This document shows positions 1 to 64,000 of a DNA stretch of 64,000 bases, one piece after another. Made by a program: the position numbers and the translations under genes. The notes under the pieces are model-generated. The model was given only the letters and a program-made list of their open reading frames with translations. It was not told where the DNA came from and searched no databases. How positions within the stretch are numbered: position 1 is the first letter of the stretch; the number at the start of each line of letters is the position of its first letter. Location: positions 124,001 through 188,000 of IMG/VR virus record IMGVR_UViG_3300005613_000001. One strand, given 5' to 3'.

Positions 1-140
1 CATTACCCTAAACTGCTCGGCCATTGGCATAGTTTCAAAATGAACCGTTTCATACCCATAATGTTCAAACAGCTTCCTTATTTCCACTTCATTTTCAGCC
101 TTACGCCATTGAAGTTCCCTTGAAATGAATATTTTTCTAG
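1..140 (-). pseudogene. C-terminal half of a GT61/DUF563-like glycosyltransferase (runs off window edge, no start)
   Basis: Manual translation TRKIFISRELQWRKAENEVEIRKLFEHYGYETVHFETMPMAEQFRVM resembles the GT61 RKIYISR...N E..GFE...E.L..EQ motif; N-half is at 3220-3858. Confidence 0.7.
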
Positions 141-436
141 TTACGTAAAACAAATCGCTTGAAATCATTTGCTTTACCTAACTTCTGCCACATGGTAAAT
201 AATGAAACAATGCGATCCCAAGGATTTCGTGCAATTGTGAATTTAAAATAGTCCCTGCATTCTATTGGATGTTCAATTTCATATTTAGAAATCCACCAGT
301 GTTTGCCGGGATAAATAATATCACCACGTTCATCCAAATGAAGTTCGGGACGAAGAGCTTTAGCTATGCTGGTCCCGCCAGTTTTAGCCATGTGGATAAA
401 AATAAATTTATGCCGATGACAGATCATTTCAACCAC
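137..436 (-). pseudogene. Sulfotransferase family 2, N-terminal half (truncated)
   Basis: FIFIHMAKTGGTSI (5'-PSB) and FTIARNPWDRIVS (3'-PB) motifs; ends prematurely; matching C-half at 28790-29072. Confidence 0.7.
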
Positions 437-590
437 TCAACCAATGCATCGTAGTCAGCAAAATCCCGCTCTTCTAACCTATCATACGCAGCTAAATATC
501 CCGCCTCTATAAGAGAATCAAATGCAGCCGCTTTGGCTTTGCCTCCTAAAAAGTGAACCGGGACATCCTCACAATACGCTATAGTTACTT

Positions 591-812
591 TCATTTTTCA
601 AACCAATTATTTGTTTCTTCTTTTAACTTATCAGAACCCTTTTTTGCAGCATCTTGGACACCATCTTTCAGGGTGTTAAGTGGCTGTTCCACCTTCTGTC
701 TGACATTATCCACATCACGTTTAACCTTATATGCTTCAAATGCTACCATTGCTACAATAAATAAAATAACGGCTAGTAGAACTACAATGAGTCCCATAAA
801 TAAATTTTTCAT
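591..812 (-). CDS. Small membrane-anchored protein
   Basis: N-terminal hydrophobic helix then charged helical tail; GGAG RBS. Confidence 0.6.
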   Translation of the reverse strand: MKNLFMGLIVVLLAVILFIVAMVAFEAYKVKRDVDNVRQKVEQPLNTLKDGVQDAAKKGSDKLKEETNNWFEK

Positions 813-832
813 GTTAGTCTCCTTACTAACAC

Positions 833-1069
833 TTATATATCGTTATTAAACGTGGGTTTGGGACTTACCACACTCCCTTCTTTCTTGTATCTCTCAATCG
901 CCTCTTTTAATGTAGTACCACAACTACCAACTTGTTCTTCACCATCCTTCCACCAGGCATACTCTTTTAGCCCAGCAAGAAAACCGGCTTCGTAACCAGC
1001 ATCATATGCATTGTGCTCTAAATCACGCAACTCTTGTTCAATTCTAGGATCAATTTCTGGTTCGCTCAT
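833..1069 (-). CDS. Hypothetical phage protein
   Basis: Tightly packed ORF; YDAGYEAGF repeat, LKEYAWWKDG motif. Confidence 0.6.
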   Translation of the reverse strand: MSEPEIDPRIEQELRDLEHNAYDAGYEAGFLAGLKEYAWWKDGEEQVGSCGTTLKEAIERYKKEGSVVSPKPTFNNDI

Positions 1070-1773
1070 TTAATTGCCGCCTTGTAAATGAGTTCTACTA
1101 CGTTCTTCAACACCGGGTAACCCAACATCCAATGGTATTCATGTCTTCTAATTTGAATTGCCGTATGAACACCCTCAGCTATCTGCCCGTCTTGAAATTC
1201 AGGCTTTTCACCAGAGGCTATTAATTGTCCCGCCTTAAAATTTCTACTCTTGTTGCTGAGACACGTTACGGCTAAATCTGCCATGTGGCGATTTATAGAA
1301 GTAATCCCCTTTAATTCTTCCCACGCATCAGCAAAATATACAGCCGCCATATTATCGCCATTGGTGTGTTTTTCAATTGAATAACCAATAGCGTAAACAT
1401 TTTTAAGAACACCAACCCACTCTAACTCATTGTATCCATATGATATGTCCAATTTCTCCTCAGTGGAAATACAAGCGCCTCCTAAAACAGAGATATATTT
1501 AGATCCCCAAATATCCCGAATGGCTTGAGTAGGCAAGTGACCCTTGCTATCCAATCCCTTGGTTGCCGAATGGACCGTTATATCAGGATCAACTTCATCA
1601 AAAAGCTCCAGGGTTTCTCTTAAATATTGCCCTGGAATTGCTACGATAATCTTATCCGCCTCTTTTATTTCAAATGGATCTTCAGGATGATTCCACGTTT
1701 TGATCTTAAACTTGGGGGCAAATTCTTTTTTGAGGCGGGCTCCCCATTTACCTTGACCGAGTATGATAATCAT
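1066..1773 (-). CDS. gpsA: NAD(P)H-dependent glycerol-3-phosphate dehydrogenase-like
   Basis: GQGKWG Rossmann motif, SATKGL, LKNVYAIG, DLAVTCLS..SRNFKAG, AEGVHTA. Confidence 0.85.
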   Translation of the reverse strand: MIIILGQGKWGARLKKEFAPKFKIKTWNHPEDPFEIKEADKIIVAIPGQYLRETLELFDEVDPDITVHSATKGLDSKGHLPTQAIRDIWGSKYISVLGGACISTEEKLDISYGYNELEWVGVLKNVYAIGYSIEKHTNGDNMAAVYFADAWEELKGITSINRHMADLAVTCLSNKSRNFKAGQLIASGEKPEFQDGQIAEGVHTAIQIRRHEYHWMLGYPVLKNVVELIYKAAIK

Positions 1774-1776
1774 ACT

Positions 1777-2292
1777 CTAAGATAGTAATTCCGCGTCATC
1801 AATTGCTTTTATTATACCCCTCATCAGGCTAACGCTTATTGAAGAACCATTGTGCAAGGTAAAAACTTGCCCATCGTATGTCCCCATGTGCGCACCTTCC
1901 TTGGTTACAACCCTCTTTAAATACTCAGGATAAGTTTCATCTAAATCATCAAAACACACTTCCTGTATCAGCGGCTTCTTTCTTCGCCTCTTCCAAGATA
2001 ACTCATATATTTTTGCATCATAACTATCCTGATAATTCAACCAAAAAGTAGCAGGCATGTGAAAAACTTTTGAGAACTTGTGAGCTAACTCCTCCGTAAT
2101 AGGTGCTAGTTCCCATATAATTTCCTCTATCGTCTCAACATCTTCCTCTATTACAACACAAAAAGCTTGCAATTTAGCTTCAAATGACTTTGGAACTTCA
2201 CCCAAAACAGAGTAGTGTTCAATGCACTCCTTGAGCGTAGCACCCGGATGAACCGCGTAATCAGGATCAAATTTTTGAGGCGGGATAGCCAT
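1777..2292 (-). CDS. HigA-like antitoxin HTH domain plus extra C-terminal domain
   Basis: AVHPGATLKE...ITEELAHKFSKVF...FWLNYQDSYD is the HigA/VapI signature. Confidence 0.7.
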   Translation of the reverse strand: MAIPPQKFDPDYAVHPGATLKECIEHYSVLGEVPKSFEAKLQAFCVVIEEDVETIEEIIWELAPITEELAHKFSKVFHMPATFWLNYQDSYDAKIYELSWKRRRKKPLIQEVCFDDLDETYPEYLKRVVTKEGAHMGTYDGQVFTLHNGSSISVSLMRGIIKAIDDAELLS

Positions 2293-2293
2293 T

Positions 2294-3133
2294 TTAGAAC
2301 TCCCAGAAGGGCGACATTTTAGTAGATTGAGGAAGCAAATTCGCCTGTTCGCTTACACAACAAACGTTTTTACATTCTCCGTGGCATTCTCCATCGGCAG
2401 AAGGAGGAGCAGCCACACAATCATCTTCGCAATTATCTGCGGTTAAAACCCAATCATCATCGCTATCATTCCACTTCCATGAAGTGTAACCACAATCTCC
2501 ACATTCTATCTCCCAAGATGATGTATCGCAAGGGATAACTATATGGGCACCAAAATAATGAGGCGTAGTATCACTTGGAGTGGTGTCGCTAGGGGTGGCA
2601 CTTTCTCCATTTGGCCCCTCCCCACACGAATTTCTAACAAGCAGCCAGCCAGCTTGTTGAGTCCCTTGTGCGCCGCCTGGCAACGTTGCATCACCAATAT
2701 AAACCCAAGTCGCCGTACCCCTAGTGCATTTCTTCTCTACACACGGGAAATTCCACTCTGCCCCCGGTATATGGTCAGATGTTAATGAATCTGGGTAGGC
2801 AGGGTAACAACAGTCTTTGTCCGTACAATTATTTTCCAATAATGACCAAAAGTGAATCATCCTATTAGTGCCATTATCGTTCAAAAGCAAACTATAAGAC
2901 TTCCATTTTGCCTGACCGCAATTAATATGGGAAGTCTGCGTTGCGAAGTTTTGATGACAGCTTGAAGCACCATTTCTGATCGCTGTTAAATTAGAGGCGC
3001 GTGAATTGACCGTAGTATTATTGCGATTTAATGCCGACCAAGAAACCTTCCCATCGGGAGTGTTGGGCAATAAGTGAGTATTAGCCAAACCCGGTACGGT
3101 CTGTGTTCCACAATTATTCTGAATAGTCGGCAT
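2294..3133 (-). CDS. Cys-rich hypothetical protein
   Basis: 279-aa ORF, many Cys pairs, TPSDT repeat. Confidence 0.6.
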   Translation of the reverse strand: MPTIQNNCGTQTVPGLANTHLLPNTPDGKVSWSALNRNNTTVNSRASNLTAIRNGASSCHQNFATQTSHINCGQAKWKSYSLLLNDNGTNRMIHFWSLLENNCTDKDCCYPAYPDSLTSDHIPGAEWNFPCVEKKCTRGTATWVYIGDATLPGGAQGTQQAGWLLVRNSCGEGPNGESATPSDTTPSDTTPHYFGAHIVIPCDTSSWEIECGDCGYTSWKWNDSDDDWVLTADNCEDDCVAAPPSADGECHGECKNVCCVSEQANLLPQSTKMSPFWEF

Positions 3134-3219
3134 ACATTATTTAGGAACACACGAACATTTATCCATCCGGTTGTCCACAAAATCAACATAAACGGTATCG
3201 TCGTCTTTGTGATACACAT

Positions 3220-3858
3220 TCATGACATTGGCTCAACATAATCTTTTATGCCAGCAATGTGAAACATAATCTTGCGGACAAAAGGAAGGGCATAGTGGGG
3301 TATGTAAAATGTTCCTTTCTGGGTAACTGCCGAGGGTAATAAGTATTTTTCTAATCTCCAAATCGACGTTCGGGACATAAATTCAAAATCAACATTCGGA
3401 TATAGTTCTTGAATTGCCTTAAGCGCCTCTTGTTGATATGGTCCAGCAGTGTTATAGTGAAGTAGTGTAATCGGCTTCTTGAAACGCCTAAGAAAGACCA
3501 GCCGAGGAATTGCATCACACCAAAAGTGCCCATAATTATTTTGATTAGGACCAAAAAACGAGCTATAAAGACCCGTCTTATCTACTTGATCTTTTGAATA
3601 CTTTATTATCTCATTTAGCGTATGGGATGTTGTATTGCCAATTTTAAATAGAGTTTTTCTAACTCTGAGACGATCACCCAATCCATCTAAGATTATTTTC
3701 CCAGATGCAGCATCAACAACCATTGCCCCTGCAACAAAGAAATATACATCCTTAGCAATCCCATAATGAAAATCATATGCTATTGTAAAGTCAGATTTGT
3801 ACAGTTTATGTATTGAGGTTAAATCCTCTAATTTAACAAAACCCTTTAACTCAAGCAC
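3220..3858 (-). pseudogene. GT61/DUF563-like glycosyltransferase, N-terminal half (truncated)
   Basis: NYGHFWCDAIPRL motif; stops exactly where RKIFISR should follow; C-half at 1-140. Confidence 0.7.
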
Positions 3859-3860
3859 TC

Positions 3861-4256
3861 TTAGCTCCCAAAACCTAAATCGCTAAAATCTAATTTTGTT
3901 CCAGGGCCTCTTTTTTTATCCTTGGGCTTTCGTTGGCGAACTCTTATGTATGCAACGTATTTGCCAGTGGGTCTTTCATATTTGTCTATGATTTCCCGGT
4001 ATTCTACATCTAGATTGAAAAAGGGGCTCTCGTAGCGTATCAACTCTTTGATTTGAGCCAATACTGAATTAATAAAGTGTGATGAGCCCGTAATTCTAAT
4101 TGTATCCTGATTATATGTAGAGCCTTTATGATTGGGGGGAATTGGATGAGGCATCATGGGCTGATCTTTTAAAGACGCCCAGTGCCTTAATATCTCATCG
4201 CGGGCTGCTTTCCAGCCTGCTTTTTGCTCTTCTATTAACCAATCACGAAACTCCAT
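3861..4256 (-). CDS. Hypothetical phage protein (MEFRDWL N-terminus)
   Basis: 131-aa ORF in gene chain. Confidence 0.65.
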   Translation of the reverse strand: MEFRDWLIEEQKAGWKAARDEILRHWASLKDQPMMPHPIPPNHKGSTYNQDTIRITGSSHFINSVLAQIKELIRYESPFFNLDVEYREIIDKYERPTGKYVAYIRVRQRKPKDKKRGPGTKLDFSDLGFGS

Positions 4257-4474
4257 ATTGATATATATGGAGTTTAATTAAAAAGTGCCTATTCCACTAT
4301 CCCCAACTCCCGCACTTCTTCCTTCGTAAATTGAATAGGAGCAATATCACTGCTGATGCCAGATCGGCTTCCAAGCCTCCCAGCATCCTCATCCCTCGCC
4401 ATGATCTCACAGGCTTTTTCCCAAATCCCGCGATCTCGCAATTCCTTAATAGTTAAATTCATTGCTAATTCTCC

Positions 4475-4660
4475 TTACTCAAAAATTGCATAAGCGGCAA
4501 TATCAGCCGCCTCTTTTTTATATTTCCTTACTTTCATCTTAAAATGTTGCTTTTTTCCTTTTGATCCAGCAAGTCTCATTCTTCTTTCATGCTTATCTGC
4601 TAATGCTGATTTCACAGCATACAGGGCTGCTAATCTCTTAGTTTCCGTCCTGCTCAACAT
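4475..4660 (-). CDS. Small basic hypothetical protein
   Basis: ORF track; overlaps upstream gene end. Confidence 0.5.
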   Translation of the reverse strand: MLSRTETKRLAALYAVKSALADKHERRMRLAGSKGKKQHFKMKVRKYKKEAADIAAYAIFE

Positions 4661-5102
4661 AGCTATCCTCCGTATCTATCTTTTCAAAAGCTTCACGAAT
4701 GGACTTAGCCTCTTCCAAGGCACAGAATATGGCCTGTTGCCGGGTTTCAAGCGTAACTGCCCGTTCTTGCCATCTTGTAGCTATTCTGTTTAATTCGCGT
4801 TCCCTTTCCTGGTAAAAGCGTATTTTGCCTTCCATATAGGCCCGCACCTTCAAATGCTCTACTTCAAGTGCCTTTACATCCTTGGCAGCTTGTATTGATC
4901 GCCTGTGTGCCGTTCTAAATTGATTGCTATTGTTATTAATAAACCTTTCGTAATCGTACTTCATCGGCCTCCATACCAAAGTTAAAAATGCAATCACAAG
5001 TCCAGCAAAAATGAAGGGAGAACAAACAAGCCAAACCGTGCGAATCCGCATGGAATACCACTTCATTCCTAGCGTCCTTCCTGTGGGCTGCATCCCACAC
5101 AC
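4638..5102 (-). CDS. Membrane-anchored coiled-coil protein
   Basis: Hydrophobic segment then heptad-rich region. Confidence 0.55.
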   Translation of the reverse strand: MCGMQPTGRTLGMKWYSMRIRTVWLVCSPFIFAGLVIAFLTLVWRPMKYDYERFINNNSNQFRTAHRRSIQAAKDVKALEVEHLKVRAYMEGKIRFYQERERELNRIATRWQERAVTLETRQQAIFCALEEAKSIREAFEKIDTEDSYVEQDGN

Positions 5103-5196
5103 AGGGTTTCGTATTCTTCCACCGAATAGTCACTATCAGGAGTGACTAAGCGACGACTTGCCCTATCATTCACAAACCTACCGCATCTATCGCATC

Positions 5197-5796
5197 TTAA
5201 TTGTGTAAATCCATCGCCACTATCCATTGCTTCTCAGGCTCCTTCTCTAATCGCTCAAATAAATATTGAGGCTGGGTGGCTGCTGCTTCACCATCATAGA
5301 AAAATGAATCAAAACAATAATAGCCCGCCATCAATTTCCCCAAAGAGTACAAATGGTGGCCTATCATTTCAAATTCAAATGAATGAGCATCCCTTGGCAA
5401 AGAATCCAACCGTAATGCATTTAAAAACTGGCCCATCTCCTGTTTGTTTTGCTCAGTTGTTCTCTTCGCCGCCTCTTTTTTATCCTGAATAGGAATCCCC
5501 CAGATATCATCGGGAACTTCTTCTTCTGTTACTTCCTTCCCAATGATCTTATTACGCAAGGTGCAAAAATAATTATCTCTAGATTTAAGAGCCCCTTCTA
5601 CAAATTTCTTAAATGCTTCGGGATCATCTTGGGCACAAAGAACATTTTTACCATTAAGCATTCCTGCCCATCTTCCGCCTTCTTCAAACCAATCCCATAC
5701 ATTTCCCTCACCAAAAGACTCTATTGCCGACGCCGCTTTTGCCGTAGCCTCAACTTCATCTTGAGCAACCACGGCAATTAGATGAACAACATGCAT
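5197..5796 (-). CDS. Hypothetical phage protein
   Basis: 199 aa; WDWFEEGGRW and WIVAMDLHN motifs typical of a phage family. Confidence 0.65.
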   Translation of the reverse strand: MHVVHLIAVVAQDEVEATAKAASAIESFGEGNVWDWFEEGGRWAGMLNGKNVLCAQDDPEAFKKFVEGALKSRDNYFCTLRNKIIGKEVTEEEVPDDIWGIPIQDKKEAAKRTTEQNKQEMGQFLNALRLDSLPRDAHSFEFEMIGHHLYSLGKLMAGYYCFDSFFYDGEAAATQPQYLFERLEKEPEKQWIVAMDLHN

Positions 5797-5955
5797 GGTA
5801 AAGTTCCTTCTAGTTAGTCAGGAAATCCCCTGACAATGTGAATGTTGGCGTACTACCCAGGTGCCCGCCGATACCAACGGGAATTGACTCGTTGGGCAGT
5901 GGTTTGCTAAGGCGAAAACATTCGTGTTCTTTAAACATAATATTTCCCCGTGCAG

Positions 5956-6030
5956 TGACCCCAATCGGATTTGAACCGATGTTGCTGGCGTGAAAGGCCA
6001 GTGTCCTAAGCCTAACTAGACGATGGGGCC
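5956..6030 (-). tRNA. tRNA-Glu(TTC)
   Basis: Cloverleaf; CTGGC-CT TTC AC-GCCAG; T-loop TTCAAAT. Confidence 0.92.
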
Positions 6031-6419
6031 ATATCTGGTGGTTCTTCTACACTTTCTACTATGTATGTTCCTGTGCCGTCTTCATTCCAATCAATAGAAC
6101 CCGCAATCATCTTGCCAGATTGAAACGCAAGATTGGCACTTAACATCCGAGCATCATCATCACTTGTCACTGAAAACTGGTCGCCAACCTTAATATAAAG
6201 AGGCGGGGGACGCTTGCCAAATATGCTAGCAATTGCCGTTGTGGCAGCAAAAACAACAACTACAGTAAGCCACATCAATCCAAATGAAACAACAAGACAA
6301 AGGAAACCTATACCAATGTTTAACGTTTCAACTCCAAGCCAACTCTTCACCAAATAAACTGCTAGCACATGGTATCCTATAGTAATGCCCGCCGCAATTA
6401 AATAAACGAAATAATGCAT
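6012..6419 (-). CDS. Membrane protein (two TM segments); stop codon lies inside tRNA-Glu
   Basis: Hydrophobic N-half. Confidence 0.6.
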   Translation of the reverse strand: MHYFVYLIAAGITIGYHVLAVYLVKSWLGVETLNIGIGFLCLVVSFGLMWLTVVVVFAATTAIASIFGKRPPPLYIKVGDQFSVTSDDDARMLSANLAFQSGKMIAGSIDWNEDGTGTYIVESVEEPPDMAPSSS

Positions 6420-7174
6420 TACTCCGCCTCCGTGAAAACGTGTCGGCAGCCTATCTTGTACAAAAAATCGGCATACATCCTAACATTCCTCCCCCTAGCT
6501 CGCCTCTTCATTTTACGACAAACTTGTTTCAAATTTAACTTTTGCCACTTGCGGAACCCGGATTCGTCAGCCCAAGGAGGCAACCAGTTATACCAACTCT
6601 TAAAATATCGCCACGCTAGAAACATCCCTCTTTGTAAATCATGGTTAAAACCACTCATCCAAAAGTGATCGAATAAGTCCCGACCATCACCTTGATCTCT
6701 ATAATCATCCCATATATGTCGGGCTGTGCATATATGCCATGCATCATGAATGTTCGGAAGAGGAGGACGATACAAAAGACTTCGTGTACTTTTAATAGGC
6801 TCCGTTGCAAAAGCAACATACAAATGTTGATTCCCCACCCTCGCCATTATCACGTAGGGAAATTGAAGATGGTAAGCTTTATCATAATAATAAATCGTTC
6901 GTTTTTGAGGCGGATATTCCCTTATCTCCACAGACATTTTCTTGATTATTGTGCGATAATTTCTAGTTTCCCCTAATGCTCTATCTCTTTCCTTCCGCCT
7001 CTTTTTTTCTGCTTTTTCTCTTTCTTTTCTCGCTATTTCCTTTAAGACTTTTTTTAATTTCTTTCTCACGCCCGCTTTGGGACGCCCAATTTTCTTTGCT
7101 AGAGCTTCAATACCCATAGTCTCATTATGCTCTAGCAATACCGCCACTTCATCTTTTGTCCATCGTTTAGCCAT
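6419..7174 (-). CDS. HTH/coiled-coil + prokaryotic E2 family D-like domain
   Basis: YHLQFPYV...LYVAFATEPIKS...LYRPPLPNIHDAWHIC. Confidence 0.6.
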   Translation of the reverse strand: MAKRWTKDEVAVLLEHNETMGIEALAKKIGRPKAGVRKKLKKVLKEIARKEREKAEKKRRKERDRALGETRNYRTIIKKMSVEIREYPPQKRTIYYYDKAYHLQFPYVIMARVGNQHLYVAFATEPIKSTRSLLYRPPLPNIHDAWHICTARHIWDDYRDQGDGRDLFDHFWMSGFNHDLQRGMFLAWRYFKSWYNWLPPWADESGFRKWQKLNLKQVCRKMKRRARGRNVRMYADFLYKIGCRHVFTEAE

Positions 7175-7722
7175 TATTCATCATCCATAAAATAATGTCG
7201 ATTTCTTGCCCAATATACTTGTCCGCACTTATAATCTAAAAACCTCTTATATGAAACAACATGCTTGTCGTCTTTGAAAAACCATAAACGCCTCTTGCTC
7301 TGCTGTAATTTCAACACTACAGGTCCAATTTTGAGGCGGGACCAGTTTTTATAACCCCCAAAATATTTCCTTGCAAAACGTCGCCCCGCCTCCATATGTT
7401 GATTGAATGCTGTTTGCCAAACCAAATCAAAGGGGTGATTGGCATATTCATGCTGCCCGCCTAAACAGAAATGCCAATCTCCAACATGTACATTGGGAAG
7501 GGCAGGGAAATACAATTCAGTATGAAGGCTTTGAACGGGTTGTGCAGCAAAGGCTATATGTATCCTTTGCTGCTGTGCTAAAGCAAGAATGACATACGGG
7601 AACTGGAGGGTGTATTCTTTATTCCCGATGCGAACTGTGCGACGAGTGGGTTTATATTCCCGCACAGTCAGAGAAGGTTTAGCAAGTAATCTCCGATAAC
7701 TTTGATTAGCTTCTATAATCAT
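7174..7722 (-). CDS. Prokaryotic E2 family D-like protein
   Basis: YTLQFPYV...IHIAFAAQPVQS..TELYFPALPNVHVGDWHFC. Confidence 0.6.
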   Translation of the reverse strand: MIIEANQSYRRLLAKPSLTVREYKPTRRTVRIGNKEYTLQFPYVILALAQQQRIHIAFAAQPVQSLHTELYFPALPNVHVGDWHFCLGGQHEYANHPFDLVWQTAFNQHMEAGRRFARKYFGGYKNWSRLKIGPVVLKLQQSKRRLWFFKDDKHVVSYKRFLDYKCGQVYWARNRHYFMDDE

Positions 7723-8284
7723 CCCTGATTTCCTTTATTATTTGTTCTACATCTATACTAACAGGATGGTGTTCTTCATTCAACCTCGCTTCCCAACGAG
7801 CCTGCTCAAATATCGTATCTAAACTAATATGAAATGACTTAAGAACATCCGTCCAAAATCGTTTTCGCAGTTCAGCCGGGTGCCAAGGACCATCTGCACC
7901 TACATGGACTTTCCGCCTACAATAAGGACAAGGGAAGGTTTTAAATTCTTTAACCTCACCATGTTCGCAATGTGGACATATAGGATCGCTCGCCGCAAAT
8001 CGCTCAGGCACAACAATTAAAAGCTCTTCATAATCATAGCCTAATTTCTTGGCTTGATCCTCTAACGCTTCCCGCTCTTCCCAATTGTCAAACCAATGCT
8101 CCCCAAAATCCTGGTCCCTAGCAAAATAGCGACCAATCCACACTACATCACTCCATTCCGATACCCCAAGCCTCCGAACTATATTCGAAAATTCGGGGCG
8201 AACTACAAATGCATCCAATTCGTCAATGTAATCAAATACCTTAATCATCATCAAGCCCATCCCAAGGCAGTTTGAACTCGCCAT
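7706..8284 (-). CDS. Hypothetical protein with inserted Zn-ribbon (start probably MMIKVF)
   Basis: CPHC...CPYC. Confidence 0.6.
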   Translation of the reverse strand: MASSNCLGMGLMMIKVFDYIDELDAFVVRPEFSNIVRRLGVSEWSDVVWIGRYFARDQDFGEHWFDNWEEREALEDQAKKLGYDYEELLIVVPERFAASDPICPHCEHGEVKEFKTFPCPYCRRKVHVGADGPWHPAELRKRFWTDVLKSFHISLDTIFEQARWEARLNEEHHPVSIDVEQIIKEIRDDYRS

Positions 8285-8510
8285 CTCGCATCATATCCGC
8301 TAATTTTTGAGGCGGCACTTCAAAAGAATCCCCATTGGCCGGGTGAATTGTAAAAGTGTTACGAGTGATTTCAACCGTTCCCGTAGCACCGTCAAAACCA
8401 ATTGGCACTACAACAGAATCGTTATCTAAATCAACGTCTTGACTTCTAAATTCAACCTCCCCAGTATTCTCGTTAAACCAAACTTCAATATCTGAATCAG
8501 GCAAAATCAT
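8241..8510 (-). CDS. Acidic hypothetical protein
   Basis: ORF chain packing. Confidence 0.55.
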   Translation of the reverse strand: MILPDSDIEVWFNENTGEVEFRSQDVDLDNDSVVVPIGFDGATGTVEITRNTFTIHPANGDSFEVPPQKLADMMRDGEFKLPWDGLDDD

Positions 8511-8893
8511 AATTCACCCCACGGGTCTTCTGTTTCTTCCAACTCTTCTCGTATTTCTCTAGTTTGTTGTTCGGTAGATACAATTTTACTCGGTTCGCCA
8601 TTAGCCTCTACTTCATCCTTAACACAAAACACACAGCGAAGTATGGCTCCTACCGGCACACTATCTCTAGTTGAAGGAGACACCCAAACATCTCTTCCAC
8701 AACCACCGCAACGACCAACTGTTGAGCCGGAAACTTGTGTTCCACCCATATCTACAGGCATGCACATAACAGTTAGATTCTCTTCATTGACACTTTTCTC
8801 CATTTCATCATCGGAATAAACTTGAATCGGAACACCCATCGCATCAACGGTGTCGCCCGCCTTAACATCAGGATCAGTAATTTTCTTCTTCAT
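8507..8893 (-). CDS. Hypothetical Zn-binding protein
   Basis: CGGC...CVFC. Confidence 0.6.
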   Translation of the reverse strand: MKKKITDPDVKAGDTVDAMGVPIQVYSDDEMEKSVNEENLTVMCMPVDMGGTQVSGSTVGRCGGCGRDVWVSPSTRDSVPVGAILRCVFCVKDEVEANGEPSKIVSTEQQTREIREELEETEDPWGEL

Positions 8894-8895
8894 CT

Positions 8896-9279
8896 TTACG
8901 GTCCATTTGGTGGTTCAAAAACTAAACCCGTATAAATAAATCCGCCTACAAAACCCAAAGTCCAAATAACGCATCCGACAACCTTAAGAGAACACATAAA
9001 AAAAGGTGATGCTGCTATTAACGATGTTAAAATTGCCCCCAATACCATCGCCATGCACAACACCAAAGAATCCGGTCGCATTGGTGCTACTTTGTTGCTA
9101 ACTGTAAGGATGAAACCTATTATGCAGGCTGTGATAAAATAAACCGCCGACCAAATTGAACAGCCTGCCATGTGGTAAGAACAAATAAAAAAGGGCAAAC
9201 TAGACATGACAGCAGCGGCTAGACCGCCCATACAACTTAAAAGCCATATCCTTGCCGGTGGGCGTGATTCAGTTCTCAC
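8896..9279 (-). CDS. Membrane protein with internal duplication (4 TM)
   Basis: Two repeats ending S.PFF.CS...GC.IW. Confidence 0.6.
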   Translation of the reverse strand: MRTESRPPARIWLLSCMGGLAAAVMSSLPFFICSYHMAGCSIWSAVYFITACIIGFILTVSNKVAPMRPDSLVLCMAMVLGAILTSLIAASPFFMCSLKVVGCVIWTLGFVGGFIYTGLVFEPPNGP

Positions 9280-10202
9280 TTTTTAACTCCTAAATGAATC
9301 TTAATCCAACCATCATCATCAATTTCAACGGCATCAAAAACCTTCTTTACCTTATCAACATCAATCGCCTTAACTATCTCTTCAATCTTCTGAACCGTTT
9401 CCTTGTCAAATAAACGAAATATGTCCAGAAGACCTTGTACTTGGGCTTTCTGCTGCGCTACGAGATGCTTGTCAAGTTCCTCCGGTACAAGTGTTATCAA
9501 TTTTTCCTTAACCGCCTCATATGTCAATCCAACATCTTTTAAAATTATCTGATGATGGGAAGTTGTCTTTTGACCAGTTGTGGCATCCCGTTGCGGCCTT
9601 AAAAGACCTAAAAGAAGATGCTCGGTGCCCACATAGAGTATCCCACTATCATCAGTAGTTGCTTCCTCCATAGCATAATCCATTAGCGTTTTAGCTGCCG
9701 GAGATAACGGAATCTTCCCAATAGGGCTAGCCTCCGAGCCCTTCACCATCAATTTCTCTAATCTGCATTCAATGTCTGCCGGGGATACCTTCATGGATTC
9801 CAAAAGCTTAACAGCAACCCCACCACGCTCTCTTACTATTCCAAAAATAATGTGCTCTAAATCAACTTGCATGTGATTATAACTACGTGCAACTTGATTG
9901 GCTATTGACATCACCTTGCGGGCACGATCAGAAAATCGTTCGTACATACTTGTCTCCCTAAGTTTATTCACACCAGCACCGATTTCTTTTCGGTGCGATG
10001 GCAGTCCATTCGTAACCGGAAGCACTACACTAAAGGCTCTGTTGCAACGGGAATTGCTACCTTCTACTTTCTCCGTAGCCTCTTTTTCTACATCGCCAGT
10101 TCCACACAAAAAAACATTATTCCCTATGTGGGTAACTACGTCACTTCCACACAAAGGGCAGAATTTTATCCGATGCTTCTTATAATGCTTCCTCATCTTC
10201 AT
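9276..10202 (-). CDS. Zn-ribbon + stand-alone ClpC-type N-terminal (Clp repeat) domain, no ATPase
   Basis: MYERFSDRARKVM...EHIIFG...YVGTEHLLLGLL. Confidence 0.8.
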   Translation of the reverse strand: MKMRKHYKKHRIKFCPLCGSDVVTHIGNNVFLCGTGDVEKEATEKVEGSNSRCNRAFSVVLPVTNGLPSHRKEIGAGVNKLRETSMYERFSDRARKVMSIANQVARSYNHMQVDLEHIIFGIVRERGGVAVKLLESMKVSPADIECRLEKLMVKGSEASPIGKIPLSPAAKTLMDYAMEEATTDDSGILYVGTEHLLLGLLRPQRDATTGQKTTSHHQIILKDVGLTYEAVKEKLITLVPEELDKHLVAQQKAQVQGLLDIFRLFDKETVQKIEEIVKAIDVDKVKKVFDAVEIDDDGWIKIHLGVKK

Positions 10203-10292
10203 TCCTATGCGGCCTGGGACTTGCGGGGTTGCTCACCCACCAGTTGCGCGCAGGGGCTTGCTAGCCAACCCCGCTGGCTCCCAGAGTCAAAG

Positions 10293-10363
10293 TGCGCCTG
10301 GGGGGAATCGAACCCCCACATTCAGCTTGGGAAGCTGACACGCTACCACTACATCACAGGCGC
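10293..10363 (-). tRNA. tRNA-Gly(CCC)
   Basis: TCAGC-TT CCC AA-GCTGA. Confidence 0.92.
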
Positions 10364-10382
10364 AAACGGAGACCCCATGACT

Positions 10383-10410
10383 ATTATACCATAGGTTCTC
10401 CGTATGTTAA
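10383..10410 (-). promoter_or_regulatory. Sigma70-type promoter
   Basis: TTAACA-16 nt-TATAAT with extended TG. Confidence 0.6.
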
Positions 10411-10447
10411 CGAAGAAGGATTAGTATTAACCAAATTGTCAAAGACC

Positions 10448-10474
10448 AAAAAAACGGGGGGCATTTAGCCCCCC
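10448..10474 (-). terminator. Intrinsic terminator ending tRNA cluster 1
   Basis: GGGGGGC-TAAAT-GCCCCCC-GTTTTTTT. Confidence 0.8.
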
Positions 10475-10476
10475 AG

Positions 10477-10548
10477 TGGAGATGGTGGGATTCGAACCCA
10501 CGACTTCGACACTGCCAGTGTCGCACGCTCCCGCTGCGTCACATCCCC
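10477..10548 (-). tRNA. tRNA-Ala(GGC)
   Basis: CGACA-CT GGC AG-TGTCG; G3:U70. Confidence 0.92.
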
Positions 10549-10553
10549 ATCAG

Positions 10554-10628
10554 TGGAGGTTACGGGACTCGAACCCGTGAATCCTCTGCCTTGCAAAAGC
10601 AGCGCTCTCCCAACTGAGCTAAACCCCC
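10554..10628 (-). tRNA. tRNA-Ala(TGC)
   Basis: CTGCT-TT TGC AA-GGCAG; G3:U70. Confidence 0.92.
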
Positions 10629-10632
10629 AAAG

Positions 10633-10730
10633 TAGGACTGGAAGGAATCGAACCTTCTCCTAGAGTTAATCTGACTCTACCTTTCGGCCAAGGTTATAAG
10701 CCTTGTGTGCTTCCATTACACCACAGTCCC
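10633..10730 (-). tRNA. tRNA-Ile(TAT) with long two-hairpin variable region
   Basis: CAAGG-CT TAT AA-CCTTG; V region GCCGAAAGGT + AGAGT..ACTCT; 98 nt. Confidence 0.75.
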
Positions 10731-10766
10731 TAATGTTACAACTCCCGCATGCAATTCAGAATGACG

Positions 10767-10838
10767 TAGGCGATGTTGGTTTCGCACCAACGGCCTCTAC
10801 TGTGTGAAAGTAGCGCTCTTCTCCTGAGCTAATCGCCT
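10767..10838 (-). tRNA. tRNA-Val(CAC), T-loop TGCGAAA
   Basis: CTACT-TT CAC AC-AGTAG. Confidence 0.82.
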
Positions 10839-11023
10839 AAAGTATAATTCTCCCAATCGTTTAATTCTCCAACGGTATAATTCTCCCCTATGCTCTTTGC
10901 CCACCAAATTCTACATTCAGTACAAACGTATTTATAAACGTAAATAAGCTCTCTCGTCACTTTATCTGTTACGTGTTTTGTATCTCCGCATTTTGGACAA
11001 AGTGGTAATTCTAAAATACTCAT
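10829..11023 (-). CDS. Small Zn-ribbon protein (likely start MSILELPLC)
   Basis: CPKC...CTEC; the longer ORF-track version reads through a tRNA remnant. Confidence 0.55.
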   Translation of the reverse strand: MSILELPLCPKCGDTKHVTDKVTRELIYVYKYVCTECRIWWAKSIGENYTVGELNDWENYTLGD

Positions 11024-11025
11024 AG

Positions 11026-11091
11026 CTGACCCACTAGGATTCGAACCTAGACTAAAAGAACCAGTCTGCCGCACCATTTGGCTTCGCTCCC
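11026..11091 (-). pseudogene. Chimeric tRNA remnant (non-Gln 5' half fused to a tRNA-Gln 3' half)
   Basis: Perfect T-arm CTAGG-TTCGAAT-CCTAG and D-arm, but acceptor and anticodon strands do not pair. Confidence 0.6.
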
Positions 11092-11096
11092 ATTCT

Positions 11097-11327
11097 TCAC
11101 TCTTCAGAACACCCACACCCTTCCATAAATTCATCCCATTCAAAAGGATGAAATTGTTTATTTAGTGCATTAGCAATTCTATTACACACTCTACTCCACT
11201 GGGAATCTGTCAAATCTTGGAGTGTGATTTCTTTTCTGGCTAATGCCAATTCCTCGGCAAACTCATCCAAATTAATTGGTGTCAGATTTAAGCATTCCGC
11301 TAAATCTTCTAAATACAAATTTTCCAT
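11097..11327 (-). CDS. Acidic hypothetical protein
   Basis: ORF track. Confidence 0.55.
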   Translation of the reverse strand: MENLYLEDLAECLNLTPINLDEFAEELALARKEITLQDLTDSQWSRVCNRIANALNKQFHPFEWDEFMEGCGCSEE

Positions 11328-11454
11328 TTATTTCTTCTTTTCTACCCACTTAACTCCAGGGTCTATTCCCTGCCGTTCCAATTCGCGGGCAATTCTCACA
11401 TCCCTCACTGCCAACTTCTTTTCTTTTTTACATCTAACCAAAAATTTTTCATAG

Positions 11455-11528
11455 TGGGCCGAACAGGAATTGAACCTGTGACTTCTTCCATGTCACGGAA
11501 GCGCTCTAGCCAACTGAGCTACCGGCCC
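11455..11528 (-). tRNA. tRNA-Val(GAC)
   Basis: CTTCC-GT GAC AT-GGAAG. Confidence 0.92.
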
Positions 11529-11562
11529 GTAACGACACGACAAATTTTTTTCGCCTCTTATA

Positions 11563-11689
11563 AATTGCTCGACCAGTGCGCTGTTACACCAAAGGGCTTA
11601 AGAGGACAGGGTTGCCTCTGCACTTCCGTATATCCCATTCTTTAAATGATGGCTACCTCTAAGCCAACATCCTGGTTGTCTATGCAATT
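11563..11689 (-). ncRNA. 23S rRNA H42-H44 (L10/L11-binding, GTPase-associated centre) mimic with 47-nt insertion
   Basis: AGACAACCAGGATGTTGGCTTAGAGGTAGCCATCATTTAAAGAA...GGTGTAACAGCGCACTGGTCGAG vs E. coli AGACAGCCAGGATGTTGGCTTAGAAGCAGCCATCATTTAAAGAAAGCGTAATAGCTCACTGGTCGAG; closed by AATTGC/GCAATT. Confidence 0.8.
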
Positions 11690-11735
11690 CGGGCTACTTA
11701 CCCAATGCGCATGTCTTCCTATTTGCCGTGCCGAG

Positions 11736-11807
11736 TAGGCGATATTGGTTTCGCACCAATGGCCTCCGCTGCGTGAAAGCGGCGCTCTTCTCCTGAGCTA
11801 ATCGCCT
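11736..11807 (-). tRNA. tRNA-Val(CAC), second copy, T-loop TGCGAAA
   Basis: CCGCT-TT CAC GC-AGCGG. Confidence 0.82.
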
Positions 11808-11811
11808 AAAG

Positions 11812-11882
11812 TTGTCCCGCTAGGATTTGAACCTAGACTAATTGATTCAGAGTCAATCGTGCTGCCGTTACACTACGGGACA
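11812..11882 (-). tRNA. tRNA-Gln(CTG)
   Basis: ATTGA-CT CTG AA-TCAAT; U1-A72. Confidence 0.92.
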
Positions 11883-12372
11883 ATTCCGCATGTTTTTCTC
11901 TATGACACCTACAACAAAGCAAGTCACACTTGTCTAATTCTGACCTGGCCCGCTTTAAATTCCAATTTTTAATTGATTTAAAGTTAGGATCTTTTTCTTT
12001 TGAATCTCTATGATGAAATTCTAGTGCGGCAATACATTTACTATAACCACATACCACGCACTTTCCACCTTTATACCCCACCATTTCTTGCTTATTTTTC
12101 CTTGCTCTCTCAATCAATCGTTGATTGGTGCAAGATTTACAACGCGATTGGAATTCTCCTGTATCTGACCGTCTATAGAATTCCGATTCATTCTCTTCAC
12201 CACATGAACACTTTGCAACAAAACGTCTTTTATTATATGGTAAATTATTTGTTGCTAACCCATACTTTCGCAGCCAATACCTTACTTTACATTGAGAAAC
12301 ATTAAAATAATTTGCAATTTCTCTTTGTGACAAACCCTTGTCAATCAGTTGTTTCATTTTTATTTTATCCAT
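11833..12372 (-). CDS. HTH + HNH homing endonuclease
   Basis: CVVCGYSKC..ALEFHH...KCDLLCCRCHREKH; reads 50 nt into tRNA-Gln. Confidence 0.82.
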   Translation of the reverse strand: MDKIKMKQLIDKGLSQREIANYFNVSQCKVRYWLRKYGLATNNLPYNKRRFVAKCSCGEENESEFYRRSDTGEFQSRCKSCTNQRLIERARKNKQEMVGYKGGKCVVCGYSKCIAALEFHHRDSKEKDPNFKSIKNWNLKRARSELDKCDLLCCRCHREKHAELSRSVTAARLTLNQLV

Positions 12373-12421
12373 ATACTAATACAGTACGTAGATAAAATAA
12401 ATTATTTGCCAACTGAGCTAG

Positions 12422-12495
12422 TAGGCAGAGCCGGGCTCGAACCGACGACCTTCTGGATGTAAACCAGACGCTCTTCCAACCTGAGCTATCCGCCT
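12422..12495 (-). tRNA. tRNA-Val(TAC)
   Basis: TCTGG-TT TAC AT-CCAGA. Confidence 0.92.
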
Positions 12496-12501
12496 CTAAA
12501 A

Positions 12502-12792
12502 TTAATCTCCTCTAAAATGTTCTATTCTCCCATCTGGGTATTCCAAAATAATTGTATTATCTTTCATATAGGTAATAGGTTTCCCTACTTTAAACGCCTC
12601 AATTTTTGCTTTTAGTCCAACTTGTTCTAATAGTAATTTAGCTTGTGCTTTCTGTATTCTTGCAAGTTCTTCTTCTAATTCTTGGATTCTTGCCTCATAT
12701 TCCACGCTACATTTCGGGCATTCATCGCAAAAATCAGGCATCATTTTCTTCCATTTTAAGAATTCTTGATTCACCACCTGTTTGACGATCAA
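12502..12792 (-). CDS. Small coiled-coil protein (start uncertain)
   Basis: CxxCxxC then heptads. Confidence 0.5.
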   Translation of the reverse strand: MIVKQVVNQEFLKWKKMMPDFCDECPKCSVEYEARIQELEEELARIQKAQAKLLLEQVGLKAKIEAFKVGKPITYMKDNTIILEYPDGRIEHFRGD

Positions 12793-12941
12793 TTACGACT
12801 ACTTTTACAACATCATGCCGTTGAGCTACGCCTTTAGCTGTTTCCCTTGCTACCTCGGAATCATTGATATAGTCAATGATCGTATCCGGCCCATCCCCAG
12901 GATGAACGGCATCAATTCTAAATCTTTCACCACAATCTCTT

Positions 12942-13130
12942 TTAGGATAAAATGTCATTCTTCTCCCTCATTGGTTCTGCTGAGTACACTTTTTCAGCGA
13001 GTGTAGACACTAGAATTCTAGCGGCATCCAATTTTCCATCAGCCGTGACTTGGGTATGCCTAATCTTTTTGTCTTTTTTAGATTTGTATTTTACTGCAAA
13101 TCTGGTCCAATTTCTTTTCATGGTTGTCAT
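12942..13130 (-). CDS. Small basic hypothetical protein
   Basis: ORF track. Confidence 0.5.
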   Translation of the reverse strand: MTTMKRNWTRFAVKYKSKKDKKIRHTQVTADGKLDAARILVSTLAEKVYSAEPMREKNDILS

Positions 13131-13158
13131 TTTACTAAAACTCTATCTTTAATACAAG

Positions 13159-13229
13159 CACCCCGCCAGGGAGTCGAACCCCATCTTACGGTTCCGAAGA
13201 CCGTCGTGCGTCCATCACACTCGCAGGGC
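13159..13229 (-). tRNA. tRNA-Arg(TCG)
   Basis: ACGGT-CT TCG GA-ACCGT. Confidence 0.88.
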
Positions 13230-13234
13230 AAAAG

Positions 13235-13308
13235 TACACCCGGCAGGACTCGAACCTGCAACCTTCTGATTCGTAGTCAGATGCTCTAATCCATTGAGCT
13301 ACGGGTGC
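13235..13308 (-). tRNA. tRNA-Arg(ACG)
   Basis: TCTGA-CT ACG AA-TCAGA. Confidence 0.93.
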
Positions 13309-13505
13309 ATTAAACCTATAGTTTCTATTCTCCCACTCTCAAAGTCAATTCTTATCATTTGCCGGAAGCCAATTTTACGACCGCAACAAGTGCAATAGAA
13401 TGGAACTTTCCCATTCTTTGCTTTCCCACGATTAAACAATCGCTTACCTCGCCCATGAAGACGATCTTGGTAACCGTTATTGCAGTCGCATTCAAGTATT
13501 TTCAT
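13299..13505 (-). CDS. Small Cys-containing phage protein; stop inside tRNA-Arg
   Basis: CDC...YQDRLHGRGKRLFN...CTCC. Confidence 0.6.
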   Translation of the reverse strand: MKILECDCNNGYQDRLHGRGKRLFNRGKAKNGKVPFYCTCCGRKIGFRQMIRIDFESGRIETIGLMHP

Positions 13506-13678
13506 TTAATTTCTCAATTATAATCCACATGAACCCTACTTTCAACATAGGATTAATGGTTTCATAGAGTTCATGGAGGCATTTTAAACAAAGATTTGCT
13601 TTACAAACTTGTTTGCCTCCCCAGCTACAAAACACGCAGCTTCTTCTTTACATTCATGTGTATCACATTCAATCATAG

Positions 13679-13751
13679 TACCCCCGGTAGGATTCGAACC
13701 TACGTCTGAACAGTTTAGAAAACTGTTGCCTTTCCTCTAGGCTACAGGGGC
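13679..13751 (-). tRNA. tRNA-Arg(TCT)
   Basis: ACAGT-TT TCT AA-ACTGT. Confidence 0.92.
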
Positions 13752-13753
13752 AT

Positions 13754-13839
13754 AAAAAAATCCGCTTCAGGTTTTCCCTGAGCGGATTTGATTATCTTAT
13801 CGGCTCAGGAACTTCCCGAGCCTTCTTAGGACTCGGAAA
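13754..13839 (-). promoter_or_regulatory. Attenuator 1 (alternative hairpins + intrinsic terminator)
   Basis: TTTCCGAG/CTCGGGAA, GGCTCGGG/CCTGAGCC, CCTGAGC/GCTCAGG, ATCCGCTCAGG..CCTGAAGCGGAT-T7. Confidence 0.8.
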
Positions 13840-13926
13840 TTACGTGGCGACCTGCATGGCGCGTACAGCCATCGCTCGCCTTACGGCTGCTATAGCTCTA
13901 CGTTCTTGTGCCTGTATAATAGTCAT
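13840..13926 (-). CDS. Leader peptide 1 MTIIQAQERRAIAAVRRAMAVRAMQVAT
   Basis: GGAG 8 nt upstream of ATG; stop abuts attenuator hairpin 1; below ORF-track cutoff. Confidence 0.75.
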   Translation of the reverse strand: MTIIQAQERRAIAAVRRAMAVRAMQVAT

Positions 13927-14071
13927 CTCATAATCTCCGTGTTATCTATATAGTAGTTAAGTTCTAAAAAAAAGAACCTTGTTTTTGGCCGGGTCAGAGG
14001 TCTTCCTGGTTGAGAGGGGGCGTGACCCGGCTGTTGGTGCATCCGGCTGGGTTGTCACCCCGCCTCTTTAG

Positions 14072-14099
14072 ATCATACCACAGCGACCCGTCATGTCAA
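14072..14099 (-). promoter_or_regulatory. Sigma70-type promoter
   Basis: TTGACA-16 nt-TATGAT, extended TG. Confidence 0.7.
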
Positions 14100-14277
14100 G
14101 TAGACGGCTCCGAATTTGTTTGGTTCGGTACAATTCCTTTTTTTTTCTTTGGGGGGTTTGGACATCCACTTTTTGGGGGGATTTTGTGCCCACTCTCTCG
14201 TTATACAAGGATGCTTTGGCATCTTGCGACAAACATGATTCCAACGAAATTTTGCTCCACAGACAGGGCAACGAACC

Positions 14278-14592
14278 TTATCCAAGGGTTTCCTCCGATT
14301 TCTGTCTTGCTAGCTCTTCGGAAGACCCAATCAACTTGTAAAGCTCTCGGGGCAAAGGGGTTCCTGTCATTTCTACCGAGTAGTGACACAAATCTTTACA
14401 GAGGGTTATCCCATTTTCCTTAACATACCCCCCAAAAGGCATCTCTTCCCTCTCTGTAACGTGGTGAGCATCCATTTTCTCTTCTACGTCTTCCGGGGTA
14501 GCTTGCTCTCCACATAGCTGACAGCGGTATTTGTCTCTTTCGAATACCGATTTTCGGAAGGCGGCTCGGATTTCCTGCTTTTTCTTCTTCAT
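14278..14592 (-). CDS. HNH endonuclease (small)
   Basis: RDKYRCQLCG...DAHH...NGITLC...CH. Confidence 0.8.
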   Translation of the reverse strand: MKKKKQEIRAAFRKSVFERDKYRCQLCGEQATPEDVEEKMDAHHVTEREEMPFGGYVKENGITLCKDLCHYSVEMTGTPLPRELYKLIGSSEELARQKSEETLG

Positions 14593-15251
14593 GACTCCAT
14601 TCTCCTTTTCATCATCATACCATGAAAAGAGCGAGTGGAAAGATCTTCTGAGATTTCCAAGAATGTTTGATAATAGTCAGATTCCTCTATTGCCTTAAGA
14701 GTTCTCGGACTAATTGAACCCTCATTATAATAATATTTAAATCCTTTATTTGAACTTTCTAATACACGCTCTGTCGATAAACACTCAACTTGGAACACAT
14801 CCAAAAGAGTCTGCTTAAGATTAAAAAGGCTAATATAATCAATTTCTTTATAAAACTTAGGTATTTTGTTGCGTGAATACCCCCAAGGGCTATTCAGGTA
14901 TTCATCTAAAGTATTAAAATCTTTGGCAAATGCCTTTTTGTATTTGTCCCCATATTTTTTTAAGAAGAAATATTCAGAGCAAAGCTGATCTTTGGGATTT
15001 CGCAATACACAAAATGAAGACCAACCCTTTCGTTTGTATAGCCTGAAAACATCTTCAGGCCAACCTAATGAATGATTATGAACAAACCCTTCTTCATCCG
15101 ATAATTTGATAAGTTCTTGCTCGGTCCAATCTCTTTGCATCGATTGCCATGAATTATGGTGAGGAATCGGAACGTGGTCATAAACACACTTGCAAATAAA
15201 AGATCCACCTGTTCTGGGTATATGGATAAATATAATTTTAGAGCGATTCAT
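14589..15251 (-). CDS. Sulfotransferase family
   Basis: IFIHIPRTGGS; VLRNPKDQLCSEY. Confidence 0.75.
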   Translation of the reverse strand: MNRSKIIFIHIPRTGGSFICKCVYDHVPIPHHNSWQSMQRDWTEQELIKLSDEEGFVHNHSLGWPEDVFRLYKRKGWSSFCVLRNPKDQLCSEYFFLKKYGDKYKKAFAKDFNTLDEYLNSPWGYSRNKIPKFYKEIDYISLFNLKQTLLDVFQVECLSTERVLESSNKGFKYYYNEGSISPRTLKAIEESDYYQTFLEISEDLSTRSFHGMMMKRRMES

Positions 15252-15266
15252 CTCATTTAATATATA

Positions 15267-16040
15267 GTGAAAATATCATTTTGCACAGTATCCAAAGATC
15301 GTCTGAATTTTCTTCAGCAAACATTGCCTGAGAATATACGGGACAATGAAGATTATGATGTGGAATTTGTAATTTTGAATTACAATTCTTCAGATGGGAT
15401 AGATGATTATATACGGGACTACTGGGGTGCTTTAATAAAAGCAGGAAAGCTATCCTATTTCAAAGAAAGTACCGCCCAACATTTTAAACCCGCTCATTCT
15501 AGAAATCTTTGCATGCGGCTTGCCAGTGGAGACATTATTTGTAATGTAGACGCAGACAACTTTACAGGTAAGATTTGTAAATTTATTAATAAAGCATTTG
15601 AAAAAAACAAAACAATAATTTGTTCACCTTATATTTTCACAAAACAGGCTTTAGACACACATGGCAGAATAGCCATCAAGAAAACAGAATGGCTTAGAAT
15701 AGGAGGATATGATGAATCTCTAATTGGTTGGGGTGGAGAGGATTGGGATTTAATTCGTAGATGTCAGAAGATGGGGTGGAATATCAACTACTTTCCAAAA
15801 GCCAACTTAAATCGCATTCCGCATAATGACAGTGTTAGAGTAGAAAATGTAGATTTTGGATTTGAAGTTTCAGATGCAACACAAGCAAAAAAAATGACAG
15901 CAAGAAAAAATTACGACACTACTACCGAGAAATTAAAAAAAGGGGAACTTATTGCTAATCCTAAAACATGGGGAGTAGGAACAGTAACGAAAAACTTCAA
16001 CGAAATCATCACATTAAAAAACGCTTTGCCTTTTGTTTGA
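15267..16040 (+). CDS. Glycosyltransferase family 2 / galactosyltransferase-like
   Basis: SRNLCMRLASGDIICNVDAD; GGYDESLIGWGGEDWD. Confidence 0.82.
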   Translation: MKISFCTVSKDRLNFLQQTLPENIRDNEDYDVEFVILNYNSSDGIDDYIRDYWGALIKAGKLSYFKESTAQHFKPAHSRNLCMRLASGDIICNVDADNFTGKICKFINKAFEKNKTIICSPYIFTKQALDTHGRIAIKKTEWLRIGGYDESLIGWGGEDWDLIRRCQKMGWNINYFPKANLNRIPHNDSVRVENVDFGFEVSDATQAKKMTARKNYDTTTEKLKKGELIANPKTWGVGTVTKNFNEIITLKNALPFV

Positions 16041-16863
16041 ATCCCAAATAGCTTTCAAACGACCCATGCTGTAATCTATTCGCTTCACAAAAATGGAACC
16101 CCTCCTCTTTGCCGGTTACCTCATAATGAACCTTTTCTATCTGTTTAAATCCATGTGTCCAACATTTATATTTTTTGTCCCAATACACACGATTTACAGC
16201 ATGAACACATTTTCCTTCAGCAAACACCTGGACAATTTTTTCTTTTGGGATAACAATATGAGGGTGTTGCAAAATAGTGTAGGTAACCAACCCCTGTTCA
16301 TCACCGCCTCCATTTAAAACCTTAAAAGCACCTAGCTCTCTCCAATACTTACAAATCTCTTGTTGCATATCATATCCTGGGGGGTATCCCAAAATGCCAG
16401 AATTAAATTTTTCATCTGGGTTAAACAAAAAGAAATATCTACCATGATAAGATGTGTCTTCTTCTAAAACAAGTGTTTTATCGCTTGCTAAAAATTCATC
16501 TATTTCAGAAAATCTTTTCCGAACAATAACATCATTATCTAATATAATCTCATGTGTGTCCATTGCTAATCGAGGCGGACAAATTTTCCAAAATGAACCA
16601 CTTGCCTCTCGCGTCCGGCCAGAAGGGACCATAACTGAATCAAGGGGGAACTCTGACCTTTTTGATAATCTAATTTCAATACCATGAATGGCAGCTATTT
16701 CTTCAATAAACCGAACACAATGAGACTCTGTAGCATTACTGCAAATCAACCACCGGAAATTATCTTTTCCCAAACAATCAATTGCAGAAATAACAGATTC
16801 ACGTAATGCCAGCAAGCCCTGATGAATTGCATTGCCCATTGTCCAGCGAATTAGTGGTCGCAT
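16009..16863 (-). CDS. GT-A-fold glycosyltransferase-like (paralogue of 24029-24742)
   Basis: WKICPPRL...HEIILDND...NSGILG.PP...DEQG. Confidence 0.6.
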   Translation of the reverse strand: MRPLIRWTMGNAIHQGLLALRESVISAIDCLGKDNFRWLICSNATESHCVRFIEEIAAIHGIEIRLSKRSEFPLDSVMVPSGRTREASGSFWKICPPRLAMDTHEIILDNDVIVRKRFSEIDEFLASDKTLVLEEDTSYHGRYFFLFNPDEKFNSGILGYPPGYDMQQEICKYWRELGAFKVLNGGGDEQGLVTYTILQHPHIVIPKEKIVQVFAEGKCVHAVNRVYWDKKYKCWTHGFKQIEKVHYEVTGKEEGFHFCEANRLQHGSFESYLGFKQKAKRFLM

Positions 16864-17915
16864 TATCTGAATAGCTCCGGGGGAGTTTTTTTGATAGCTA
16901 AGTCTATTAACTCTAACTTGTGTGTAAAGGGCGCATGCTTATCTATATCTCGATAATTAGTTTTAGTAATCAAACTGCCCTTGTGAATGTATTGAGTTTT
17001 CTCCGTAATCTCATCAAACCCTTCTAAATTGCCTTGGAAATTATACCCACAACGATGACAAAAATGTTGCATTTGTTCTGCTATTTGCTTTGCTGTTTTT
17101 TCAAAAGGATTAGAATTTCCGACAGCCCACCCATATTTACCCTCATAAAACATCAAATCCATAGCAGCGGCAACATTGCACACATACGCTCGCCCCTTAT
17201 AAATAGCATTCTCACACTGCTGCCACTTGTAACACCTTTTCTTGGCCGCCGACCAACCCTGATTAGCTTGTTGCAAATCACAGGGGGCACATAAAGTTGG
17301 TATGAACATATCACGAACTTGAGAGTTCTTCAAATCAATACGATATGCCACATTCTTTTCATGGGTATGATAAAATCTAAATATTTCCCGGTATTTAGCA
17401 TATCCCGTTTTCGGCAGATTAGGATGATGATATACTTGTCTACTAATATTCTTCTGTGATACTTCTAAATCTACATCTTTTAATTCACGGACAAATGTAC
17501 GTCCGTTTGTATAAATCACAAAAGGAATATCAGGATTAGAATAAAGACAATCTAAAATAGCATCAAATTGAGGATGTAAAGTTGGCTCTCCGCCATATAT
17601 TAAAACTATTTTATTAGAGGCAGGAAAAGATTTATACTTCCAGTTTTTCCTATAATCCTTAAAAACCTCAATTGCTTTATTTAATTCATCTAATGATATA
17701 ACCCAATTTTTTTTCTTATTAAAATATCCACAAAATTGGTCACAACCTCCACATGACAAAGTGCAGAAATTGAGAACGTGAATAGCAAACATTTTATTAT
17801 TCAAATGCACAGTATCGCTATCTCTTTGTGCTTTATGTTTCATCATAATAAGACTTTCGGGGCAATTGATTTTCTGGCCCAAAGCAAATCGGACCACTGC
17901 TGGGGGGTCATCCAA
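16863..17915 (-). CDS. Radical SAM protein (true start probably downstream)
   Basis: CTLSCGGC; GGEPTLHP; TNG. Confidence 0.8.
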   Translation of the reverse strand: MDDPPAVVRFALGQKINCPESLIMMKHKAQRDSDTVHLNNKMFAIHVLNFCTLSCGGCDQFCGYFNKKKNWVISLDELNKAIEVFKDYRKNWKYKSFPASNKIVLIYGGEPTLHPQFDAILDCLYSNPDIPFVIYTNGRTFVRELKDVDLEVSQKNISRQVYHHPNLPKTGYAKYREIFRFYHTHEKNVAYRIDLKNSQVRDMFIPTLCAPCDLQQANQGWSAAKKRCYKWQQCENAIYKGRAYVCNVAAAMDLMFYEGKYGWAVGNSNPFEKTAKQIAEQMQHFCHRCGYNFQGNLEGFDEITEKTQYIHKGSLITKTNYRDIDKHAPFTHKLELIDLAIKKTPPELFR

Positions 17916-18808
17916 TATTTAGCTGTGGGTAAGAGCATTTCTATCTTTCGTTCCAAAAGTGCATTTCTTCGAAAATACTTAGACATAATAGAGGATCGCT
18001 CATGGGCTCCTGATAAAAGTAACATCAAGCAACAACCACTACGTAAATTCTCTAAATCACGATGAGTCATCTCAATTCTTGATAAATCATTATAGATTGT
18101 TGGATCATCATGTACTACCATTTCGATAGCTCTAAAATGCACTAGTTGCTTGCCATACTCATAATTTAAATCCCCCGTCATTGAAATCCAAGGGAACTGT
18201 TTGCAAAAACAAAAAAAACTAAATTCAAAAAGCGTGTCAAAAAATGGCTCAGTATCAATGTACTCTCGCACTGTGATAAGTTGCCTCTTTAGATTTACAG
18301 TATAGTGAGACGAGGCTTCCTTGAATAAACTAAAATTATGAGAACCGAATGTGATGTTTTCATCAAGTGCCTTTTTAATTACCGATTTAGGCACAAATAA
18401 TCCACCCTCCCACATTCGAGGGTACAATTTTTTGCGGTTAGAATTAAATATAGCAAGATATTCAGATTCCATATTCACCATCAGAGCTTGCTTTTTCAAA
18501 CATTTATGAATTTGACTTATAGGCTGTTCAGTAAATAAAATATCTTGCTCCATAAACAAAAACACATCAGTCTCATCGATAATGTCAGCTAATAACTCAT
18601 TGGTGTGATCCCAAAAGAAATAGAATTCATCAGGGTTCTTATTTACATTAATTACCTGAAGATCTTCTTCTGATTCTATTTTAAACTCTGAAAATGTTTG
18701 AACATAAATTTTATAGTCCAGACCTTCCAAAGCCCAGCGTAGATTCGCAAAATGCAAATTCGCCCCCTTATAATGTTGGGCAATCGTGGTGATTACTGAG
18801 ACTTTCAT
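17843..18808 (-). CDS. Putative GT-A-fold protein
   Basis: FLFMEQDILF DxD-like motif; context. Confidence 0.5.
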   Translation of the reverse strand: MKVSVITTIAQHYKGANLHFANLRWALEGLDYKIYVQTFSEFKIESEEDLQVINVNKNPDEFYFFWDHTNELLADIIDETDVFLFMEQDILFTEQPISQIHKCLKKQALMVNMESEYLAIFNSNRKKLYPRMWEGGLFVPKSVIKKALDENITFGSHNFSLFKEASSHYTVNLKRQLITVREYIDTEPFFDTLFEFSFFCFCKQFPWISMTGDLNYEYGKQLVHFRAIEMVVHDDPTIYNDLSRIEMTHRDLENLRSGCCLMLLLSGAHERSSIMSKYFRRNALLERKIEMLLPTAKYWMTPQQWSDLLWARKSIAPKVLL

Positions 18809-19713
18809 AACAATACCGTTTTAATACTTTTGTATATTGATGAATCTTTAATGGCTTGGATAAAATAATCAATAGAAAATTTAGTTTTATCCATTGACCT
18901 GAAATACTCTGCCCCCTCTTGAGCCTTGGTAACTAGAATTTCTGCTTCGTCTAAAGAATTAAAAAACAATGGATATTCCTTTCCCAAATATTCTTCTAGT
19001 GCGGGCATCCTTCTAACCACTAATGGCGTGTTTGTCATAATGCATTCTAAAACAACATTACAGGCGGCCACATCATAGAAATCTAAAAACACAATAGAAC
19101 TTACCAACAAAAAATCATATTCTGCATTTGACAAAGATGAAACAAATTCAACAGAATCACTTGCAGCATATTGAAGCATTTCTTTATAATCAGCCTGATT
19201 CCGAAGGACTTTCACCATTACTTTTTTAAATCTAGGGGGGAGCTTCAAATCAAGAAATGAGTGATATTTTCGCATGTGCTGCCCAATAAATATAACTCTA
19301 TTATCACACTTTTTATATTCTGCAAACTTAGGGCAAGGATGATAGATGGTTTCAACAGGCACTACAGTATGCTTCTGTAAAAAATCCCTGGTGTAATTAC
19401 AAAGCGTAAAAATGCCTTGACATTTAGAAAGAGCGCGATGAAATCGTGGTTGTTTCACTAGCTGTTCTAATGAATAAATTACTTCAGGTCTATATTTATG
19501 TGGATATTCTTTTGGATAAGAAATCACATTATGAATAAAGCCCGTCCAAGGATAGATGATTTCATGTTCCCTAATTAATCCATCTACCCAAGAGTAAAAA
19601 TCTAAGCCATAACCTGTGTGTAGATGTTCTACTATTCCTTTGGAAACATAAATCCATCCATTGCGATGCCCTTTGCATAAATCAGCATGGGGGATGAATT
19701 TTATTTTCTTCAT
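18805..19713 (-). CDS. GT-B glycosyltransferase-like
   Basis: FIGQHMRK...VVLECIMTNTPLVV...EYLG..YPL. Confidence 0.6.
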   Translation of the reverse strand: MKKIKFIPHADLCKGHRNGWIYVSKGIVEHLHTGYGLDFYSWVDGLIREHEIIYPWTGFIHNVISYPKEYPHKYRPEVIYSLEQLVKQPRFHRALSKCQGIFTLCNYTRDFLQKHTVVPVETIYHPCPKFAEYKKCDNRVIFIGQHMRKYHSFLDLKLPPRFKKVMVKVLRNQADYKEMLQYAASDSVEFVSSLSNAEYDFLLVSSIVFLDFYDVAACNVVLECIMTNTPLVVRRMPALEEYLGKEYPLFFNSLDEAEILVTKAQEGAEYFRSMDKTKFSIDYFIQAIKDSSIYKSIKTVLL

Positions 19714-20858
19714 TTCTTTGGGATGTCTTCTTTTTTCTTATAAAAGACATGAGGCTTATAAGGCTGATTCTGGTCATTGCCGATTCGATATTTATAAACA
19801 TCATGATCCGTTGCAAGACGGGATCGCACTCCATGTTGTGGATTTTTCTGGTTCTTCCATTTTTCTTGACTATATTCCACTACTACCTCATCTAAATTAA
19901 CAACATCTAAGTCATCTGAGGGGATATAAGCCTCCGCATTTCTAAGAGGACATGGCAATTGTTCCCGAGGCACATATTCTACAACCTGGGGGCAAATCTC
20001 ACAAAAAGGCACTTCTTCTTGTTCCCAGAAAAAATCGTGTTTTTCTTGATAAGAGGCATCCAGGGACAGAGGCTTATACGCCTCCATATATTTATCATAT
20101 TCAGGACTTACCACTTCAGGATGAGTTTTTTTAAGAGTATAAATATAAGCAATGCTTGGACATTTCCAAATCATATTTTCATATATTTGGTATGACTTGA
20201 TATCACATGCTGTCCAACTCTTCTTTGCATCTCCCTCTGCATGTGGATGGATTATGCCGTCTTCATCAACTTTATGAATGATTTCCCACCCTTCTGCATA
20301 AAGTTCAGCCCAATCAACCTTCACCCCTTTCTTCTGCCATTTCCTTGCCAACTTTAATGGTTCACTATATGCTGCTAAATACTCTTTAGATTGGGAATGA
20401 ATCGTAATTTTCAAAACCACATCATTATCATATAGAACTTTATCTAAATTTGGATGTTTATGCAGTTGAAAGCCAGTACAAGTTAATCGAATATGCGCAT
20501 TCGGCCAATATCTTCGCGTCATCTTAAGCACATCTTTTAGATCACGATGCAAGGTGGGTTCTCCTCCTAAAATATTAATAAATGGAGCAAAGAAAGCATA
20601 CCGAGGTTTCTCTGCCCACTTTTTAAATGCAGGGGTATCTTTCATAGTGTCCACATTCCAATCCCGATCAGGCAAAGGAACTGGCTCTATCCATTTACTC
20701 CAAGAACTGCACCATTCCTCCATTTGTTCCATTGTTAAAAATCTCGTTTGCCTCCAATTATTGTAATGCAGGCATCCCACACATGAAAGATTACAGGCAT
20801 GGGTTACACAAAGTTCCAGGGGCCTACAAACTTGTACTTTAGGATATGAACTTAACAT
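19710..20858 (-). CDS. Radical SAM protein
   Basis: CNLSCVGC; GGEPTLH; C-terminal Cys cluster. Confidence 0.82.
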   Translation of the reverse strand: MLSSYPKVQVCRPLELCVTHACNLSCVGCLHYNNWRQTRFLTMEQMEEWCSSWSKWIEPVPLPDRDWNVDTMKDTPAFKKWAEKPRYAFFAPFINILGGEPTLHRDLKDVLKMTRRYWPNAHIRLTCTGFQLHKHPNLDKVLYDNDVVLKITIHSQSKEYLAAYSEPLKLARKWQKKGVKVDWAELYAEGWEIIHKVDEDGIIHPHAEGDAKKSWTACDIKSYQIYENMIWKCPSIAYIYTLKKTHPEVVSPEYDKYMEAYKPLSLDASYQEKHDFFWEQEEVPFCEICPQVVEYVPREQLPCPLRNAEAYIPSDDLDVVNLDEVVVEYSQEKWKNQKNPQHGVRSRLATDHDVYKYRIGNDQNQPYKPHVFYKKKEDIPKK

Positions 20859-20867
20859 ATTATTTCC

Positions 20868-21698
20868 TCATTGGGGAGAACCCCTTTTAATATAATTGGT
20901 TTTTGCAGGGCACATCCCACATATAAACTCTTCTTCACGTTGGAAAAATTCCACTTTATCTTTAAAAGAACTATCCAAACTTAGTGGCTCCCACTGTAAA
21001 TACGGCAACCACTCATCCCCCATTTTATACTTCGCATATTGCATACTTAAATAAGCTATTTGTGGACATTTCCAAATTTTACCATCCACTATTTGATAAC
21101 ACCGACAAGGACACGCTTCCCAAGAAGACCGAGGGCTTTTATCATCAAAAGGCAGCATATCACTACCTGTGCCCTTATAATTCTTCCGCCAACCCTCCGT
21201 CTGAAGCTCGGCCCACAATACTTCTAGCCCTCTTTTTTGCCATGTTTTAACCGTCTCTAAATTTTTACCTACTTGCCGGAGATATTTTGAATCATCACTA
21301 TGAACTGCTACCTTTAATTTAATGTCATATTCAAATAATACGCACTCCAAATCAAGGTGTTTATGTAAAAAAAATGCATTTGTTGTAAATAAGAAATCTC
21401 CAGGGAAGTACATACGGCACTTTTTAAGAATTTCACACAAATCATTATGCAAAGTGGGTTCCCCACCTAACACACTAAAAAAATCAGGGTTGACAATTTT
21501 ACTCCAAGGACTCAACCATTTATCCACTTGTTGTAGTGAAATAGACCAATTGTGCTTCTGGTCGGAGAAATGCGAACAGCCATCGCAGGCTAAGTTGCAA
21601 TTGTAAATAATGGCAAGCTCAAGTGGGCGAGGCACATCAATCTTAATATTCATCATACTCGTATATATATTAGGATGATTTTTGGAATTGGACTTCAA
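20868..21698 (-). CDS. Radical SAM protein
   Basis: CNLACDGC; GGEPTLH; TTN. Confidence 0.82.
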   Translation of the reverse strand: MKSNSKNHPNIYTSMMNIKIDVPRPLELAIIYNCNLACDGCSHFSDQKHNWSISLQQVDKWLSPWSKIVNPDFFSVLGGEPTLHNDLCEILKKCRMYFPGDFLFTTNAFFLHKHLDLECVLFEYDIKLKVAVHSDDSKYLRQVGKNLETVKTWQKRGLEVLWAELQTEGWRKNYKGTGSDMLPFDDKSPRSSWEACPCRCYQIVDGKIWKCPQIAYLSMQYAKYKMGDEWLPYLQWEPLSLDSSFKDKVEFFQREEEFICGMCPAKTNYIKRGSPQ

Positions 21699-22292
21699 AA
21701 GACCGGACTCACCAGCTTGAGATTCGCACTCAAAAAACTAGGATTCCGCACCCGCCAGTTTCCTAGAGATTTAGAAATGTTTCAATTGCTAATTTCAGGG
21801 AATTATCAAATTCCACTATTTAACCGTTATGATGCCGTCATGGACTTGCCCATTCCCGTTTTCTATCCCCAATTTGATAAAGAATACCCAAATAGCAAAT
21901 TTATTCTAACAATAAGAAAAAGAAATGAATGGTTAGATTCTATCAAAAGAAACTTCCAATGGCAAAATAATCAATTTCCAAACTTTAGAAATCAAAGCAA
22001 ATCATATAAAATAGAATATGCAAATTATGTTGATTTATGCACTTATGGATGTGTTTATTTCAACGAAAAAAGATTTAATTACGTTTATGAAACCCATTTT
22101 AAAAATACCCTAAGATATTTCCGTGACAGGCCAAACGACCTGTTAGTGATGGATGTTTGCGGGGGTGATGGATGGGATATATTATGCCCATTCCTTGACA
22201 AACAAAAACCCAAAGAAGACTTCCCACATGAAAATAAATGGAAAGATAGATTAAAATTAGCAAAAAACGATAAAAGGAAATATCATTTATGA
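21675..22292 (+). CDS. Sulfotransferase family (Sulfotransfer_4-like)
   Basis: IFGIGLQKTGLTSL...SKFILTIR...W..S...DGWDILCPFL. Confidence 0.82.
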   Translation: MIFGIGLQKTGLTSLRFALKKLGFRTRQFPRDLEMFQLLISGNYQIPLFNRYDAVMDLPIPVFYPQFDKEYPNSKFILTIRKRNEWLDSIKRNFQWQNNQFPNFRNQSKSYKIEYANYVDLCTYGCVYFNEKRFNYVYETHFKNTLRYFRDRPNDLLVMDVCGGDGWDILCPFLDKQKPKEDFPHENKWKDRLKLAKNDKRKYHL

Positions 22293-23032
22293 ATCAAAAA
22301 AGTCACAAATGGAAAAGTAAATGGTCTATTAATAAATATCCACCAACACAAACCGACCTTCCACTCTATCATTATGGCACACATAAAGAACCTGATTCGT
22401 CAATGTGGTGCGCCTCTCTATCTGACCCAATTGGCAATAAATTCAAAGAAGGAATGAAATTGTTAGATTATGGGTGTGGCTGTGGAAGATACTTTAATTT
22501 CCTGACCACTAAACTCAAGAACTTCACCTATTATGGACTCGAACCCAAAGGCTCTAAACTCCCCACCATAGAACAATGTCTTAAATACTTCGGAAATGAC
22601 CAACGCGCTGAATTTGGATATATCGGAAGTGACACAGAATGCAAAGCAATAGAAAAGGCTGAAGTAGTAATTGCCGGAAGCGTCTTTACGCACCTACTTT
22701 GGCCTCGCTTTGAAGAAATATCTGATTCCCTACTGCCTATAATAAAAAGAGGCGGAACATTTAGTTTTTCTGTGTACATAGCCCCAAAATATATGATACA
22801 AGAAACAGATTTGCTAGATAAAAGAAAAAACCCTCCAAGAACCGCATATGGTCTAGATTGCTATTTCAGAGTATTTTATACTAATGAGTTAATAAAAAAT
22901 TATGCTCAAACAAGAAATGTAGAAATAAAATTAAAAGAAGCACACCCTAGAGACTCAGAAGGACAACAATATGAACCAACTCACCGCCATGAAATATTCC
23001 TAATGAATAAGGTAGCAAAAATTCATGATTAA
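22289..23032 (+). CDS. Class I SAM-dependent methyltransferase
   Basis: LLDYGCGCGR; SVFTHL. Confidence 0.82.
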   Translation: MNQKSHKWKSKWSINKYPPTQTDLPLYHYGTHKEPDSSMWCASLSDPIGNKFKEGMKLLDYGCGCGRYFNFLTTKLKNFTYYGLEPKGSKLPTIEQCLKYFGNDQRAEFGYIGSDTECKAIEKAEVVIAGSVFTHLLWPRFEEISDSLLPIIKRGGTFSFSVYIAPKYMIQETDLLDKRKNPPRTAYGLDCYFRVFYTNELIKNYAQTRNVEIKLKEAHPRDSEGQQYEPTHRHEIFLMNKVAKIHD

Positions 23033-24032
23033 AGCCATCCATCTCGCTGACTACTTGTATTCATATGGAGGAGGGGAACACCTCTTAAGAGATTTAATCA
23101 ATACATCTAAAGAAATGGAATTTACCTGCATCAACTTAAAGAAATCCAAAACTGGATATAAAATGCCCGTGCCAGTTTTGGATATATCAGAGATTAACCC
23201 CACTACAATTGAAGCCGATGTTATGTTCTTCTGGGGATATGTAGGGAAAAGTCCGCGACTCTTCAAACGTATTCCAATCAAAATAAAAATAGGCGTAAGC
23301 GACTTTCAAACAAACTGGATAACTGCTGGAAATGATTTAGCTACCCACGCTATCGCAATCTCTGAAAGTACAAAAAAGGCTATGAAATTTCCAGGGGAAT
23401 GTAGAGTCATTCACGCAGGGGTAGATTTTTCAAAACACAAAATTATTGTACATCGAAATAAAATTCGTGAAGCATTAGGATTCAACCCTAGCGACTTTTT
23501 AGTAGGGCAATTCTGCCGGATGGAAAAATTTAAAAACTTCGAGGCAACCATAGAATCCATTGCCCCAATGCAAAATAACGTGAAGCTATTAATAATTGGC
23601 ACCGGGCCTAACCTGTGTAATGTGCTAGAATTGTGTGAAAAAAAACTACACGGGCGATATCGATATATAAATTATGTAGACATTCAACAGTTGGGCACAT
23701 ACTTCAACTGTCTTGATGCCTTCTGTCTTCCTTCGCGGGGAGAAGGTTTTGCAAGAGTTCAATGGGAATCAATGTTTTTTGGTATTCCCTTTATAGGAAC
23801 GCCCGTAGGGGCTGTGCCTGATATTATAAAACATAAAATCAATGGCTTTATCGTGAAAGACAATGAAGATATTCGCAATGCTATTACAAGCCTGATGAAT
23901 AAAACTTACTGGGAAACCATTTCAAGCAATGCTAAACTTTGTGCAAACACTAAGGGTCCAATGCAAATTGCCTCCTCTAAAATTGTTCAATTCATTAAGG
24001 AGATACAAAAAAGGAAAACAATTTTATTATGA
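23025..24032 (+). CDS. Glycosyltransferase family 4
   Basis: PSRGEGFARVQWESM..G.P.IGTPVGAVPDII...NGF. Confidence 0.85.
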   Translation: MIKAIHLADYLYSYGGGEHLLRDLINTSKEMEFTCINLKKSKTGYKMPVPVLDISEINPTTIEADVMFFWGYVGKSPRLFKRIPIKIKIGVSDFQTNWITAGNDLATHAIAISESTKKAMKFPGECRVIHAGVDFSKHKIIVHRNKIREALGFNPSDFLVGQFCRMEKFKNFEATIESIAPMQNNVKLLIIGTGPNLCNVLELCEKKLHGRYRYINYVDIQQLGTYFNCLDAFCLPSRGEGFARVQWESMFFGIPFIGTPVGAVPDIIKHKINGFIVKDNEDIRNAITSLMNKTYWETISSNAKLCANTKGPMQIASSKIVQFIKEIQKRKTILL

Positions 24033-24742
24033 AACCTCTAATACGATTTACATTAGGCCCAGTTAAATCATGGGGATTGCGAATTCTAAGAAAAAGCCTA
24101 AACAACTTAAAAGAACTCTATAAAGAGTGTGATTTTATCGTCTGTTATAATCAGATTGACCGTAATAAATTATCATTTCTAGAGGGTGTAGAATTATACG
24201 ACCAGAATGATTTTAAAAAAAGCGACAATAAACCAAAATTAGAAGCGTGGAAATTATACCCACCTAGATTACGACTAAACGCACATGAATTGGTAATAGA
24301 TAACGACCTTTTAATTCAAGGGCGGGTGCCAGAAATTGACAGATTTTTAAAAGAACATAACACATTATTATTACAAGGCACAGGAATAAAGCGATATTAT
24401 GGAAAATATGATCCACTAATCCCAGAAGGATATGTAATCAACAGTGGCATATATGGAATGCCACCCGATTTTGACTTTGCTTCATTAGTTAAACAATTTC
24501 AATTTGGAGAATGGATGCAAGATAGAGAAAACGGACTCTTTGATGACCAAGGTATAATTGCCGCCTCTTTATTAAATAAAGATACAATAATTATACCAAA
24601 AACATCTATCTTTAATTGCCCTAAAATAACAAAAACTACTATTCCTATAGTCAAAGGTTATCATTTTATTGGCGCAAACAGAGGGGAACATTGGGCTTGG
24701 AATGAATATTGTATAAGCGGATTTAGAAAAATCTACTTATAA
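24029..24742 (+). CDS. GT-A-fold glycosyltransferase-like
   Basis: WKLYPPRL...HELVIDND...NSGIYGMPP...DDQG. Confidence 0.6.
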   Translation: MKPLIRFTLGPVKSWGLRILRKSLNNLKELYKECDFIVCYNQIDRNKLSFLEGVELYDQNDFKKSDNKPKLEAWKLYPPRLRLNAHELVIDNDLLIQGRVPEIDRFLKEHNTLLLQGTGIKRYYGKYDPLIPEGYVINSGIYGMPPDFDFASLVKQFQFGEWMQDRENGLFDDQGIIAASLLNKDTIIIPKTSIFNCPKITKTTIPIVKGYHFIGANRGEHWAWNEYCISGFRKIYL

Positions 24743-25642
24743 TTTAAATCTTTCAAGCACTTCTTTAATTTCCCTCAAAGCTTGTGTAGCCGCATCTGGA
24801 TTAACTACACACTTATCCAAACTGCCATAGTGGTGTTCAAGACACTGCAAAAGGAGTGCTTTAATTTTACCCTCGTCTGGACTATGGGGCACCGGACTTG
24901 GCTCTCTGTTGTAAAGTTCTTCTAAGTGTTTCTCTTTAACATTAAACCAATTGCGGATTTCCTCCTCGGGAACTTCGCCACGACGAACGGCTTTCATGTG
25001 TTCTCTAGCACGGCGCAAATCTAAATCACCATCACTTAGAATTTGCTCACATTCATCTAAGAGGCGGACTACGTGATATGCAAATTTAACATCATATCCA
25101 AATTTCTCCCGAAGCTCTTTACGTTTGCCCTCGGGGTTCTTGCTTCTCATTTTATGAAGCTGGCTGTACGCATATCCCTTAAACTTCTGCCAGCACCCTT
25201 TGTGTAAGAACATACGGCGATTTTCTCGCACCATATTACCCACTTGAGTAATGTGCAAAACACATTCTTGTGGAGTAAAGAGCGAATCAACCATATTGGG
25301 GTTGTTTTCCATGCATAATTGGAAAAACTTCACAATATTATAAATTGACAGATCATAATTGCGACCTTTACCAGCAAGATCATCTTCCACCATGATATGA
25401 TGTTGTTGATATTGATGGAATCGCTTTTTTTGCCTCCCAAATTCCATAATCTCCCCTGCTAAGTGAGGGAAAACTACTTCCTTAGGTGGTATTGCAAAAC
25501 CATACACATCCATATCAGACGTATCGCTAGATACACCATAGGCTACCGACCCCATAATTGTTTCATAGTGAACATTCGTAGGGAGAAATGAAGGGGGCGC
25601 AATTAATCCCCGGTCTGTAAGCTTTTGTACTACGCTAGGCAT
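24737..25642 (-). CDS. Pol-beta-superfamily nucleotidyltransferase (RlaP/YcgL-like)
   Basis: GSVAYG...SDMDVYG; NNPN..DSLF; FKGYA..QL; YDVKFAYH..RL. Confidence 0.8.
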   Translation of the reverse strand: MPSVVQKLTDRGLIAPPSFLPTNVHYETIMGSVAYGVSSDTSDMDVYGFAIPPKEVVFPHLAGEIMEFGRQKKRFHQYQQHHIMVEDDLAGKGRNYDLSIYNIVKFFQLCMENNPNMVDSLFTPQECVLHITQVGNMVRENRRMFLHKGCWQKFKGYAYSQLHKMRSKNPEGKRKELREKFGYDVKFAYHVVRLLDECEQILSDGDLDLRRAREHMKAVRRGEVPEEEIRNWFNVKEKHLEELYNREPSPVPHSPDEGKIKALLLQCLEHHYGSLDKCVVNPDAATQALREIKEVLERFKL

Positions 25643-25658
25643 TTTAACTTCCTTTGTT

Positions 25659-26468
25659 CTAATGAATTTTAGACAATCTAAGTTGCCTTTTTATCTCGCC
25701 TGGACAATCTGTTATTATTCCATCTACACCTAAAGAAACAACCTTTTCAAGATCATCCGTTGAATTAACTGTCCACGCATATAATTTCATATCATATTGG
25801 CGAACCTCTTCAACAAGTGATACATTTAACCTCTCTACCTTACAAGAGATACCCAAAGCTCCCACTTCCTTACATTGGCGAATCATAAGGGATCTTTTAA
25901 GAACTTTAATTTCCTTTGGGTCGTCAGTTCTAAAAACAACAGGCTCATCTTCTTCCTCGTAATGATTCAATAGACCCCTCACCCAAATAACATCAATACC
26001 TAATCTCTTTCTTACCTCTCTTACAATGGGCAACTGAAATGACGTAATTATTATTTGATCTTCTGATATCTTTGATCTAGCTATATCTTTCTTTAATTGT
26101 TCTATTATATCATCTTCACATTTTATTTCAATAAATATTCGCCTACCTTTTGGTATCATATCCAAAGTTTCAAGAAGGGTTGGAATTTTCTCCCCAGCCC
26201 ACGAAGGGATTGGCTCTTTCCAAGCTCCTACATCAGCTTTTTTTAATTCATCTAAAGTCTTTTTTGCCACCTTCCACTCCCTGCCACTACCTGTTCTCCA
26301 CAACGTCGCATCATGAATCACAACAAGGTGACCATCCTTACTTTGGCGTATATCTATTTCTAGCGCATCGGCATCTTCATCCCACGCCTTTTTAAACGCT
26401 GCTATGGTGTTTTCAGGAGCTTCCAGAGATGACCCTCGGTGGGCTATGACTTCTATTTCTTCATTCAT
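25659..26468 (-). CDS. Glycerophosphodiester phosphodiesterase
   Basis: IAHRG...PENT..AF...EIDIRQSKDG.LVVIHD...WTVN...GVDGIITD. Confidence 0.9.
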   Translation of the reverse strand: MNEEIEVIAHRGSSLEAPENTIAAFKKAWDEDADALEIDIRQSKDGHLVVIHDATLWRTGSGREWKVAKKTLDELKKADVGAWKEPIPSWAGEKIPTLLETLDMIPKGRRIFIEIKCEDDIIEQLKKDIARSKISEDQIIITSFQLPIVREVRKRLGIDVIWVRGLLNHYEEEDEPVVFRTDDPKEIKVLKRSLMIRQCKEVGALGISCKVERLNVSLVEEVRQYDMKLYAWTVNSTDDLEKVVSLGVDGIITDCPGEIKRQLRLSKIH

Positions 26469-26558
26469 CTAATAATATATTAGTTTCTACAAGAGGGTTT
26501 TAAATAGGGTAATAAGAATATATACCATATAAGGAACATAAGCTTTCAGGAGGAAATT

Positions 26559-26843
26559 ATGAAATCTTCAGCTTCATTACTTTGGCTAATTGGTGGCCTT
26601 TTTGTTGCTTTCTTATTTATAAACACCATTGGCGGCTGTAGGGCTTATATGTCACCTTGGCGTTTTTTCCAGCCAAGAGTTCAAGTGCATCACACAACAC
26701 CATCAGTAGGTGTTCATTTCAGCCCCAGCCACAGATCATGGTGGAATCCATTCCGCCATTCAGATCATAGAAGGCATGATTATTACAATCGCGGGCATGG
26801 TCATAATCGTCATGGTCACGGCCATCACGGACATCGGAGGTAA
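26559..26843 (+). CDS. Secreted/lipoprotein-like His-rich protein
   Basis: Signal-like helix, GGC, His/Gly tail. Confidence 0.6.
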   Translation: MKSSASLLWLIGGLFVAFLFINTIGGCRAYMSPWRFFQPRVQVHHTTPSVGVHFSPSHRSWWNPFRHSDHRRHDYYNRGHGHNRHGHGHHGHRR

Positions 26844-26844
26844 T

Positions 26845-27513
26845 ATGAAAATAGCAGCTTCATTTGTTTGGTTAGTGCTGGGTCTGGTTGGAGCCTTTAT
26901 ACTCGTTGGTTGGCTAGGTTGTGGCAGAGCCCTTAATTCTTGGAGGGCTCCCGATCCACAACCAATAATCCACCCGCCAGTTCGGACTCAACCAATTCAT
27001 CAGCCGCCCCCTGTTTATCGTAATACAAATCCATTCAATCGATTTGATAGGAACGATCATCCATATCATGATCGGCGTTATGATGAATATATGAGGCGAA
27101 AGCATGGTGATAATTGGTATCGAGAAAATCACCGATACGATCCAGATTATAAATATTACTATGACTATAGAAATGCGGATAGGCACAAACCAAAACCAGA
27201 TTTAAAAAAACCAGAACGGCCAGAACCGAATTTTAAAAAGCCGGAAGCCCGTCCTGAGCCACGACCTGAACCCCGTCCAGAACTGAAGCCAGATAAATCA
27301 AAACCAGATTTTGATAAAGGTCGCGGGCATGGACACGATAATGATAGGCACGATCACGATAAACATAGACATCGCCAAGATGAGCCGCTTTCAGACGGCC
27401 CAAAGCCTCCCTCGGGGGCGGGCGATGCCACACAGGGGTTTGACCCATCCAACCCCCACGGACCTAGCAACCACCGATATCCTTGGCAACCAAGGGTGGG
27501 ATTGCAGAGATAA
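26845..27513 (+). CDS. Secreted/lipoprotein-like protein with Pro/Glu and His repeats (start MKIAASF)
   Basis: GGAGG RBS; paralogous N-terminus to 26559; PEPR repeats. Confidence 0.6.
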   Translation: MKIAASFVWLVLGLVGAFILVGWLGCGRALNSWRAPDPQPIIHPPVRTQPIHQPPPVYRNTNPFNRFDRNDHPYHDRRYDEYMRRKHGDNWYRENHRYDPDYKYYYDYRNADRHKPKPDLKKPERPEPNFKKPEARPEPRPEPRPELKPDKSKPDFDKGRGHGHDNDRHDHDKHRHRQDEPLSDGPKPPSGAGDATQGFDPSNPHGPSNHRYPWQPRVGLQR

Positions 27514-27546
27514 AAGAACCCTGCCCATAGGCAGGGTTCTTTTATG
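27511..27546. terminator. Bidirectional intrinsic terminator
   Basis: TAAAAGAACCCTGCCC-ATA-GGGCAGGGTTCTTTTA between convergent genes. Confidence 0.85.
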
Positions 27547-27568
27547 ACCTATTTCGCGGCATATAGGT

Positions 27569-27778
27569 TCACGGCAATTCATCCCATCGCTTGAATGCCG
27601 CCTCTAATTTTCTATCAATTGGCCGCTTGCCAAAAGCGATAAGAGAGCGAATTTCATCAAATCGCACCACTTCAAAGCACTCAGAGCAATGAAGATGATC
27701 TGATTCCGCCTCAAATTTTTTGTTTTTACAACTTGGGCATTCAAGATTCATCGTTCTCGTATTCCTCTTGTAAAGCAT
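27569..27778 (-). CDS. Small Zn-ribbon protein (start probably MNLEC)
   Basis: CPSC...CSEC. Confidence 0.55.
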   Translation of the reverse strand: MLYKRNTRTMNLECPSCKNKKFEAESDHLHCSECFEVVRFDEIRSLIAFGKRPIDRKLEAAFKRWDELP

Positions 27779-27896
27779 CCATTACGATGCAGGCGGCGAT
27801 TCCCGAAGCAAAAGAACCATCTTCATGACGGATTTCAAAGGGAGACTCACACTCTACAACCCAACCATAATGTTCCAAAATAATTTCTTCTCGCAT
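27741..27896 (-). CDS. Small hypothetical protein MREEIILEHYGWVVECESPFEIRHEDGSFASG (51 aa)
   Basis: Manual translation; fills gap after cysC. Confidence 0.55.
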   Translation of the reverse strand: MREEIILEHYGWVVECESPFEIRHEDGSFASGIAACIVMDALQEEYENDES

Positions 27897-27899
27897 AGT

Positions 27900-28385
27900 T
27901 TAGCTCCACAGCTTAGCTCTAGCTACATTCAATATTATTTCAACACATTCGTCAATAGTATTCTGGTCCGTTTCAACCACAATATCGGGATTCACCGGGG
28001 GGTCAAAGGGAGCATCATATCCCGTAAATCCCTTAATTTCCCCAGCTTTAGCCTTTGCGTACATACCCTTTACATCTCTCTCAGAGCAAACTTCCACGGG
28101 GCACTTCACATAGACCATGATATCAACGTCTAGCTTCTTCCTGACTTCTTCCGATGGTGACACGAAAGAGCAAAAAACGTTAGTGTATTTGCCGAGCATT
28201 TTGGCAAGATAACCCACTCTCAAAAGATGCCTCTCTCGCTCTTCGGGTGAGAAACCAATCCCTTTAGAAAAATCACTATTTCGTAAAACATCACCGTCTA
28301 AAAGCTCACCGCCCATACGTTTTACTAATATTTCTGCTAAAGTAGTTTTTCCACTACAAGGAAGTCCAGTTAGCCAAATTATCAT
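27900..28385 (-). CDS. cysC: Adenylylsulfate (APS) kinase
   Basis: IWLTGLPCSGKTT; LDGD..R; CSERDVKGMY.KA.AGEIKGFTG.DAPF. Confidence 0.93.
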   Translation of the reverse strand: MIIWLTGLPCSGKTTLAEILVKRMGGELLDGDVLRNSDFSKGIGFSPEERERHLLRVGYLAKMLGKYTNVFCSFVSPSEEVRKKLDVDIMVYVKCPVEVCSERDVKGMYAKAKAGEIKGFTGYDAPFDPPVNPDIVVETDQNTIDECVEIILNVARAKLWS

Positions 28386-28394
28386 ATCTCTCCT

Positions 28395-28640
28395 TTATAC
28401 TGGGAATTGAATCCCATCACCCATTTCAATAGGAATAATACCATCATGCATTAAAGGCATCTGAGCCTGCATTGTAATAACAAGCATCTTACCAGAATTC
28501 TGCTCTATTCTATCTAAAAAATAGCCTTCATCTGCTCGTTGATTCAACACCTGACTTAAATCACTCGCCTCAGTTATTATATCTACCTTATAAACATTAT
28601 CTTTTTCTTCGCTCATTGCTATCTCCTTCCCCAATATCAT
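28395..28640 (-). CDS. Hypothetical protein
   Basis: ORF chain. Confidence 0.5.
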   Translation of the reverse strand: MILGKEIAMSEEKDNVYKVDIITEASDLSQVLNQRADEGYFLDRIEQNSGKMLVITMQAQMPLMHDGIIPIEMGDGIQFPV

Positions 28641-28812
28641 AGCTAGAATCTTTTAAAAAATCAAGTGGGTAGATAGGAGATGCCCCTGGCGGCAGTTCTT
28701 GAATATCAAAGATTTTATTTGCTATATCGGTATGATTAATTGGAAATCTACACCCGCCCAAACACCATGCCCACGCCATAGCTTCTTCTTCACTCATCTT
28801 TTCCGAACTCAT
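28597..28812 (-). CDS. Hypothetical protein
   Basis: ORF chain. Confidence 0.45.
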   Translation of the reverse strand: MSSEKMSEEEAMAWAWCLGGCRFPINHTDIANKIFDIQELPPGASPIYPLDFLKDSSYDIGEGDSNERRKR

Positions 28813-29072
28813 ATCCCAAAACCTCTATTTCTTTGTGGCAATCTTCCGCCACCCTATCCCTCGTTTCCTCATCATAAAACGTTGAATAATGGGGGCGGTC
28901 AATTTTATTTAACACAGGAAGGGCCAAACGGGGAACCTCAATTCTATCACAAATCTCATCAAAACTAGCCTGTAAGTTTTCAAAGCGGCCTATGAAATCA
29001 ACCGCTATATTGCCTCCTTTATCAATCACCCGATCAAACCAGGAAGGTAGCGGACCCCCACAGGAAGCTTCA
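28790..29072 (-). pseudogene. Sulfotransferase family 2, C-terminal half (no N-terminus)
   Basis: VDFIGRFENL...N...HYSTFYD.ET...V...EIE..GYEF; open frame back to 29074. Confidence 0.7.
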
Positions 29073-29191
29073 TTTTACGACAAAATTGTTGTAAAATGAG
29101 CGTAGGACTGTTATAGGCATGTACTTTTACTTCTACTGATCTTAAGGCTGATGTGTTCATTTTCTTCTCTTTTTCTTTCAATCTAATTAGC

Positions 29192-29512
29192 TTACTTTCC
29201 ACCAATTTTTAGCAGAATAAATCCAATTCCTACAAAAAAAGTCCCCACCCATTGATATGTCGTAAATTTAGCAGCCGAACCCATAATCAACAGTGTCCCA
29301 TAGAAGGTAAAATAAATAATCAGATCATAAAGCAGACCATCAAATATTAGATTCTTTGAATACCGAGCTATAATCGGCCACAACCCCAAGAAATTACACC
29401 CATAGAGGATAATTACCCATTTCCACTCATCGCTCTCATTTGCGTATTTTGATATTACACCAACAAAGATGTACAAAAATATCGCAGTAATAACCCAAAA
29501 TGCGTAAAACAT
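29192..29512 (-). CDS. Small multi-TM membrane protein
   Basis: Four hydrophobic segments. Confidence 0.6.
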   Translation of the reverse strand: MFYAFWVITAIFLYIFVGVISKYANESDEWKWVIILYGCNFLGLWPIIARYSKNLIFDGLLYDLIIYFTFYGTLLIMGSAAKFTTYQWVGTFFVGIGFILLKIGGK

Positions 29513-29603
29513 ACCCTAATAGAGTTTGCAATAACGCAAAAGAAATGCTATAATGATATCACTGGACCCAGAACATTGCCTTGCCCTTATGTTTTGGGTT
29601 TCC

Positions 29604-30344
29604 TCACTTGTCGTGAGGAATTACTGGCCCGTGCCCCTTTCCCCCAATGGGGGAAAGGGGCTTTTTTAATTTAGGCAATTCGGACAAATGAGAGAATGCT
29701 ACAGTAACAATCTTCTTGCCAATCCACGGGTAATGTTCTCGTAAATTTGCTCTCGATGGGGCTCGGGCAACAAAAGTACGCCTATTTCTCTTGCGATGTA
29801 AATGCCAAGCATGAATTGAAGAAGCAGGATTTTGCAAGTTGTAACCAAACTTCTCTGCAAGGTCCGCTATTACGTGGTCACAAAAGTCTATACCTAAACT
29901 AACATTCTTGGCAAACACCTTTATAGGTGTATCAAAAATCCAAGCATCCCCGGCTCCAACCTTTCTCTTGTGAAAATCGGGGTGCTGTGACGGGCTACAT
30001 TCCGTGCGAGTAAGATGTATGAATACCCCTTTTAAATCGTACCTATTTAATGCCCTGAGTGACTTATCAAAGTAAATATCACCATTTGCTATAATTGCTC
30101 TCCCAGTTTCATTATTCGCTAATTCAAACATTTCGCCATAATTAGGACGCATCTTACAAGATACAACCTCTACTTGTGGTAGTAAGTCTTTAAATTCAAC
30201 TGCAATGTCTTCCGTTTCCAAAAATAAAAAAACCTTCTTGATAAAAGGATTATCTATATTTCTTCTAAGACATTCAACATATTCCCTGGTCCTATCACAA
30301 GGCTTTGCTTTAAAAGTGGTTAATAAATTGTATTTATATCTCAT
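29604..30344 (-). CDS. GT-A-like hypothetical protein
   Basis: IIANGDIYFD, DAWIF, CD motifs; glyco-island context. Confidence 0.55.
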   Translation of the reverse strand: MRYKYNLLTTFKAKPCDRTREYVECLRRNIDNPFIKKVFLFLETEDIAVEFKDLLPQVEVVSCKMRPNYGEMFELANNETGRAIIANGDIYFDKSLRALNRYDLKGVFIHLTRTECSPSQHPDFHKRKVGAGDAWIFDTPIKVFAKNVSLGIDFCDHVIADLAEKFGYNLQNPASSIHAWHLHRKRNRRTFVARAPSRANLREHYPWIGKKIVTVAFSHLSELPKLKKPLSPIGGKGHGPVIPHDK

Positions 30345-30374
30345 TTTTCCGCCCTCAGTATTTATATTAGTATA

Positions 30375-31031
30375 ATGGCTTATTTACTATCATTCCCCCG
30401 GTGTGGCAATACTTGGGTGACAAAAATGCTTTTTAATTACTGTTGTGAAGTCTATAATCACGACAAAATTGATATACAAATGGGGAAAGGGCAAAGAAAA
30501 AGAAGAAAGAAAGGGGCACTCAACTATTTAGCAGTTGGAGATTTCTCATGGTGTGAATTCTACTCACATTGCATGACCTTCCATTGCCCCGAAGAAAGAA
30601 AAATACCAATACAAAAACATCATGATCTTGGCATATTCGATAAAAGGTTGAGAATTCTAAATTATGACCCAAATGATAAATATGTCATATTAATTAGAAA
30701 CCCTATTCACTCCATAATTTCTTGGTATGAACTATACACAAAAAAAGACCCCTGGGAACCATTCGCCAGGAGTCGGGCAAAGTTTTGGAATAATTTTACA
30801 AAAAAATGGGTTCTACCCAAATATGAAAATGCTCTATATTTACACTACGAAACCCTAGTCAAAAACACAAATCCTCAATTAAAAAAAATTATCAATTTTG
30901 TGGGTTTGCCATTAAAAACTAAATACCTCCAATTCTCGCCCCATGATCATATTAGAACCCTAGATGGCTCATATGATACAAGAGAAATAGAAGATATAAC
31001 AAAAAAACTCTATTCTAAAGTTGCTCCTTGA
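30375..31031 (+). CDS. Sulfotransferase domain protein
   Basis: LLSFPRCGNTW; LIRNP..SIISWY; LHYETL. Confidence 0.8.
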   Translation: MAYLLSFPRCGNTWVTKMLFNYCCEVYNHDKIDIQMGKGQRKRRKKGALNYLAVGDFSWCEFYSHCMTFHCPEERKIPIQKHHDLGIFDKRLRILNYDPNDKYVILIRNPIHSIISWYELYTKKDPWEPFARSRAKFWNNFTKKWVLPKYENALYLHYETLVKNTNPQLKKIINFVGLPLKTKYLQFSPHDHIRTLDGSYDTREIEDITKKLYSKVAP

Positions 31032-31296
31032 AATCTAAATCAGACTTCTTTTCAGAATGAGTCTTCTCTTTAAACCACTTTCTTGGATTACCACAAGCCG
31101 CACAAGAGCACTGTGCCAAGTGGTCGCCCAAATGCTCCGCTAATTCGGGACGCATCCAATGAAAAACTCTACGCGCCTGCATCTTCTTACGACGCTTGTG
31201 CTTACGACGCTCTGCTCTCTTAGACATGATCGATTCTCCTTGTTGGGGGTCGGCCCCTCTTGTTGGGAATGATCGATCATTTTCGTGATAGTTCAT
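31015..31296 (-). CDS. Small basic protein (start probably MSKRAE)
   Basis: CSCAACGNPRK motif. Confidence 0.55.
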   Translation of the reverse strand: MNYHENDRSFPTRGADPQQGESIMSKRAERRKHKRRKKMQARRVFHWMRPELAEHLGDHLAQCSCAACGNPRKWFKEKTHSEKKSDLDFKEQL

Positions 31297-31325
31297 TTCT
31301 ATATCTACCTTTACTACATAAAATT

Positions 31326-32054
31326 ATGAAACGTGCCATCTTCGTACACGCACTGCATAAAAGTGCAACAATGTTCTTGTATAAGTTTTTTAAACACTAC
31401 GCTAAACAAGCTAGAATTAAATATTATTCGCCTAATAATGAAAAAGTCAACAAATTAGATGACCTAAATGAAAATGAAACCAACTTTTGCTGCTGCCCTG
31501 TTAGACAATTTGCCAAACACTATCAAGGTCATACATATAAAGAAATTACTAAGTTAGTCCTAAATTATAATTCTCCTGAAACCTATAGAATATATCATAT
31601 CAGAGATCCTAGAGATCTGCTTGTGTCACAATACTTCAGCGTGGCTTATATTCATGCACTGCACGAAAAACTTACAGTAGAACAGCGAGAAAAATATCAA
31701 AAAATGACCGTAGATGACTTCTGTATGAAATGGGCGGACCAGACGCTTGAAAGATATGAAAGTATTTTTACTGTGACCGCTAAACGTAAATTAATTGTAA
31801 AATACGAACAAATGGTATTGGACTACCCTAAATGGCTCTCTAAAATCGCCTCTTTTTTATCAATTCCTCCAGAAATAAAACGTGATCTTAGAAGAAAATT
31901 TAAAAGAGAATTTATACCGCCCATTAAAGAACGAATGAAACACAAACGTAAAATGATCCCCGGTGACTATAAAGAAAAATTAAAACCCTCTACCATAAAA
32001 CAACTTGACTCTAAGTTCAGTCAAATTTTAGAGGCGTTCTATCCAAATACTTGA
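31326..32054 (+). CDS. Sulfotransferase domain protein (start MKRAIF)
   Basis: HKSATMF; RDPRDLLVSQYFS; KYEQM; RK..PGDYKE.L. Confidence 0.8.
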   Translation: MKRAIFVHALHKSATMFLYKFFKHYAKQARIKYYSPNNEKVNKLDDLNENETNFCCCPVRQFAKHYQGHTYKEITKLVLNYNSPETYRIYHIRDPRDLLVSQYFSVAYIHALHEKLTVEQREKYQKMTVDDFCMKWADQTLERYESIFTVTAKRKLIVKYEQMVLDYPKWLSKIASFLSIPPEIKRDLRRKFKREFIPPIKERMKHKRKMIPGDYKEKLKPSTIKQLDSKFSQILEAFYPNT

Positions 32055-32141
32055 GGCGAGAACCCATCTTCCTGGCCGCCTCTGTCACCGCCAAGTGGGT
32101 GCGATTAAAAGCCGCACCACAGAGCGGTCGCTACCATCTAG

Positions 32142-32215
32142 TCGGGGTGAAAGGATTTGAACCTTCGACCTTCTGCTCCCGAAGCAGACGCGCTCCCAGG
32201 CTGCGCTACACCCCG
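32142..32215 (-). tRNA. tRNA-Pro(CGG)
   Basis: TCTGC-TT CGG GA-GCAGA. Confidence 0.92.
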
Positions 32216-32688
32216 TAATGTATTTCTCCGTGGCAGTTTTTACAAATTAATATGCATTTATCTAACTCTTTTTTAACTCTTTCAAAAGACCATCGCCGCA
32301 TCTTTCTCCAATTTGGGTCTTTTTTATCTGGGTCTTTATGGTGGAAGTCAAGAGAACCCAAACAATTATTGTACCCACACTTTTCGCATCTGCCACCTTT
32401 GTATTCAACGAACTTCTTTTTATTCTTCCTAAACCTTTCTAATTGATACCGCTTTCGACATTTTTTACACTCAGAATACCTACCAGGATGAAACATTTCT
32501 TTTTTCGTTTCTCCACACTTACAATTATGTTTTCTCCCAGTGGCTAAATTATGTTTCCCGAGCCAATATCTAACTGAAGTTTGTGATTTGTTCGTAATCT
32601 TAGCTATTTGACGTGTCGAATAGCCTTGTTCGGTAAGTTCTATTAATTGTTGCTTGTCCATACTATTATATAGTACGGACAAGCTCAT
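32206..32688 (-). CDS. HTH + HNH homing endonuclease
   Basis: CEKCGYNNC..SLDFHH...KCILICKNCHGEIH; stop inside tRNA-Pro. Confidence 0.82.
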   Translation of the reverse strand: MSLSVLYNSMDKQQLIELTEQGYSTRQIAKITNKSQTSVRYWLGKHNLATGRKHNCKCGETKKEMFHPGRYSECKKCRKRYQLERFRKNKKKFVEYKGGRCEKCGYNNCLGSLDFHHKDPDKKDPNWRKMRRWSFERVKKELDKCILICKNCHGEIHYGV

Positions 32689-32761
32689 TTTGGATAAATA
32701 AAATCAACCAATTTGAACTAAGATCGCCACCCGCTCCCACAGGAGCAGGTGGCGATTTGGA

Positions 32762-33079
32762 TTATCCTAGCAATTCCTTTGCCTTAGACAGAATCGTTCC
32801 GTTAATTCTAATGTCATGGACATCATCCTTCTCCCTTAACAACTCTTCCACGGTAATGATGGAACACCCAGTTTCCCAGGAATCCATCGGCCCGTAGCAG
32901 GAGCAATGACCTAAATCCTTTACCCAGACTCTTCCATCCTTCCCTAGAGCAACAGCCTGTCCAGATCCGTCATAGCACCCAATCTCGTAGTCGTGAATTA
33001 ACCACTCAAAATCAGCATCCGATACTTCATTTAAGTCCCAATCACACAACTCATCACCTAACTGATAAATCTTCATCAT
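32762..33079 (-). CDS. Hypothetical phage protein
   Basis: LGHCSCYGP motif. Confidence 0.6.
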   Translation of the reverse strand: MMKIYQLGDELCDWDLNEVSDADFEWLIHDYEIGCYDGSGQAVALGKDGRVWVKDLGHCSCYGPMDSWETGCSIITVEELLREKDDVHDIRINGTILSKAKELLG

Positions 33080-33283
33080 AGTACCTCCAATTAAAGGGTT
33101 GAAACATCTGAGTTTCTAACGGCCCATCAATTGAGGCTACAAATTAGATTTATCTTCCTCCATCCCAATCCGAATGCAAATCGGGAAAATCACTCATTGT
33201 TACTCCTGTGCCTTCATCTACATCTTTATCAGAAAAAGCATAGGAAAATAATTTGCACAAATCTTTCAACCATCTAAACATAG

Positions 33284-33357
33284 AGCTACCAGTGGGATTC
33301 GAACCCACGGCCTCTTGTTTACGAAACAAGCGCTCTGGCCGACTGAGCTATGGTAGC
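33284..33357 (-). tRNA. tRNA-Thr(CGT)
   Basis: CTTGT-TT CGT AA-ACAAG. Confidence 0.92.
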
Positions 33358-33456
33358 AATCTATTCTACACGACATTCATCTAATCGCCCTAAATCTCTT
33401 AGTCGAACCTGCCAAATCCAAGAATTAATTTTAACGTCTTTTATTTCTTGGATTTA

Positions 33457-33531
33457 CGAGAGCGACGGGACTTGAACCCGCAATCCCCAGCGTGACAGGC
33501 TGGTGCGTTAAACCAATTACGCTACGCCCCC
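33457..33531 (-). tRNA. tRNA-Asp(GTC)
   Basis: CCAGC-CT GTC AC-GCTGG. Confidence 0.92.
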
Positions 33532-34029
33532 TTTAACATATAATTTAGGGAAAGGCACATCAGGAATCGGCAGAGAGAAAAAATCGCACAGCTTATCCCA
33601 ACCATCGCCCTCAATTATATTCATTCTCAATAGCGGCTTATCTTGAAAAAAATCAGCCACCGCTGGGTAATGACTATTATATATTCTTACCCATTTCTTA
33701 AAATCAACCTTTAACCAATTCCCCTTATAGTTTTTTTTGTTTCTGTTTCGTTTTACATGACCCTCTCTGCTTCTAAGCCAACTTCGCAACTCACGCTCTG
33801 TTAAAATAAATTTAGCACCAGGAAACTTCCTGTGTAGCTCTCTAAAGTGGAAAGGAAGGTTGCCATCAAGATACGCATTAACCCTCTTTGTTCCAAAATC
33901 TAAATTTTCTAATAAAGCATTGTTTTTATGTTCATCATGTTGTGGTGTCCACCCCAATATTCTAAGTGCCGCACTCAAAGAATGCGTACCTGTTTTATTC
34001 AAGCCTATACAAAATACAAGAGGTTTCAT
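33517..34029 (-). CDS. Sulfotransferase family (Sulfotransfer_4-like)
   Basis: FCIGLNKTGTHSL...AKFILT.R...W..S...DGWDKLCDFF. Confidence 0.82.
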   Translation of the reverse strand: MKPLVFCIGLNKTGTHSLSAALRILGWTPQHDEHKNNALLENLDFGTKRVNAYLDGNLPFHFRELHRKFPGAKFILTERELRSWLRSREGHVKRNRNKKNYKGNWLKVDFKKWVRIYNSHYPAVADFFQDKPLLRMNIIEGDGWDKLCDFFSLPIPDVPFPKLYVKGGVA

Positions 34030-34034
34030 CTAAG

Positions 34035-34105
34035 AAGCCCCGCCTGGAATCGAACCAGATTCTTGAGGACCAAAACCTCATGTGATACCAATATACTACA
34101 GGGCC
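34035..34105 (-). tRNA. tRNA-Gln(TTG)
   Basis: TGAGG-TT TTG GT-CCTCA. Confidence 0.82.
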
Positions 34106-34109
34106 AAAG

Positions 34110-34178
34110 TGGAGGTAAAGGGAGTTGAACCCTTCGTCCGTCTGTGCGAGAGACAGCGCCTACCCGTAGAGTACCCCC
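34110..34178 (-). tRNA. Compact tRNA-Ala(CGC): tiny D-loop, 6-bp anticodon stem, 69 nt
   Basis: GGGGGTA/TACCTCC with G3:U70; CTGTCT-CT CGC AC-AGACGG. Confidence 0.7.
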
Positions 34179-34185
34179 TACTTAG

Positions 34186-34259
34186 AGCTACCGGAGGGAT
34201 TTGAACCCTCGGCCTCTTCATTACCAATGAAGCGCTCTGGCCTACTGAGCTACGGTAGC
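34186..34259 (-). tRNA. tRNA-Thr(GGT)
   Basis: CTTCA-TT GGT AA-TGAAG. Confidence 0.92.
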
Positions 34260-34265
34260 TTCTCT

Positions 34266-34871
34266 TTATCTTCTCCCAGATGTTAATTGTTCCATAAAGG
34301 TTTTAAATGGGGCTCTGTAAAACGTAGGAGCCTTATTCATTATTTCATATAACTTCTCTAAAGTCAATTCAGACCACTTGTTAGCAGTCATTCTTTGACC
34401 ATAATCAGAAAAGCCTCTGAATTCACTCTGCCAAAACTTCGTGACCATTGCATCTAAATCTAATTTAGGTTGCCAGTAGCAATGATCCCAGTCCAAACAG
34501 CACGGTCCAAATATCTTTTGGTCAAAATGAGCCGGGAAAGGCATACGACTAAGCGTTGCTTCCATAAGCTCTTCCTTGCTCAATTCCGACAAATCCTCAA
34601 AAGCATATCCGCCATATAAATATCCTCCCTCTCTATACGGCTGGAATGCAAACACCAAATGAGGAAATTGAACATATATGTGCTTCTTCTGGTTATAAAC
34701 AGTTCTCCTTTTCGGTGGATACAATCTTACTTCATGACCATCCTGCACCAGCAAAATCTTGTACTCAGGATCGCTTTTTGCGAAATCACTCTTCTTTACG
34801 GCCTTCTTTCGTGGTTTTCGTGTTCGTGGAGTTCGCTTCTTTGCACTTTTAACAGCTTCGCTCATTTCCAA
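34266..34871 (-). CDS. Divergent prokaryotic E2 family D-like protein
   Basis: PPKRRTV...VQFPHLVFAF...YLY.GYAF...MPFP....CC. Confidence 0.45.
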   Translation of the reverse strand: MEMSEAVKSAKKRTPRTRKPRKKAVKKSDFAKSDPEYKILLVQDGHEVRLYPPKRRTVYNQKKHIYVQFPHLVFAFQPYREGGYLYGGYAFEDLSELSKEELMEATLSRMPFPAHFDQKIFGPCCLDWDHCYWQPKLDLDAMVTKFWQSEFRGFSDYGQRMTANKWSELTLEKLYEIMNKAPTFYRAPFKTFMEQLTSGRR

Positions 34872-34908
34872 AACTCCTTTTCAATTCAATACACTCAGGC
34901 TATACCAA

Positions 34909-34993
34909 ATACAACGTCAGGATTCGAACCTGAACTTCTGGCTCCAATTCGCTTATGCTTTAGCCAGCGTGCTACCATTACACTACAATCGTA
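34909..34993 (-). ncRNA. tRNA-Gln-like RNA with ~13-nt insertion in anticodon loop
   Basis: Gln-type D-arm GTGT/GCAC, CTGGC/GCCAG stem, 20-nt loop ending TTGGA, intact T-arm. Confidence 0.6.
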
Positions 34994-35182
34994 CCGCTTT
35001 CAGAACGCTACTGAAATCTAACTACTCAAACTAACTACTAACTATGGACTATTGAGTATTGACCTGTCCAGGCCCTTCCCCTGGCTCACGGTTTTTATAG
35101 CCTAAGCGAATGTTATCAATACCTTTCATCCATAGGGTTCATTAACTCTTTCATCAAATTATTTCACGAACCTACTCACAAG

Positions 35183-35270
35183 CTCTGCGGGCTGGACTCG
35201 AACCAGCGATGGGGCTTTCGCCACTCCTGATTAACAGTCAGGCTCCTGCTACCAACTCGGATACCGCAGA
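35183..35270 (-). tRNA. tRNA-Asn(GTT) with long variable arm
   Basis: CCTGA-CT GTT AA-TCAGG; V-arm GGC-GAAA-GCC; 88 nt. Confidence 0.8.
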
Positions 35271-35275
35271 TTAAG

Positions 35276-35349
35276 CGACGGTGACGGGAATCGAACCCGC
35301 GCCCTCTTCCGTGACAGGGAAGCGCTCTTACTCTCTGAGCTACACCGCC
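35276..35349 (-). tRNA. tRNA-Asp(GTC)
   Basis: CTTCC-CT GTC AC-GGAAG. Confidence 0.92.
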
Positions 35350-35354
35350 TCAAT

Positions 35355-35729
35355 TTATTTTACACTTCTTCCTTTTACCTTCCCAGTTTTTGGTTTCTTG
35401 GCATCTTCAACCATTTTCTTAAAAGCATCTACTTCCTTTGTTGCCTCTTCGATTGTAACCTCATGACCGTAATTGCTTCCAAAATCACAAGATTCACAAC
35501 CACTGTTGGCGTAATCATCTACATCAATCTTATCTGTGCCAAACAACTCAGATAATGCCTTCAACTTCCCAAAACTCAAACGTGGGGCTTCATACATGGC
35601 ACCCCATTTAATTACAAGAGTACCATCAGTCCGCACCGAATACTCAAGATATGGCTTTGACCACTCTCTATCATCAGCAAGGATTTCCTCAATCCTGTGG
35701 CCGATCCATCTTGTCTTTTCTTTTTTCAA
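35355..35729 (-). CDS. Hypothetical phage protein
   Basis: SGCESCDFG motif. Confidence 0.6.
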   Translation of the reverse strand: MKKEKTRWIGHRIEEILADDREWSKPYLEYSVRTDGTLVIKWGAMYEAPRLSFGKLKALSELFGTDKIDVDDYANSGCESCDFGSNYGHEVTIEEATKEVDAFKKMVEDAKKPKTGKVKGRSVK

Positions 35730-36414
35730 TTTTTTCTTCTAACTTTCTTGCGTGTTCTGCTTTTTGTTCTTCTAATTGTTGTGCTGCGGCCTCTCTATCC
35801 GCTTTAGCTTCATCAAAATCCTTGAACAAAAGATTTCCTATTTGGAATCTGTCAATCGTCTCCAATCTGCCTTTCTCATCCTTATAGCACAACTCTTGTT
35901 CCGTTTCATGCACTACCTCAACATAGGAACCTTCTTCTGCCTGTCTGCCACCCCACAATAGGAACAACTTCTTACCCACGAAAGAATCATTCTCATCTAA
36001 TTCCGTTTCTATCCCACGACGTTCAAAGAATTGTGGCATATCTTTTGTAGATAAAGCCGTTTTTCGTTCATAATGCACTTGCTCTATCTTTGTTAATTTA
36101 CCATCAACGAAAGTCGCCTCAAAAGTTACAGACTCAGCATCTTCACCATCATAAGTGTATTCTCCTACTGGACCGCATGCAGATATTGTGCTTCCATAAA
36201 ATTCCACTACACCTGTGAAATTATCATAATTATCTGCTATGTTTGAAAACGGCCACTTGGTATCATCTCTCGCTTCTTCATCAAGCGTACCGTCCGCTGT
36301 TATGATTATAGTTGCTAAGGTGCAACCAAAATCCTTAGTTTGATATTCACCTACTAACTCCACCGGCTCGCCAGGAAGAGGATAGTCGCATCTTAAATAA
36401 TCAAACATTCCCAT
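35689..36414 (-). CDS. Hypothetical phage protein
   Basis: MGMFDYLRCDYPLP...YQTKD...FVDGKL phage-type N-terminus. Confidence 0.65.
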   Translation of the reverse strand: MGMFDYLRCDYPLPGEPVELVGEYQTKDFGCTLATIIITADGTLDEEARDDTKWPFSNIADNYDNFTGVVEFYGSTISACGPVGEYTYDGEDAESVTFEATFVDGKLTKIEQVHYERKTALSTKDMPQFFERRGIETELDENDSFVGKKLFLLWGGRQAEEGSYVEVVHETEQELCYKDEKGRLETIDRFQIGNLLFKDFDEAKADREAAAQQLEEQKAEHARKLEEKIEKRKDKMDRPQD

Positions 36415-36673
36415 CTAGTTGCTCCATTTTTCTCGTAATAATTGAGTAATCTTTATCATCCTTCGCCTTTTTGACAGATACATGAACATTGCCTACTAAA
36501 AATTCAACAGGTTCAACCTCATTAACTTTGACTCGACCTAAAGCTAATTCATCAGTTCCTTCAGCTATTTCCTTTCTTAATTTTCTACTCTCTATAGAAA
36601 GTGATGCAACTTCCTCACCAATCTGTATGAACCGCTTAACCTTCTCAATGAATTCAGCCTTGTCCATCTTCAT
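36401..36673 (-). CDS. Hypothetical protein
   Basis: ORF chain. Confidence 0.55.
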   Translation of the reverse strand: MKMDKAEFIEKVKRFIQIGEEVASLSIESRKLRKEIAEGTDELALGRVKVNEVEPVEFLVGNVHVSVKKAKDDKDYSIITRKMEQLDGNV

Positions 36674-36683
36674 TTCCTTTCAG

Positions 36684-36755
36684 AGCTACCGGAGGGATTT
36701 GAACCCACAACATTCACATTACAAATGTGACGCTCTGCCATTGAGCTACGGTAGC
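36684..36755 (-). tRNA. tRNA-Thr(TGT)
   Basis: TCACA-TT TGT AA-TGTGA; one T-stem mismatch. Confidence 0.88.
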
Positions 36756-36876
36756 AATTGCGGTTAATCTTTTGGCTTAGATCGTGCTGCCATCACTGGT
36801 TGTCAAAAGCCGCAACCTATCAGAATGATAGTTTTGACAACCACCAAAAAACCGCCGCAATTGGCATTTTATCAAG

Positions 36877-36952
36877 CTGCGAGGGTAGGAATCGAACCTA
36901 CGAACCCCTGGTTCAAAGCCAGGTATTTCTTACCAACAGAAACTACCTCGCA
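36877..36952 (-). tRNA. tRNA-Gln(TTG)
   Basis: CCTGG-CT TTG AA-CCAGG; U1-A72. Confidence 0.88.
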
Positions 36953-36966
36953 AAATTTAATTTTAG

Positions 36967-37041
36967 AGGCTGGTCTGGGATTTGAACCCAGGACAATCTG
37001 ATTAACAGTCAGACGCTCTAACCGGACTGAGCTAACCAGCC
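36967..37041 (-). tRNA. tRNA-Asn(GTT)
   Basis: TCTGA-CT GTT AA-TCAGA. Confidence 0.9.
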
Positions 37042-37796
37042 ACCATAAATTCTTTTCTCACTTTTTCTGGAGGTTTTCTCCAATCCAACTTTATTTTTCC
37101 CGCTCTCAACTTACTTTGGTGACCAAAATTCACACTATAGTTGTCATCATGCAAACACCACATGGTACTTCTAAATGGAATTCTTGCAGGGTTAAAAAGT
37201 TTATGAACCTGATGCCTTCCCAACCAACTTACGGCCCACTCAAAATCATTCATATTACTTTTAACATAAGAAGCCTTAACGGCAACTGTGCTTCCACAAT
37301 GAAGGTTTAAATCATCGTTCGGAACCATCTTTCCCGTTTGCGTGTTTAAAATATATCCTCTATTTGAAATTACAACTCTTTTTTGTCGTTTCATCAAATC
37401 TCCTACAAGGCGATTTGATATTAAATCATCTGCATCCATCATGAAAAAATACTTTGGGTCCATCTCCAATGCAGCTTCTACTGTTAATAACCTCTTTTTA
37501 GCCTTATCTACATTATGTTCTCTGGTTATTGCCTGCCAGTGAGACAAGCTTGTTTCTTCCAATGGTGCGATATAGGGTTGAGGATGCGAAATTGGATCTG
37601 TGCCCATTTCCAAAATCGTCACCTTTTCATGGTCTATATCATCGTCCAAAGGCAACTTCTTGTTTGCACCAACAAAAATATGAAACCTATCATCCCTGCT
37701 GTTGCAAACACTTCTAATTGTATTGTTTAATAATCTCCAAATTTCTGCGTAGTTGCAGTTCTCAGGGTGTTTTACTGGAATTACAAAAGCTATCAT
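37032..37796 (-). CDS. GT-A-fold glycosyltransferase-like
   Basis: FVIPVKHP...DKAKKR...MMDADDLIS. Confidence 0.7.
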   Translation of the reverse strand: MIAFVIPVKHPENCNYAEIWRLLNNTIRSVCNSRDDRFHIFVGANKKLPLDDDIDHEKVTILEMGTDPISHPQPYIAPLEETSLSHWQAITREHNVDKAKKRLLTVEAALEMDPKYFFMMDADDLISNRLVGDLMKRQKRVVISNRGYILNTQTGKMVPNDDLNLHCGSTVAVKASYVKSNMNDFEWAVSWLGRHQVHKLFNPARIPFRSTMWCLHDDNYSVNFGHQSKLRAGKIKLDWRKPPEKVRKEFMVAG

Positions 37797-37818
37797 TTTT
37801 CTTTCTGGTTAAAGTAAG

Positions 37819-37900
37819 TAGGGCCGGTGGGTAACGCTCCCACATTGCGGTTTCCCGCCCTGATTAAGAGTCAGGTGCATTGCTTGTCTGCCACGACCCC
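37819..37900 (-). tRNA. tRNA-Lys(CTT) with long V-arm and aberrant T-loop AGCGTTA
   Basis: CCTGA-CT CTT AA-TCAGG; V-arm GCGG-GAAA-CCGC. Confidence 0.7.
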
Positions 37901-37905
37901 AAATT

Positions 37906-38478
37906 TTATTCTCCTGCTTGTTCTAAAATCTTCTTTGCCTTTTCAATTTCCTTAGCCTTCTTCTTTTCCGCTCGCTTCTTAGCCGCTTCGGCCCTCTTTG
38001 CCTTTTCCCTCTTCAATCTTGCCACTTCAGCATCATAAACCTTCTTCTGCTTTGCCGTAAACAACTTCTTAAGGGAAGGCTTCGTCATAGCCTGTACAAT
38101 TTGTACATTTTCATCGGCTAATGCTCGTATCGTATTCTCCCGCATTCTGGTTACATCAACCTCACTTGGAGAACCCCAACTATTTCGTCTCCTGTCTATG
38201 TAATAAAACTTCTTCCCCGCCACCAGCTTTTCTTCACGATCTTGGATAGCCTTCTTATCCACCCAGCCAAGTGAAGCAAGCAAATTCAAAACAAACTCAT
38301 TCTTTTCCTCAATCGCCTTCCTAATTAAAGCAGCCACTTCGCCTTGAGTTTCATAGTTCCCTATCAAATCAACTAAACTAACTTCTTGCACGGTGACTTC
38401 AGGATCATAGGAACCATAATCATCAGCACCCTCACAATAATGTTCTTCCGTACTAACCAAAATTAACTTACGTGACAT
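37906..38478 (-). CDS. Hypothetical protein with Lys/Ala-rich helical tail
   Basis: ORF chain. Confidence 0.6.
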   Translation of the reverse strand: MSRKLILVSTEEHYCEGADDYGSYDPEVTVQEVSLVDLIGNYETQGEVAALIRKAIEEKNEFVLNLLASLGWVDKKAIQDREEKLVAGKKFYYIDRRRNSWGSPSEVDVTRMRENTIRALADENVQIVQAMTKPSLKKLFTAKQKKVYDAEVARLKREKAKRAEAAKKRAEKKKAKEIEKAKKILEQAGE

Positions 38479-38962
38479 TTCTGTTCCTCAAACATTCATA
38501 TAGTGATTGTTCTTCACTATCAGTAGGGGTCACCAGAGCTTTATCCTCTATAATCAAAACTTTTGCATGTATCTTTCTATGGCAATTAGAACAAACACAA
38601 ATGCATTTCTTGATTTCTTCAATTAGTTTTTCAATACTCTTCTTAGCTACCCACGCCGATATGTTATCATTTTTATCATTTACATGGTGGAAATCAAGAC
38701 AACAGGGTTCCGTTTCTCCACAAAAACAACACCCTTCCCTCTTTTTTATTTCCTCAACTACTAATCTTATTTTTTGTTTCTTAATCCTGTTGTATTCTGT
38801 ACTTTTGTGCAAAACCACATCGCGGTTGGTTTTGTAATATTCCTTGGCATTTTGGATAGCACAAATCTTACAGTATGAGTGTAATCCATCCTTCTTGCCA
38901 GGACTTTTATGAAACTCCTCAATGCTTTTTTCTTTGTTACATCTTTTACATCGCTTAACCAT
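38468..38962 (-). CDS. HNH homing endonuclease with N-terminal Zn finger
   Basis: CKRCNKEK..EF...YCKIC; CCFCGE..PCCLDFHH...KCICVCSNCHRKIH. Confidence 0.82.
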   Translation of the reverse strand: MVKRCKRCNKEKSIEEFHKSPGKKDGLHSYCKICAIQNAKEYYKTNRDVVLHKSTEYNRIKKQKIRLVVEEIKKREGCCFCGETEPCCLDFHHVNDKNDNISAWVAKKSIEKLIEEIKKCICVCSNCHRKIHAKVLIIEDKALVTPTDSEEQSLYECLRNRNVT

Positions 38963-39026
38963 AATAACCTCCTAAGTTATTATAGTTAAGCTAGATTAAA
39001 ATTCCCTCTATTTTTTTAAACCAAAG

Positions 39027-39100
39027 TGAGCCCAGCGAGACTCGAACTCGCAGTCTACGGATTAAAAGTCCGTTGCATTAGCCTATTATGCTATGGGCTC
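39027..39100 (-). tRNA. tRNA-Lys(TTT)
   Basis: ACGGA-CT TTT AA-TCCGT. Confidence 0.92.
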
Positions 39101-39106
39101 AATCAG

Positions 39107-39187
39107 TAGGGCCGGTGAGATTCGAACTCACATTGTCCTTTCGGACCCAGATTAAAAGTCTGGAGCATCCCTATCTGCCACGACCCC
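39107..39187 (-). tRNA. tRNA-Lys(TTT) with long V-arm
   Basis: CCAGA-CT TTT AA-TCTGG; V-arm GTCC-GAAA-GGAC. Confidence 0.8.
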
Positions 39188-39256
39188 TTCAATATTGGGG
39201 TCTGCGTTTCAATCTGTAAGGGTCACGAATCATTTTTAATTCTCCTGTTATTAAAG

Positions 39257-39331
39257 TCGGGGTGAAAGGATTTGAACCTTCGGCCCCTGGTCCCCCAGAC
39301 CAGTGCTCTATCCAGGCTGAGCTACACCCCG
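39257..39331 (-). tRNA. tRNA-Pro(GGG)
   Basis: CTGGT-CT GGG GG-ACCAG. Confidence 0.92.
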
Positions 39332-39334
39332 TAG

Positions 39335-39403
39335 TAGAGCGTGCTGCCATTACACTACCGCCGCCTTCCGGCACCGGACGGGAATCGAACCCGCACTTCT
39401 CCA
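39335..39403 (-). ncRNA. Circularly permuted tRNA-like module B (T-arm, loop-closed acceptor, D-arm)
   Basis: TGGAG AAGT GCGGG-TTCGATT-CCCGT CCGGTGCC-GGAA-GGCGGCGG TA GTGT-AATGGCA-GCAC G CTCTA. Confidence 0.75.
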
Positions 39404-39458
39404 TTGGACTACTGGAAATAAATTTCCAGGCGAGAATTGAACCCGCACTTACTTCCAA
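39404..39458 (-). ncRNA. Permuted tRNA-like module C (D-arm missing)
   Basis: TTGGA..AAGT GCGGG-TTCAATT-CTCGC CTGGAAA-TTTA-TTTCCAG TAG TCCAA. Confidence 0.55.
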
Positions 39459-39459
39459 G

Positions 39460-39544
39460 AGACGATGGTGGGATTCGAACCCACGCGGAGCTAATGCTCG
39501 ACAGTTTTGCAGACTGTTGCCTTCAACCACTCGGCCACATCGTC
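39460..39544 (-). tRNA. tRNA-Cys(GCA) with long V-arm
   Basis: ACAGT-CT GCA AA-ACTGT; V-arm GAGC-ATTA-GCTC; U73. Confidence 0.82.
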
Positions 39545-39548
39545 ATAC

Positions 39549-39619
39549 AGAGAGCGTGCTACCCTTAACACCACCCCCGCCTTACGGCGGTGACGGGATT
39601 CGAACCCGTACTTCTCTCT
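39549..39619 (-). ncRNA. Circularly permuted tRNA-like module A
   Basis: AGAGAG AAGT ACGGG-TTCGAAT-CCCGT CACCGCC-GTAA-GGCGGGGG TG GTGT..GCAC G CTCTCT. Confidence 0.75.
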
Positions 39620-39633
39620 TTCTCACTTTTAAG

Positions 39634-39707
39634 TCGGAATGCCTGGAATCGAACCAGAACCTCTTGCTTATCAGGCAAACGTGCAGAAACCACTACACCA
39701 CATTCCG
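39634..39707 (-). tRNA. tRNA-Ile(GAT)
   Basis: TTTGC-CT GAT AA-GCAAG. Confidence 0.85.
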
Positions 39708-40277
39708 ATGTTCCTTTCGGTGACAATTCGTACAAAGAACTTCACACTTGTCTATTTCCTCTTTCAAATAATCCAAAGAATGACCTGATGCTAAAAGGTA
39801 CGCAATTGTAAACCTTTTGTCTTCAAGATGATGAAATTCTAAACATCTAGAGTCGTCTTCACTACAAGCTTTACATTTGGACAATTTGATAAAATCAATA
39901 AACCATCTTCTTTTTTTAATTCTCCTTTCTCCAAAATTTCTCCAATTTGATCCATCTTCTATAATTAAAGGCTCATGTCTCTTTCGGTGACAATTACCAC
40001 AAATAACTTCACACTTGCTTATCTCTATTTGAAGTTTTTCTATTGTGGTAGCATTCCGTATAAGCTGACTAACTGTGTTCGATTTTCCATTTACATGATG
40101 AAAGTCCAAACAAATCTTATCATCTATTCCACACTCACAACACCTTGTCTTAAGAGAATAAACATACTCATTGTTTCTTCGCCTCCGACTTTTTATTCCT
40201 TCTCTGTATTTGTCTTTGTTTTTTAAATAGTGTTTCTTTTGAGCCTCTTTTTGTCTTTGTTTGTCTTTATAGGGCAT
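39693..40277 (-). CDS. Homing endonuclease with two tandem HNH domains
   Basis: Two copies of C..C.....CL.FHH...KCEV.C.NCHRK.H. Confidence 0.82.
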   Translation of the reverse strand: MPYKDKQRQKEAQKKHYLKNKDKYREGIKSRRRRNNEYVYSLKTRCCECGIDDKICLDFHHVNGKSNTVSQLIRNATTIEKLQIEISKCEVICGNCHRKRHEPLIIEDGSNWRNFGERRIKKRRWFIDFIKLSKCKACSEDDSRCLEFHHLEDKRFTIAYLLASGHSLDYLKEEIDKCEVLCTNCHRKEHRNVV

Positions 40278-40334
40278 ATTGAACCTCCTCTATTATATAG
40301 AGTAAGGTTCAATACATTTTACCACCCTTTTTAG

Positions 40335-40410
40335 GGTGGCAGAGCGGAATCGAACCGCCGCCAACCTCGTTCACAGCGAGGCTCAGGAAACCAACACCTG
40401 ATCCTGCCAC
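40335..40410 (-). tRNA. tRNA-His(GTG)
   Basis: CCTCG-CT GTG AA-CGAGG; C73; G-1 apparently not encoded. Confidence 0.82.
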
Positions 40411-40412
40411 AG

Positions 40413-40487
40413 TGGGAATACTTGGATTCGAACCAAGGGCCTCATCCTTATCAGGGATGCGCTCTAAACCGACTGAGCTATATTCCC
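40413..40487 (-). tRNA. tRNA-Ile(GAT)
   Basis: CATCC-CT GAT AA-GGATG. Confidence 0.92.
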
Positions 40488-40509
40488 AGTTTTAATTCCT
40501 CCTTTTAAG

Positions 40510-40586
40510 TCGGGGCGAAAAGATTCGAACTTTCGGCCTCCTGGTCCCAAACCAGGCGCTCTTAAACCAGGCTGAGCTACGCCCCG
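40510..40586 (-). tRNA. tRNA-Pro(TGG)
   Basis: CCTGG-TT TGG GA-CCAGG. Confidence 0.92.
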
Positions 40587-40598
40587 GTGGAGCCACCA

Positions 40599-41054
40599 TC
40601 AGGCAGCATGCTTTTCCCTCAGGTGGCATAATTGTTTTTTATATTTTTCGCTGTGTTCTCTAACAGCCTCTTTTCCTTTTTTAGTTAAATGCCAATATCG
40701 GTATCCTCTATTTCTAGGGCCAAACTCGCCCCCTTCTTTTTCATACAGCCAACCGAACTCCATCATCAATTTAAATTTAGTTTCAGGAACTTTTATTCCA
40801 CTTGCCGTATAGGCGGTTGCATTTCTCCTTCCATCGGGTCGTTCTACAATGCAACCCCAGTACAATTCTCGTTCCGCAACCGTCGCCTCTTTTTCTTTTG
40901 CTAGGTGGCCCCAATTTTGTTTGAAGCCCCAACTCATTTTATAACGAGGCGGCAATTTCTTTCGTACAACAACAGGCGTTAAGGCTTCCAAAACATCCCA
41001 CAGAGTAGGAATATGTTTATGTTTTTTGCCACACCGTTTTTGTACTCTTTTCAA
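40599..41054 (-). CDS. Basic hypothetical protein
   Basis: 151-aa ORF. Confidence 0.55.
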   Translation of the reverse strand: MKRVQKRCGKKHKHIPTLWDVLEALTPVVVRKKLPPRYKMSWGFKQNWGHLAKEKEATVAERELYWGCIVERPDGRRNATAYTASGIKVPETKFKLMMEFGWLYEKEGGEFGPRNRGYRYWHLTKKGKEAVREHSEKYKKQLCHLREKHAA

Positions 41055-41200
41055 GGTTCGGTCTCCTTTTCTTCTTTTATAAAAACTTTACCACACCACT
41101 TACATCTGAATTCGTTACAATCACATTCACAAAAAACGAATTCATTATCCCCACATGAGGGGCAAATCGGTTCTTCTTTTTTCATTTCATCCTTTCTGAG

Positions 41201-41272
41201 AGCGGCTAGTCGGAATTGAACCGAACTCTTCCAGCTTGGCAAGCTAGCGTGCAACCATTACACCTTAGCCGC
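41201..41272 (-). tRNA. tRNA-Gly(GCC)
   Basis: CTAGC-TT GCC AA-GCTGG; U73. Confidence 0.88.
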
Positions 41273-41278
41273 TTAAAG

Positions 41279-41348
41279 CAGGTGCGGAGTGATTCGAACA
41301 CTCTCTTCTGGTTTTGGAGACCAGAGCTACTCCCAGGCAGTCGCACCT
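41279..41348 (-). tRNA. Compact tRNA-Trp(CCA): short D-arm, 6-bp anticodon stem, 3-nt V-loop
   Basis: TCTGGT-CT CCA AA-ACCAGA; 70 nt. Confidence 0.75.
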
Positions 41349-41538
41349 ATTTCTGTCTCATTTTTTCATACCAAATTTCTTTTTCAATTGCTTCTGTTGG
41401 CATTACCATTCCACATCGAGAACATTTAAAAGGGGCAAACTTAACCCCTGCATATACTTACAAAGTTTGCAATAATGCCCACCTGTAAATCTCCAAATCG
41501 GCTGTTCTCTTTCTTTTTTTTTCCATACCAACTCATAG

Positions 41539-41611
41539 TGACCCGGAAGGGAATCGAACCCTCGTATCCCTGGCTGAGAACCAGGGTGCCTAACCAACAC
41601 AGCACCGGGCC
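41539..41611 (-). tRNA. tRNA-Glu(CTC)
   Basis: CCTGG-TT CTC AG-CCAGG. Confidence 0.82.
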
Positions 41612-41693
41612 GCGCTCTACGGATTGAAGCAAGGCAGTTGCGTCCAACTCGCACTCTCTTATTTATAGGGAGCTTAGACCCCCATCCGTAAAG

Positions 41694-41764
41694 AGCGGGT
41701 GAAGGGTGTCGAACCCTCGTCAACAGGTTGGAAACCTGTGGCTCTACCGTTGAGCTACACCCGC
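41694..41764 (-). tRNA. tRNA-Gly(TCC)
   Basis: ACAGG-TT TCC AA-CCTGT. Confidence 0.9.
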
Positions 41765-42177
41765 CAATGTTTTTTGGCATGGCAATTTGCACACAAAGGA
41801 GTACATTTTTCAATCTCTTTCAATACTCTTTGTTTGCATCCTGACATTACCAAGCGTGATACAGTCTCCTCTTTATCATCCTCATTATGGTGAAATTGGA
41901 TGCATGCAGGATGGTTTTCTCCGCATTCTGCACATTTAAATCTAACTTTATAATCCTTCCACCAACCCCTAAAACTCTTCCTCCAAACTGCTGCTTTGCC
42001 AATGTACTTTTTCTTATTCGCTAAGTAGTGCTGCCGACGATATGCTCTTTGGCAATCAATACATTGACTCTGCAACCCATCTGAAGCTCGTTTTCTACTC
42101 TTGAAACAACTACGTGGGAGATTTTTTTTACACCCACAACATTTTTTAGTATCCATACCAATATATAGTGTTTCCAA
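41755..42177 (-). CDS. HNH homing endonuclease with N-terminal Zn finger
   Basis: CCGCKK...QCIDC; CAECGENHPACIQFHH...KCTPLCANCHAKKH. Confidence 0.82.
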   Translation of the reverse strand: METLYIGMDTKKCCGCKKNLPRSCFKSRKRASDGLQSQCIDCQRAYRRQHYLANKKKYIGKAAVWRKSFRGWWKDYKVRFKCAECGENHPACIQFHHNEDDKEETVSRLVMSGCKQRVLKEIEKCTPLCANCHAKKHWRV

Positions 42178-42213
42178 CCGGATTTTTGTTTGGAAACCTC
42201 ATAAATTTCCAAG

Positions 42214-42302
42214 TGACGCTGACGGGAATCGAACCCGTGTGGTTATAATAACCTTCAGGTTGAAAGCCTGAATACCCTTTAGCCAACAGAGTGCCCAGCG
42301 CC
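42214..42302 (-). tRNA. tRNA-Glu(TTC) with long V-arm
   Basis: TTCAGG-CT TTC AA-CCTGAA; V-arm GGTTA-TTA-TAACC; 89 nt. Confidence 0.75.
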
Positions 42303-42305
42303 TCA

Positions 42306-42725
42306 TTAATATAATTTTAAATCTCCTGTTACTTTGTCAATTTTCTCTGCATCATCTGGTCCGATTGCGATACAAGTTGGTGTTGGAACTCCATCAAATT
42401 CGGTTTTCCCACTATCAACGATCAATTCACAAACGAGCCCTTCATCTTCTGCTTTCTGTTTAACTTCCATCAATTCTTCTTCGCTATTCACTCTAACGGT
42501 GACTTTAGCGAAGCTATTTTTTATCCATTCAATTTCTTGTTCGCTTAGATGTAGAACATCCAGAAGTTTTACTGTTCCTGCCCAGGGCAGAGGATGTTTT
42601 TGATCTAATTCTTTTCTAATTCTGTTTGATAAAAAGGCCATTGAGGCATGAGACCCTTGGGCAATTTCTTTACCCCGCCTCATTTTTAAATCTTTACGAA
42701 TTACAATGACCTGTTTTACTGGCAT
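42306..42725 (-). CDS. pth2: Peptidyl-tRNA hydrolase, Pth2 family
   Basis: KQVIVIRKDLKM.RGK..AQ.SHA; DSGKTEF...T.T..AIGP...IDKVTG.LKL. Confidence 0.93.
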   Translation of the reverse strand: MPVKQVIVIRKDLKMRRGKEIAQGSHASMAFLSNRIRKELDQKHPLPWAGTVKLLDVLHLSEQEIEWIKNSFAKVTVRVNSEEELMEVKQKAEDEGLVCELIVDSGKTEFDGVPTPTCIAIGPDDAEKIDKVTGDLKLY

Positions 42726-42922
42726 TTGTATTGTTTTTTTCTATGTCTTTTCCATGTGAAGTGGTGATCGTCGCTTCTTAGCAAATCTTCCCAAGCACAG
42801 GGAAGGCTTGCTTGACTTCTTTTGGCACGAATTTTCACTTCGTAGCCATCTACTGTAATTTGCGATCTTTTACCATTCACCCTTCGTTCTTGCGTAGTAC
42901 GAGGATTTCTTAACCATCCCAT
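42716..42922 (-). CDS. Small basic phage protein
   Basis: RNPRTTQERR...RAKR....LP.AWED...WKRHRKKQY. Confidence 0.65.
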   Translation of the reverse strand: MGWLRNPRTTQERRVNGKRSQITVDGYEVKIRAKRSQASLPCAWEDLLRSDDHHFTWKRHRKKQYKCQ

Positions 42923-42996
42923 TTTGATTCTCCATAAGTTTGAGTTACTTATGAAAAATCATCCTTTTCAAAAATCCAAAACATGTTTTCTCCAAT

Positions 42997-43074
42997 AAAA
43001 AAACCCGCTTCCTGAGCGGGTTTATGTTCCGGCTCAGGCTTGGACCTGAACCGATCTATTTTGTTCGGTTCAGA
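42997..43074 (-). promoter_or_regulatory. Attenuator 2 (alternative hairpins + intrinsic terminator)
   Basis: CTGAACCGA/TCGGTTCAG, TCGGTTCAGG/CCTGAGCCGG, CCTGAGC/GCTCAGG, AAACCCGCT-CAGGA-AGCGGGTTTTTT. Confidence 0.8.
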
Positions 43075-43203
43075 TCAGGGCGCTGGGGCATTATCTTCAT
43101 GTCCTGTACGCCCATTTGTTTCGCCTTGTTTTGGCGTAATGGTAGCGCACGGGCACGTAATGCCTTGCCAACAAACCTGATTTTTTTGAACCGATACTAA
43201 CAT
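43075..43203 (-). CDS. Leader peptide 2 MLVSVQKNQVCWQGITCPCATITPKQGETNGRTGHEDNAPAP
   Basis: GGAG RBS; stop abuts attenuator; below ORF-track cutoff. Confidence 0.75.
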   Translation of the reverse strand: MLVSVQKNQVCWQGITCPCATITPKQGETNGRTGHEDNAPAP

Positions 43204-43222
43204 GATTTTCTCCGTTACTTAT

Positions 43223-43251
43223 ATAGTAACAACTCTTCATTTTTTTGTCAA
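43223..43251 (-). promoter_or_regulatory. Sigma70-type promoter driving leader 2
   Basis: TTGACA-17 nt-TACTAT. Confidence 0.75.
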
Positions 43252-43265
43252 GTTAAATCAAAAAG

Positions 43266-43350
43266 CGCTGGGGCTTGGAATCGAACCAAGCGTTTTTACC
43301 GGCTGCCCATTATAGACATGAGGTAGTGTTCTACCATTGAACTACCCAAC
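43266..43350 (-). ncRNA. tRNA-like RNA with enlarged (21-nt) anticodon-loop region
   Basis: D-arm GTTC-AATGGTA-GAAC, T-arm CTTGG-TTCGATT-CCAAG, no assignable anticodon. Confidence 0.55.
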
Positions 43351-43352
43351 AG

Positions 43353-43424
43353 TGGTCGGAGCGGGAATTGAACCACGCATCTCCCTCTTTAATGGAGGGC
43401 GTTCTAGCGTTGAACTATCCAACC
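43353..43424 (-). tRNA. Aberrant tRNA with TTA (ochre) anticodon, probably non-decoding
   Basis: CCCTC-CA TTA AA-GAGGG; A33, no D-loop GG, bulged T-stem. Confidence 0.45.
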
Positions 43425-43651
43425 ATAACCCTGTCGGGGTCGCAGGGCTTAAAACCCATTTTGACGATCCAACAGGGAACAAATAGTGAGAGTAAGAGGT
43501 TTAGTTCCTTTACTGGCGTTCAGGAATCTAACCTGCCAGGCCCTACTCTCCAATTTGGACTACACACAACGCAACTTTTGGTCACAAAGTACCGGGTCGC
43601 TTTGCGTCCCAGATCTTTGCTTAGGGGTCGCTTTGCGTCCCCCGACCAAAG

Positions 43652-43722
43652 TGGCAAGAGTAGGTATCGCGCCTACCTAAGCCGAACTTATGAGGCTCGG
43701 CGGGTCACTTGACCATCTTGCT
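43652..43722 (-). tRNA. Compact tRNA-like gene with CAT anticodon
   Basis: 4-nt D-loop, 7-bp anticodon stem GCCGAGC/GTTCGGC, T-loop CGCGATA, 1:72 mismatch. Confidence 0.55.
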
Positions 43723-43905
43723 ATATTGTGCAGACCCGCTACTAGCTCTCGCTAGCCTACCCTAAAGGCCGAACTGCACACAGGTTGCCAACCTATCCCT
43801 GATGTTGGCTTTAATGTCGTCAGGGCGACAATTCTCTACGGTACAATTCCTTTTTTTTGTGTCGGCTGCTACACGCTGTTTTTTTGTTTTTGACAGCAGG
43901 GCAAG

Positions 43906-43979
43906 TGGCGGGAACAGGATTCGAACCTGCGACCTCAAGGTTATGAGCCTTGCGAGCTACCGGGCTGCTCCATCCCGCG
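43906..43979 (-). tRNA. tRNA-fMet-like (CAT)
   Basis: CGCGGG start, C1 mismatch, CAAGG-CT CAT AA-CCTTG (only two of three anticodon-stem G-C pairs). Confidence 0.85.
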
Positions 43980-44020
43980 TCATTGGATACTTATATAGTA
44001 GTTTGTCTCTCACTTTTCTC

Positions 44021-44048
44021 ATTATAACATGGAAATTTGTAATGTCAA
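44021..44048 (-). promoter_or_regulatory. Sigma70-type promoter
   Basis: TTGACA-16 nt-TATAAT, extended TG. Confidence 0.75.
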
Positions 44049-44304
44049 GCAACCTTGAAATTTTCGTCCAGACTCGCTCGGGGATTCCAGGTGGTCCGAA
44101 ATTGCCCCTCCTCTGGGGGATCTAATGCATTCCCAAATAAAATGTTGCCTGTCATTACCACAAATTGCCAAAATTCTTCTTGGGTGGTGTCGTCGGGCAA
44201 TTGTGCCCTAATCCGCCTCAACTCCCTCTTTTGGGGGTCGGGATGAAGTGGAACTGTTACTTCCATTGACACCACTCCGACTGAGAGGTTCACGTACAAT
44301 TCCA

Positions 44305-44389
44305 AAATGCGCACTGTAATGCGCTTTCAATAGAATTCTACGCCATAGAACCACAGAATTACACCAAATGCGCATTACAGTGCGCATTT
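44305..44389. repeat. Perfect 20-bp inverted repeat with 45-nt spacer
   Basis: AAATGCGCACTGTAATGCGC ... GCGCATTACAGTGCGCATTT. Confidence 0.85.
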
Positions 44390-44675
44390 AAAAACAACCG
44401 CCCTGGATGGGTTGGGTCTCGTCGTTTAGTAATACCCACCCAGGGCGGTCCAGAGCCAAATTAAGCCGCTGCCCGTCTTCGGGATGGGCGAAGCGGCAAT
44501 CCAAGAACTCTACGCCGTTCCCGTTCTGCTCGGGCATTAACATGCTCTCGGGCATATTGACGGGCAGGAACGGTTTGACCATCTCGCCAATCGGAAATCC
44601 GAATTCCGTTACGACAAAGATAACTGGCGATGCATGCACGCTCTTTATCTGTAACACGCTCAATCGGTTTTCCAA
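44388..44675 (-). CDS. Hypothetical protein
   Basis: ORF track; overlaps the 44461-44796 frame, boundaries uncertain. Confidence 0.4.
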   Translation of the reverse strand: MENRLSVLQIKSVHASPVIFVVTEFGFPIGEMVKPFLPVNMPESMLMPEQNGNGVEFLDCRFAHPEDGQRLNLALDRPGWVLLNDETQPIQGGCF

Positions 44676-44796
44676 ACACCAATGAAGCGATAAACTTGTG
44701 TGAAAAGCCGCCGAACTTGGCGAGGTTTTCTGCCTTCCACTTTTTAATGTCGTCTAATCGCTTCACTCTACGCCGTCTACGCGGTCGTCTAGCCAT
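44461..44796 (-). CDS. Arg-rich hypothetical protein
   Basis: ORF track; coupled to upstream ORF. Confidence 0.45.
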   Translation of the reverse strand: MARRPRRRRRVKRLDDIKKWKAENLAKFGGFSHKFIASLVFGKPIERVTDKERACIASYLCRNGIRISDWRDGQTVPARQYAREHVNARAERERRRVLGLPLRPSRRRAAA

Positions 44797-44963
44797 GTTC
44801 CTTCTCTTTGGTTAGAGGGCTAAGGCACTTAACAACTTTGTATCCGTGCCCATTTTGGAAACTCTTCTTTTTTTGTGCCCAGTGTGTAGCACAAAACACT
44901 AATGTCTTTTTCGTGTTTTGCACCACAACACTAGCCAAGTCTCCACATTTCATACACCGCATT

Positions 44964-45470
44964 TTAAAGCAATGCGGCAATAACCGCAGTGAGTCTCTGA
45001 TTCTGCCGTCGCAGTTCTTCCAATTCCCATTCCATGCGGGTCATTGGTACTGCTTCTTGAGGAATATCCTCTTGAGTTTGACGTTTGCGGTATTTCCTCT
45101 TCTTTTGAGCCACAACAGCAGTAGCTCCCGAAAACTTACGACGGATATCGTAAAACTGGGAGCCTGTAATAGTAATTCCCTTCTTAGCCAATGTGGCCTT
45201 AGCTTTCTCAAATGAAATATCCGGGTTCTTTTGAAGAAGCGTCCGAATCCAATCGGCTTTATTCTTCGTCTTCTTGCCAGTTGTCTTCTTGGCAGTCGTC
45301 TTCTTCGTCTTAGTGTTGTTCATCCGTCCCTTGGTGTCATAGAAAGACTGGGAAGTTGCCTTCACTCCCATTTTCTTAGCTTCAGCGATTGCCTCTTTAG
45401 CCGAAATCGTCGGCGTCTTGGCAAGGATCACACGAAACGCTTCAGCCGCACTCTTGAACTTCGTAGCCAT
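44964..45470 (-). CDS. Lys-rich putative DNA-binding early protein with duplicated domain
   Basis: Two repeats of IR..L.K.P.IS...A...K.G...T.SQFYD; follows promoter at 45517. Confidence 0.7.
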   Translation of the reverse strand: MATKFKSAAEAFRVILAKTPTISAKEAIAEAKKMGVKATSQSFYDTKGRMNNTKTKKTTAKKTTGKKTKNKADWIRTLLQKNPDISFEKAKATLAKKGITITGSQFYDIRRKFSGATAVVAQKKRKYRKRQTQEDIPQEAVPMTRMEWELEELRRQNQRLTAVIAALL

Positions 45471-45516
45471 GTGTCAACTCCTAAATAAGTTGTTCGGGGG
45501 GTACGCTCCTATCCCC

Positions 45517-45544
45517 ATCATACCATAGGAAAAGGGAATGTAAA
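45517..45544 (-). promoter_or_regulatory. Sigma70-type promoter
   Basis: TTTACA-16 nt-TATGAT, extended TG. Confidence 0.65.
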
Positions 45545-45565
45545 CCACGTAACTCTCTTAAGGGT

Positions 45566-46639
45566 ATGAGGTTCATTCCATATCTGGGCAACAAACGCAA
45601 GCTCATAGACCCCATCCTAAAGGCGATAGGACAGCAGGGCAAGGTCTTGGACCTGTTCTCGGGGAGTGGGGTTGTCAGCTATCATCTGCGAAAGCGAGGG
45701 GCTGTCGTCCATGCCAATGATACCGCCTCTTATTCTTATCATATTAATAAGACATACTTGGGAAGAATTGACCGCTCCGAACAGTTTTCCCAATATATAA
45801 ACTGGCTTAATAAATTTAGTGAAAATCCCAGAGAAAGATACTTTTCTAGATATTACAGTGAGAATCCAGACGCTTCAAAGGAAAGAATATACTACACAGC
45901 GAGAAATGGAGCATTCATAGATTTCATTCTTCAACAAGTGTGGGCCAGAACTTGGATTCAAAAAATATTTGAACATTCCAACACCTGGGAATCTCCTGTT
46001 TTGTGTGATTTACTTTACCAAATGTGTACTCACGCAAACACTTCTGGCGTATTCAAATCTTGGCATAAGAAATTTGCAGGAGAGAAACGATTTGAGGGGG
46101 TTCACAAGAGAGTGCATAAATCCAATCTTAAGCGTATTACGACACCTATTAAACTTGAAGTGCCTACGATACCGGAAGGTCCAGAAGGTCAAGCATTCCA
46201 ATACGATGCAATAGAATTCTTTGATCGGGTGGATGATGAATACGACGCAATTTATATTGACCCGCCGTACAATACCCACCAGTATTCTGCTAATTATCAC
46301 CTATTAGAACAAGCCTGCCGCCCCTTTGAAAGAAGATATATACCAACTGACGATCAGGTGAGTGGGATTCAACCGGACTTATACAAATCCCCATATTGCA
46401 GCAAAAAGAAGTTCCACAAGACTTTTGTTGCTCTTTTTGATAAAATTAAAGACCGAACCAATCGCCTCGTAGTCTCCTACAACTCAAAAGGCTTTCTGGG
46501 CCAACAGGAGATTAAAAATCTATTAGGGGAAAGGTTTAATGAGGTTTCAGTCCAAGAGATAGATTACTTTAATTATAGAGGCGGCAGGGCGGCTAAGGAG
46601 CCTGTTAAGGAGCTATTGTTCATTGCGGAGAATTCATGA
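45566..46639 (+). CDS. DNA adenine methyltransferase (D12/FokI-like class)
   Basis: PYLGNKRKL; DLFSGSGVVS; YIDPPYN.HQYSANYHLLE. Confidence 0.88.
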   Translation: MRFIPYLGNKRKLIDPILKAIGQQGKVLDLFSGSGVVSYHLRKRGAVVHANDTASYSYHINKTYLGRIDRSEQFSQYINWLNKFSENPRERYFSRYYSENPDASKERIYYTARNGAFIDFILQQVWARTWIQKIFEHSNTWESPVLCDLLYQMCTHANTSGVFKSWHKKFAGEKRFEGVHKRVHKSNLKRITTPIKLEVPTIPEGPEGQAFQYDAIEFFDRVDDEYDAIYIDPPYNTHQYSANYHLLEQACRPFERRYIPTDDQVSGIQPDLYKSPYCSKKKFHKTFVALFDKIKDRTNRLVVSYNSKGFLGQQEIKNLLGERFNEVSVQEIDYFNYRGGRAAKEPVKELLFIAENS

Positions 46640-47382
46640 ACGTTGTTTGCTTTTTTGAAAATATAATTCATTCACGCATAGGCAAAGACGCAGACAAACT
46701 AATCAGTTTGTGGGAAGAATCGTGGAGTCGGTGGGGGTGGAACCCTATTGTGGCGGGAATAAAACACGCAAAACAGCATCCGATGTATGATGCCTTTAAC
46801 GATACATCTTCTCCACTCTACACTTATTCAACTAACAACCCTAAACACTTGAGGCTTTGTTACTTGAGATGGCTAGCGTATCATTCTTTTGGATGCACCT
46901 GGGCAGATTTGGATGTAATGAACTATGGTGTTACACCGGCTATGATGCCAAAGCTCTCAGATTTGCCAATATATTTTTCTAAGTCTGGTTGTTGCGGTCA
47001 TTCCAATAAAAAGGGGTACTCCAAGATTATAAAAAATCTTTCTAGATTTTTAGATGAAAAAACAACGCAAAACTTTATAATCGATAACGAACAACACACC
47101 AACGACATGAGGTTATCAGCTAGAACACGCGAAGATTTTTACCCGCCCCAGTATATTAATAATCCAGACAATAAATTGAGTTGTACTGATTTCTACAAAG
47201 ACAATGGGGATTATTTATTGGTGCATTACCACGGGCGATTATATCACATTAATTTAGTAATTCAAGAGCATCCAGAGTACACAAACCGCCTCAAATTTAT
47301 TCAAAGGGTCATAAAAGGCTTAGGCAAGAAGCCAAGCAGGGCAAGAATAATACAGGCTATTCGTCCTGTTGCAACTCTTTAA
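46636..47382 (+). CDS. Hypothetical GT-A-like protein
   Basis: CY.RWLAY...DLDVMNY. Confidence 0.55.
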   Translation: MNVVCFFENIIHSRIGKDADKLISLWEESWSRWGWNPIVAGIKHAKQHPMYDAFNDTSSPLYTYSTNNPKHLRLCYLRWLAYHSFGCTWADLDVMNYGVTPAMMPKLSDLPIYFSKSGCCGHSNKKGYSKIIKNLSRFLDEKTTQNFIIDNEQHTNDMRLSARTREDFYPPQYINNPDNKLSCTDFYKDNGDYLLVHYHGRLYHINLVIQEHPEYTNRLKFIQRVIKGLGKKPSRARIIQAIRPVATL

Positions 47383-47549
47383 TCATAAAGAACAACTCTT
47401 CATCAGATTCAGGCATATCCCAACCTTTTTTTTCCATTTCCTCCCGAATTATGGCAAATGCCCGTTGCCGACTCTCAACTACCTCCGATTCGGTCATTTC
47501 AATTCCCATGTCATGCAAATATCGCATTGCACGACGATTATGCTCAACA

Positions 47550-47762
47550 CTAAATGGCTTCATCATCAAACCAATTCCATTCAAATCGTTCATCGGTAAG
47601 GTTCTTGCCATCATCGGCGTATGAATAACACGCCATCGCTCCATAATCTCCACAGTAGCTTCGTGCTTCCTCATCATCTTCACAGACAACTAGCACACTA
47701 GCTTCATCTGTACTCATCCCATCACACGCTCTGCTATCGTAGAGAATGTATTTTCTTTTCAT
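47550..47762 (-). CDS. Small acidic protein
   Basis: ORF chain. Confidence 0.55.
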   Translation of the reverse strand: MKRKYILYDSRACDGMSTDEASVLVVCEDDEEARSYCGDYGAMACYSYADDGKNLTDERFEWNWFDDEAI

Positions 47763-48051
47763 ACCAGATTTCGGTCCCTATTGGTACATCCAATTTGGCA
47801 ATTCCTTTAAGGATCACAGCAAAACGATGTTCCTTTGGTGGTGGCGTTTGGAATTGCGGTGAAATTAATGCTGTTGCTTCAATGTCATGATCGCCTGGAC
47901 GCTTGAGAATAACCACAATCTCAGAGGGTAGTTCAAAATCAATCAGCGGACCAGGAGTAACAATCAATCCTCGTCCCTGTATATCGAACACATCATCAAC
48001 GGTCATAAGCCTATACATTATTTGCACACTTAGGACACAAAGGGGCAGCAT
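47734..48051 (-). CDS. Small beta-barrel protein (start probably MYRLMTV)
   Basis: VDDVFDIQGRGLIVTPG resembles the EF-Tu domain II start; weak. Confidence 0.55.
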   Translation of the reverse strand: MLPLCVLSVQIMYRLMTVDDVFDIQGRGLIVTPGPLIDFELPSEIVVILKRPGDHDIEATALISPQFQTPPPKEHRFAVILKGIAKLDVPIGTEIWYEKKIHSLR

Positions 48052-48182
48052 AGGGGCTAGGACCAGAAGGTGTAGCTTGTGCTATGGGAAACATAACTTC
48101 ACATTCTATGCATTTTATATTATCTCCCTCGCACATTTTCTCCAATTTGGCTTCACCCATTTCGTGAAAATCAGGAAGATGT

Positions 48183-48401
48183 TCATTCATAGTAATGCCA
48201 AACTTCGTGGTTAACGGGACTAATATGCTGTGCGTATGCTGTTATATTAATCACTTCTACAGATGAAGCAAACTCAGCAATAGCATCATAATAAGCCCCC
48301 CAATCAATATCAGCGCCAGCACCAGGAATGAATTTTCCAAATCCCTTAGCTTTTTTTAAATAATTATGGGGGCGAAACACTTTCACACCAACTTGTCTCA
48401 T
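48183..48401 (-). CDS. Hypothetical protein
   Basis: ORF chain. Confidence 0.55.
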   Translation of the reverse strand: MRQVGVKVFRPHNYLKKAKGFGKFIPGAGADIDWGAYYDAIAEFASSVEVINITAYAQHISPVNHEVWHYYE

Positions 48402-48646
48402 TATATTTCCTCACATCCTTGAATTTCCAAGAAGGGTTCATGCCCTTCACCATCAAACTCTTCCACAATATCATCTAACATCATGCTGAATTTTGCTTTT
48501 GCTAGTATTTCAGCATCGGGACCATCTCTTGCTTTGAAATCATCGCTAAAGATAATAGGCTCTCCTTTTTCCCTGCTACCTAAACCTTGACCATTGCATT
48601 CCTCGCAACTACACTTAAACTCGGCATGGACTCTGAATGTCTTCAT
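48401..48646 (-). CDS. Hypothetical protein
   Basis: CSCEECNG.G. Confidence 0.55.
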   Translation of the reverse strand: MKTFRVHAEFKCSCEECNGQGLGSREKGEPIIFSDDFKARDGPDAEILAKAKFSMMLDDIVEEFDGEGHEPFLEIQGCEEI

Positions 48647-48678
48647 GGGGAAGTCCGATGGCCTTTCTATGGAGGATA

Positions 48679-48909
48679 CTACACAAAATCCGATGCATCA
48701 AACTCAGACATTCTTCGGATCATTACCGCAAGTTCATCATTAGGCCACCAACTTGGAAGATCACTCCAATAGCCAGTTGTTGGCTTAAATTCACCACCAA
48801 ATTGCAAGTGGGCTTGCTGTAGCAATATTGTGGCAGCAGCAAGAGTATAAGGCCCAAACACTTTTGGACCACCATCATACGGCTTTGTGACGATTACGTA
48901 ATCCATCAT
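48679..48909 (-). CDS. Hypothetical protein
   Basis: ORF chain. Confidence 0.5.
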   Translation of the reverse strand: MMDYVIVTKPYDGGPKVFGPYTLAAATILLQQAHLQFGGEFKPTTGYWSDLPSWWPNDELAVMIRRMSEFDASDFV

Positions 48910-49112
48910 TCATCCTTCTTGTAGATTGCATCAAATACTTCCTTGCGATGCACAGGAACCTCCTTCGGGGCTTCAACGCCCAATCTCACTTTGTCTCCGC
49001 GTACCTCTACAACTGTAATCACAACAGGGTTGTCTTTGTCGCCAATGATGATACTCTCATTTTTCTTGCGACTTAAAACAATCATGATGAAACTCCTAAA
49101 AGGTAAACGCAT
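48906..49112 (-). CDS. csrA: Carbon storage regulator (start probably MIVLSRK)
   Basis: VLSRKKNESIIIG...ITVVEVRGDKVRLGVEAPKEVPVHRKEV. Confidence 0.93.
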   Translation of the reverse strand: MRLPFRSFIMIVLSRKKNESIIIGDKDNPVVITVVEVRGDKVRLGVEAPKEVPVHRKEVFDAIYKKDE

Positions 49113-49171
49113 ATAAGCCCCAATCCTTCCGAATGGAAGGATTGGGGCAACGAAAGAAACGAAAGGTTGGC

Positions 49172-49498
49172 TTAGCCCTTTTGACCAGCAACCTTCACAA
49201 ACTCCAGAGTATCATGCTCTTGGAGAATGTAGTTGCCATCAACCAACTCGCCATTCACGCGAGCTTGGGCGTCTTCAGGGATATTGAGAACGTGCTTCAA
49301 TTCTCCCCGAACGGTCACTACATCGTGACCGGAAATACTTAAGGTTTGTGCTTCAGCCCCATAAAGGACTTCTACGTTACCGAGCGCCTTATCGATCTTT
49401 TCCTTTGAAGCGGAAACATCGGGCGCGTTCCCTGCCCCACCGCTTGGCTTTTGCTGAGCAGCTTGCTTGGGCTTTTCCTTTTGAACTTGCTTCGCCAT
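49172..49498 (-). CDS. Ubiquitin-like (beta-grasp) protein
   Basis: ARVNG..VD..YIL...DTLEFVK.AG.KG C-terminal Gly; low-complexity N-terminus; E1/JAB context. Confidence 0.78.
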   Translation of the reverse strand: MAKQVQKEKPKQAAQQKPSGGAGNAPDVSASKEKIDKALGNVEVLYGAEAQTLSISGHDVVTVRGELKHVLNIPEDAQARVNGELVDGNYILQEHDTLEFVKVAGQKG

Positions 49499-49530
49499 TT
49501 AAACTCTCCTTGTGATAGAAACAACCAACC

Positions 49531-50217
49531 TTACGATCTTTTACGAGTGTTAGACTTATTAGCTAGAACATCAAGATACGCCTCATCGTACTCTATCTCA
49601 CCTTCAAGGTACGCATAAAACGCATTCAACATTCCGGCTGCAATGTAGTTGTTGGCGATCAAAAGCTGTGGTTCACTCACAACTTCAACGTCACAACCAC
49701 CCTCACGCTCTTCAATGTCTGCCGGACTTTCATCTTCGGGCTCTTCAATTTCAGGATGATATTCATTTGCAATTGGAAGGGTTAGGTTTTCCCCATCTTT
49801 GCGAATATGAACCTGAACGTTTCCGTCAATGTAGTCGTTTCCACCCGAAATCACAACCACATTATCCAACTCTTCACAATGGTCGGATACCAACTTGCGA
49901 GTGGCATGATTATCCACACACGAAAAGATAAGATCACCTTCCCTCAAAAGCATGATGATGTTATCTTGGTCGATATAAGTGGGGTGCGACCGGAAGAAAA
50001 TAGAGGGGAATTCTTTCTCCAACACCTTCGCGGTTACTTCCGCTTTATTCCCCAATTCATCGAAGGCTTGTCGGTCACGATTCTTTTCTTCGTAAGTATC
50101 TCCATCAATAAGAGAAATTTCCGTGTCCTGTAACTCAGGATGGTAATTCAAAAACCTACAAAGCGTATCAAGTAAGCGACCGGCAATCCCGCCGCAACCA
50201 ATCACCCGTATTTTCAT
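49531..50217 (-). CDS. ThiF/E1-family adenylyltransferase
   Basis: VIGCGGI; IDGD..EEKN..RQ; SCVDNHATR; catalytic-type Cys before PQL..AN. Confidence 0.9.
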   Translation of the reverse strand: MKIRVIGCGGIAGRLLDTLCRFLNYHPELQDTEISLIDGDTYEEKNRDRQAFDELGNKAEVTAKVLEKEFPSIFFRSHPTYIDQDNIIMLLREGDLIFSCVDNHATRKLVSDHCEELDNVVVISGGNDYIDGNVQVHIRKDGENLTLPIANEYHPEIEEPEDESPADIEEREGGCDVEVVSEPQLLIANNYIAAGMLNAFYAYLEGEIEYDEAYLDVLANKSNTRKRS

Positions 50218-51563
50218 GCTTTACTCCCTTCATCATTAGGCTCCGAATCCGGCAATGCATCTTTCTGCGAAGCAAGACCATATCCATCCACCTTAATATT
50301 TTCTTCGGTGTCTTCTTCGCCTTCTTCGCCTTCCCAAACATCATCACCCATTTGGGCATTTCGTTCTTGCTCTTCGGCAGCTTCAAGTTCGGACTCTTTT
50401 ACCCAAACACCACCGGCTGTTTGCATATAAGTTTCGCCACCCGTATCTTCATCATCGTCTTCAATATCCTGATGAAGTACCGTGCCGCCACTACGACTGC
50501 CTTGACCAAAGCCAAAACCTCCATAGTTTTGCCAAACTTTTTTTGAGACTTTGGGCAACCAATGAGCATCCATGTGGGCTTCCATTTCGGCCTTCATGGT
50601 CTGCAATTGTTCGGCTGTAAAGTCAAAGTCGTAGTAGTTTTGGTAACCACTGGAAATGTAGTAGCTCTTCTTGGCTTTAGCATCACCAATGCGAACCATA
50701 TTCAACGCAACATTTTCACAATCTACCTCTTCCCGGTAGTCATTCAACACCAAAGAAGATGCAACCGAAAAATGTTCGTCAGTAACGTGGCCCAAGGTTA
50801 AATGCACACCATCAAAACTGGCTTCATCACCTGTATCTGTGCCAGAGTGGAACGCATTAAAACTGGGGTGGGAGTGAATAGTGCCGACATTCATAAAACC
50901 GGCATTAGCCAATTCAAGCATAGCTTGATCCGGCTGTCCCCACTGGTTTTGTTCAGCCGCCGTCAAATTGGCGGGAGCATTAAGTTTGCCACTAGGACTC
51001 TTAACATAGAATCTGCGGTCGTATGAAATAGAACCGCCACTCACTTCCTGCTTTGGACAATGCAAAGCATATTGCTTCGTTTCGGGATTAAAGGCAATGA
51101 TAACAACACCTTCTGCCTTGTGTGCCCGATAAACTTTGCGGAAGAACAGCAATGCCCGATAAATGATTTCACCTGGCAACTTGGGCAGCATCATGTTGAT
51201 ATACGGTTCAACAGCATAAAGCCCTTGATAGTTGCCTTCATCATCATCTTCGAACTTTTCACCAGTAAGAGGATCGATGAGAGTCAAATCTTCTTCATTC
51301 TCATCATCATCCTTCTTCCAGTAGCTATAAGTAGGTTTTGTTTCGGTTTTTGAACCCTTTAGATAGACAGGCCCATCCGGTGTGTCAATACAATATCCCA
51401 CTTTCACCATACCGGGAACGTCTTTCACTGGCATGGCAATTAGACCCTCAAACAGCCCAACGTCCTTGCGGACAAAGGCACCATTCGCAGCGATCACGAA
51501 ATATGTCCCCCGTTCGGGGAATTCCACACCATCTTTAGCTACTATAACCGGATAGATTCCCAT
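50214..51563 (-). CDS. JAB/MPN metalloprotease (deconjugase) with long acidic extensions
   Basis: E...VGTIHSHPSFNAFHSGTDTGDE. Confidence 0.88.
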   Translation of the reverse strand: MGIYPVIVAKDGVEFPERGTYFVIAANGAFVRKDVGLFEGLIAMPVKDVPGMVKVGYCIDTPDGPVYLKGSKTETKPTYSYWKKDDDENEEDLTLIDPLTGEKFEDDDEGNYQGLYAVEPYINMMLPKLPGEIIYRALLFFRKVYRAHKAEGVVIIAFNPETKQYALHCPKQEVSGGSISYDRRFYVKSPSGKLNAPANLTAAEQNQWGQPDQAMLELANAGFMNVGTIHSHPSFNAFHSGTDTGDEASFDGVHLTLGHVTDEHFSVASSLVLNDYREEVDCENVALNMVRIGDAKAKKSYYISSGYQNYYDFDFTAEQLQTMKAEMEAHMDAHWLPKVSKKVWQNYGGFGFGQGSRSGGTVLHQDIEDDDEDTGGETYMQTAGGVWVKESELEAAEEQERNAQMGDDVWEGEEGEEDTEENIKVDGYGLASQKDALPDSEPNDEGSKA

Positions 51564-51602
51564 ACCATTTTCCTTCTGTTAGTGTTGTTGCTGTCTATCC
51601 TA

Positions 51603-51630
51603 ATCTTACCATGAATTCCAAGAGTGGAAA
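51603..51630 (-). promoter_or_regulatory. Possible promoter upstream of JAB-E1-Ubl
   Basis: TTTCCA-16 nt-TAAGAT with extended TG, same geometry as other promoters. Confidence 0.45.
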
Positions 51631-51648
51631 AAATTTAGGCGGGATTTC

Positions 51649-52869
51649 TCAATAATCGTAGTATTTCTTCTTCAAGACATAGCGGAAGGCGTCATACCCG
51701 TACAGGTCAGCCCCGTACAATTCCTTTTTTTCTTCATTGGGGGGCGGGTCTTGCGCACAGCTAGCTAAAAGCTTCTCATATTCCAGCCGTTTGGCCTCAG
51801 CGGCGCGGGTGGCTTTTTCGTATCTTTTCTGTTCTACTTCTGCGGCTTCCCGAGCCGATTTTAAAAGATCTTTCTCGCTGTCAAGGGCTTGATCGTATCT
51901 CTGTTGCATAACCGCCCGAACATCATCGTGCATTTGTGGGATGATAGCCCGAAGCACATCCAGAACATGCCCCTCAATTATAGCTTTTTCGTTTATTCGC
52001 GTGCTCTCTAGACCGTCGAAACACTGCATTACCTGACTTTGAATCTTATCAGAATAAAAGGCAACCGCCTGTTGGGTTAAAAAGTCTCTTTCCCCAACAT
52101 TTAAGTCAACATAATCCCTCAAGGCCCGTTCTGTGTTATGCCAAATATCTCCCAAAACAAACAAAGAATTCTTTGCTGTCTTTCTTTCCCATTTCTTTAG
52201 AGTCAATCCTTTTGGCGTATACTTTTGAAAGGCATAAACTGCATCAGTATTAAACGGTCTCGCCCAGAATTCTGCAATTGTTTTATTCACCACTTCACAA
52301 AGACTATCACCAGTCGGAGGAAAACCTGCCCCCATACAAACATGCATGGTTCCTGAATCCATGATGTTAGGCAAATTGGCGAAGTACAAATCGTCATTAA
52401 GCGATTGTAGTGGCTTAGTTCTATACGCTACTTGAAGGAGGACTACTTCATTGTGATAAGTGACAGTAAAAATAAAAACAACATAAGGAAAAGACAACCT
52501 GTATGCCGTCTTACTACTATCAATACAATTTTCCTCTACAAACCTCTCAGAAAAACTAACTGTGCGAACCTGAGGCTTCTGCTCTACTATAAGCGTATAC
52601 TTCCCCTTATGATTTTCACAGAAAAACTTAGTGCCATCGGGAACAATAAAATTGTTTGTTTTTTGCTCAACCCACCTGGCAATATTTAATTCTATAGTTT
52701 TAGCCACATGCTCGCTAAGCTCGCCAATTGCACCCAAAGTATCATTGGCTGCCTGTATAGCTGTTTTTTGTGATATTTGAGAGACTGTGGACTGAACGAT
52801 AGAAGGCACTAATTCTTTAACTAGCGCCTTCACCCGAGAGTCAGACAAATATTTATGTGGTCTTACCAT
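51649..52869 (-). CDS. Prokaryotic E2 family D-like protein with helical flanks
   Basis: YRLSFPYVVF...LQVAYRTKPL.S...LY..NLPNI.....HVC.G...FW...FN.D. Confidence 0.7.
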   Translation of the reverse strand: MVRPHKYLSDSRVKALVKELVPSIVQSTVSQISQKTAIQAANDTLGAIGELSEHVAKTIELNIARWVEQKTNNFIVPDGTKFFCENHKGKYTLIVEQKPQVRTVSFSERFVEENCIDSSKTAYRLSFPYVVFIFTVTYHNEVVLLQVAYRTKPLQSLNDDLYFANLPNIMDSGTMHVCMGAGFPPTGDSLCEVVNKTIAEFWARPFNTDAVYAFQKYTPKGLTLKKWERKTAKNSLFVLGDIWHNTERALRDYVDLNVGERDFLTQQAVAFYSDKIQSQVMQCFDGLESTRINEKAIIEGHVLDVLRAIIPQMHDDVRAVMQQRYDQALDSEKDLLKSAREAAEVEQKRYEKATRAAEAKRLEYEKLLASCAQDPPPNEEKKELYGADLYGYDAFRYVLKKKYYDY

Positions 52870-53954
52870 ACATCATTCTCGCTATAGCTGTTGCTGTACA
52901 GCAGTTCTTTCTGCTTCGACTTCTTCTTTTTCTTATCACCGCCTCTAGTTTTTTCTGCTTCTCTTAAAATTCCACAACAAGCCTCATAAAGCTTGTCATA
53001 AAGGCGATTCCTGAAACAGCTAACGGCATTACGGTCAGCAGCAGAAGCCGCCTCTTGATTAGAAAGATCACCAATCAATCTTCTCAATGCATTTGAAGCT
53101 TCTGTGACAGCCGAATCAACAATTGGACCCACTCTCATTTTTAAATCTTGAGAAGTGTCGTATGCCATTGCCATAACATCGTGGAGCGTTGATCTGTGTT
53201 GCCAGTTTTTATTCACAATAAAAAGAGGGTCTTTTTCACTCTCAGAGGCCCAAGCGGCAAGATTTCTCAATCTTTCATCCGACCTAGCTTCAGCATAAAA
53301 ATTGTCATGAATATCATTATTAAAAGTAGAACCCCAAAATCCCTCAATAATTGAATTTCCAATGGTAGAAAGTGACCAATCTTCTTGGGGAATTCGGTCA
53401 AGGGGTGCATAAACGGCATCTCGCCCAACACAGCAAACAAAATTGGCATCAATATTGGGAAGATTCGGTCTATAAAGTGAACTAGCAAGTGTTTTCAGTG
53501 GAATCCTACCGTAAGCCACTTGAAGACTGCGAGGATAGATTCGCCCCTGTTCCCTTTTAAGCCACATTAGAAACACAACATATGGAAAAGCAAGCCGATA
53601 GTACCCATTGCCTAATTCGCATTCAAATTTAACTGTTCTAACAACAGGCTTTTGCTCTACGACAAGCAATTTCATATCCCCGATAGTTTTAAGGAGACGG
53701 GTGCCTTCGGGGACCACTTCAAGAACATTGTTTGTTTCTTCCCAATCATTACAAAACCGCAGAAGCCCATCACTCAACCTACCCTTGAAACCATTAACAA
53801 TACTTTCCGCAATATTTGAGACTTCTACATGCACCCTTTGGGAAAGGCTAGACATCGAAACTTTAAGAGCTTCGGCAATAACATCTTTCATCTGCCGTGA
53901 CGTTAGTAGATCTGTAACTTTGCGATCAACTAGGCTGTAATCTGCATCCCGCAT
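52863..53954 (-). CDS. Prokaryotic E2 family D-like protein, tandem paralogue
   Basis: YRLAFPYVVF...LQVAY...PL..L...LY.PNLPNI....VCC.G...FW.S.FN.D. Confidence 0.7.
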   Translation of the reverse strand: MRDADYSLVDRKVTDLLTSRQMKDVIAEALKVSMSSLSQRVHVEVSNIAESIVNGFKGRLSDGLLRFCNDWEETNNVLEVVPEGTRLLKTIGDMKLLVVEQKPVVRTVKFECELGNGYYRLAFPYVVFLMWLKREQGRIYPRSLQVAYGRIPLKTLASSLYRPNLPNIDANFVCCVGRDAVYAPLDRIPQEDWSLSTIGNSIIEGFWGSTFNNDIHDNFYAEARSDERLRNLAAWASESEKDPLFIVNKNWQHRSTLHDVMAMAYDTSQDLKMRVGPIVDSAVTEASNALRRLIGDLSNQEAASAADRNAVSCFRNRLYDKLYEACCGILREAEKTRGGDKKKKKSKQKELLYSNSYSENDVW

Positions 53955-54498
53955 GTCTCTTCCTTGCCTTTGATTTTAATTTAGCAATCGCTCTCGTAAT
54001 CCTTTGATTCACCCGGCCTCTTGTCACTCCATGTCTTTCCCCGACCATCTTCATACTCAATCGTTCCAAATAATACTCCAACAGCATTTGACGATCTAAT
54101 TGTTCATAAGATTTTTCTAATTCAACTCCCAATATCCAACTCAACGCTTCATTATCTTCAAAGAGGCGAGCAGTATCCTCATCTAGTATTTCAATTTCAT
54201 CACCACGAACTTCAGGAAACCTACCCCTTTCACGAAGTCCTTGCCACACTGCATTTCTTATACAAGCCGTAGCATAAGTAGAAAATTGGGTGCCTTTGCT
54301 GTGCTTGAAAGTATCGAGAGCTTGAGTTAGCCCCAAAAGGGCATCAGAATATTCTTCAGAATCTTTAACAGAACCTTTGACCTTACAATATTTTAAAACA
54401 TAGTCAAAGGCTAACCCAAGGTGGTCTTCTATATTGAGCACATCTTCTTTAATGCACTCAACCTTGGGGACTTCCAACAACTCAGAAGGAGGAGTCAA
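53926..54498 (-). CDS. RNA polymerase sigma factor (sigma70 family, regions 2 and 4)
   Basis: ALLGL.QA.DTF...KGTQFSTYA..CIRN; SM..VG...GVTRGRV.Q...RA..KL. Confidence 0.85.
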   Translation of the reverse strand: MTPPSELLEVPKVECIKEDVLNIEDHLGLAFDYVLKYCKVKGSVKDSEEYSDALLGLTQALDTFKHSKGTQFSTYATACIRNAVWQGLRERGRFPEVRGDEIEILDEDTARLFEDNEALSWILGVELEKSYEQLDRQMLLEYYLERLSMKMVGERHGVTRGRVNQRITRAIAKLKSKARKRHAGCRLQPS

Positions 54499-54583
54499 TT
54501 TAGTTTCTCAACGCTGGGTGCCTTAGTGTTGTAAAGGCACAAAATAAACGCAAAACATGGTCAAAAAACGATTTTTGATATTC

Positions 54584-54835
54584 TTATCTCTCGCGGTAGG
54601 TTATCCGTCCCTTAGAGAGATCATACGGAGAAAGCTCCACAGTCACCTTATCTCCTGGCGTGATACGGATATAATTCTTCCTCATCTTGCCGCATAATGT
54701 TGCCAGTACGGTGATGTTTTTCTCGCTTTCTTCTACCTGAAGTTCAACACGAAATGTGGTATTAGGCAACGCCTCAGTAACCACTCCATGTGCTTCAATT
54801 CCCTTTTCTTTTGCCATTTTCCCCCTTTTTCCCAT
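54584..54835 (-). CDS. infA: Translation initiation factor IF-1 (start probably MAKEKG)
   Basis: G.V.EALPNT.FRVEL...[30 protein letters not shown]. Confidence 0.95.
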
Positions 54836-55622
54836 GATGATCTACAGCTTGCCCACTTTGACCATCCATAAATCCTTTGAGTTCTTCAAAAGACCACGGA
54901 GTATAACCGTAACCTAATCGGGCTCTATAATCAATACCAATATCTACCATTTTTGCATTCGGCAAATGTTCCTCTCGCCAATGTTCAAAATTGCCGTGAG
55001 AATGACCATAGCAATGCCAAACGCCTCGGTGAGATTTATCCCACACTGCATGTGCTGTGTGAGTTATCAGTATTTTCTGCCCTTCCCATCTTATCGTCAC
55101 CGTATCGTGGAAAGACCGAATCAACAGTTCTAGGAAGCGGCGGTCTGTAGTCTCTTTTTCATGCCTTTGCCACTGCTCCAAAGCAGACTCTTGAGAAACC
55201 TCCCCACCCAAAACCTTTTCCAATAAATCTTTATGGAAACGATCAGGACGCATTAAATGCCGCATATCCTTATCGTGGTTACCCCAAACAATATGGATAT
55301 TGCGGCAAACAATCCTATCCAATAGATGCTTTAAACGCCAAACCGATCCAAAGATAATGTCGCCAGCGATCCAAAGATCGTCATTCTCTCCTACAACAGC
55401 ATTTGTATTATCAATAATGCTGCTATTCATCCGATCCACAGTCTCACGACTGTATCGGAGTGATCTTACTGCATCATACTCTACTTCTCCCTGCTGATAC
55501 AATTGTTCCATTTGCAGGAAATTTTGCCGCTCACCTTCATTCATAAACTCTAAACGGCGGCAATAAGTCAAAATCCTCGCATGATCAAGGTGCCAATCTG
55601 CGGTAAAAAACGGTCTTCCCAT
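54795..55622 (-). CDS. Calcineurin-like metallophosphoesterase
   Basis: ADWH, GD, GNHD, TH, GHSH. Confidence 0.85.
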
Positions 55623-55701
55623 CTTCCCTAACTCTCTTTCTCACAATACTTTCCATCAAATTAACCTTCATTGAACCCTCTGGTACAATTCCCTTTTTCT
55701 C

Positions 55702-55729
55702 ATTATATCATGGAAATGTTTGAAGTAAA
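55702..55729 (-). promoter_or_regulatory. Sigma70-type promoter
   Basis: TTTACT-16 nt-TATAAT, extended TG. Confidence 0.6.
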
Positions 55730-55766
55730 TGGGTTCGCCCCCCACTATTGGGGGGCGAACCCTATG

Positions 55767-56873
55767 TTAAACGGCCCAATGGGGGTTATCCAGTGTCCAT
55801 TTCACCACCTGATTAATGCTGTCCTCAAAGGTGATCGGCATTTTCCAGCCGAGCCCCTTCATCTTCGCATCATCAAGAGCGTAACGGCGATCATAACCCT
55901 TACGAGCCGATTCAGAGGGAACTAATTTATATTTAAGTTCTTTACCCATAAATTTTGCAATCATTTGGGCCAACTCAAGGTTATCCAATTCAACGTCACC
56001 ACAAACATTATATCTGTCTGGACGTTCGGCACCATCCTTATACATTGCCGGAGAGAACTGGGAAAGAAAAACAAAGGCATCGGCATGGTTCTTAGCGTGT
56101 AGATAATACCTAGCCCCAATAGAAGTTGTGCCATCATCATTCAAATCTGCATATACCGGCATTTCTTGATCTAATGCCACTTTCTGAATGATCTTCGGCA
56201 AAAACTTCTCAGGGTCTTGCCATTCACCAAAATTATTCATTGTGTTTGTAATCACTACTGGCACATCATAAGTTCGCCAATAAGCAATCGCCATCGCCTC
56301 CTGCGCCGCCTTGCTGGCTGCATATGGATTTGAAGGCATAATTACATCCCATTCATGGTGCGCCTGATCTGGCTTGGCTTCTCCATACACTTCATCCGTT
56401 GAAACTTGGAAAAATATCTTGGGTTTAATCTTACGAGCGAATTCCAGCATGTTGATGGACAACTCATAATTATTCCTCAAACAATGAACAGGATCGGTCG
56501 TAGACCTCTCTACAGCACTATCACTCGCCATGTTGATAATATAATCAATTGGCTTTTCCACAACCTGCCCATTTTCAAACCTTCGCTCTAAAATCTGGTT
56601 TTCTAGCTGCTGATCTATAGGAGCGATTAAATCGTGATAGTAATTTTTGAGGCGGGTGTTCATCTGGTTCAATGCATCAATATGTTTCCGCCCCTTTAAT
56701 TTATAACATTTTCGTTTGTAGTTCTCTAAAGCATCATTCAAACGAGTGTATGTGCCTTTGTGGCGAAACGAATCAAGACCAATGATTTCCCAATCAGTAT
56801 TGAATAGAAAGTAGTCTACACAATGGGAACCTATAAACCCCGCATGTCCGGTAAGAAGAACTCGCTTAGGCAT
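55767..56873 (-). CDS. rfbB: dTDP-glucose 4,6-dehydratase-like NAD-dependent epimerase (start MPKRVLL)
   Basis: TGHAGFIG; AS.S.V.RS; VSTDEVYG; PSNPYAASKA; EKFLP; RK.YD.RYALD. Confidence 0.82.
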   Translation of the reverse strand: MPKRVLLTGHAGFIGSHCVDYFLFNTDWEIIGLDSFRHKGTYTRLNDALENYKRKCYKLKGRKHIDALNQMNTRLKNYYHDLIAPIDQQLENQILERRFENGQVVEKPIDYIINMASDSAVERSTTDPVHCLRNNYELSINMLEFARKIKPKIFFQVSTDEVYGEAKPDQAHHEWDVIMPSNPYAASKAAQEAMAIAYWRTYDVPVVITNTMNNFGEWQDPEKFLPKIIQKVALDQEMPVYADLNDDGTTSIGARYYLHAKNHADAFVFLSQFSPAMYKDGAERPDRYNVCGDVELDNLELAQMIAKFMGKELKYKLVPSESARKGYDRRYALDDAKMKGLGWKMPITFEDSINQVVKWTLDNPHWAV

Positions 56874-56875
56874 TT

Positions 56876-57400
56876 TTATCTCCAATGGAAGTGATAGTTG
56901 TATCTTGAATATGGTTGATAATACGGACGATGATAATACGGACGATATTGATATGGCAACGTGTAGGGATAAAACCATGCATGTTGTTTTGTGACTCTTT
57001 GATTAGACATTTCCCTTTGTTTTAATATTTGCTGTATTCGCATGTCTTGTGCCTTGCGAAAAGATTCATGAGCCATTTGAGCTTGAGCAACCTTCACCTT
57101 ATAAACATCAAGAAACATCCTCGCCTCGGTATTGCTCATACCTTCAAATTCTGCCTTCTTTTCCTGATAGTCCGCCTCAGTAAAATCTTTTCTAACGCGG
57201 AATTCATAGGCCAACCGAGATAAGTACCAATTTTTCTCCGTTTGAAGGGTAGCATCAAGAGCGGTGTCCGCCACCTCCTCCGTTTCCTCCTCCATTGGCA
57301 TTTCTATAACAACAGGCGGGGGAGGATCAACCCAATCCATTGTAAACCCCATATGAAGATCACCCACAATAAACGCTGATAATATAAATAGACTATTCAT
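56876..57400 (-). CDS. Secreted-like protein with Tyr/Pro-rich tail
   Basis: Hydrophobic N-terminus. Confidence 0.55.
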   Translation of the reverse strand: MNSLFILSAFIVGDLHMGFTMDWVDPPPPVVIEMPMEEETEEVADTALDATLQTEKNWYLSRLAYEFRVRKDFTEADYQEKKAEFEGMSNTEARMFLDVYKVKVAQAQMAHESFRKAQDMRIQQILKQREMSNQRVTKQHAWFYPYTLPYQYRPYYHRPYYQPYSRYNYHFHWR

Positions 57401-57403
57401 TTT

Positions 57404-58024
57404 CTAACCCCATAATGTTCCTAAATTAACATAGTTAAAAGGAGATTTCTCTTGCTCTGGTAGCACCAATGCAATTTTGATATCGTCCTCTTTTTTGCCT
57501 CTAAACGTACCGACCCAACCCCTTTCACGATCTCCAACAAACTTATTAAAACCAAGCAAAAATCGCATAACAGCCATCTTGGTTTCTCTTACATACCACA
57601 CAGATTGCAGGGATTCATCATAATTTGTGGAATCCACATAATTCATTCCTGCTCGGAGGAGGACCGTCAACAAAGAACGCCTTATCTTACAGCCTCTCCA
57701 AAACTCGGACGGTTCAATCCATAAAATATCTTCTCTATTTGTTGGATTGAATTTTGAATAATCCCAAGGCTGCGTCAGGCTTTCAAAGTTCAAAACCTGT
57801 TCTGTTTTATGAATGAACTCTGCGACGGTTTGGCTATTACCCTTATGATTGAAATAAAACCCGCCTACTGTCTCATCTATCTGTTTCTCAAAAGTATCTC
57901 TACACTTCTCCCAGTGTTCGCCCCCCTCCAAATAATAACACCCAGGATGAGGAGCAAAACTCGGGGACTTGTGCTTTCTAATTGGACCAAATAACGTTTT
58001 TTTCATGTTAGTTTTATAATCCAA
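57404..58024 (-). CDS. Hypothetical protein
   Basis: 206-aa ORF. Confidence 0.6.
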   Translation of the reverse strand: MDYKTNMKKTLFGPIRKHKSPSFAPHPGCYYLEGGEHWEKCRDTFEKQIDETVGGFYFNHKGNSQTVAEFIHKTEQVLNFESLTQPWDYSKFNPTNREDILWIEPSEFWRGCKIRRSLLTVLLRAGMNYVDSTNYDESLQSVWYVRETKMAVMRFLLGFNKFVGDRERGWVGTFRGKKEDDIKIALVLPEQEKSPFNYVNLGTLWG

Positions 58025-58563
58025 TCACAGTAATTGTTTAAAACATCATTACGCCAAATTAAAATGTCAGAGTGTTGATCCCACAAACAATCAGACAGCC
58101 TACTAATAATCTTGTTTCTTTCTCGCTTCGGAGTTTGGCGATCAACGCTTTTAAAAAGTTCATGTGTTAATTCGCCCTTTTGAGCAAACCAACCATCTAA
58201 ACTGTAAAGAACCATCTCCCACGTTTTATCCGATAATTCATTTTTGGACACCATCTTAGGCTTCCCTATTTCCTTTGCCCAACTCAACAAAAAATCTTCA
58301 TACTCATCGTAGCAAAGCGATTCCGATGCTAAAAAATTAAAAAAACGGTTTCCACTTCTATAGCTGTGCTTGTAACCATTATGATAAAGAGAAAAACAAG
58401 CAATAACATACTCTTGAGGATTGTTCCTTACATTGACTCTTTTGATGGTAACAAAAAACCATTTATGCGAATCGTGATTTTCAAGAATCAAATATCCGAG
58501 GCGGGGACAACCAACCAGAGGTTGCCTACAAAATCTTCGCGCATATTCCTCATGTAAGAACAT
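58003..58563 (-). CDS. Hypothetical protein
   Basis: 186-aa ORF. Confidence 0.55.
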   Translation of the reverse strand: MFLHEEYARRFCRQPLVGCPRLGYLILENHDSHKWFFVTIKRVNVRNNPQEYVIACFSLYHNGYKHSYRSGNRFFNFLASESLCYDEYEDFLLSWAKEIGKPKMVSKNELSDKTWEMVLYSLDGWFAQKGELTHELFKSVDRQTPKRERNKIISRLSDCLWDQHSDILIWRNDVLNNYCDWIIKLT

Positions 58564-58568
58564 TTAAT

Positions 58569-59759
58569 TTAATCTAAATTAGGCAGGTAGGAGTTTCGCA
58601 CTTTGACTTTTTCAGGCGGTTCTTCATTATCGTAAGTCGGCCAACTCTTAGAAATTGGAAGCTCATCATCTTCTACATCATCCCAACTTCCCTTAACCGG
58701 CGAAGTGTCTTCTACTTCATTAACCCTCTCAACCAAGTCAGTCAGAGAGCTAAAACCGCCCTCTGTTGCGGGTTCAGACTCAGGCTCGGGGGTGGGTTCC
58801 GGCTCGGGTTCCGGGGTCGGCTCGGGTGTGGGCTCGGGTTCCACTTCCACTTTGGGAGCAGTCGTAGGATTGGTGAAGATATCAGAAGTTTTCCCTTCTT
58901 CCATTCCTCCTTCTTCCGGCAATTCAGAAACCTGACCTTCCTCTAAATCAGAAACCTGACCTTCTTCTAAATCAGGAATGGGAATAAGTTTCTGCTCTGC
59001 CGTTCTTTCAACCAAATCTTCTTTCGGAAGGTCAGAAGTGCCACCCTCATCCCTAATGCGATATGAAATCAATCTATCTTTATCTCTCTCTGTAAAGGCT
59101 CTTCCCCCCGAATAATCTAAAGTTATCCATTTTACGCTCCCATCATCCCTAACCCACTCATAAGCTAGAGGAATACGACCATTGATGATAGGAATAAAAA
59201 CTTTCCTTCCCGAACTAAGCTCTACGGCAACCTTAAATTGTTCTTTAATTTCACCAGTGTTTACCAACTTCAAAGTGGGGTAGGCTTCATGATCTTCAGT
59301 TGATTTAAATTTAATAACCTTACCAACATAATTGCTATTATACAAAATAGCATCTTGATAATCACACACAACAGTATTTCCAACAATTATAACAGTAGGA
59401 ATGAAACCATTAATGACAGGAACACGATACTGTTTTCCGTTTGATAATTCCACTTTCACTTGAAACTGTGTTTTAATACGACCTATATTTCTAAACTCTA
59501 CCCTTAGAGGCTTTTTTGCTTTATAGGTAGATAAATTAGTTGAGCAACTACTCTCGCAACGACTCCAATTTGTTCTTGTCCAAAACATTCGCCAGCCGCC
59601 GCTAGAATAATTAGACCCGAAGGCTCTTTGTGCATTGCTAATCGTGTAATCGGCTTCACACTGCCCTATGAAAAACACCAACGAACATACTGCTAGTACA
59701 AAACTTCGTATAAACATTTCTTTCATCCCTTGCTTGCAATTAATTTTCAAAACTTTCAA
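58569..59759 (-). CDS. Secreted-like protein with duplicated beta domain and PE repeats
   Basis: Signal-like helix; two QF.V.VELS.G...P.ING.IP repeats; EPEPT tract. Confidence 0.65.
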   Translation of the reverse strand: MKVLKINCKQGMKEMFIRSFVLAVCSLVFFIGQCEADYTISNAQRAFGSNYSSGGWRMFWTRTNWSRCESSCSTNLSTYKAKKPLRVEFRNIGRIKTQFQVKVELSNGKQYRVPVINGFIPTVIIVGNTVVCDYQDAILYNSNYVGKVIKFKSTEDHEAYPTLKLVNTGEIKEQFKVAVELSSGRKVFIPIINGRIPLAYEWVRDDGSVKWITLDYSGGRAFTERDKDRLISYRIRDEGGTSDLPKEDLVERTAEQKLIPIPDLEEGQVSDLEEGQVSELPEEGGMEEGKTSDIFTNPTTAPKVEVEPEPTPEPTPEPEPEPTPEPESEPATEGGFSSLTDLVERVNEVEDTSPVKGSWDDVEDDELPISKSWPTYDNEEPPEKVKVRNSYLPNLD

Positions 59760-60045
59760 CTAAAAACATGTCGTCCGCATGGACCCATCTATGCTCACTC
59801 TCACTCCAAGTAACAGGGTATGCCTCGGGAAAAGAATCCAAAATATCAAACAAATGCCCATCATTTTTTGCATGATCTACTGATCTTTGAAAAATCAATG
59901 GATGGATATTGGGATACCTCTCCCTAATCGCACACACTGTCTTATCTGTTACCATTGTTTTATTATAGTTTATCGCCTGAGAAACTTCGGCCCTTAGAGC
60001 GCAATCTCCACCACCTAAAGATAGCCAAAAAGACAACGCCACCAA
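59740..60045 (-). CDS. Hypothetical phage protein (start probably MVTDK)
   Basis: HPLIFQRS......LFDIL...P...P..W. Confidence 0.55.
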   Translation of the reverse strand: MVALSFWLSLGGGDCALRAEVSQAINYNKTMVTDKTVCAIRERYPNIHPLIFQRSVDHAKNDGHLFDILDSFPEAYPVTWSESEHRWVHADDMFLVESFEN

Positions 60046-60247
60046 TAATGCCCATAAAAACGCCAGATGACGAAAAAGCCATACCCCGCCCCAATAAATA
60101 ATTTACTAGACCACCGATATAACTTCCAGCAATACCAATGCCAATAGTAGGCAAAAAACCTACTGGATCATCACCAGGATGGAGACATTTAGAAATAATC
60201 CCAACAACCAAACCGTATATTACCCAAATAAAAATGCCAATCATCAA
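59963..60247 (-). CDS. GlsB/YeaQ/YmgE-family membrane protein
   Basis: W...GL.VG.I...L.PG.D..G...TI..GIAGS..GG. Confidence 0.8.
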   Translation of the reverse strand: MMIGIFIWVIYGLVVGIISKCLHPGDDPVGFLPTIGIGIAGSYIGGLVNYLLGRGMAFSSSGVFMGIIGGVVFLAIFRWWRLRSKGRSFSGDKL

Positions 60248-60954
60248 ATCCTCCTGTTTTCTGTAATGAATTTACAAAGGGTTAAAAAATAATTTTGATC
60301 CAAATTCCACTTCATAACATTAACATCCTTGTGTACCCATTGAATATTTCCCTCTACATATCCTTTAGAAGAATCAATTCTATCTAAAGATGCTATAAAT
60401 CCCTGTTCTACTTTATCCGGCATTGGTATATCAATCCCTGACAAGGCACACTTCTCATTTTGCAACTGATAAACTTTCCAAGCATAATTAATAGATATAC
60501 TAAACTCCAATGATCCACTTTTTCTTCTTAATGCATTCGCTTTTAATCTTTTCCAATATGTTCCACTTAACTTACCACACCCCTTCCAAGAACAGCTTCT
60601 CTCCCCCGTCATTGCACAACTACCACACATTTGCGACTTACCATTCAATAAATGCGATTCTCTAATTTTTTGTTTATTGCCACACTCGCATTTACAAAGC
60701 CACAATACCCTACCTTGTTCTGCCTCTTGTGGCTCAATCACACTCCACTTTCCAAACCTTTTACCTTGTATATCCTTAAACTTCTTTATCCTCTTAGTAT
60801 ACTTTCTACTAATACCTAGTTTTTTTAAATGCCTTTGAAGAGTGGTTTTTGCTACTCCATTTTTATCAGCCGATTTAACAATTGATAAACCACATTCATA
60901 ATCTTTTATTGCTTGTTTAATACTCATATTCATATATACCCACGAACAATCCAT
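60244..60954 (-). CDS. Putative homing endonuclease (HTH + Zn + HNH-like)
   Basis: G.RFG.W.VI...WLCKCECG; SLDRIDSSKGY..GNIQWV...VN.MK. Confidence 0.8.
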   Translation of the reverse strand: MDCSWVYMNMSIKQAIKDYECGLSIVKSADKNGVAKTTLQRHLKKLGISRKYTKRIKKFKDIQGKRFGKWSVIEPQEAEQGRVLWLCKCECGNKQKIRESHLLNGKSQMCGSCAMTGERSCSWKGCGKLSGTYWKRLKANALRRKSGSLEFSISINYAWKVYQLQNEKCALSGIDIPMPDKVEQGFIASLDRIDSSKGYVEGNIQWVHKDVNVMKWNLDQNYFLTLCKFITENRRI

Positions 60955-60975
60955 TTTACCTCACAATAATCCAAT

Positions 60976-61869
60976 TTATTTTGGTTTTATGTCTAAATAA
61001 GAGTCTGGGGTTTTAGAATTTAAAATATCAGCATTCAAATCTTTCATATAACGAAGATAACTCGCATCAAATTGCGAATACCCATTAAATCCAATTCGTC
61101 GCAATACTCCATCTGGATCGCTGCTAGATTTCATAAACTCATGCAACACATCCTGCCCAAATTCTTTTCTTATCAACAAACACAACGCTAAGCTTTGTGT
61201 ATCAAATAATTCCTTTTCTTCTTTACTTAGCTTCATATAGCCATCCTCATCCATAGCAAACATAGCTTTACTGAAAAACAACTCTTTATGTTCTCGCAGC
61301 ATAGCCAATTGGGTGCGTATTAATGGAACGGTGTTATTGAGTCTTGATACACCTCGATAAACCCAAGTTCTTAATCTCAATCCATGTTTCTGGTCAAACT
61401 CACTTAAACATGGTGTCGTAAGACATTCAGGAACTACCTCTGATGGTGAGTCATCTAAAAGCAGCCAAACAGCCGACATTGTTATTTTATTAGACTCCTT
61501 TCTCACTTCTGCCCTTGAATCCTCTATTCTAAATAACTTTTTCATTAAGGTTTTTGTTGGAACGCAAATCACCCGACATTCCGAAGAAAAATCAACATTT
61601 GGGAATCCCCACCTTTTCATAACCCAGGTCTTAATTTTCTCAATGTTCCGAGCCATAAAAAGACCTTGATCTTCTTCCAACGCCAAAACTGTGAAATTCT
61701 CCGTTGTCCAACGATGCCATTCCAGATCCTTAATTTCAGGATCATCGAAACCCCAATCTTCCATTTTCTCCGTGCCATGATAAACCACGGGTTCTGGAAA
61801 TGCCTCCTGCGCCTGCGTGGCGGTTACCATAACCACCATAAGAATTAAAGCGCTCGCTACCTTAAACAT
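60976..61869 (-). CDS. Secreted-like hypothetical protein
   Basis: Signal peptide-like N-terminus. Confidence 0.6.
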   Translation of the reverse strand: MFKVASALILMVVMVTATQAQEAFPEPVVYHGTEKMEDWGFDDPEIKDLEWHRWTTENFTVLALEEDQGLFMARNIEKIKTWVMKRWGFPNVDFSSECRVICVPTKTLMKKLFRIEDSRAEVRKESNKITMSAVWLLLDDSPSEVVPECLTTPCLSEFDQKHGLRLRTWVYRGVSRLNNTVPLIRTQLAMLREHKELFFSKAMFAMDEDGYMKLSKEEKELFDTQSLALCLLIRKEFGQDVLHEFMKSSSDPDGVLRRIGFNGYSQFDASYLRYMKDLNADILNSKTPDSYLDIKPK

Positions 61870-62828
61870 TTTCTCTCTCCCATTGTACAGGTTTCTAATA
61901 GTTTCTTAGCTGAAATTTGAATCTTTCGATTGGTGGCATGTAAGGCTAGTCTTTTTAAAAACCAAACCTTAGCATTATATAGAGTTCTGCTTAGTATATA
62001 AAAATTACTCGAATTTGACAAGCCTAAAATATTTAATGTAGTTTCAACATCAACACACTTTAAGTTTCTAGGCATCGTTAATGTTTCATAATTATCAACA
62101 AAAGATACAAAAAGTTGCACCCAATTTTTAATACACTCTCCATCTAAAGTGCCTTCAGGAAATCTGAATTCTATTGTACTTCGATCAAAAGTCTTACGCC
62201 GACGACTGCGGGCGTAATTCACTAAGTTTAACGCTACCTGTTTTTGATTATTTTCATGAATTGATATGTCAGTAGGGCAGATGATTTTCCAAAACTCTAA
62301 TGGATCATACCGCCTCAATAAACTTAACTTCTTCATCTTAGAACCAACGAGCGGACTGCAATAACTTGTGATTCTCCGATCAGGGGCGATACATTGCATC
62401 ATTACATTTTCAATTTTAAACCAATTGGCTAAAAGGACACCAATCTGTTCCGGTTCAAAATCTCCCACACCCACATGAACGTGCAAGCCACAGTTATCGT
62501 TGATCGTCAATCCACGCCGCCTCAAATGATTTGCAATTTTCCCAATGTGCTGCAAATCTTGGTAGCCGGAGGCTTTGTATGATGCGACTTCCCATCCATG
62601 ATCAAAATACTTTCCAAGGGGACCACAGGTGGCATCATATTTAACATGCCAAAAATCGTTATTTAAAGATTGTGCCCAACCATTGCCGCTGCTGGGTACA
62701 CGAACTGATTTAAAAGAAACCTCTTTTATAAAAGAGGCGATGTCCTTGCGGGGGACTTCGGGGCCAACTTCTAGTTCCACCCCAAAACTACGGTTGCTAG
62801 AAAACCGCTTATACTGAATAGCATGCAT
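61857..62828 (-). CDS. Putative amidoligase (COOH-NH2 ligase)
   Basis: FGVELE; W.VK.D.T; E.AS; CGLHVHVG; TIEFR..EGT. Confidence 0.82.
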   Translation of the reverse strand: MHAIQYKRFSSNRSFGVELEVGPEVPRKDIASFIKEVSFKSVRVPSSGNGWAQSLNNDFWHVKYDATCGPLGKYFDHGWEVASYKASGYQDLQHIGKIANHLRRRGLTINDNCGLHVHVGVGDFEPEQIGVLLANWFKIENVMMQCIAPDRRITSYCSPLVGSKMKKLSLLRRYDPLEFWKIICPTDISIHENNQKQVALNLVNYARSRRRKTFDRSTIEFRFPEGTLDGECIKNWVQLFVSFVDNYETLTMPRNLKCVDVETTLNILGLSNSSNFYILSRTLYNAKVWFLKRLALHATNRKIQISAKKLLETCTMGERKCLR

Positions 62829-62877
62829 TTTAAGGCTCCCTCCTCAAAAATAACTAATATACGGAAAAAAATCAAGA

Positions 62878-63096
62878 TTAAGTTTCTTGAACAAATTCCG
62901 TGTTTCCCACATCCACCAGACCATCATCTGGTCCAAACCTTCGTCCCTTCGGGGGTTCCGGTGGGGGCATTGATGTAAGAATGCTGTATAGGTCTCCTAT
63001 GCCCTCAGTATTCCTAACAACAAGCGCTCCAATCATAATGATTGAAAGCAAATTTAAAACACACAATATCAAAATAATTACAATTAAAGTTATCAT
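62878..63096 (-). CDS. Small membrane protein
   Basis: N-terminal TM helix. Confidence 0.55.
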   Translation of the reverse strand: MITLIVIILILCVLNLLSIIMIGALVVRNTEGIGDLYSILTSMPPPEPPKGRRFGPDDGLVDVGNTEFVQET

Positions 63097-63111
63097 AAAA
63101 TTAAAATAGTA

Positions 63112-63993
63112 TCAAGTAAGTAAAACATCCTTGGGTATAATTTGGCTAATATCCAACCTCGGCGTGGCAGACCCAACACCCTGCTGGGAAATTTCTATCT
63201 TTAAATACGGATCAAGTAGCCACTCAGGAGATTTAAATAAACCGATATTATCGAAACACACATTAAGTTGTCCATTAATATTTGAGGCGGTGGTTGTCTC
63301 TATAATTGCATGAGTTTCAGTATTCAACATAAAACTGAAGACCAAATTCAATCCTGGGGGGCATACCTCTTCTGGAATAAATGCCATCAAAATCCTTGTG
63401 TCGAAATCCTCACCTGTTGTAATATTTTTCCTCTTGATGTATACACTGAACTTCCACACTTCAACGCCTAATTCCGTAGTGCCACTTCGCCTCACTTCTC
63501 CGACATCTACACCACCAACATCAGTTACACAGGCCCATTCAATCAAAATGGTCCAAGTTTCGGTGGAATTCCCATCCTCTCCCACTCCGCTATAATGTTG
63601 ATTAACTTGCCATGACTCATTCCCAGCGTTGTAAATTAAATTCATCACACTAGAAATTTGAAGTCCATTTCTTGTTAAAAATTGCGATAGTTTATTTGTA
63701 TCCTCTAAGTTGTGCCTTGCTTGAACAACCACAGGAACCAATTCGCATTCACAAGCTTCCCGAACTACTGCTGTTGATTCCTCTAGATCTTCACCATCAT
63801 CATCTTGGAACACAGCCTGCAAATCGCTATATTGAGTATAAAATGCCACATTGCTTACAAACTCACCAAGATATACAGTGGCATCCGATTCCCCTTCTGC
63901 ATCAATTTCTATATCAATAATTTCATCTTGAGTGTAACCACTAGAAGAAAATTCGCCCGGTGATGAAATTTCAATATCGCCAAATTCATCCAT
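63112..63993 (-). CDS. Acidic hypothetical protein
   Basis: 293-aa ORF. Confidence 0.55.
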   Translation of the reverse strand: MDEFGDIEISSPGEFSSSGYTQDEIIDIEIDAEGESDATVYLGEFVSNVAFYTQYSDLQAVFQDDDGEDLEESTAVVREACECELVPVVVQARHNLEDTNKLSQFLTRNGLQISSVMNLIYNAGNESWQVNQHYSGVGEDGNSTETWTILIEWACVTDVGGVDVGEVRRSGTTELGVEVWKFSVYIKRKNITTGEDFDTRILMAFIPEEVCPPGLNLVFSFMLNTETHAIIETTTASNINGQLNVCFDNIGLFKSPEWLLDPYLKIEISQQGVGSATPRLDISQIIPKDVLLT

Positions 63994-64000
63994 TCCAAAA

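What the first reader, a model, noticed from the sequence alone, without database searches (positions are those of the whole stretch)
141..3227. A 3.1-kb block appears translocated: moving it to 29072 repairs two split genes
Seen: a GT61-like gene breaks at 3228 (..DYVEP) and resumes at 140 (TRKIFISR). Deleting 141-3227 gives an in-frame EPTRKIFISR at a shared AA. The sulfotransferase N-half (..FVLRN, ends ~141) joins in frame, also at AA, to the orphan C-half starting at 29072 (EASCGGPLPSWF..VDFIGRFENL). If an AA duplication is allowed, the orphan start at 29160 (MNTSALRS..FCR) also joins the orphan tail at 3227 (NVMNVYHKDD..VPK) into a 58-aa ORF. Only 2-4 nt of microhomology are present, with no transposase or terminal repeats, which is unlike a repeat-driven misassembly. 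An imperfect palindrome (29071-29098) sits at the donor junction. Inference: recent illegitimate cut-and-paste, a programmed switch, or an assembly/processing artefact.
Basis: partly seen in the sequence, partly recalled or inferred. Interest (0 to 1): 0.6.

Follow-up and report, generated by a model that had tools for sequence, protein, structure and literature searches.

The report
Seamless 3.1-kb gene-block translocation in a huge phage
In a 527-kb phage genome, a 3.1-kb block of seven genes was cut out of a sulfation gene cluster and pasted 26 kb away into a glycosyltransferase gene; this broke two enzyme genes, lost no bases, and is a real one-off rearrangement rather than an assembly error.

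Summary
The window is part of a 527,112-bp virus record. On the minus strand, a GT61-type glycosyltransferase gene is split at 3228/3229 and 140. A Sulfotransfer_2-type gene is split between 140-436 and 28790-29071.

Full-length homologues and profiles place each pair of pieces collinearly:
- The two GT61 pieces abut exactly.
- The two sulfotransferase halves do not overlap; they flank a variable segment of the profile.
- Two intact sulfotransferase paralogues lie elsewhere in the same genome.

The donor site sits in a sulfation island (APS kinase, other sulfotransferases).

All three junctions recur in other assemblies: an ENA MEGAHIT contig, and contigs from two JGI metagenomes. One JGI dataset has homopolymer indels that suggest another sequencing chemistry. 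Misassembly is therefore very unlikely. No ancestral allele was found anywhere.

All three ancestral sites carry AA at the break, so the exchange is either fully conservative or gains 2 bp. The block has no terminal repeats and no transposase, and no Rfam RNA family, intron or other, matched at E ≤ 0.5.

My best reading is a recent, one-off, non-homologous excision and reinsertion at AA dinucleotides that left pseudogene fragments. The junctions look like a serine-recombinase reaction, and the genome has one IS607-family element, but that link is unproven. Reads could not be tested.

The parts
143..3227 (-). Translocated block, core M (3,085 bp; 3,087 bp if one flanking AA is counted). It carries the 3' part of a small ORF (or a 28-aa ORF), a 279-aa Cys-rich ORF, a 171-aa HTH/antitoxin-like ORF, a GpsA-like ORF, ORFs of 78, 73 and 56 aa, and the sulfotransferase N-half.
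   Evidence: exact junction sequences; no terminal repeats; gene content, no transposase.
3228..3229 (-). AA dinucleotide at junction J1 (acceptor left flank X | block start).
   Evidence: GAGCC AA TGTCATG.
141..142 (-). AA dinucleotide at junction J2 (block end | acceptor right flank Y).
   Evidence: TTTTACGT AA CTAGAAA.
29073..29076 (-). Donor scar J3: AAAA between flank L (..TGTCGT) and flank R (TGAAGC..).
   Evidence: The same scar is in the JGI 3300005346 contig and the ENA contig.
3228..3858 (-). GT61-type glycosyltransferase, N-terminal piece (210 aa). The ORF now ends ..EPMS* at 3220.
   Evidence: PF04577 positions 1-47 (weak); aligns directly upstream of the C-piece in P0091, P0081 and P0123; positions 112-232 of a 374-position profile.
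1..140 (-). GT61-type glycosyltransferase, C-terminal piece (168 aa). It continues left of the window to L001:1138. An in-frame ATG at 168 gives a called 177-aa ORF.
   Evidence: PF04577 positions 59-136, E=2e-14; in full-length homologues it starts at residue about 205-300; profile positions 242-370.
140..436 (-). Sulfotransfer_2-type sulfotransferase, N-half (99 aa, PAPS-binding end). Its stop TAG at 139-137 lies in acceptor DNA.
   Evidence: PF03567 positions 4-99 of 252. PHROG 3347 positions 5-98 of 219; aligns to residues 1-88 of 197-aa viral homologues.
28790..29071 (-). Sulfotransferase C-half (93 aa plus stop), left behind at the donor site.
   Evidence: PHROG 3347 positions 147-217; residues 105-197 of the same homologues; own-genome paralogues carry both halves contiguously.
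29077..29160 (-). Head of a small ORF (MNTSALRS..FCR), upstream of the donor scar.
   Evidence: codon score +0.17 in frame; -1.5 and -1.0 out of frame.
3137..3229 (-). Tail reading frame NVMNVYHKDD..VPK*. It is either the 3' part of a 58-aa ORF or an independent 28-aa ORF from the ATG at 3223-3221 (ATGA overlap). Its stop lies 3 nt before the ATG of the 279-aa gene.
   Evidence: codon score +0.39, typical of in-frame coding.
29070..29099 (.). Near-perfect palindrome (14-nt arms, 2-nt spacer). Its left arm contains the scar.
6506..6528 (-). Second copy (22 of 23 nt, including an exact 17-mer) of the sequence spanning the donor scar. It lies inside the 251-aa ORF, in the same reading frame.
   Evidence: E=6.7e-5 against the whole genome.
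3230..3242 (-). 13-mer ATTATGTTGAGCC abutting the acceptor crossover. Its only other copy in the genome lies near the left end of the IS607-family element.
   Evidence: (2 copies, 0.02 expected).
27900..28385 (-). APS kinase, donor-site context (sulfation island).
   Evidence: PF01583, E=1e-38.
30375..31031 (+). Sulfotransfer_1-type sulfotransferase, donor-site context. A second one lies further right.

Best explanation
This is a real and evolutionarily recent rearrangement of the phage genome. A 3,085-bp segment, native to a sulfation gene island, was excised and re-inserted in the same orientation 25.8 kb away, inside a GT61-type glycosyltransferase gene. In the ancestor the segment lay between a small ORF and the C-terminal half of a sulfotransferase gene.

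The event split the glycosyltransferase, the sulfotransferase and probably a small ORF. The pieces are now pseudogene fragments, or at best fragments expressed by accident.

All three ancestral sites carry AA exactly at the break. The three new joints keep every base, except for a possible 2-bp gain at the donor.

I commit to the following mechanism: a one-off, non-homologous break-and-join in which three breaks at AA dinucleotides were rejoined through 2-4 nt of identity. The moved segment was handled as one physical piece. The event is not programmed, not reversible and not repeat-driven.

Shown: the split genes, their complementarity, the exact junctions, and the recurrence of the junctions in other assemblies.
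Inferred: the direction of the move, its recency, the mechanism, and loss of function.
For: Complementary pieces:
- PHROG 3347 matches the sulfotransferase N-half at positions 5-98 and the C-half at 147-217.
- Viral homologues of 197-254 aa align to the N-half at residues 1-88 and to the C-half at 105-197.
- Two intact paralogues lie in the same genome.
- The GT61 C-piece begins at about residue 205-300 of 330-440-aa homologues.
- The GT61 N-piece aligns directly upstream in the same proteins, for example P0091 at 89-196 and then 205-315.
- On a 374-position profile the GT61 pieces cover 112-232 and 242-370. The 10 unaligned residues fill the gap.

Direction of the move:
- The donor lies beside an APS kinase and two Sulfotransfer_1 genes.

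Not an artefact:
- The ENA MEGAHIT k141 contig is collinear over all three junctions, with a constant offset and 2 SNPs.
- The 52-kb contig JGI10211J14876 covers J1 and J2.
- JGI 3300005346 contigs cover J2 and J3 and carry homopolymer indels, which suggest a different sequencing chemistry.

Junction logic.

Recency: all four gene pieces are still open, with coding-like codon scores.

No mobile-element features: no terminal repeats, no transposase in the block, and no Rfam family, intron or other, at E ≤ 0.5; the one hit at E 0.54 is an unrelated sRNA far below its gathering score.
Against: - No ancestral (unrearranged) allele or close relative was found. The ancestral state is therefore a reconstruction.
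- The other assemblies may come from related samples of one population, so fixation elsewhere is unknown.
- Ordinary end joining usually loses or adds bases. A three-junction exchange with nothing lost, and with the segment not permuted, is unusually clean for a random event. That fits an enzyme making 2-nt staggered cuts better.
- Two sequence coincidences at the junctions (a 17/23-nt copy at window 6506-6528 and a 13-mer shared with the IS607 element) are not explained by this model.
- Raw reads could not be examined.
Confidence: 0.6

Rival explanations
1. A serine-recombinase (IS607-type) reaction acting in trans. The phage's own IS607-family transposase TnpA excised the block as a circle by exchange over an identical AA core dinucleotide at its two ends. 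It then integrated the circle at an AA in the GT61 gene, treating ordinary gene sequence as pseudo-ends.
For: - The junction signature matches what is published for IS607-family transposition: no terminal inverted repeats, no target duplication, exchange over an identical 2-bp core present at both termini and the target, precise donor joints, and a circular intermediate (PMC6188088; bioRxiv 10.1101/2023.11.20.567912).
- It explains why nothing is lost at three junctions, and why the segment re-opened exactly at its joint.
- The genome has exactly one such element, with a MerR-HTH plus Resolvase TnpA, a TnpB and a conserved small upstream ORF.
- A 13-mer abutting the acceptor crossover recurs only once in 527 kb, near the left end of that element. 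My rough estimate is p of about 0.01-0.02 after allowing for the comparisons made.
Against: - The block has no tnpA and no recognisable subterminal repeat motifs or similarity to the IS ends.
- Published elements need about 40-60 bp of specific end sequence and use GG, not AA.
- IS607 tnpA has to lie close to the ends it acts on; here it is about 90-120 kb away.
- The core dinucleotide of this phage's element could not be determined.
- If the ancestral donor had AA rather than AAAA, the event gained 2 bp, which strict serine-recombinase chemistry does not do.
Confidence: 0.2
2. A replication-based template-switching or templated-repair event. The donor gap was closed using the near-identical sequence at window 6506-6528 as a splint, adding 2 nt. 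The segment was copied or pasted at the acceptor through 2-nt microhomologies.
For: - The 17-mer TTTGTCGTAAAATGAAG spanning the scar occurs once more in the genome.
- Counting one mismatch, the match extends to 22 of 23 nt, with E=6.7e-5.
- It equals the last 10 nt of L+AA followed by the first 7 nt of AA+R.
- This model allows the 58-aa small ORF to have been intact in the ancestor. The tail has coding-like codon usage.
Against: - The similarity to window 6506-6528 extends about 17 nt further upstream at 11 of 17 matches, in the same reading frame. It may therefore be an older short paralogy, with only 3 extra matching bases due to chance (1 in 64).
- Independent template switches would not be expected to delete and insert exactly the same 3,085 bp.
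- The tail has its own ATG, so its coding signal does not require the 58-aa fusion.
Confidence: 0.1
3. Assembly or library artefact (chimeric contig, or a mix of strains).
For: Only consensus assemblies were seen, not reads. The datasets could share an origin, since identity is 99.75-100%.
Against: - The same three junctions occur in a k=141 de Bruijn assembly, a 52-kb JGI contig and short JGI contigs with a different error profile. These differ from the record by SNPs and indels.
- 2-4 nt of identity cannot create a graph join.
- An artefact would not restore two genes when reversed, each at the residue expected from homologues.
Confidence: 0.03
4. A programmed or reversible switch, or deliberately split genes whose halves work as separate subunits.
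For: - Both GT61 pieces and both sulfotransferase pieces remain open reading frames.
- The GT61 C-piece has acquired an in-frame ATG.
- Short C-terminal-only GT61 entries exist in the protein library, though many may be truncated contig-end calls.
Against: - There are no inverted or direct recombination sites.
- Only one configuration appears in every dataset.
- No relative has the split arrangement.
- The sulfotransferase C-half has no proper start at the junction.
Confidence: 0.03

Closest known systems
IS607-family (serine transposase TnpA) transposition
   Same: No terminal inverted repeats; no target-site duplication (if the ancestral donor had AAAA); the same dinucleotide at both ends of the moved DNA and at the target; a seamless donor joint; orientation preserved. 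A complete element of this family is present in the same genome.
   Different: The moved block carries no tnpA or tnpB and no recognisable end motifs. The core would be AA rather than the published GG. It is native gene DNA whose removal breaks genes at the donor, so it is not an insertion sequence.
Illegitimate (short-homology) recombination in phage genomes, i.e. deletions and insertions at 2-10 nt repeats, often near palindromes (established knowledge from T4/T7/lambda genetics; recalled, not tested here)
   Same: Microhomologies of 2-4 nt at every joint. The donor ends sit in an imperfect direct repeat, CGTAA(AA)TG. A palindrome lies at one breakpoint. It is a single event with no dedicated sites.
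   Different: The classical cases are simple deletions or duplications. Here the deleted segment was conserved base for base and re-inserted unpermuted elsewhere.
Modular cassette shuffling in T4-type phages via repeated regulatory stem-loops (PeSL cassettes; recalled from the literature, not tested here)
   Same: A multi-gene cassette relocated within a large phage genome, possibly through a circular intermediate.
   Different: No repeated flanking regulatory elements. The breakpoints lie inside coding sequences and destroy genes.

Membership tests
Glycosyltransferase family 61 / PF04577 (identity of the acceptor gene) | Match to the PF04577 profile above the curated cut-off | tested here: met
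   C-piece: 54.4 bits against a cut-off of 27, profile positions 59-136. The N-piece alone is below the cut-off (15.2 bits, positions 1-47).
Glycosyltransferase family 61 / PF04577 (identity of the acceptor gene) | The two pieces together cover one full-length homologue collinearly, without overlap or gap | tested here: met
   profile positions 112-232 and 242-370 of 374. P0091: 89-196 then 205-315.
Sulfotransfer_2 / PHROG 3347 sulfotransferase (identity of the donor gene) | Both halves match the same family at complementary profile positions | tested here: met
   positions 5-98 and 147-217 of 219. PF03567 positions 4-99, 31.4 bits against a cut-off of 22, for the N-half. The C-half has no Pfam hit.
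IS607-family insertion sequence (is the block one?) | Encodes a serine transposase (MerR-type HTH N-terminal to a Resolvase catalytic domain) | tested here: not met
   None of the block's ORFs hits Resolvase, MerR or any transposase. The only such gene lies at G000 245,059-245,703.
IS607-family insertion sequence (is the block one?) | Short, directly repeated subterminal motifs at both ends | tested here: not met
   No repeated 7-mers at the block's end, and one unremarkable 7-mer repeat at its start. No significant similarity of either end to the phage IS ends.
IS607-family insertion sequence (is the block one?) | Identical core dinucleotide at both termini and the target; no TIR; no target duplication | tested here: inconclusive
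   An AA dinucleotide at all three sites and the absence of TIRs are shown. Absence of duplication holds only if the ancestral donor had AAAA, which cannot be decided.
DDE cut-and-paste transposon with a 2-bp target duplication (Tc1/mariner/IS630-like) | Terminal inverted repeats and a DDE transposase | tested here: not met
   No TIRs. No transposase in the block.
IS200/IS605 (Y1 HUH) element | Y1 transposase present in the genome; subterminal hairpins | tested here: not met
   PF01797 is absent from the 527-kb record. No end hairpins were found in the block.
Group I/II intron or IStron interrupting GT61 | Match to an intron or ribozyme covariance model | tested here: not met
   Rfam E-value scan of 1-4000: only one chance-level hit, at E=0.54, to an unrelated sRNA.

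The most novel reading that the evidence does not exclude
The phage's IS607-family serine transposase, or another enzyme that makes 2-nt staggered cuts, mobilised a 3.1-kb stretch of ordinary phage genes in trans through pseudo-sites that share only an AA core, seamlessly and by way of a circle. That would make serine transposases a route for scarless gene-block shuffling in huge phage genomes, beyond moving their own insertion sequences.
Probability: 0.15. Interest if true: 0.65.

Novelty: new member of a known kind. Interest (0 to 1): 0.38.

Why it matters
The finding is a clean natural example, resolved to the base, of how gene order changes in a very large phage genome. One physical segment moved 26 kb, no bases were lost, and both the donor scar and the acceptor joints are preserved while the broken genes are still undecayed. 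Such fresh events are rarely caught, and they constrain the mechanism: identity of 2 nt at all three sites, and a segment that was not permuted.

On the practical side, four ORFs here (212, 177, 99 and 79 aa as called) are gene fragments. They should not be annotated or counted as separate protein families. The 177-aa 'GT61' and 212-aa entries already sit in public protein collections as if they were whole proteins.

If the serine-transposase reading were confirmed, it would extend what IS607-type enzymes are known to move.

Tried and rejected
Searches for relatives or an ancestral allele that found nothing useful:
- Megablast of both regions against 50,697 phage records: no match.
- Word-based search for relatives of the GT61 N-piece, the 279-aa ORF and the GpsA-like ORF in IMG/VR: none. 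No syntenic relative is available.
- The search for homologous proteins with the GT61 N-piece returned only the protein itself. Its length window (115-367 aa) would miss a 378-aa ancestral protein.
- The exhaustive representative search with the C-piece also found no near-identical full-length protein.
- The metagenome scan with the sulfotransferase N-half found only one near-identical locus, and it is rearranged in the same way.

Tests of specific mechanisms:
- TnpB-guided cleavage: no 10-mer or longer is shared between the DNA downstream of the three tnpB genes and any junction flank.
- Type II topoisomerase and Y1 transposase: both absent from the record.
- GIY-YIG endonucleases are present, but the I-TevI-type CNNNG cleavage motif (recalled from memory) is not at the sites when checked by eye.
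- Defining the ends and core dinucleotide of the phage's IS607 element failed. There is a single copy, no empty site in other assemblies, and DNA similarity to the closest relative starts only inside the small ORF.

Other attempts:
- Codon-usage scoring of the tail ORF could not decide between AA and AAAA in the ancestor, because the tail has its own ATG.
- mafft --addfragments misplaced the end of the GT61 N-piece. It was replaced by an HMM coordinate test.
- A paper search for JGI id 3300005346 gave nothing.

- Joined (repaired) proteins were not sent to any search or folding tool. Each piece was searched by reference. Only 62-66-nt junction strings were translated, in a local script.


Full report
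**Setting.** The window is G000:C1:124001-188000 of a 527,112-bp IMG/VR virus record. Nearly all genes in the region lie on the minus strand. No phage record in GenBank/INPHARED matches either region by megablast.

**Checking the observation.** All coordinates below are on the minus strand.
- An ORF at 3858..3220 ends ..IAGIKDYVEP-MS*.
- A second frame opens at 140 with TRKIFISRELQW.. and runs 501 bp beyond the left edge of the window (L001 1138-1641).
- A 99-aa ORF at 436..137 ends ..FKRFVLRN*.
- At 29071 an open frame begins EASCGGPLPSWF..VDFIGRFENL.. and ends at 28790.

The junction sequences were read out:
- J1 = GAGCC AA TGTCATG (AA at 3229-3228).
- J2 = TTTTACGT AA CTAGAAA (AA at 142-141).
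- J3 = TTGTCGT AAAA TGAAGC (AAAA at 29076-29073).

Removing 141-3227 gives ..DYVEPTRKIFISR in frame. Joining the block end to 29072 gives ..FVLRNEASCGG in frame.

The palindrome is 29070-29083 / 29086-29099, with 14-nt arms that are 93% complementary. The block has no terminal direct or inverted repeats.

**Are the pieces halves of single genes? Sulfotransferase.**
- Pfam Sulfotransfer_2 matches the N-half at profile positions 4-99 of 252.
- PHROG 3347 (219 positions) matches the N-half at 5-98 (E=6e-12) and the C-half at 147-217 (E=7e-10).
- Eight viral loci encode full-length relatives of 197-254 aa. In the 197-aa protein of L002 the N-half aligns to residues 1-88 and the C-half to 105-197.
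- The same genome has two intact paralogues, at G000 222045-222719 and 461427-460861, in which both halves align contiguously.

**Are the pieces halves of single genes? GT61.**
- The C-piece matches PF04577 positions 59-136 (E=2e-14). The N-piece matches positions 1-47 weakly.
- An exhaustive HMMER search with the C-piece gave 6,403 hits. In single-domain homologues of 330-440 aa the match starts at about residue 205-300, which leaves room for an N-terminal part of about 210 aa.
- Searching the N-piece against those same 149 proteins placed it immediately upstream:
  - P0091: N-piece at 89-196, C-piece from 205.
  - P0081: N-piece at 184-285, C-piece from 301.
  - P0123: N-piece at 137-240, C-piece from 250.
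- On an HMM built from ten full-length homologues (374 positions), the N-piece covers 112-232 using its residues 74-200. The C-piece covers 242-370 from its residue 1. The ten unaligned C-terminal residues of the N-piece fill the nine-to-ten-position gap.

That criterion is not met. I searched each piece by reference and did not submit joined proteins to any search or folding tool.

**Direction of the move.** The donor site lies in a sulfation island: an APS kinase at 27900-28385 (E=1e-38) and two Sulfotransfer_1 genes just to the right. The sulfotransferase N-half travels with the block. The block is therefore native to about 29072 and foreign to the GT61 gene. Swapping the adjacent 25.8-kb segment instead would be formally equivalent.

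**Artefact or real?** The same arrangement occurs in three further assemblies.
- ENA ERZ27256772 contig k141_1531274 (238,844 bp, MEGAHIT):
  - 100% identical over J1 and J2.
  - 99.97% identical over J3, with 2 SNPs.
  - A constant coordinate offset of 70,825 on both sides and again 115 kb further on.
- JGI10211J14876_10000018 (52 kb): 99.99% identical over J1 and J2.
- JGI 3300005346:
  - A 1,703-bp contig is 100% identical over J2.
  - A 2,002-bp contig over J3 has four homopolymer indels and one substitution 3 nt from the scar. That error profile suggests another sequencing chemistry.

A k=141 graph cannot be misjoined through 2-4 nt of identity. The samples may be related, so I claim that the arrangement is real, not that it is universal. 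No ancestral allele was found in any search.

**Anatomy of the exchange.** Write the ancestral donor as L-[A1]-M-[A2]-R and the acceptor as X-[A3]-Y.

The two gene repairs fix A2 = M+AA+R and A3 = X+AA+Y. For A1 there are two options:
- (i) L+AAAA+M. All three joints are then strictly conservative, with microhomologies of 4 nt (AATG), 2 nt and 2 nt. The small ORF would have ended ..FCRKMS*, with an ATGA overlap onto a 28-aa ORF.
- (ii) L+AA+M. A 58-aa ORF is restored, and the event gained 2 bp.

The tail frame has coding-like codon usage: +0.39, against +0.29±0.15 for in-frame windows and -1.0±0.64 for out-of-frame windows. It has its own ATG, however, so this does not decide between the options.

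In either case:
- The same 3,085 bp were removed and inserted, unpermuted and in the same orientation. The segment therefore moved as one physical piece.
- All three sites carry the same dinucleotide at the break. By my rough estimate this would happen by chance about once in a hundred blunt events.

**Candidate agents.** The block encodes none.

The genome holds one complete IS607-family element, at about G000 243.87-245.87 kb:
- A conserved small ORF, a TnpA with a MerR-type HTH plus a Resolvase domain, and a TnpB.
- The small ORF is conserved upstream of tnpA in relatives from Saccharibacteria, Altiarchaeales, cyanobacteria and others.

The genome also holds two further tnpB genes and two GIY-YIG endonucleases. 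It has no Y1 transposase and no type II topoisomerase.

Published work shows that IS607-family transposition has these properties (PMC6188088; bioRxiv 10.1101/2023.11.20.567912):
- No TIRs and no target duplication.
- Exchange over an identical core dinucleotide at both ends and the target.
- Precise donor joints and a circular intermediate.

That is the junction signature seen here under option (i). Against this reading:
- Those elements use GG.
- They need 40-60 bp of specific end motifs.
- The transposase has to be encoded close to the ends it acts on.
- The block's ends show no similarity to the IS ends.

I therefore rate this as a minority hypothesis (about 0.2).

**Two unexplained coincidences.**
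- The 13-mer abutting the acceptor crossover (3242..3230) has only one other copy in 527 kb (0.02 expected). That copy lies at the start codon of the IS607 small ORF.
- The 17-mer spanning the donor scar recurs once, inside the 251-aa ORF at window 6506-6528:
  - Counting one mismatch, the match extends to 22 of 23 nt, with E=6.7e-5.
  - It is in the same reading frame, and the next 17 nt upstream match at 11 of 17.
  - It could be a repair template that supplied the extra AA, or a short older paralogy. The second reading would favour option (i).

TnpB guide matches were looked for and not found. No Rfam family of any kind matches 1-4000 at E ≤ 0.5; the single hit, at E=0.54, is an unrelated sRNA far below its gathering score.

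**Verdict.**
An artefact is very unlikely, and a programmed switch is unsupported.
- The event is ordinary in kind (a genome rearrangement that makes pseudogene fragments) but unusually clean. That cleanness, together with the resident serine transposase, leaves a modest chance of something more interesting.
- Overall interest is moderate to low.

Noticed in passing
G000:C1 about 243,870-245,870 (L035 1869-3869, minus strand); outside the window: A complete IS607-family element: a 64-aa ORF, a TnpA (MerR HTH plus Resolvase, 215 aa) and a TnpB (397 aa). The small upstream ORF (..VTKTEFE..DG..EVPT.EEFQ..YD.W) is conserved in front of tnpA in relatives from Saccharibacteria, Actinomycetota, Altiarchaeales and a cyanobacterium. 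It looks like a third gene of this subfamily.
   Followed up: partly
G000:C1 112,832-114,019 (-) and 101,821-102,921 (+); 10-22 kb left of the window: Two further TnpB paralogues (31-33% identity to the IS607 TnpB) with no adjacent serine transposase detected.
   Followed up: no
L035 3957-4779 (G000 245,957-246,779, minus strand): A GIY-YIG endonuclease ORF (217 aa), preceded by and overlapping a 71-aa MerR-type HTH ORF that is 45-49% identical to the N-terminus of the neighbouring TnpA. It may be a frameshifted HTH-GIY-YIG fusion or a remnant of a second IS607.
   Followed up: no
window 6506-6528 (minus strand, inside the 251-aa ORF 6419..7174): 22 of 23 nt are identical to the sequence spanning the donor scar, including an exact 17-mer. 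It is in the same reading frame (VCRKMK against FCRKMK). It is the only second copy in the genome (E=6.7e-5).
   Followed up: partly
window 3230-3242 and G000 245,860-245,872: The 13-mer ATTATGTTGAGCC occurs exactly twice in 527 kb (0.02 expected): abutting the acceptor crossover, and at the start of the IS607 small ORF. A related stretch, TTATGTTGA, also lies 36 nt inside the block.
   Followed up: partly
window 29070 (L011 position about 1432): The JGI 3300005346 contig has T where the window's minus strand reads A, 3 nt from the scar. This puts a TAG in the orphan frame and changes the first codon of the sulfotransferase C-half (GAA to GTA). It could be a real variant or a sequencing error, since that contig also has four homopolymer indels.
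   Followed up: partly
window 27900-31700, and G000 222,045-222,719 and 460,861-461,427: The phage carries a sulfation toolkit: an APS kinase, two Sulfotransfer_1 genes on the opposite strand, the broken Sulfotransfer_2 gene, and two intact Sulfotransfer_2 paralogues elsewhere.
   Followed up: partly
window 1066-1773 (minus strand): A shortened NAD-dependent glycerol-3-phosphate dehydrogenase (GpsA-like, 235 aa) inside the moved block, next to a 171-aa ORF with an HTH/antitoxin-like match (phrog_1381) and a 279-aa Cys-rich ORF with no relatives.
   Followed up: no
window 26710-27513 (plus strand): A 267-aa ORF on the opposite strand to its neighbours, with a highly charged, repetitive His/Pro/Asp/Lys/Arg-rich tail (..PEPRPEPRPE..HDNDRHDHDKHRHR..). 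It may be a real low-complexity protein or an antisense artefact.
   Followed up: no
L012 8981-12534 (left of the window, G000 about 118-121 kb): Translation-related genes typical of huge phages sit close by: a Thg1-like enzyme, a class I tRNA synthetase domain, a phosphoribosyltransferase and a small Gp23-like hit.
   Followed up: no

Follow-up and report, generated by a model that had tools for sequence, protein, structure and literature searches.

The 527 kb genome of a T4-like phage carries 354 copies of the 7-base word CCGCCTC, counted over both strands, where about 27 are expected, and there is strong support for the pressure that keeps this word acting on DNA and not on protein. The explanation that we prefer, to which we assign a probability of about 0.4, is that the word is a selected recognition site, an orientation-free tag of 'own DNA' that is read by a protein of the phage lineage.

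Abundance and form of the word

An order-2 Markov model predicts 27.4 copies genome-wide, giving an excess of approximately 13-fold. CCGCCTC ranks first in over-representation among all 7-mers of the genome, its core CGCCTC ranks first among all 6-mers (6-fold over expectation), and GC-rich words related to CCGCC show a mild rise (2-4-fold). Within the analysed stretch of 64,000 nucleotides (hereafter the window), an exact search returns 39 copies, 25 reading CCGCCTC on the plus strand and 14 on the minus strand. This equals the count made by eye in the initial annotation, where all 35 coordinates given were correct; the four further copies begin at 12490, 14060, 32076 and 35345. Dinucleotide-preserving shuffles of the window contain 3.5 +/- 1.8 copies (maximum 8), and none of 100 shuffles reaches 39. 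Since a second, independent metagenome record, which covers 19.4 kb of this phage and is 100% identical to it, is also enriched (14 copies versus 0.8 expected), the excess is not an artefact of assembly.

The recognised unit may be written as [C>A,T]CGCC[T>C]C, followed by one free base and then by an A/T tract of 4-6 bp. At position 1, C is enriched 12.9-fold, A and T 4.5-fold and G 1.7-fold, at position 6, T is enriched 12.9-fold and C 4.1-fold, and the remaining positions are strict. The variants TCGCCTC and ACGCCTC, correctly described at the outset as numerous, occur 126 and 118 times genome-wide, each at about 4.5-fold enrichment, and graded positional specificity of this kind is typical of protein-DNA recognition. 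The A/T tract that had been noticed beside many copies is likewise borne out: at least 4 of the 5 bases at positions +2 to +6 after CCGCCTC are A or T in 36 of the 39 window copies, and genome-wide the pattern N+W4 follows 50% of copies, against a background of 13-16%. The word combined with its A/T flank gives 177 matches, compared with 2 for a reversed-word control. The flank is found on one side of the word only and A is about as frequent in it as T, a composition that points to a property of duplex DNA.

Location of copies in genes and along the genome

Most copies in the window lie within coding sequences, where they occupy all three frames in either orientation. Copies reading CCGCCTC on the plus strand within minus-strand genes appear in the sense strand as GAGGCGG (G-form). 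Those in frame 0 are 501..507 (CDS 424-594), 1656..1662 (GpsA-like CDS 1066-1773, flank 5/5 A/T), 4507..4513 (CDS 4475-4660) and 5469..5475 (CDS 5197-5796), both of the latter followed by T6, 6424..6430 (CDS 6419-7174, with a weak flank of 3/5 A/T), 7386..7392 (CDS 7174-7722), 9512..9518 (Clp_N-domain CDS 9276-10202), 53048..53054 (CDS 52863-53954), and two copies of the same orientation 108 bp apart, 27598..27604 and 27706..27712, in the small CDS 27569-27778. Frame 1 holds 16304..16310 (CDS 16009-16863) and 52939..52945 (CDS 52863-53954), and frame 2 holds 6995..7001 (CDS 6419-7174), 42675..42681 (CDS 42306-42725), 44213..44219 (CDS 44045-44314, lacking the A/T flank at 2/5) and both 62310..62316 and 62517..62523 (amidoligase CDS 61857-62828).

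Minus-strand copies in minus-strand genes appear in the sense strand as CCGCCTC (C-form). They fall in frame 0 at 2277..2283 (CDS 1777-2292), 6200..6206 (CDS 6012-6419), 6907..6913 (CDS 6419-7174), 8309..8315 (CDS 8241-8510), 16572..16578 (CDS 16009-16863) and 40946..40952 (CDS 40599-41054), in frame 1 at 63284..63290 (a CDS from 63112 running past the window end), and in frame 2 at 1732..1738 (the GpsA-like CDS), 7333..7339 (CDS 7174-7722, in opposite orientation to the copy at 7386 and 53 bp from it), 25061..25067 (RlaP-like CDS 24737-25642), 56649..56655 (epimerase/dehydratase CDS 55767-56978) and 58498..58504 (CDS 58003-58563). In plus-strand genes, the minus-strand copies 22749..22755 (CDS 22289-23032) and 46578..46584 (D12 methylase CDS 45566-46639) are G-forms in frame 1, and the plus-strand copies are C-forms, in frame 1 at 24561..24567 (CDS 24029-24742) and 45723..45729 (the same methylase CDS) and in frame 2 at 47286..47292 (CDS 46636-47382). 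The other copies all read on the plus strand: 12490..12496 and 35345..35351 overlap the 5' ends of minus-strand genes for tRNA-Val (12421-12495) and tRNA-Asp (35275-35349), 14060..14066 lies outside the gene model between the tRNA array and the following CDS, 32076..32082 is intergenic before tRNA-Pro and lacks the A/T flank (2/5), and 57172..57178 is outside the gene model and covered by ORF 56876-57400 (minus strand) of the ORF list.

Genome-wide, the two orientations stand at 198:156, without polarity, and similar fractions of compatible sites are realised on the two strands. Genes hold 90% of copies, the coding fraction being 90.6%, so that the word occurs at an equal rate in and out of genes; conserved tail genes have few copies. 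Because there is neither an intergenic preference nor a rule of orientation relative to genes, the copies are not promoters. Distances between copies follow a near-exponential distribution (mean 1.48 kb), as for random scatter, and copies are spread evenly along the genome at about one per 1.5 kb.

Selection at the level of DNA

The excess of the word outlasts every null model applied, namely synonymous-codon, codon-permutation and dicodon-preserving nulls and a shuffle barred from making restriction-type words. Sense-strand GAGGCGG occurs 123, 40 and 33 times in frames 0, 1 and 2, and CCGCCTC 48, 40 and 35 times, where roughly 4-5 copies are expected per class; all six frame classes are thus enriched, on both strands, as the different reading frames seen by eye had suggested. 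Synonymous shuffles yield 32 and 11 copies, and shuffles constrained on restriction words about 34 and 14, against 196 and 123 observed for GAGGCGG and CCGCCTC in sense. The test that had been named as capable of refuting the enrichment, a dicodon-preserving null, leaves it standing: the analytic expectation, in which 6 of the word's 7 bases are fixed from the start, is 90, 15.5 and 8.9 for GAGGCGG and 14.3, 9.2 and 19.9 for CCGCCTC in frames 0, 1 and 2, a sum of 158 versus 319 observed. In four of the frame classes the word is present in 30-38% of compatible tripeptides, although the codons that spell it there are rare (7-15% relative usage), and the tripeptides that it encodes are inflated in frequency by only 1.2-1.4-fold. 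Frame counts, codon nulls and rare-codon use bear out the early proposal of selection on DNA, and this pressure is equal on the two strands.

Distribution among relatives and bacteria

Among the genomes compared with this phage (G000), the word is present in the relatives L002, L169 and L156, but absent from relatives at or below 65-68% nucleotide identity or with 44-59% TerL identity, and its occurrence is limited to a young lineage. Where relatives are about 80% identical, 7 of 10 of their sites are conserved in the phage, and 7 of 17 in the reverse direction (27 sites in all), compared with 18.6% of matched GC-rich 7-mers, so that copies of the word are preferentially retained, by a factor of 2-4. 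The phage carries more sites than its AT-richer relatives.

No enrichment of the word was detected in 587 bacterial genomes, which reach at most about 14-19 copies per Mb versus 239-336 per Mb for the phage. These genomes comprise 401 Bacteroidota, 181 Cyanobacteriota and 5 others, and the scan is weak evidence against a host-determined word, be it Chi or a true uptake signal.

A proposed lineage-specific tag of own DNA

Under our preferred explanation, CCGCCTC, a free base and the 4-6 bp A/T tract would together constitute a selected recognition site, present in about 350 copies on the two strands and written mainly through the choice of otherwise rare synonymous codons. A putative sequence-specific protein may read this tag on double-stranded DNA, the GC core serving as the protein contact and the A/T tract as a bendable or meltable flank. 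Its mode of action would resemble that of an uptake-signal sequence and, less closely, that of Chi. In the form that we favour, the reader would belong to the phage lineage itself and, guided by the tag, would select or spare phage DNA in preference to host DNA where DNA molecules compete, candidate steps being the selection of DNA for packaging or protection from a processive nuclease. The protein reader, its encoder and the process served are what we infer here. The packaging or nucleoid-protein site proposed in the initial annotation is compatible with the anatomy of the word and belongs to this same class.

Several points count against the tag. To our knowledge, no phage has previously been described with a packaging or self-tag word in many copies, and T4-type packaging is regarded as sequence-independent. 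Close pairs of opposite orientation (within 120 bp) number 26 versus 13, a marginal excess, and the inflation of encoded tripeptides is weaker than the approximately 2-fold seen for uptake signal sequences (USS).

Alternative explanations

A rather unlikely alternative, albeit one with documented precedent, is mimicry of a host Chi, in which GAGGCGG would be the Chi of a host RecBCD/AddAB-type helicase-nuclease and both orientations would have accumulated, with linear or restriction-cut phage DNA being spared and channelled into recombinational repair. In lambdoid phages host Chi is enriched to one per 1.86 kb, and it is the top octamer of phage MD8 (PMC12315714), and here too the word is the top 7-mer at one per 1.5 kb. 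Restriction evidently weighs heavily on this genome, making double-strand breaks a real threat to the phage, and both orientations would be needed by a headful-packaged, permuted genome. The word is also G-rich and asymmetric, similar to the AddAB-type Chi words GAAGCGG and AGCGG. Since we found no RecBCD/AddAB-type reader, and no enzyme of RecBCD size, in the phage genome, a reader of this kind would have to come from the host, which favours host Chi. However, Chi is read on single-stranded DNA, whereas the one-sided flank points to duplex recognition. Moreover, Chi-rich phages are strongly one-oriented (20:3, 32:0), with end-clustered sites and without a recombination module of their own (PMC12315714), whereas this phage has a ratio of 198:156, an even spread, and RecA/UvsX-like and Rad50/gp46-like genes; the bacterial scan adds its weak negative. 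The Chi-like function first suggested for the word is possible, but lack of polarity, a duplex-type flank and a RecA-like recombinase of the phage's own make it an imperfect fit.

We consider it improbable that the word is the functionless by-product of a very-short-patch-type repair or gene-conversion activity that turns near-cognates, especially GAGGTGG, into GAGGCGG, as has been proposed for HIP1 and Dcm/Vsr sites. CCACCTC/GAGGTGG is indeed 5-fold depleted (7 versus 40) where the word is 13-fold enriched, and the greater number of sites here than in AT-richer relatives is consistent with ongoing gain. Yet T-to-C conversion on its own is too small a source for the excess, because the word and its T-variant together amount to 361 copies against 67 expected; conversion should also deplete the remaining one-off neighbours, but these show no depletion and several of them are enriched. 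The phage genome lacks Vsr and C5-methylase genes, the A/T flank is left without explanation, and the depletion of CACCTC fits genome-wide avoidance of restriction words.

Equally improbable is that a phage primase, primosome or initiator recognises the GC core while the adjacent A/T tract melts, giving start sites at intervals of about 3 kb on either strand, in keeping with the needs of bidirectional recombination-dependent replication. A GC recognition element beside an A/T tract recalls the layout of origins and promoters, the word is orientation-free and evenly spread, and its density on each strand, about one site in 3 kb, is comparable in scale to the Okazaki fragments of bacteria and phages. 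Known primases, however, recognise about 3 bases and act on already unwound templates, making a meltable flank unnecessary, and the distribution relative to genes is not that of promoters.

Slightly less credible again is that the word is the target of an orphan phage methylase, its abundance representing epigenetic marking. The phage has one D12-class and three N6/N4-class methylases, GAGGCGG offers one adenine and several cytosines, and cyanobacterial HIP1 is an over-represented word overlapping methylase sites. The early suggestion of the enzyme at 45566-46639 found no support: it is a D12-class N6-adenine methylase whose specificity is not readable from sequence, a PDB search gave no match from which to infer it, and D12 enzymes are typically GATC-type. 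Being a target gives no reason for a 13-fold enrichment, a one-sided A/T tract is foreign to known methylase sites, and the phage appears to meet restriction by deleting sites, 25 palindromic hexamers standing at zero copies, and not by multiplying them.

The tests described above already contradict a by-product of codon usage, amino-acid motifs, G+C placement around forbidden palindromes or mutational escape from CACCTC, for although the largest class, frame 0 GAG-GCG-G, is mostly accounted for by the dicodon null (90 of 123) and CCGCC-related words are mildly raised, none of the four nulls reproduces the excess, all six frame classes are enriched, the best neighbours of other fully avoided words reach only 1.3-1.9-fold (median about 1.0) versus 6- and 13-fold here, sites are kept above background in relatives, and the word is missing from relatives that avoid the same palindromes.

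Comparison with known systems

Like HIP1 (GCGATCGC) of cyanobacteria, the phage word is short, very abundant, frame-independent in genes and thought to be kept at the DNA level. The HIP1-like motif initially suggested is nevertheless not supported, as HIP1 is a palindrome linked to methylases and to nicking enzymes, whereas the phage word is asymmetric, the phage genome has neither C5-methylase nor Vsr, and the HIP1 core CGATCG is wholly absent from it (0 sites versus 38 expected). The stoperators of cluster A mycobacteriophages, dispersed in about 30 copies and bound by a phage-encoded protein, are similarly asymmetric, phage-specific words repeated across a phage genome, but are 13 bp long, mostly intergenic and oriented with transcription, whereas the phage word has 354 copies, 90% of them genic, and no orientation rule.

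In Chi-rich phages (LLS, MD8, P1; PMC12315714), as in this phage, the most strongly over-represented oligomer is an asymmetric, G-rich word of 7-8 bases, found once per 1.5-1.9 kb, and, as with Chi, the phage word plausibly matters at exposed DNA ends, given the strong restriction pressure. Unlike here, sites in those phages are almost all of one orientation and clustered near one end, and recombination genes of their own are missing; the A/T flank has no counterpart in Chi.

Uptake signal sequences, absent from the options listed in the initial annotation, are the closest anatomical match. We compared the word with the USS of Pasteurellaceae (core AAGTGCGGT), taken together with the DNA uptake sequences of Neisseriaceae. 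Here the word is carried by a virus, whereas USS belong to naturally competent bacteria; its core has 7 bp where theirs has 9-10 bp, only one A/T tract is clear, and no competence machinery or host with the same word is known (0 of 587 sampled bacterial genomes). USS occur at about one copy per kb without orientation bias, with an AT-rich motif directly 3' of the core; they are mostly genic in all frames, with raised encoded tripeptides, scarce in strongly conserved genes and clade-specific, and some form close pairs of opposite orientation, including perfect hairpins between genes (PMC1626085, PMC2817400). The phage word, with its short GC-containing core at about one copy per kb, its indifference to orientation, its A/T-rich stretch 3' of the core, its mostly genic copies in all frames with raised tripeptides, its scarcity in conserved genes, its restriction to one clade and its occasional close opposite pairs, including perfect intergenic hairpins, matches this anatomy point by point.

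Over-representation of the word CCGCCTC/GAGGCGG

The heptamer CCGCCTC and its complement GAGGCGG together occur exactly 39 times in the window, against 3.5 ± 1.8 copies expected from dinucleotide-preserving shuffles. This confirms the over-representation reported in an initial annotation of the sequence, and all of the positions that it listed (35/35) prove to be correct. Over the complete contig (527,112 bp, 40.8% G+C, classed as a virus record and complete according to CheckV) we find 354 copies (198 and 156 by strand; 0.67 per kb) versus 27.4 expected under an order-2 Markov model, making CCGCCTC the most over-represented 7-mer of the genome. The core CGCCTC (641 copies versus 107 expected) is by ratio the most over-represented 6-mer, and also stands at the top of a maximal-order Markov ranking for k = 5 to 7. 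Furthermore, a separately assembled metagenome record, in which 19.4 kb are 100% identical to the phage, carries 14 copies there versus 0.8 expected.

Under a simple gene model (742 genes covering 90.6% of the contig, with gene starts that are crude), 319 of the 354 copies (90%) are genic, matching the coding fraction. By frame, sense-strand copies number 123/40/33 for GAGGCGG and 48/40/35 for CCGCCTC, and all six frame-by-strand classes are enriched, in agreement with the frame independence claimed in the initial annotation. The same source held that selection acts on the DNA itself, and suggested codon-preserving shuffles and a dicodon-preserving model as checks; the excess persists under both, and under two further nulls. 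Set against the 196 GAGGCGG and 123 CCGCCTC copies observed on the sense strand, shuffling synonymous codons within genes yields 32 ± 5 and 11 ± 3, permuting codons within genes yields 24 and 7, and a synonymous shuffle barred from creating any of 35 avoided words yields about 34 and 14, while the dicodon-preserving expectation, with 6 of the 7 bases fixed, is 158 in total versus 319 observed, with every class in excess.

The codons that write the word are rare (e.g. CTC 7%, CGG 9%, CCG 13%, GCG 15%), and codon usage predicts that 1-8% of compatible tripeptides should carry it, whereas the observed proportions are 30-38% in four frame classes and 7-8% in the other two. The proteome is bent only mildly, with compatible tripeptides 1.2-1.4x commoner in 4 of the 6 classes. 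An origin as a by-product of codon or amino-acid usage is ruled out by the synonymous, codon-permutation and dicodon nulls, and one as a by-product of palindrome avoidance by the shuffle barred from the 35 avoided words. The word is real, and is under a DNA-level, strand-symmetric pressure.

Anatomy and distribution of the word

The specificity of the word is graded, and its flank is of a duplex type. Judged from single-base variants, position 1 accepts substitution by degrees (C 12.9x, A or T 4.5x, G 1.7x) and position 6 admits C (4.1x) beside T (12.9x), while positions 2-5 and 7 are strict. There is no conservation in the 5' flank; on the 3' side one free base is followed by an A/T tract of 4-6 bp, in which A and T are about equally frequent, with A/T-richness seen at positions +8 to +14. 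An N+W4 flank accompanies 50% of copies genome-wide versus 13-16% in the background, and the flank is present in 36 of the 39 window copies, so that the A/T tract mentioned in the initial annotation is borne out. The combined pattern of word and flank has 177 matches in the contig versus 2 for a reversed-pattern control. A repeat element or MITE is ruled out, given that the 5' flank is without information and the 3' side shows only an A/T bias.

Spacing between copies is near-exponential (mean 1482 bp, CV 1.17, KS p = 0.28), and copies are spread evenly over the genome and over the length of genes, without clustering at the ends. Orientation (198:156, or 56:44) is set only by gene strand and by the opportunities of each frame, and does not switch other than between gene-strand blocks. 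The difference between strands arises because one frame offers more coding opportunities; the whole-genome strand skew that the initial annotation had proposed to look for amounts to no more than this. The contig has a strongly negative G-C skew, which runs with gene strand and changes sign near 55-60 kb, where gene orientation switches.

The four longest word-free stretches (9-11.6 kb) hold the genes for the tail sheath, a gp15-like protein and the baseplate, which encode the most conserved proteins, and foreign islands are ruled out as their cause by the tail sheath and baseplate genes inside them. Among pairs of copies at most 120 bp apart, 26 are inverted versus 13 direct. Two perfect intergenic hairpins, each consisting of two opposed copies (contig positions 414813-414842 and 423652-423681; stems of ~12 bp, A/T loops), look like terminators, and that at 423652-423681 is kept in the contig of a relative.

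Avoidance of restriction words

The 527 kb contain not a single site for twenty-five palindromic hexamers, among them TGGCCA, GGATCC, AGGCCT, GGGCCC, TCCGGA, CTGCAG and CGATCG, although the expectation for each is 20-171. A further four palindromes (CCATGG, GACGTC, GCGCGC, TGATCA) are all but missing, and of asymmetric words CACGAG and CAGCTC do not occur either. AT-rich palindromes are untouched. With regard to hexamers containing GATC, GGATCC and CGATCG are missing, and TGATCA (16 sites) and AGATCT (65 sites) are partly depleted. Such avoidance is common to all of the relatives examined. Four orphan methylase genes sit in this genome that removes restriction sites wholesale, namely one of the D12 class (window 45566-46639) and three of the N6/N4 class (414.0, 466.2 and 520.0 kb of the contig).

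Both strands show a 7-fold depletion of CACCTC/GAGGTG (23 versus 157; sense-strand counts 5 and 15), which may be one more asymmetric target of restriction, and GAGGTG at the same time forms the extended Shine-Dalgarno complement. As CACCTC lies one transition away from the enriched core, the word might be viewed as its escape sink, but this is ruled out by the other avoided words, whose best single-base neighbours reach only 1.3-1.9x. More generally, avoidance cannot explain the word, because the constrained shuffle fails to produce it, these neighbours remain so modest, and equally avoiding relatives lack it.

Relatives and turnover of the word

The phage encodes tail sheath, sheath-stabiliser and baseplate proteins and a T4-type large terminase (TerL), of which the nearest GenBank relative is that of the 595 kb uncultured huge phage LR756511.1 (50% identity), followed by those of Flavobacterium phages and cyanophages (~30% identity). 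ORF coverage under the standard code is 91%, and there is consequently no sign of genome-wide recoding. In the window, 41 tRNA genes are arranged in a few arrays on the minus strand (span 5955-43979). Among these 41 are a CTA-anticodon tRNA (43265-43350; called 'Pyl' by ARAGORN, 32 bits with Rfam), a TTA-anticodon suppressor-type tRNA (43352-43425) and a tRNA-like gene with a called four-base anticodon (34908-34994).

Contigs 75-87% identical to the phage are also enriched for the word (6 copies versus 0.3 expected in L002, 4 versus 0.4 in L169). Across 27 sites available for retention statistics, 7 of 10 aligned sites of the relatives are identical in the phage and 7 of 17 aligned sites of the phage are identical in the relatives, compared to 18.6% conservation for composition-matched GC-rich 7-mers in the same alignments. 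The word is at chance level in more distant relatives, whether at 65-68% identity in nucleotides or at 44-59% in TerL. Taken together, enrichment in near relatives, retention, and chance level in distant ones indicate that the word is young, maintained and still turning over; its copies are kept in preference to matched 7-mers, and it is confined to one young lineage of phages. A scan of a viral-contig collection for its hairpin returned only the known relative, and no unrelated contig.

Other words are over-represented in more distant phages. The 242 kb sampled from LR756511.1 contain an asymmetric word of their own, AGCTGTAC (95 copies versus 4.2, 55:40 by strand), set in a longer, A-rich context (preceded by T and then AA, followed by WAAA) and with ~26% of copies outside long ORFs, which may be a promoter-like or other element, not a counterpart of the word considered here. 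TGGTGGG/CCCACCA, which includes the TGGTGG core of Chi, appears enriched in a phage of 59% TerL identity (contigs L158, L003 and L004), although a count of 9 non-redundant sites in 21.7 kb (versus about 1.4), of which a coding tandem repeat supplies three, is too small for a verdict.

Host search and search for a reader

The initial annotation had suggested looking for the motif in candidate host genomes, and we find no enrichment in the 587 bacterial genomes scanned (401 Bacteroidota and 181 Cyanobacteriota, evenly sampled, and 5 assorted genomes; the host's phylum may lie elsewhere). Pattern scans of these genomes gave at most 14-19 matches per Mb, near the reversed-word controls, versus 239-336 per Mb in the phage, and bacterial genomes scanned for the hairpin yielded isolated single matches. 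A sharp Shine-Dalgarno-like peak is present genome-wide 9-12 bases 5' of predicted starts, and such a peak at -12 to -9 argues against a Bacteroidota host. Bacteroidota are the predicted hosts of the largest huge-phage clade (PMC7162821).

At window positions 15267-24742, three radical-SAM-domain proteins (16863-17915, 19710-20858, 20868-21698) adjoin a group 1 glycosyltransferase (23025-24032), and this cluster, with an NAD-dependent epimerase/dehydratase at 55767-56978 whose nearest atlas clusters are viral, suggests a module for modifying sugars or the cell surface. No close relative of the epimerase was found among cellular proteins, the atlas taxa being viral. Elsewhere lie an HldE-like bifunctional heptose kinase/adenylyltransferase (L168:3382-4764; 246.8-248.2 kb of the contig), of which closer copies (56-74% identity) occur on contigs of related phages, and a complete CHASE3-HisKA-HATPase sensor histidine kinase (L166:624-2153; 376.1-377.7 kb); cellular homologues of HldE and the kinase are at most about 45-53% identical.

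No protein stood out as a likely reader of the word. Besides the four methylases, the phage possesses a RecA/UvsX-like ORF (271.2-272.0 kb) and a Rad50/gp46-like ORF (333 kb). No helicase-nuclease of RecBCD/AddAB size was found in the contig, only a PD-(D/E)XK nuclease of 258 residues, and searches for a C5-methylase (PF00145) and for Vsr (PF03852) gave no match. A literature search for the word itself returned no relevant paper.

Possible functions of the word

We infer that a sequence-specific protein binds the word, which would be distributed along the chromosome as a self-tag. Our preferred reading, to which we assign a probability of roughly 0.4, is a tag similar to an uptake signal sequence (USS) and read by a protein of the phage lineage, most likely to select DNA for packaging or to spare it from a nuclease. 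More tentatively, the phage may mark its own chromosome with a lineage-private word and a bendable flank, the mark being read by its own DNA-handling machine in distinguishing phage from host DNA. That machine might be packaging, or a nuclease that degrades host DNA or processes ends. The mark would then be to the virus what uptake signals or Chi are to bacteria, a means of self-recognition, and would evolve alongside wholesale restriction-site deletion and be rewritten as lineages diverge.

An alternative hypothesis, mimicry of the host's Chi, under which the host chromosome would be rich in the word as well and its RecBCD/AddAB would recognise it, strikes us as doubtful. The word is indeed asymmetric and over-represented, falls within the 5-8 base class of Chi, and resembles the words of Chi-rich phages in its comparable density and in being the top oligomer (PMC12315714). 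However, in those phages the sites are strongly polar and clustered near the ends, and a phage recombination module is missing (PMC12315714), whereas the word lacks end clustering and any strong polarity (198:156) relative to replication or to the DNA end where the enzyme enters, and its carrier has RecA/UvsX-like and Rad50/gp46-like ORFs, although a permuted genome could relax the polarity requirement. A drive by repair or conversion is improbable, and in its phage-encoded Vsr/Dcm form is ruled out, as is a phage-encoded RecBCD-like reader, by the failure to find the genes. Priming or initiation sites, which here would be spread evenly over both strands, are just as improbable. A link with methylation, in which a cognate enzyme such as one of the orphan methylases would modify a base of the word, is a shade less probable again. 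The HIP1-like option raised in the initial annotation falls away: HIP1-type words are palindromes tied to a cognate cytosine methylase or Vsr-like nickase, whereas this word is asymmetric and neither PF00145 nor PF03852 has a match in the genome. A compositional by-product is scarcely credible in the face of the null models, and the remaining probability goes to something not considered.

If the phage is itself the reader, large viruses would have a new means of identifying DNA as their own, which would matter for the fidelity of packaging, for the breakdown of host DNA and for survival when restriction is as intense as this genome records. If instead the host reads it, the word would reveal a specificity of Chi or of uptake not known before, and would allow hosts to be assigned to huge phages from sequence alone. 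With either reader, DNA-level signals strongly override codon usage in a virus.

Comparison with known systems

Genome-wide words such as Chi, USS and the DNA uptake sequences (DUS), KOPS and HIP1 are known from bacterial chromosomes, and the documented phage cases are borrowed host Chi sites, which are strongly polar. In the present case a 527 kb phage has a USS-like word at USS-like density, private to a young lineage and not found in the bacteria sampled. KOPS/SRS are G-rich 8-mers with a strand skew of >80% that switches at origin and terminus, in contrast to the 56:44 distribution of the word, which has no switch beyond gene-strand blocks. The word also differs from promoters and intrinsic terminators, which lie between genes in a set orientation to them, in being 90% genic and on either strand, with a handful of intergenic hairpins (at 414.8 and 423.65 kb).

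The closest likeness is to the USS of Pasteurellaceae, in which a short core is directly followed on its 3' side by an AT-rich motif. USS occur about once per kb without orientation bias, form some close opposite pairs and lie in many cases in genes, where they inflate tripeptides and prefer poorly conserved genes (PMC1626085, PMC2817400). Similarly, the word of the phage is dense (0.67 per kb, 354 versus 27 expected), free in orientation and even over the whole genome, is followed by an A/T tract, sits in genes in all frames, with the conserved tail sheath and baseplate genes in stretches free of it, forms some close opposite pairs and inflates tripeptides, if more weakly (1.2-1.4x in 4 of 6 classes versus roughly 2x for USS). 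It differs in its carrier, a phage, to which uptake by competent cells cannot apply as such, with none of the 587 bacterial genomes enriched. The word is not a member of the USS, though it is built like one.

Follow-up and report, generated by a model that had tools for sequence, protein, structure and literature searches.

A 127-nt element on the minus strand of the analysed DNA (the window, meaning the whole 64,000-nt stretch of an IMG/VR virus record) appears, judging from its sequence and its relatives, to encode a small, stable RNA that belongs to a widespread phage family homologous to the uL11-binding domain of 23S rRNA, the GTPase-associated centre (GAC). A comparison of the whole 64-kb window with 4227 Rfam families matched 11563-11689 (minus strand) to positions 1079-1158 of the bacterial LSU model, that is, to H42-H44 or the GAC (50.6 bits, E 3.8e-12; 45 bits in a local cmscan). 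No other LSU, SSU or 5S match was found in the window, even at E 0.05, and neither neighbouring rRNA domains (H41, H45 onward) nor their decayed remains lie around the element, the matched positions being 1079-1158 only. An earlier note on this DNA had described a stand-alone copy of H42-H44 without flanking rRNA, and the element is indeed the sole rRNA-like piece in 64 kb. With positions numbered after E. coli 23S rRNA (Table 1), H44 (1087-1102) is interrupted by 47 extra nucleotides between 1090 and 1091, unlike H44 in the true 23S copies from our pattern scans described below (L006, L044 and L124), which has no insertion. The same note's self-pairing insertion at the base of H44 is thus recovered as GGG, 37 nt, CCC and UUUG between U1090 and G1091, and its replaced kink-turn C-stem as a perfect 6-bp AAUUGC/GCAAUU helix, read in the sequence, which takes the place of the outer rRNA stem in the window copy. 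The single-sequence minimum-free-energy fold of the element was uninformative (z-score -1.97, H44 mispaired), and its structure therefore rests on homology and covariation.

Table 1. Parts of the GAC-like RNA element and the tRNA genes on either side of it (window coordinates; rRNA equivalents after E. coli 23S rRNA)
Feature	Position	Strand	Basis or remark
tRNA-Val(cac), upstream on the transcribed strand, 45 nt before the element	11735..11807	-	ARAGORN, Rfam
GAC-like RNA element, 127 nt, H42-H44 homologue with 47-nt insertion	11563..11689	-	Rfam LSU; covariance model R1
Outer (C) stem of Kt-42-like kink-turn, AAUUGC/GCAAUU	5' strand 11684..11689, partner 11563-11568	-	Sequence reading
Kt-42-like internal loop AUAGACA (3-nt bulge and G.A pairs), partner CGA	11677..11683, 11569-11571	-	Rfam LSU consensus
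H42 distal stem ACCAG (1051-1055 equivalents), partner CUGGU	11672..11676, 11572-11576	-	Rfam LSU register
H43 hairpin (1057-1081 equivalents)	11646..11670	-	Rfam LSU register
H43 loop UUAGAGGUA	11654-11662	-	A1067 equivalent = 11660, U1072 = 11655
Junction UUAAAGAAU (1082-1090 equivalents; UUAAAGA junction), including A1088, tertiary partner of U1060	11637..11645	-	
47-nt insertion: GGG/CCC basal stem (Pi), 37-nt interior, UUUG linker	11590..11636	-	Exactly between U1090 and G1091
H44 hairpin (1091-1102 equivalents) GU-GUAACA-GC, then G, then C	11578..11589	-	A1095 equivalent = 11585
tRNA-Val(gac), downstream, 34 nt after the element	11454..11528	-	ARAGORN, Rfam

Three pattern scans of IMG/VR recovered at least 200 distinct complete elements of this family in viral contigs (a lower bound), and one scan of species-representative genome and MAG contigs yielded 37 further elements, on contigs labelled as Clostridia, Bacteroidota, Actinomycetota, Chloroflexota, Planctomycetota, Nitrospirota, Proteobacteria and others. 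One of the elements recovered from IMG/VR, L093, is identical to the window copy, and the 527-kb contig that carries it is probably where the window comes from. Matches to the 3' motif that had no recognisable 5' half or lay at a contig edge were treated as chance or truncated and left out; they made up approximately one-quarter of the matches in viral contigs and two-thirds of the matches in genome contigs. Only three true 23S genes were present among the pattern-scan matches listed. Members are stand-alone genes of 100-450 nt with a common architecture: the first strand of a closing stem, whose sequence is arbitrary, is followed by H43, UUUAAAGAGU, the insertion, (Y)UUUGG, the hairpin of H44 and ACAC, and the second strand of the stem completes the element. 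Tandem GAC-like copies were observed at L355 3992-5389 and L005 1154-1482: a contig binned as Candidatus Limenecus has two or three, and Pseudomonas phage Milchi carries a degenerate second copy upstream of the intact one.

Compared with GenBank phages by BLAST, the element matched rRNA contaminants along with intergenic DNA of unrelated cultured phages (Xanthomonas phages XaC1, XacN1 and XbC2, Serratia phage BF, several Erwinia jumbo phages, Aeromonas phage 4_4572 and Pseudomonas phage Milchi), to which a second query added Pseudomonas phages pf16, Astolliot and UNO-G1W1, Cronobacter phage GAP32 and Pectobacterium phage CBB. The carriers of Xanthomonas, Serratia, Aeromonas and Pseudomonas were verified directly, and the Erwinia phages by BLAST only. 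The top BLAST match, Paenibacillus phage Pd_22F, was rejected as a member, as the match is a complete 23S gene. The deposited "complete phage genome" of Pd_22F (L006, MZ092003.1) contains a near full-length, unannotated 23S rRNA gene at ~82.5-85.5 kb (2619 bits), which is host DNA or an assembly artefact. No RNA annotation exists at the carrier sites in the cultured phages checked (XacN1, BF, pf16 and others), and the family fills an unannotated intergenic gap in BF, pf16, Milchi, XacN1, 4_4572, GAP32 and CBB; it merits an Rfam entry. We found no such family in Rfam 15 or in the open-access literature, an absence that is no proof.

To describe the family, a covariance model (R1) was built from 61 short-insertion members, with the window copy in the training alignment. 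R1 scored the window copy at 85.7 bits (E ~1e-21) and true 23S rRNA at 52-59 bits, while 98 members outside the training set reached 40-114 bits, most of them well above true 23S, and IMG/VR contigs taken as counterparts of pf16, GAP32 and CBB reached 77-102 bits. The window copy shares the R1 architecture, including the UUUG linker and the GGG/CCC basal stem. Paired cells made up 92.5% of the R1-derived alignment, compared with 68.3% in shuffles, and 18 of its 23 pairs showed double changes. The covariation score was 0.611 versus 0.163 in shuffles, none of 500 shuffles reached it, and slid-register controls did not exceed 0.19. Pair counts, read in a fixed register over the 200 sequences listed, illustrate this at single positions. 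For example, the closing stem (P1) pairs over at least eight positions and uses all four Watson-Crick types at nearly every position past the two innermost pairs, pair 1058-1080 is GC in 73, UA in 65, AU in 46 and CG in 6 of the 200 listed, and pair 1082-1086 is UA in 130, AU in 30 and CG in 28, while U1060-A1088 is kept in 197.

Tertiary contacts vary in the same concerted manner. The ribosomal base triple that joins the H43 loop to H44 consists of a C1072/C1092 pair and a C1072-G1099 hydrogen bond (PMC2952862). In the family, in a sample selected on the 3' half only, the triple 1072/(1092-1099) is C/C-G in 101 members, U/U-A in 55 and mixed in two; it switches as a unit, which suggests that the RNA folds like the GAC. 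The window copy has U1072 with a U1092-G1099 wobble, the lone mixed U/U-G among the 200 listed, which is compatible with the fold and corresponds to neither canonical state. Unbiased per-position frequencies place U1060, U1066, G1071, A1077, A1085, A1088, G1093, U1094 and A1098 at 97-100% conservation. G1059-C1079, U1060-A1088, A1077 and the 1072 triple, all of them present in the window copy (the triple in its mixed form), are either 95-100% conserved or covary isosterically. The UUUG linker and A1101 hardly vary and are peculiar to the family; GU at 1089-1090 is conserved to the same degree, yet is common to many true 23S rRNAs (e.g., L006). Taken together, the helix covariation, the triple switch and the invariant tertiary-core nucleotides argue that the GAC fold itself is under selection. 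By the same unbiased frequencies, position 1067 is A in 66% of members and G in ~29%, and 1096-1097 are variable. An invariant fold core combined with such relaxed positions would be expected if selection acts on the fold and on a surface for protein binding, and not on the chemistry of translation factors. With G at 1067 in ~29% of members, a role that depends on genuine contacts of A1067, whether of the thiostrepton type or with factors, is also disfavoured.

These results bear directly on whether the element is host rRNA gene debris or assembly contamination. High identity to 23S rRNA would be expected of such debris; nonetheless, this explanation is refuted, as flanking rRNA is absent, the family-specific insertion and junction are present, the family model scores the element well above real 23S rRNA, and hundreds of homologues carry compensatory changes. 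The earlier note had argued for a selected mimic as opposed to captured debris, and this argument is upheld by the secondary and tertiary covariation among those homologues, with the amendment that the element is in fact a homologue; covarying relatives exist, and no longer decayed rRNA copy was found. Compared with 23S H42-H44 (E. coli 1030-1124), the element has a homologous sequence and the same secondary structure, and the family shares the tertiary signatures U1060-A1088, the 1072/(1092-1099) triple, G1071 and the 1082-1086 pair with the ribosomal GAC (as well as, in the window copy, the Kt-42 loop). Unlike the ribosomal GAC, the family is stand-alone, is encoded in phage genomes outside the ribosome, and has an arbitrary, covarying closing stem, the insertion at 1090/1091 with UUUG, an A at 1101, and relaxed A1067 and 1096-1097. 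The hundreds of natural GAC variants, with their isosteric triple swap and tolerated insertions, are also a resource for a long-studied problem of RNA folding and recognition.

Every member listed carries an insertion at 1090/1091 (24-367 nt, median 138), in which the four basal pairs covary and UUUG is 89-99% conserved. The insertions are otherwise very diverse, with 105 singletons among the 200 listed and the shortest being 24-27 nt long. The largest subtype (42 of the 200 listed; e.g., L252, L283, L097, L005 and L012) combines a 3'-end CACCCC, a GNRA-like hairpin (GUAACUGG or GGAAACGG) and UAAGG, and another group has a hairpin loop GGUAAYAG that resembles the H44 loop; insertions may dock back on the core. 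A first table had placed tRNAs inside insertions (distance 0), which was rejected, given that ARAGORN finds none in the excised elements and that the tRNAs abut upstream. It is conceivable that the insertion is the working part, for instance an aptamer or a site at which a factor of the phage or the host docks, and that the GAC serves as a stable, protein-stabilised fold to hold it. The constant presence of the insertion, the conserved basal stem and GU/UUUG junction, and the 3' motif common to the largest subtype are in keeping with such a scaffold. However, it is the GAC core that stays constant, while the insertions are extremely diverse and can be as short as 24-27 nt; an exact rRNA tertiary core would also be superfluous in a scaffold, and we regard this explanation as improbable. 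The insertion would more readily be a lineage-specific decoration, perhaps stabilising the fold or adding a second partner.

The family is strongly associated with tRNA genes. The fetched loci of 142 of the 200 listed elements include a tRNA, 1196 of these tRNAs being on the same strand as the element versus 7 on the opposite strand. A co-oriented tRNA lies within 100 nt of 83 of the 200 listed elements, with many abutting within a few nucleotides, and most of the 37 genome-contig elements are again inside co-oriented tRNA arrays. The link to tRNA load is nonetheless not absolute, as ~30% of elements have no tRNA in the locus. ARAGORN identified 41 tRNA genes in the window, all on the minus strand, and the element is located between tRNA-Val(CAC) and tRNA-Val(GAC), as first noticed in the sequence, both co-oriented with it and 45 and 34 nt away. 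A consensus scan detected no promoter-like site directly upstream of the window copy and no terminator-like site on the minus strand between the two tRNA-Val genes. The element is probably released by tRNA processing, another suggestion of the earlier note. The arrangement would also suit a passive part, in which a captured rRNA fragment serves as a stable spacer or as processing punctuation in tRNA precursors, with no role in trans: the element abuts tRNAs, and the window copy has no promoter-like or terminator-like site of its own at these places. Such a spacer would need neither invariant tertiary-core bases nor a covarying triple, though, and the family persists across very distant phages and, in the ~30% of members noted above, where no tRNA is found in the locus. 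This makes a purely passive element very improbable.

The neighbours of the element comprise tRNAs, a helix-turn-helix (HTH) domain protein with HNH-like sequence, and small ORFs without a Pfam match. The HTH protein is encoded by a 179-aa ORF at 11833-12372 (minus strand), in which the HTH domain is N-terminal and the Cys/His-rich C-terminal half was read as HNH-like, with no HNH match in Pfam; the 3' end of the ORF overlaps tRNA-Gln(ctg) by ~50 nt, and it may represent a gene of the homing-endonuclease type lodged among the tRNA genes. An ORF at 14278-14592 has a clearer HNH domain, and 9276-10202 (minus strand), beside the array, encodes a 308-aa Clp_N-domain protein (E 5e-15). Because the larger ORFs of the window are accessory genes (epimerase, methyltransferase, radical SAM, glycosyltransferase and amidoligase), its assignment to a virus depends on IMG/VR and on the context of a tRNA array and endonuclease-like genes.

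No protein is conserved next to the family. Clustering of ORFs within 4 kb around the 200 elements gave no conserved neighbour, with at most 14 loci per cluster, and tblastn against the phage collection identified no uL11 gene in carrier phages. A phage-encoded uL11 was rejected as a candidate, the tblastn matches being essentially mislabelled bacterial contigs. With neither a conserved neighbouring protein nor a uL11 gene in the carriers, the partner is probably a universal host component. Host uL11 is the best candidate in view of the spread over many phyla, the lack of a conserved phage partner and a fold core that is more constrained than A1067, and our best explanation, which we put forward tentatively, is that the RNA acts as a decoy for host uL11. 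The element would be transcribed as part of the array and excised by the enzymes that process the neighbouring tRNAs, namely RNase P and those that act on tRNA 3' ends, and the freed RNA would fold into the compact GAC tertiary structure and bind free or exchangeable host uL11 as a stoichiometric decoy. The isolated 58-nt GAC RNA reportedly binds L11 tightly alone, according to work from the Draper laboratory (structures 1HC8 and 1MMS), and a relaxed phenotype is known for cells that lack L11 (relC). We infer that the most likely pay-off would be uL11-poor ribosomes that still translate and are unable to activate RelA, so that the stringent response would be blunted in a cell flooded with phage tRNAs. 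The tandem copies described above fit a dosage-dependent sponge. Ribosome-bound uL11 is abundant, however, and a sponge would hence need tRNA-like expression levels together with uL11 exchange. The insertion also emerges from H44 beside A1088-A1090, where it might hinder uL11 sterically.

The H44 loop is conserved beyond any obvious need for uL11 binding (A1095 in 93% of members; G1093, U1094 and A1098 in ~100%), a hint that there may be a second partner (a factor, the tRNA elbow or a toxin, for example). Some phage tRNAs replace tRNAs destroyed by host nucleases, and a parallel role would be that of bait, whereby toxins or defence enzymes that act on the GAC, by modification or cleavage, would meet a substitute H43/H44 in the element, sparing the ribosomes that the phage needs. 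This is unlikely in our view, even though the H44 loop is well conserved and the tRNA arrays in which the element sits are widely regarded as counter-defence cargo. In support of bait, the T6SS effector Tre23 ADP-ribosylates H44 at positions 1095-1098 of the GAC (PMC8661411). Enzymes turn over, though, and would be poorly titrated by a decoy unless bound as by an inhibitor. Moreover, each toxin family has a patchy distribution, in contrast to the RNA family with its carriers among phages of many bacterial phyla, and we know of no anti-phage system that targets the GAC.

Capture of a translation component is somewhat less likely again. The GAC with uL11 contacts the elbow of the incoming tRNA, EF-G and other GTPases, and the folded RNA, probably with uL11, could mimic this entry site for factors and tRNA, capturing and directly modulating a tRNA elbow, a RelA-type factor or a translational GTPase. 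Both ligand-facing hairpin loops are largely kept, and the element is counted as co-expressed with tRNAs on the basis of the same-strand arrays. On the other hand, the key contact base A1067 is replaced by G in the share of members given above, and the sarcin-ricin loop and the L12 stalk, which factors also require for binding, are both absent. At the E-values used, scans for further mimics of rRNA domains (e.g., the sarcin-ricin loop) found none in the window, inside the long insertions or in six scanned loci with unusually long or short insertions, and the absence of a second rRNA-like module at these places speaks against an entry-site mimic.

Of the roles that the earlier note had put forward (derepression of ribosomal protein synthesis, titration of L10/L11 or of RelA signalling, and bait for rRNA-targeting defences), derepression would, in the case of rplJL, act through L10. 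L10(L12)n recognises a kink-turn in rRNA and in the rplJ leader (PMC10931766). At the sequence level, the window copy has the Kt-42 pattern, with AAUUGC-AUA-GA in the 5' strand and GA-GCAAUU in the 3' strand, and its loop equals the rRNA consensus uuAGACA/CGA, so that the window variant may also bind L10(L12)n via Kt-42. A dedicated scan found only four distinct Kt-like sequences with 5' AGACANCCAGG, three of which have the 3' CGA and one of which, the window copy, has a clean outer stem; these relatives were too few for comparative support of the kink-turn. In most of the family, a plain stem closes H43/H44 and Kt-42 is absent. Since most members have no Kt-42/H42 part, L10 titration, and with it derepression of rplJL, is unlikely as the general role of the family.

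A close known parallel is the L10 (rplJ) leader, likewise an extra-ribosomal RNA that reproduces an rRNA protein-binding site. This leader mimics the same stalk-base region, and its kink-turn binds L10(L12)4 (PMC10931766). Ribosomal protein leaders are, however, cellular and cis-regulatory, located in the 5' UTR of the operon they regulate, and resemble rRNA in a small motif only, whereas the phage family is viral, free-standing, homologous to rRNA and centred on the uL11 site (H43/H44), mostly without a kink-turn. Accordingly, positions 11400-11900 gave no match to ribosomal protein leaders in Rfam, including L10_leader (RF00557), at E up to 10. The titration proposed here follows the same logic as the decoy RNAs CsrB/C (for CsrA) and 6S RNA (for RNA polymerase) and phage pseudo-ToxI, which have other targets and folds, none copying a ribosomal domain. 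Hence, RNAs that imitate an rRNA protein-binding site (ribosomal protein leaders) and RNA decoys in general are already known, and what appears to be new is a free-standing, virus-encoded, sequence-homologous copy of an rRNA domain that is widespread, has a conserved insertion site and resides in tRNA arrays.

On balance, we lean towards the broader view that the family represents a new class of host-takeover RNA, in which a dedicated gene, found in phages of many bacterial phyla, encodes a self-folding GAC replica whose target in trans is the translation or stress machinery of the host. The replica might strip uL11 from ribosomes to silence RelA, or trap factors or toxins that dock on the GAC. 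If true, this would be the first virus-encoded decoy of an rRNA domain, ancient, widespread and unannotated even in cultured jumbo phages. Should the RNA be expressed and bind uL11 or another GAC ligand, viruses would copy parts of ribosomal RNA, beyond tRNAs and ribosomal proteins, and large phage tRNA arrays would have a testable link to control of the stringent response or of ribosome-targeting toxins.

The family also resembles drum, GOLLD, ROOL and T4 rnaC/rnaD in genomic setting, all being non-coding, located in or near phage tRNA genes, co-oriented with them and probably freed by tRNA processing. These RNAs have no relationship to the family in sequence or structure and none resembles rRNA, and Rfam models of drum/GOLLD/ROOL-type RNAs gave no match on the elements. 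The T4 stable RNAs C and D were rejected as relatives, as the motif is absent and R1 scores 11.5 bits (E 0.34) on the T4 tRNA region. The array of one 402-kb viral contig with a short-insertion member (L078) contains a drum RNA at 4796-4906 (minus strand; RF02958, 78 bits) and weak YrlA/Y-RNA-like matches at 11273-11439. Several kinds of structured RNA seem to gather in phage tRNA arrays.

Further observations concern the tRNA genes of the window itself. In the second tRNA array, 33767-33785 (minus strand) shows a 19-nt identity, GAAGTTGGCTTAGAAGCAG, to the 5' half of the family (nhmmer E 7e-4). A second copy of the element was rejected here, with the identity (33785-33767) lying inside an apparent protein-coding ORF and the rest of the module absent; the identity may be coincidental or may be what is left of a second copy. 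A 98-nt tRNA at 10633-10730 (minus strand) was called by Rfam (57.6 bits) and missed by ARAGORN, and an 87-nt tRNA at 34908-34994 (minus strand) received an odd four-base anticodon call (aaag); both may be intron-containing or otherwise unusual. ARAGORN also identified two adjacent suppressor-type tRNAs at 43265-43350 and 43352-43425 (minus strand), with anticodons CUA and UUA, a pair suggesting that this giant phage has reassigned TAG and/or TAA.
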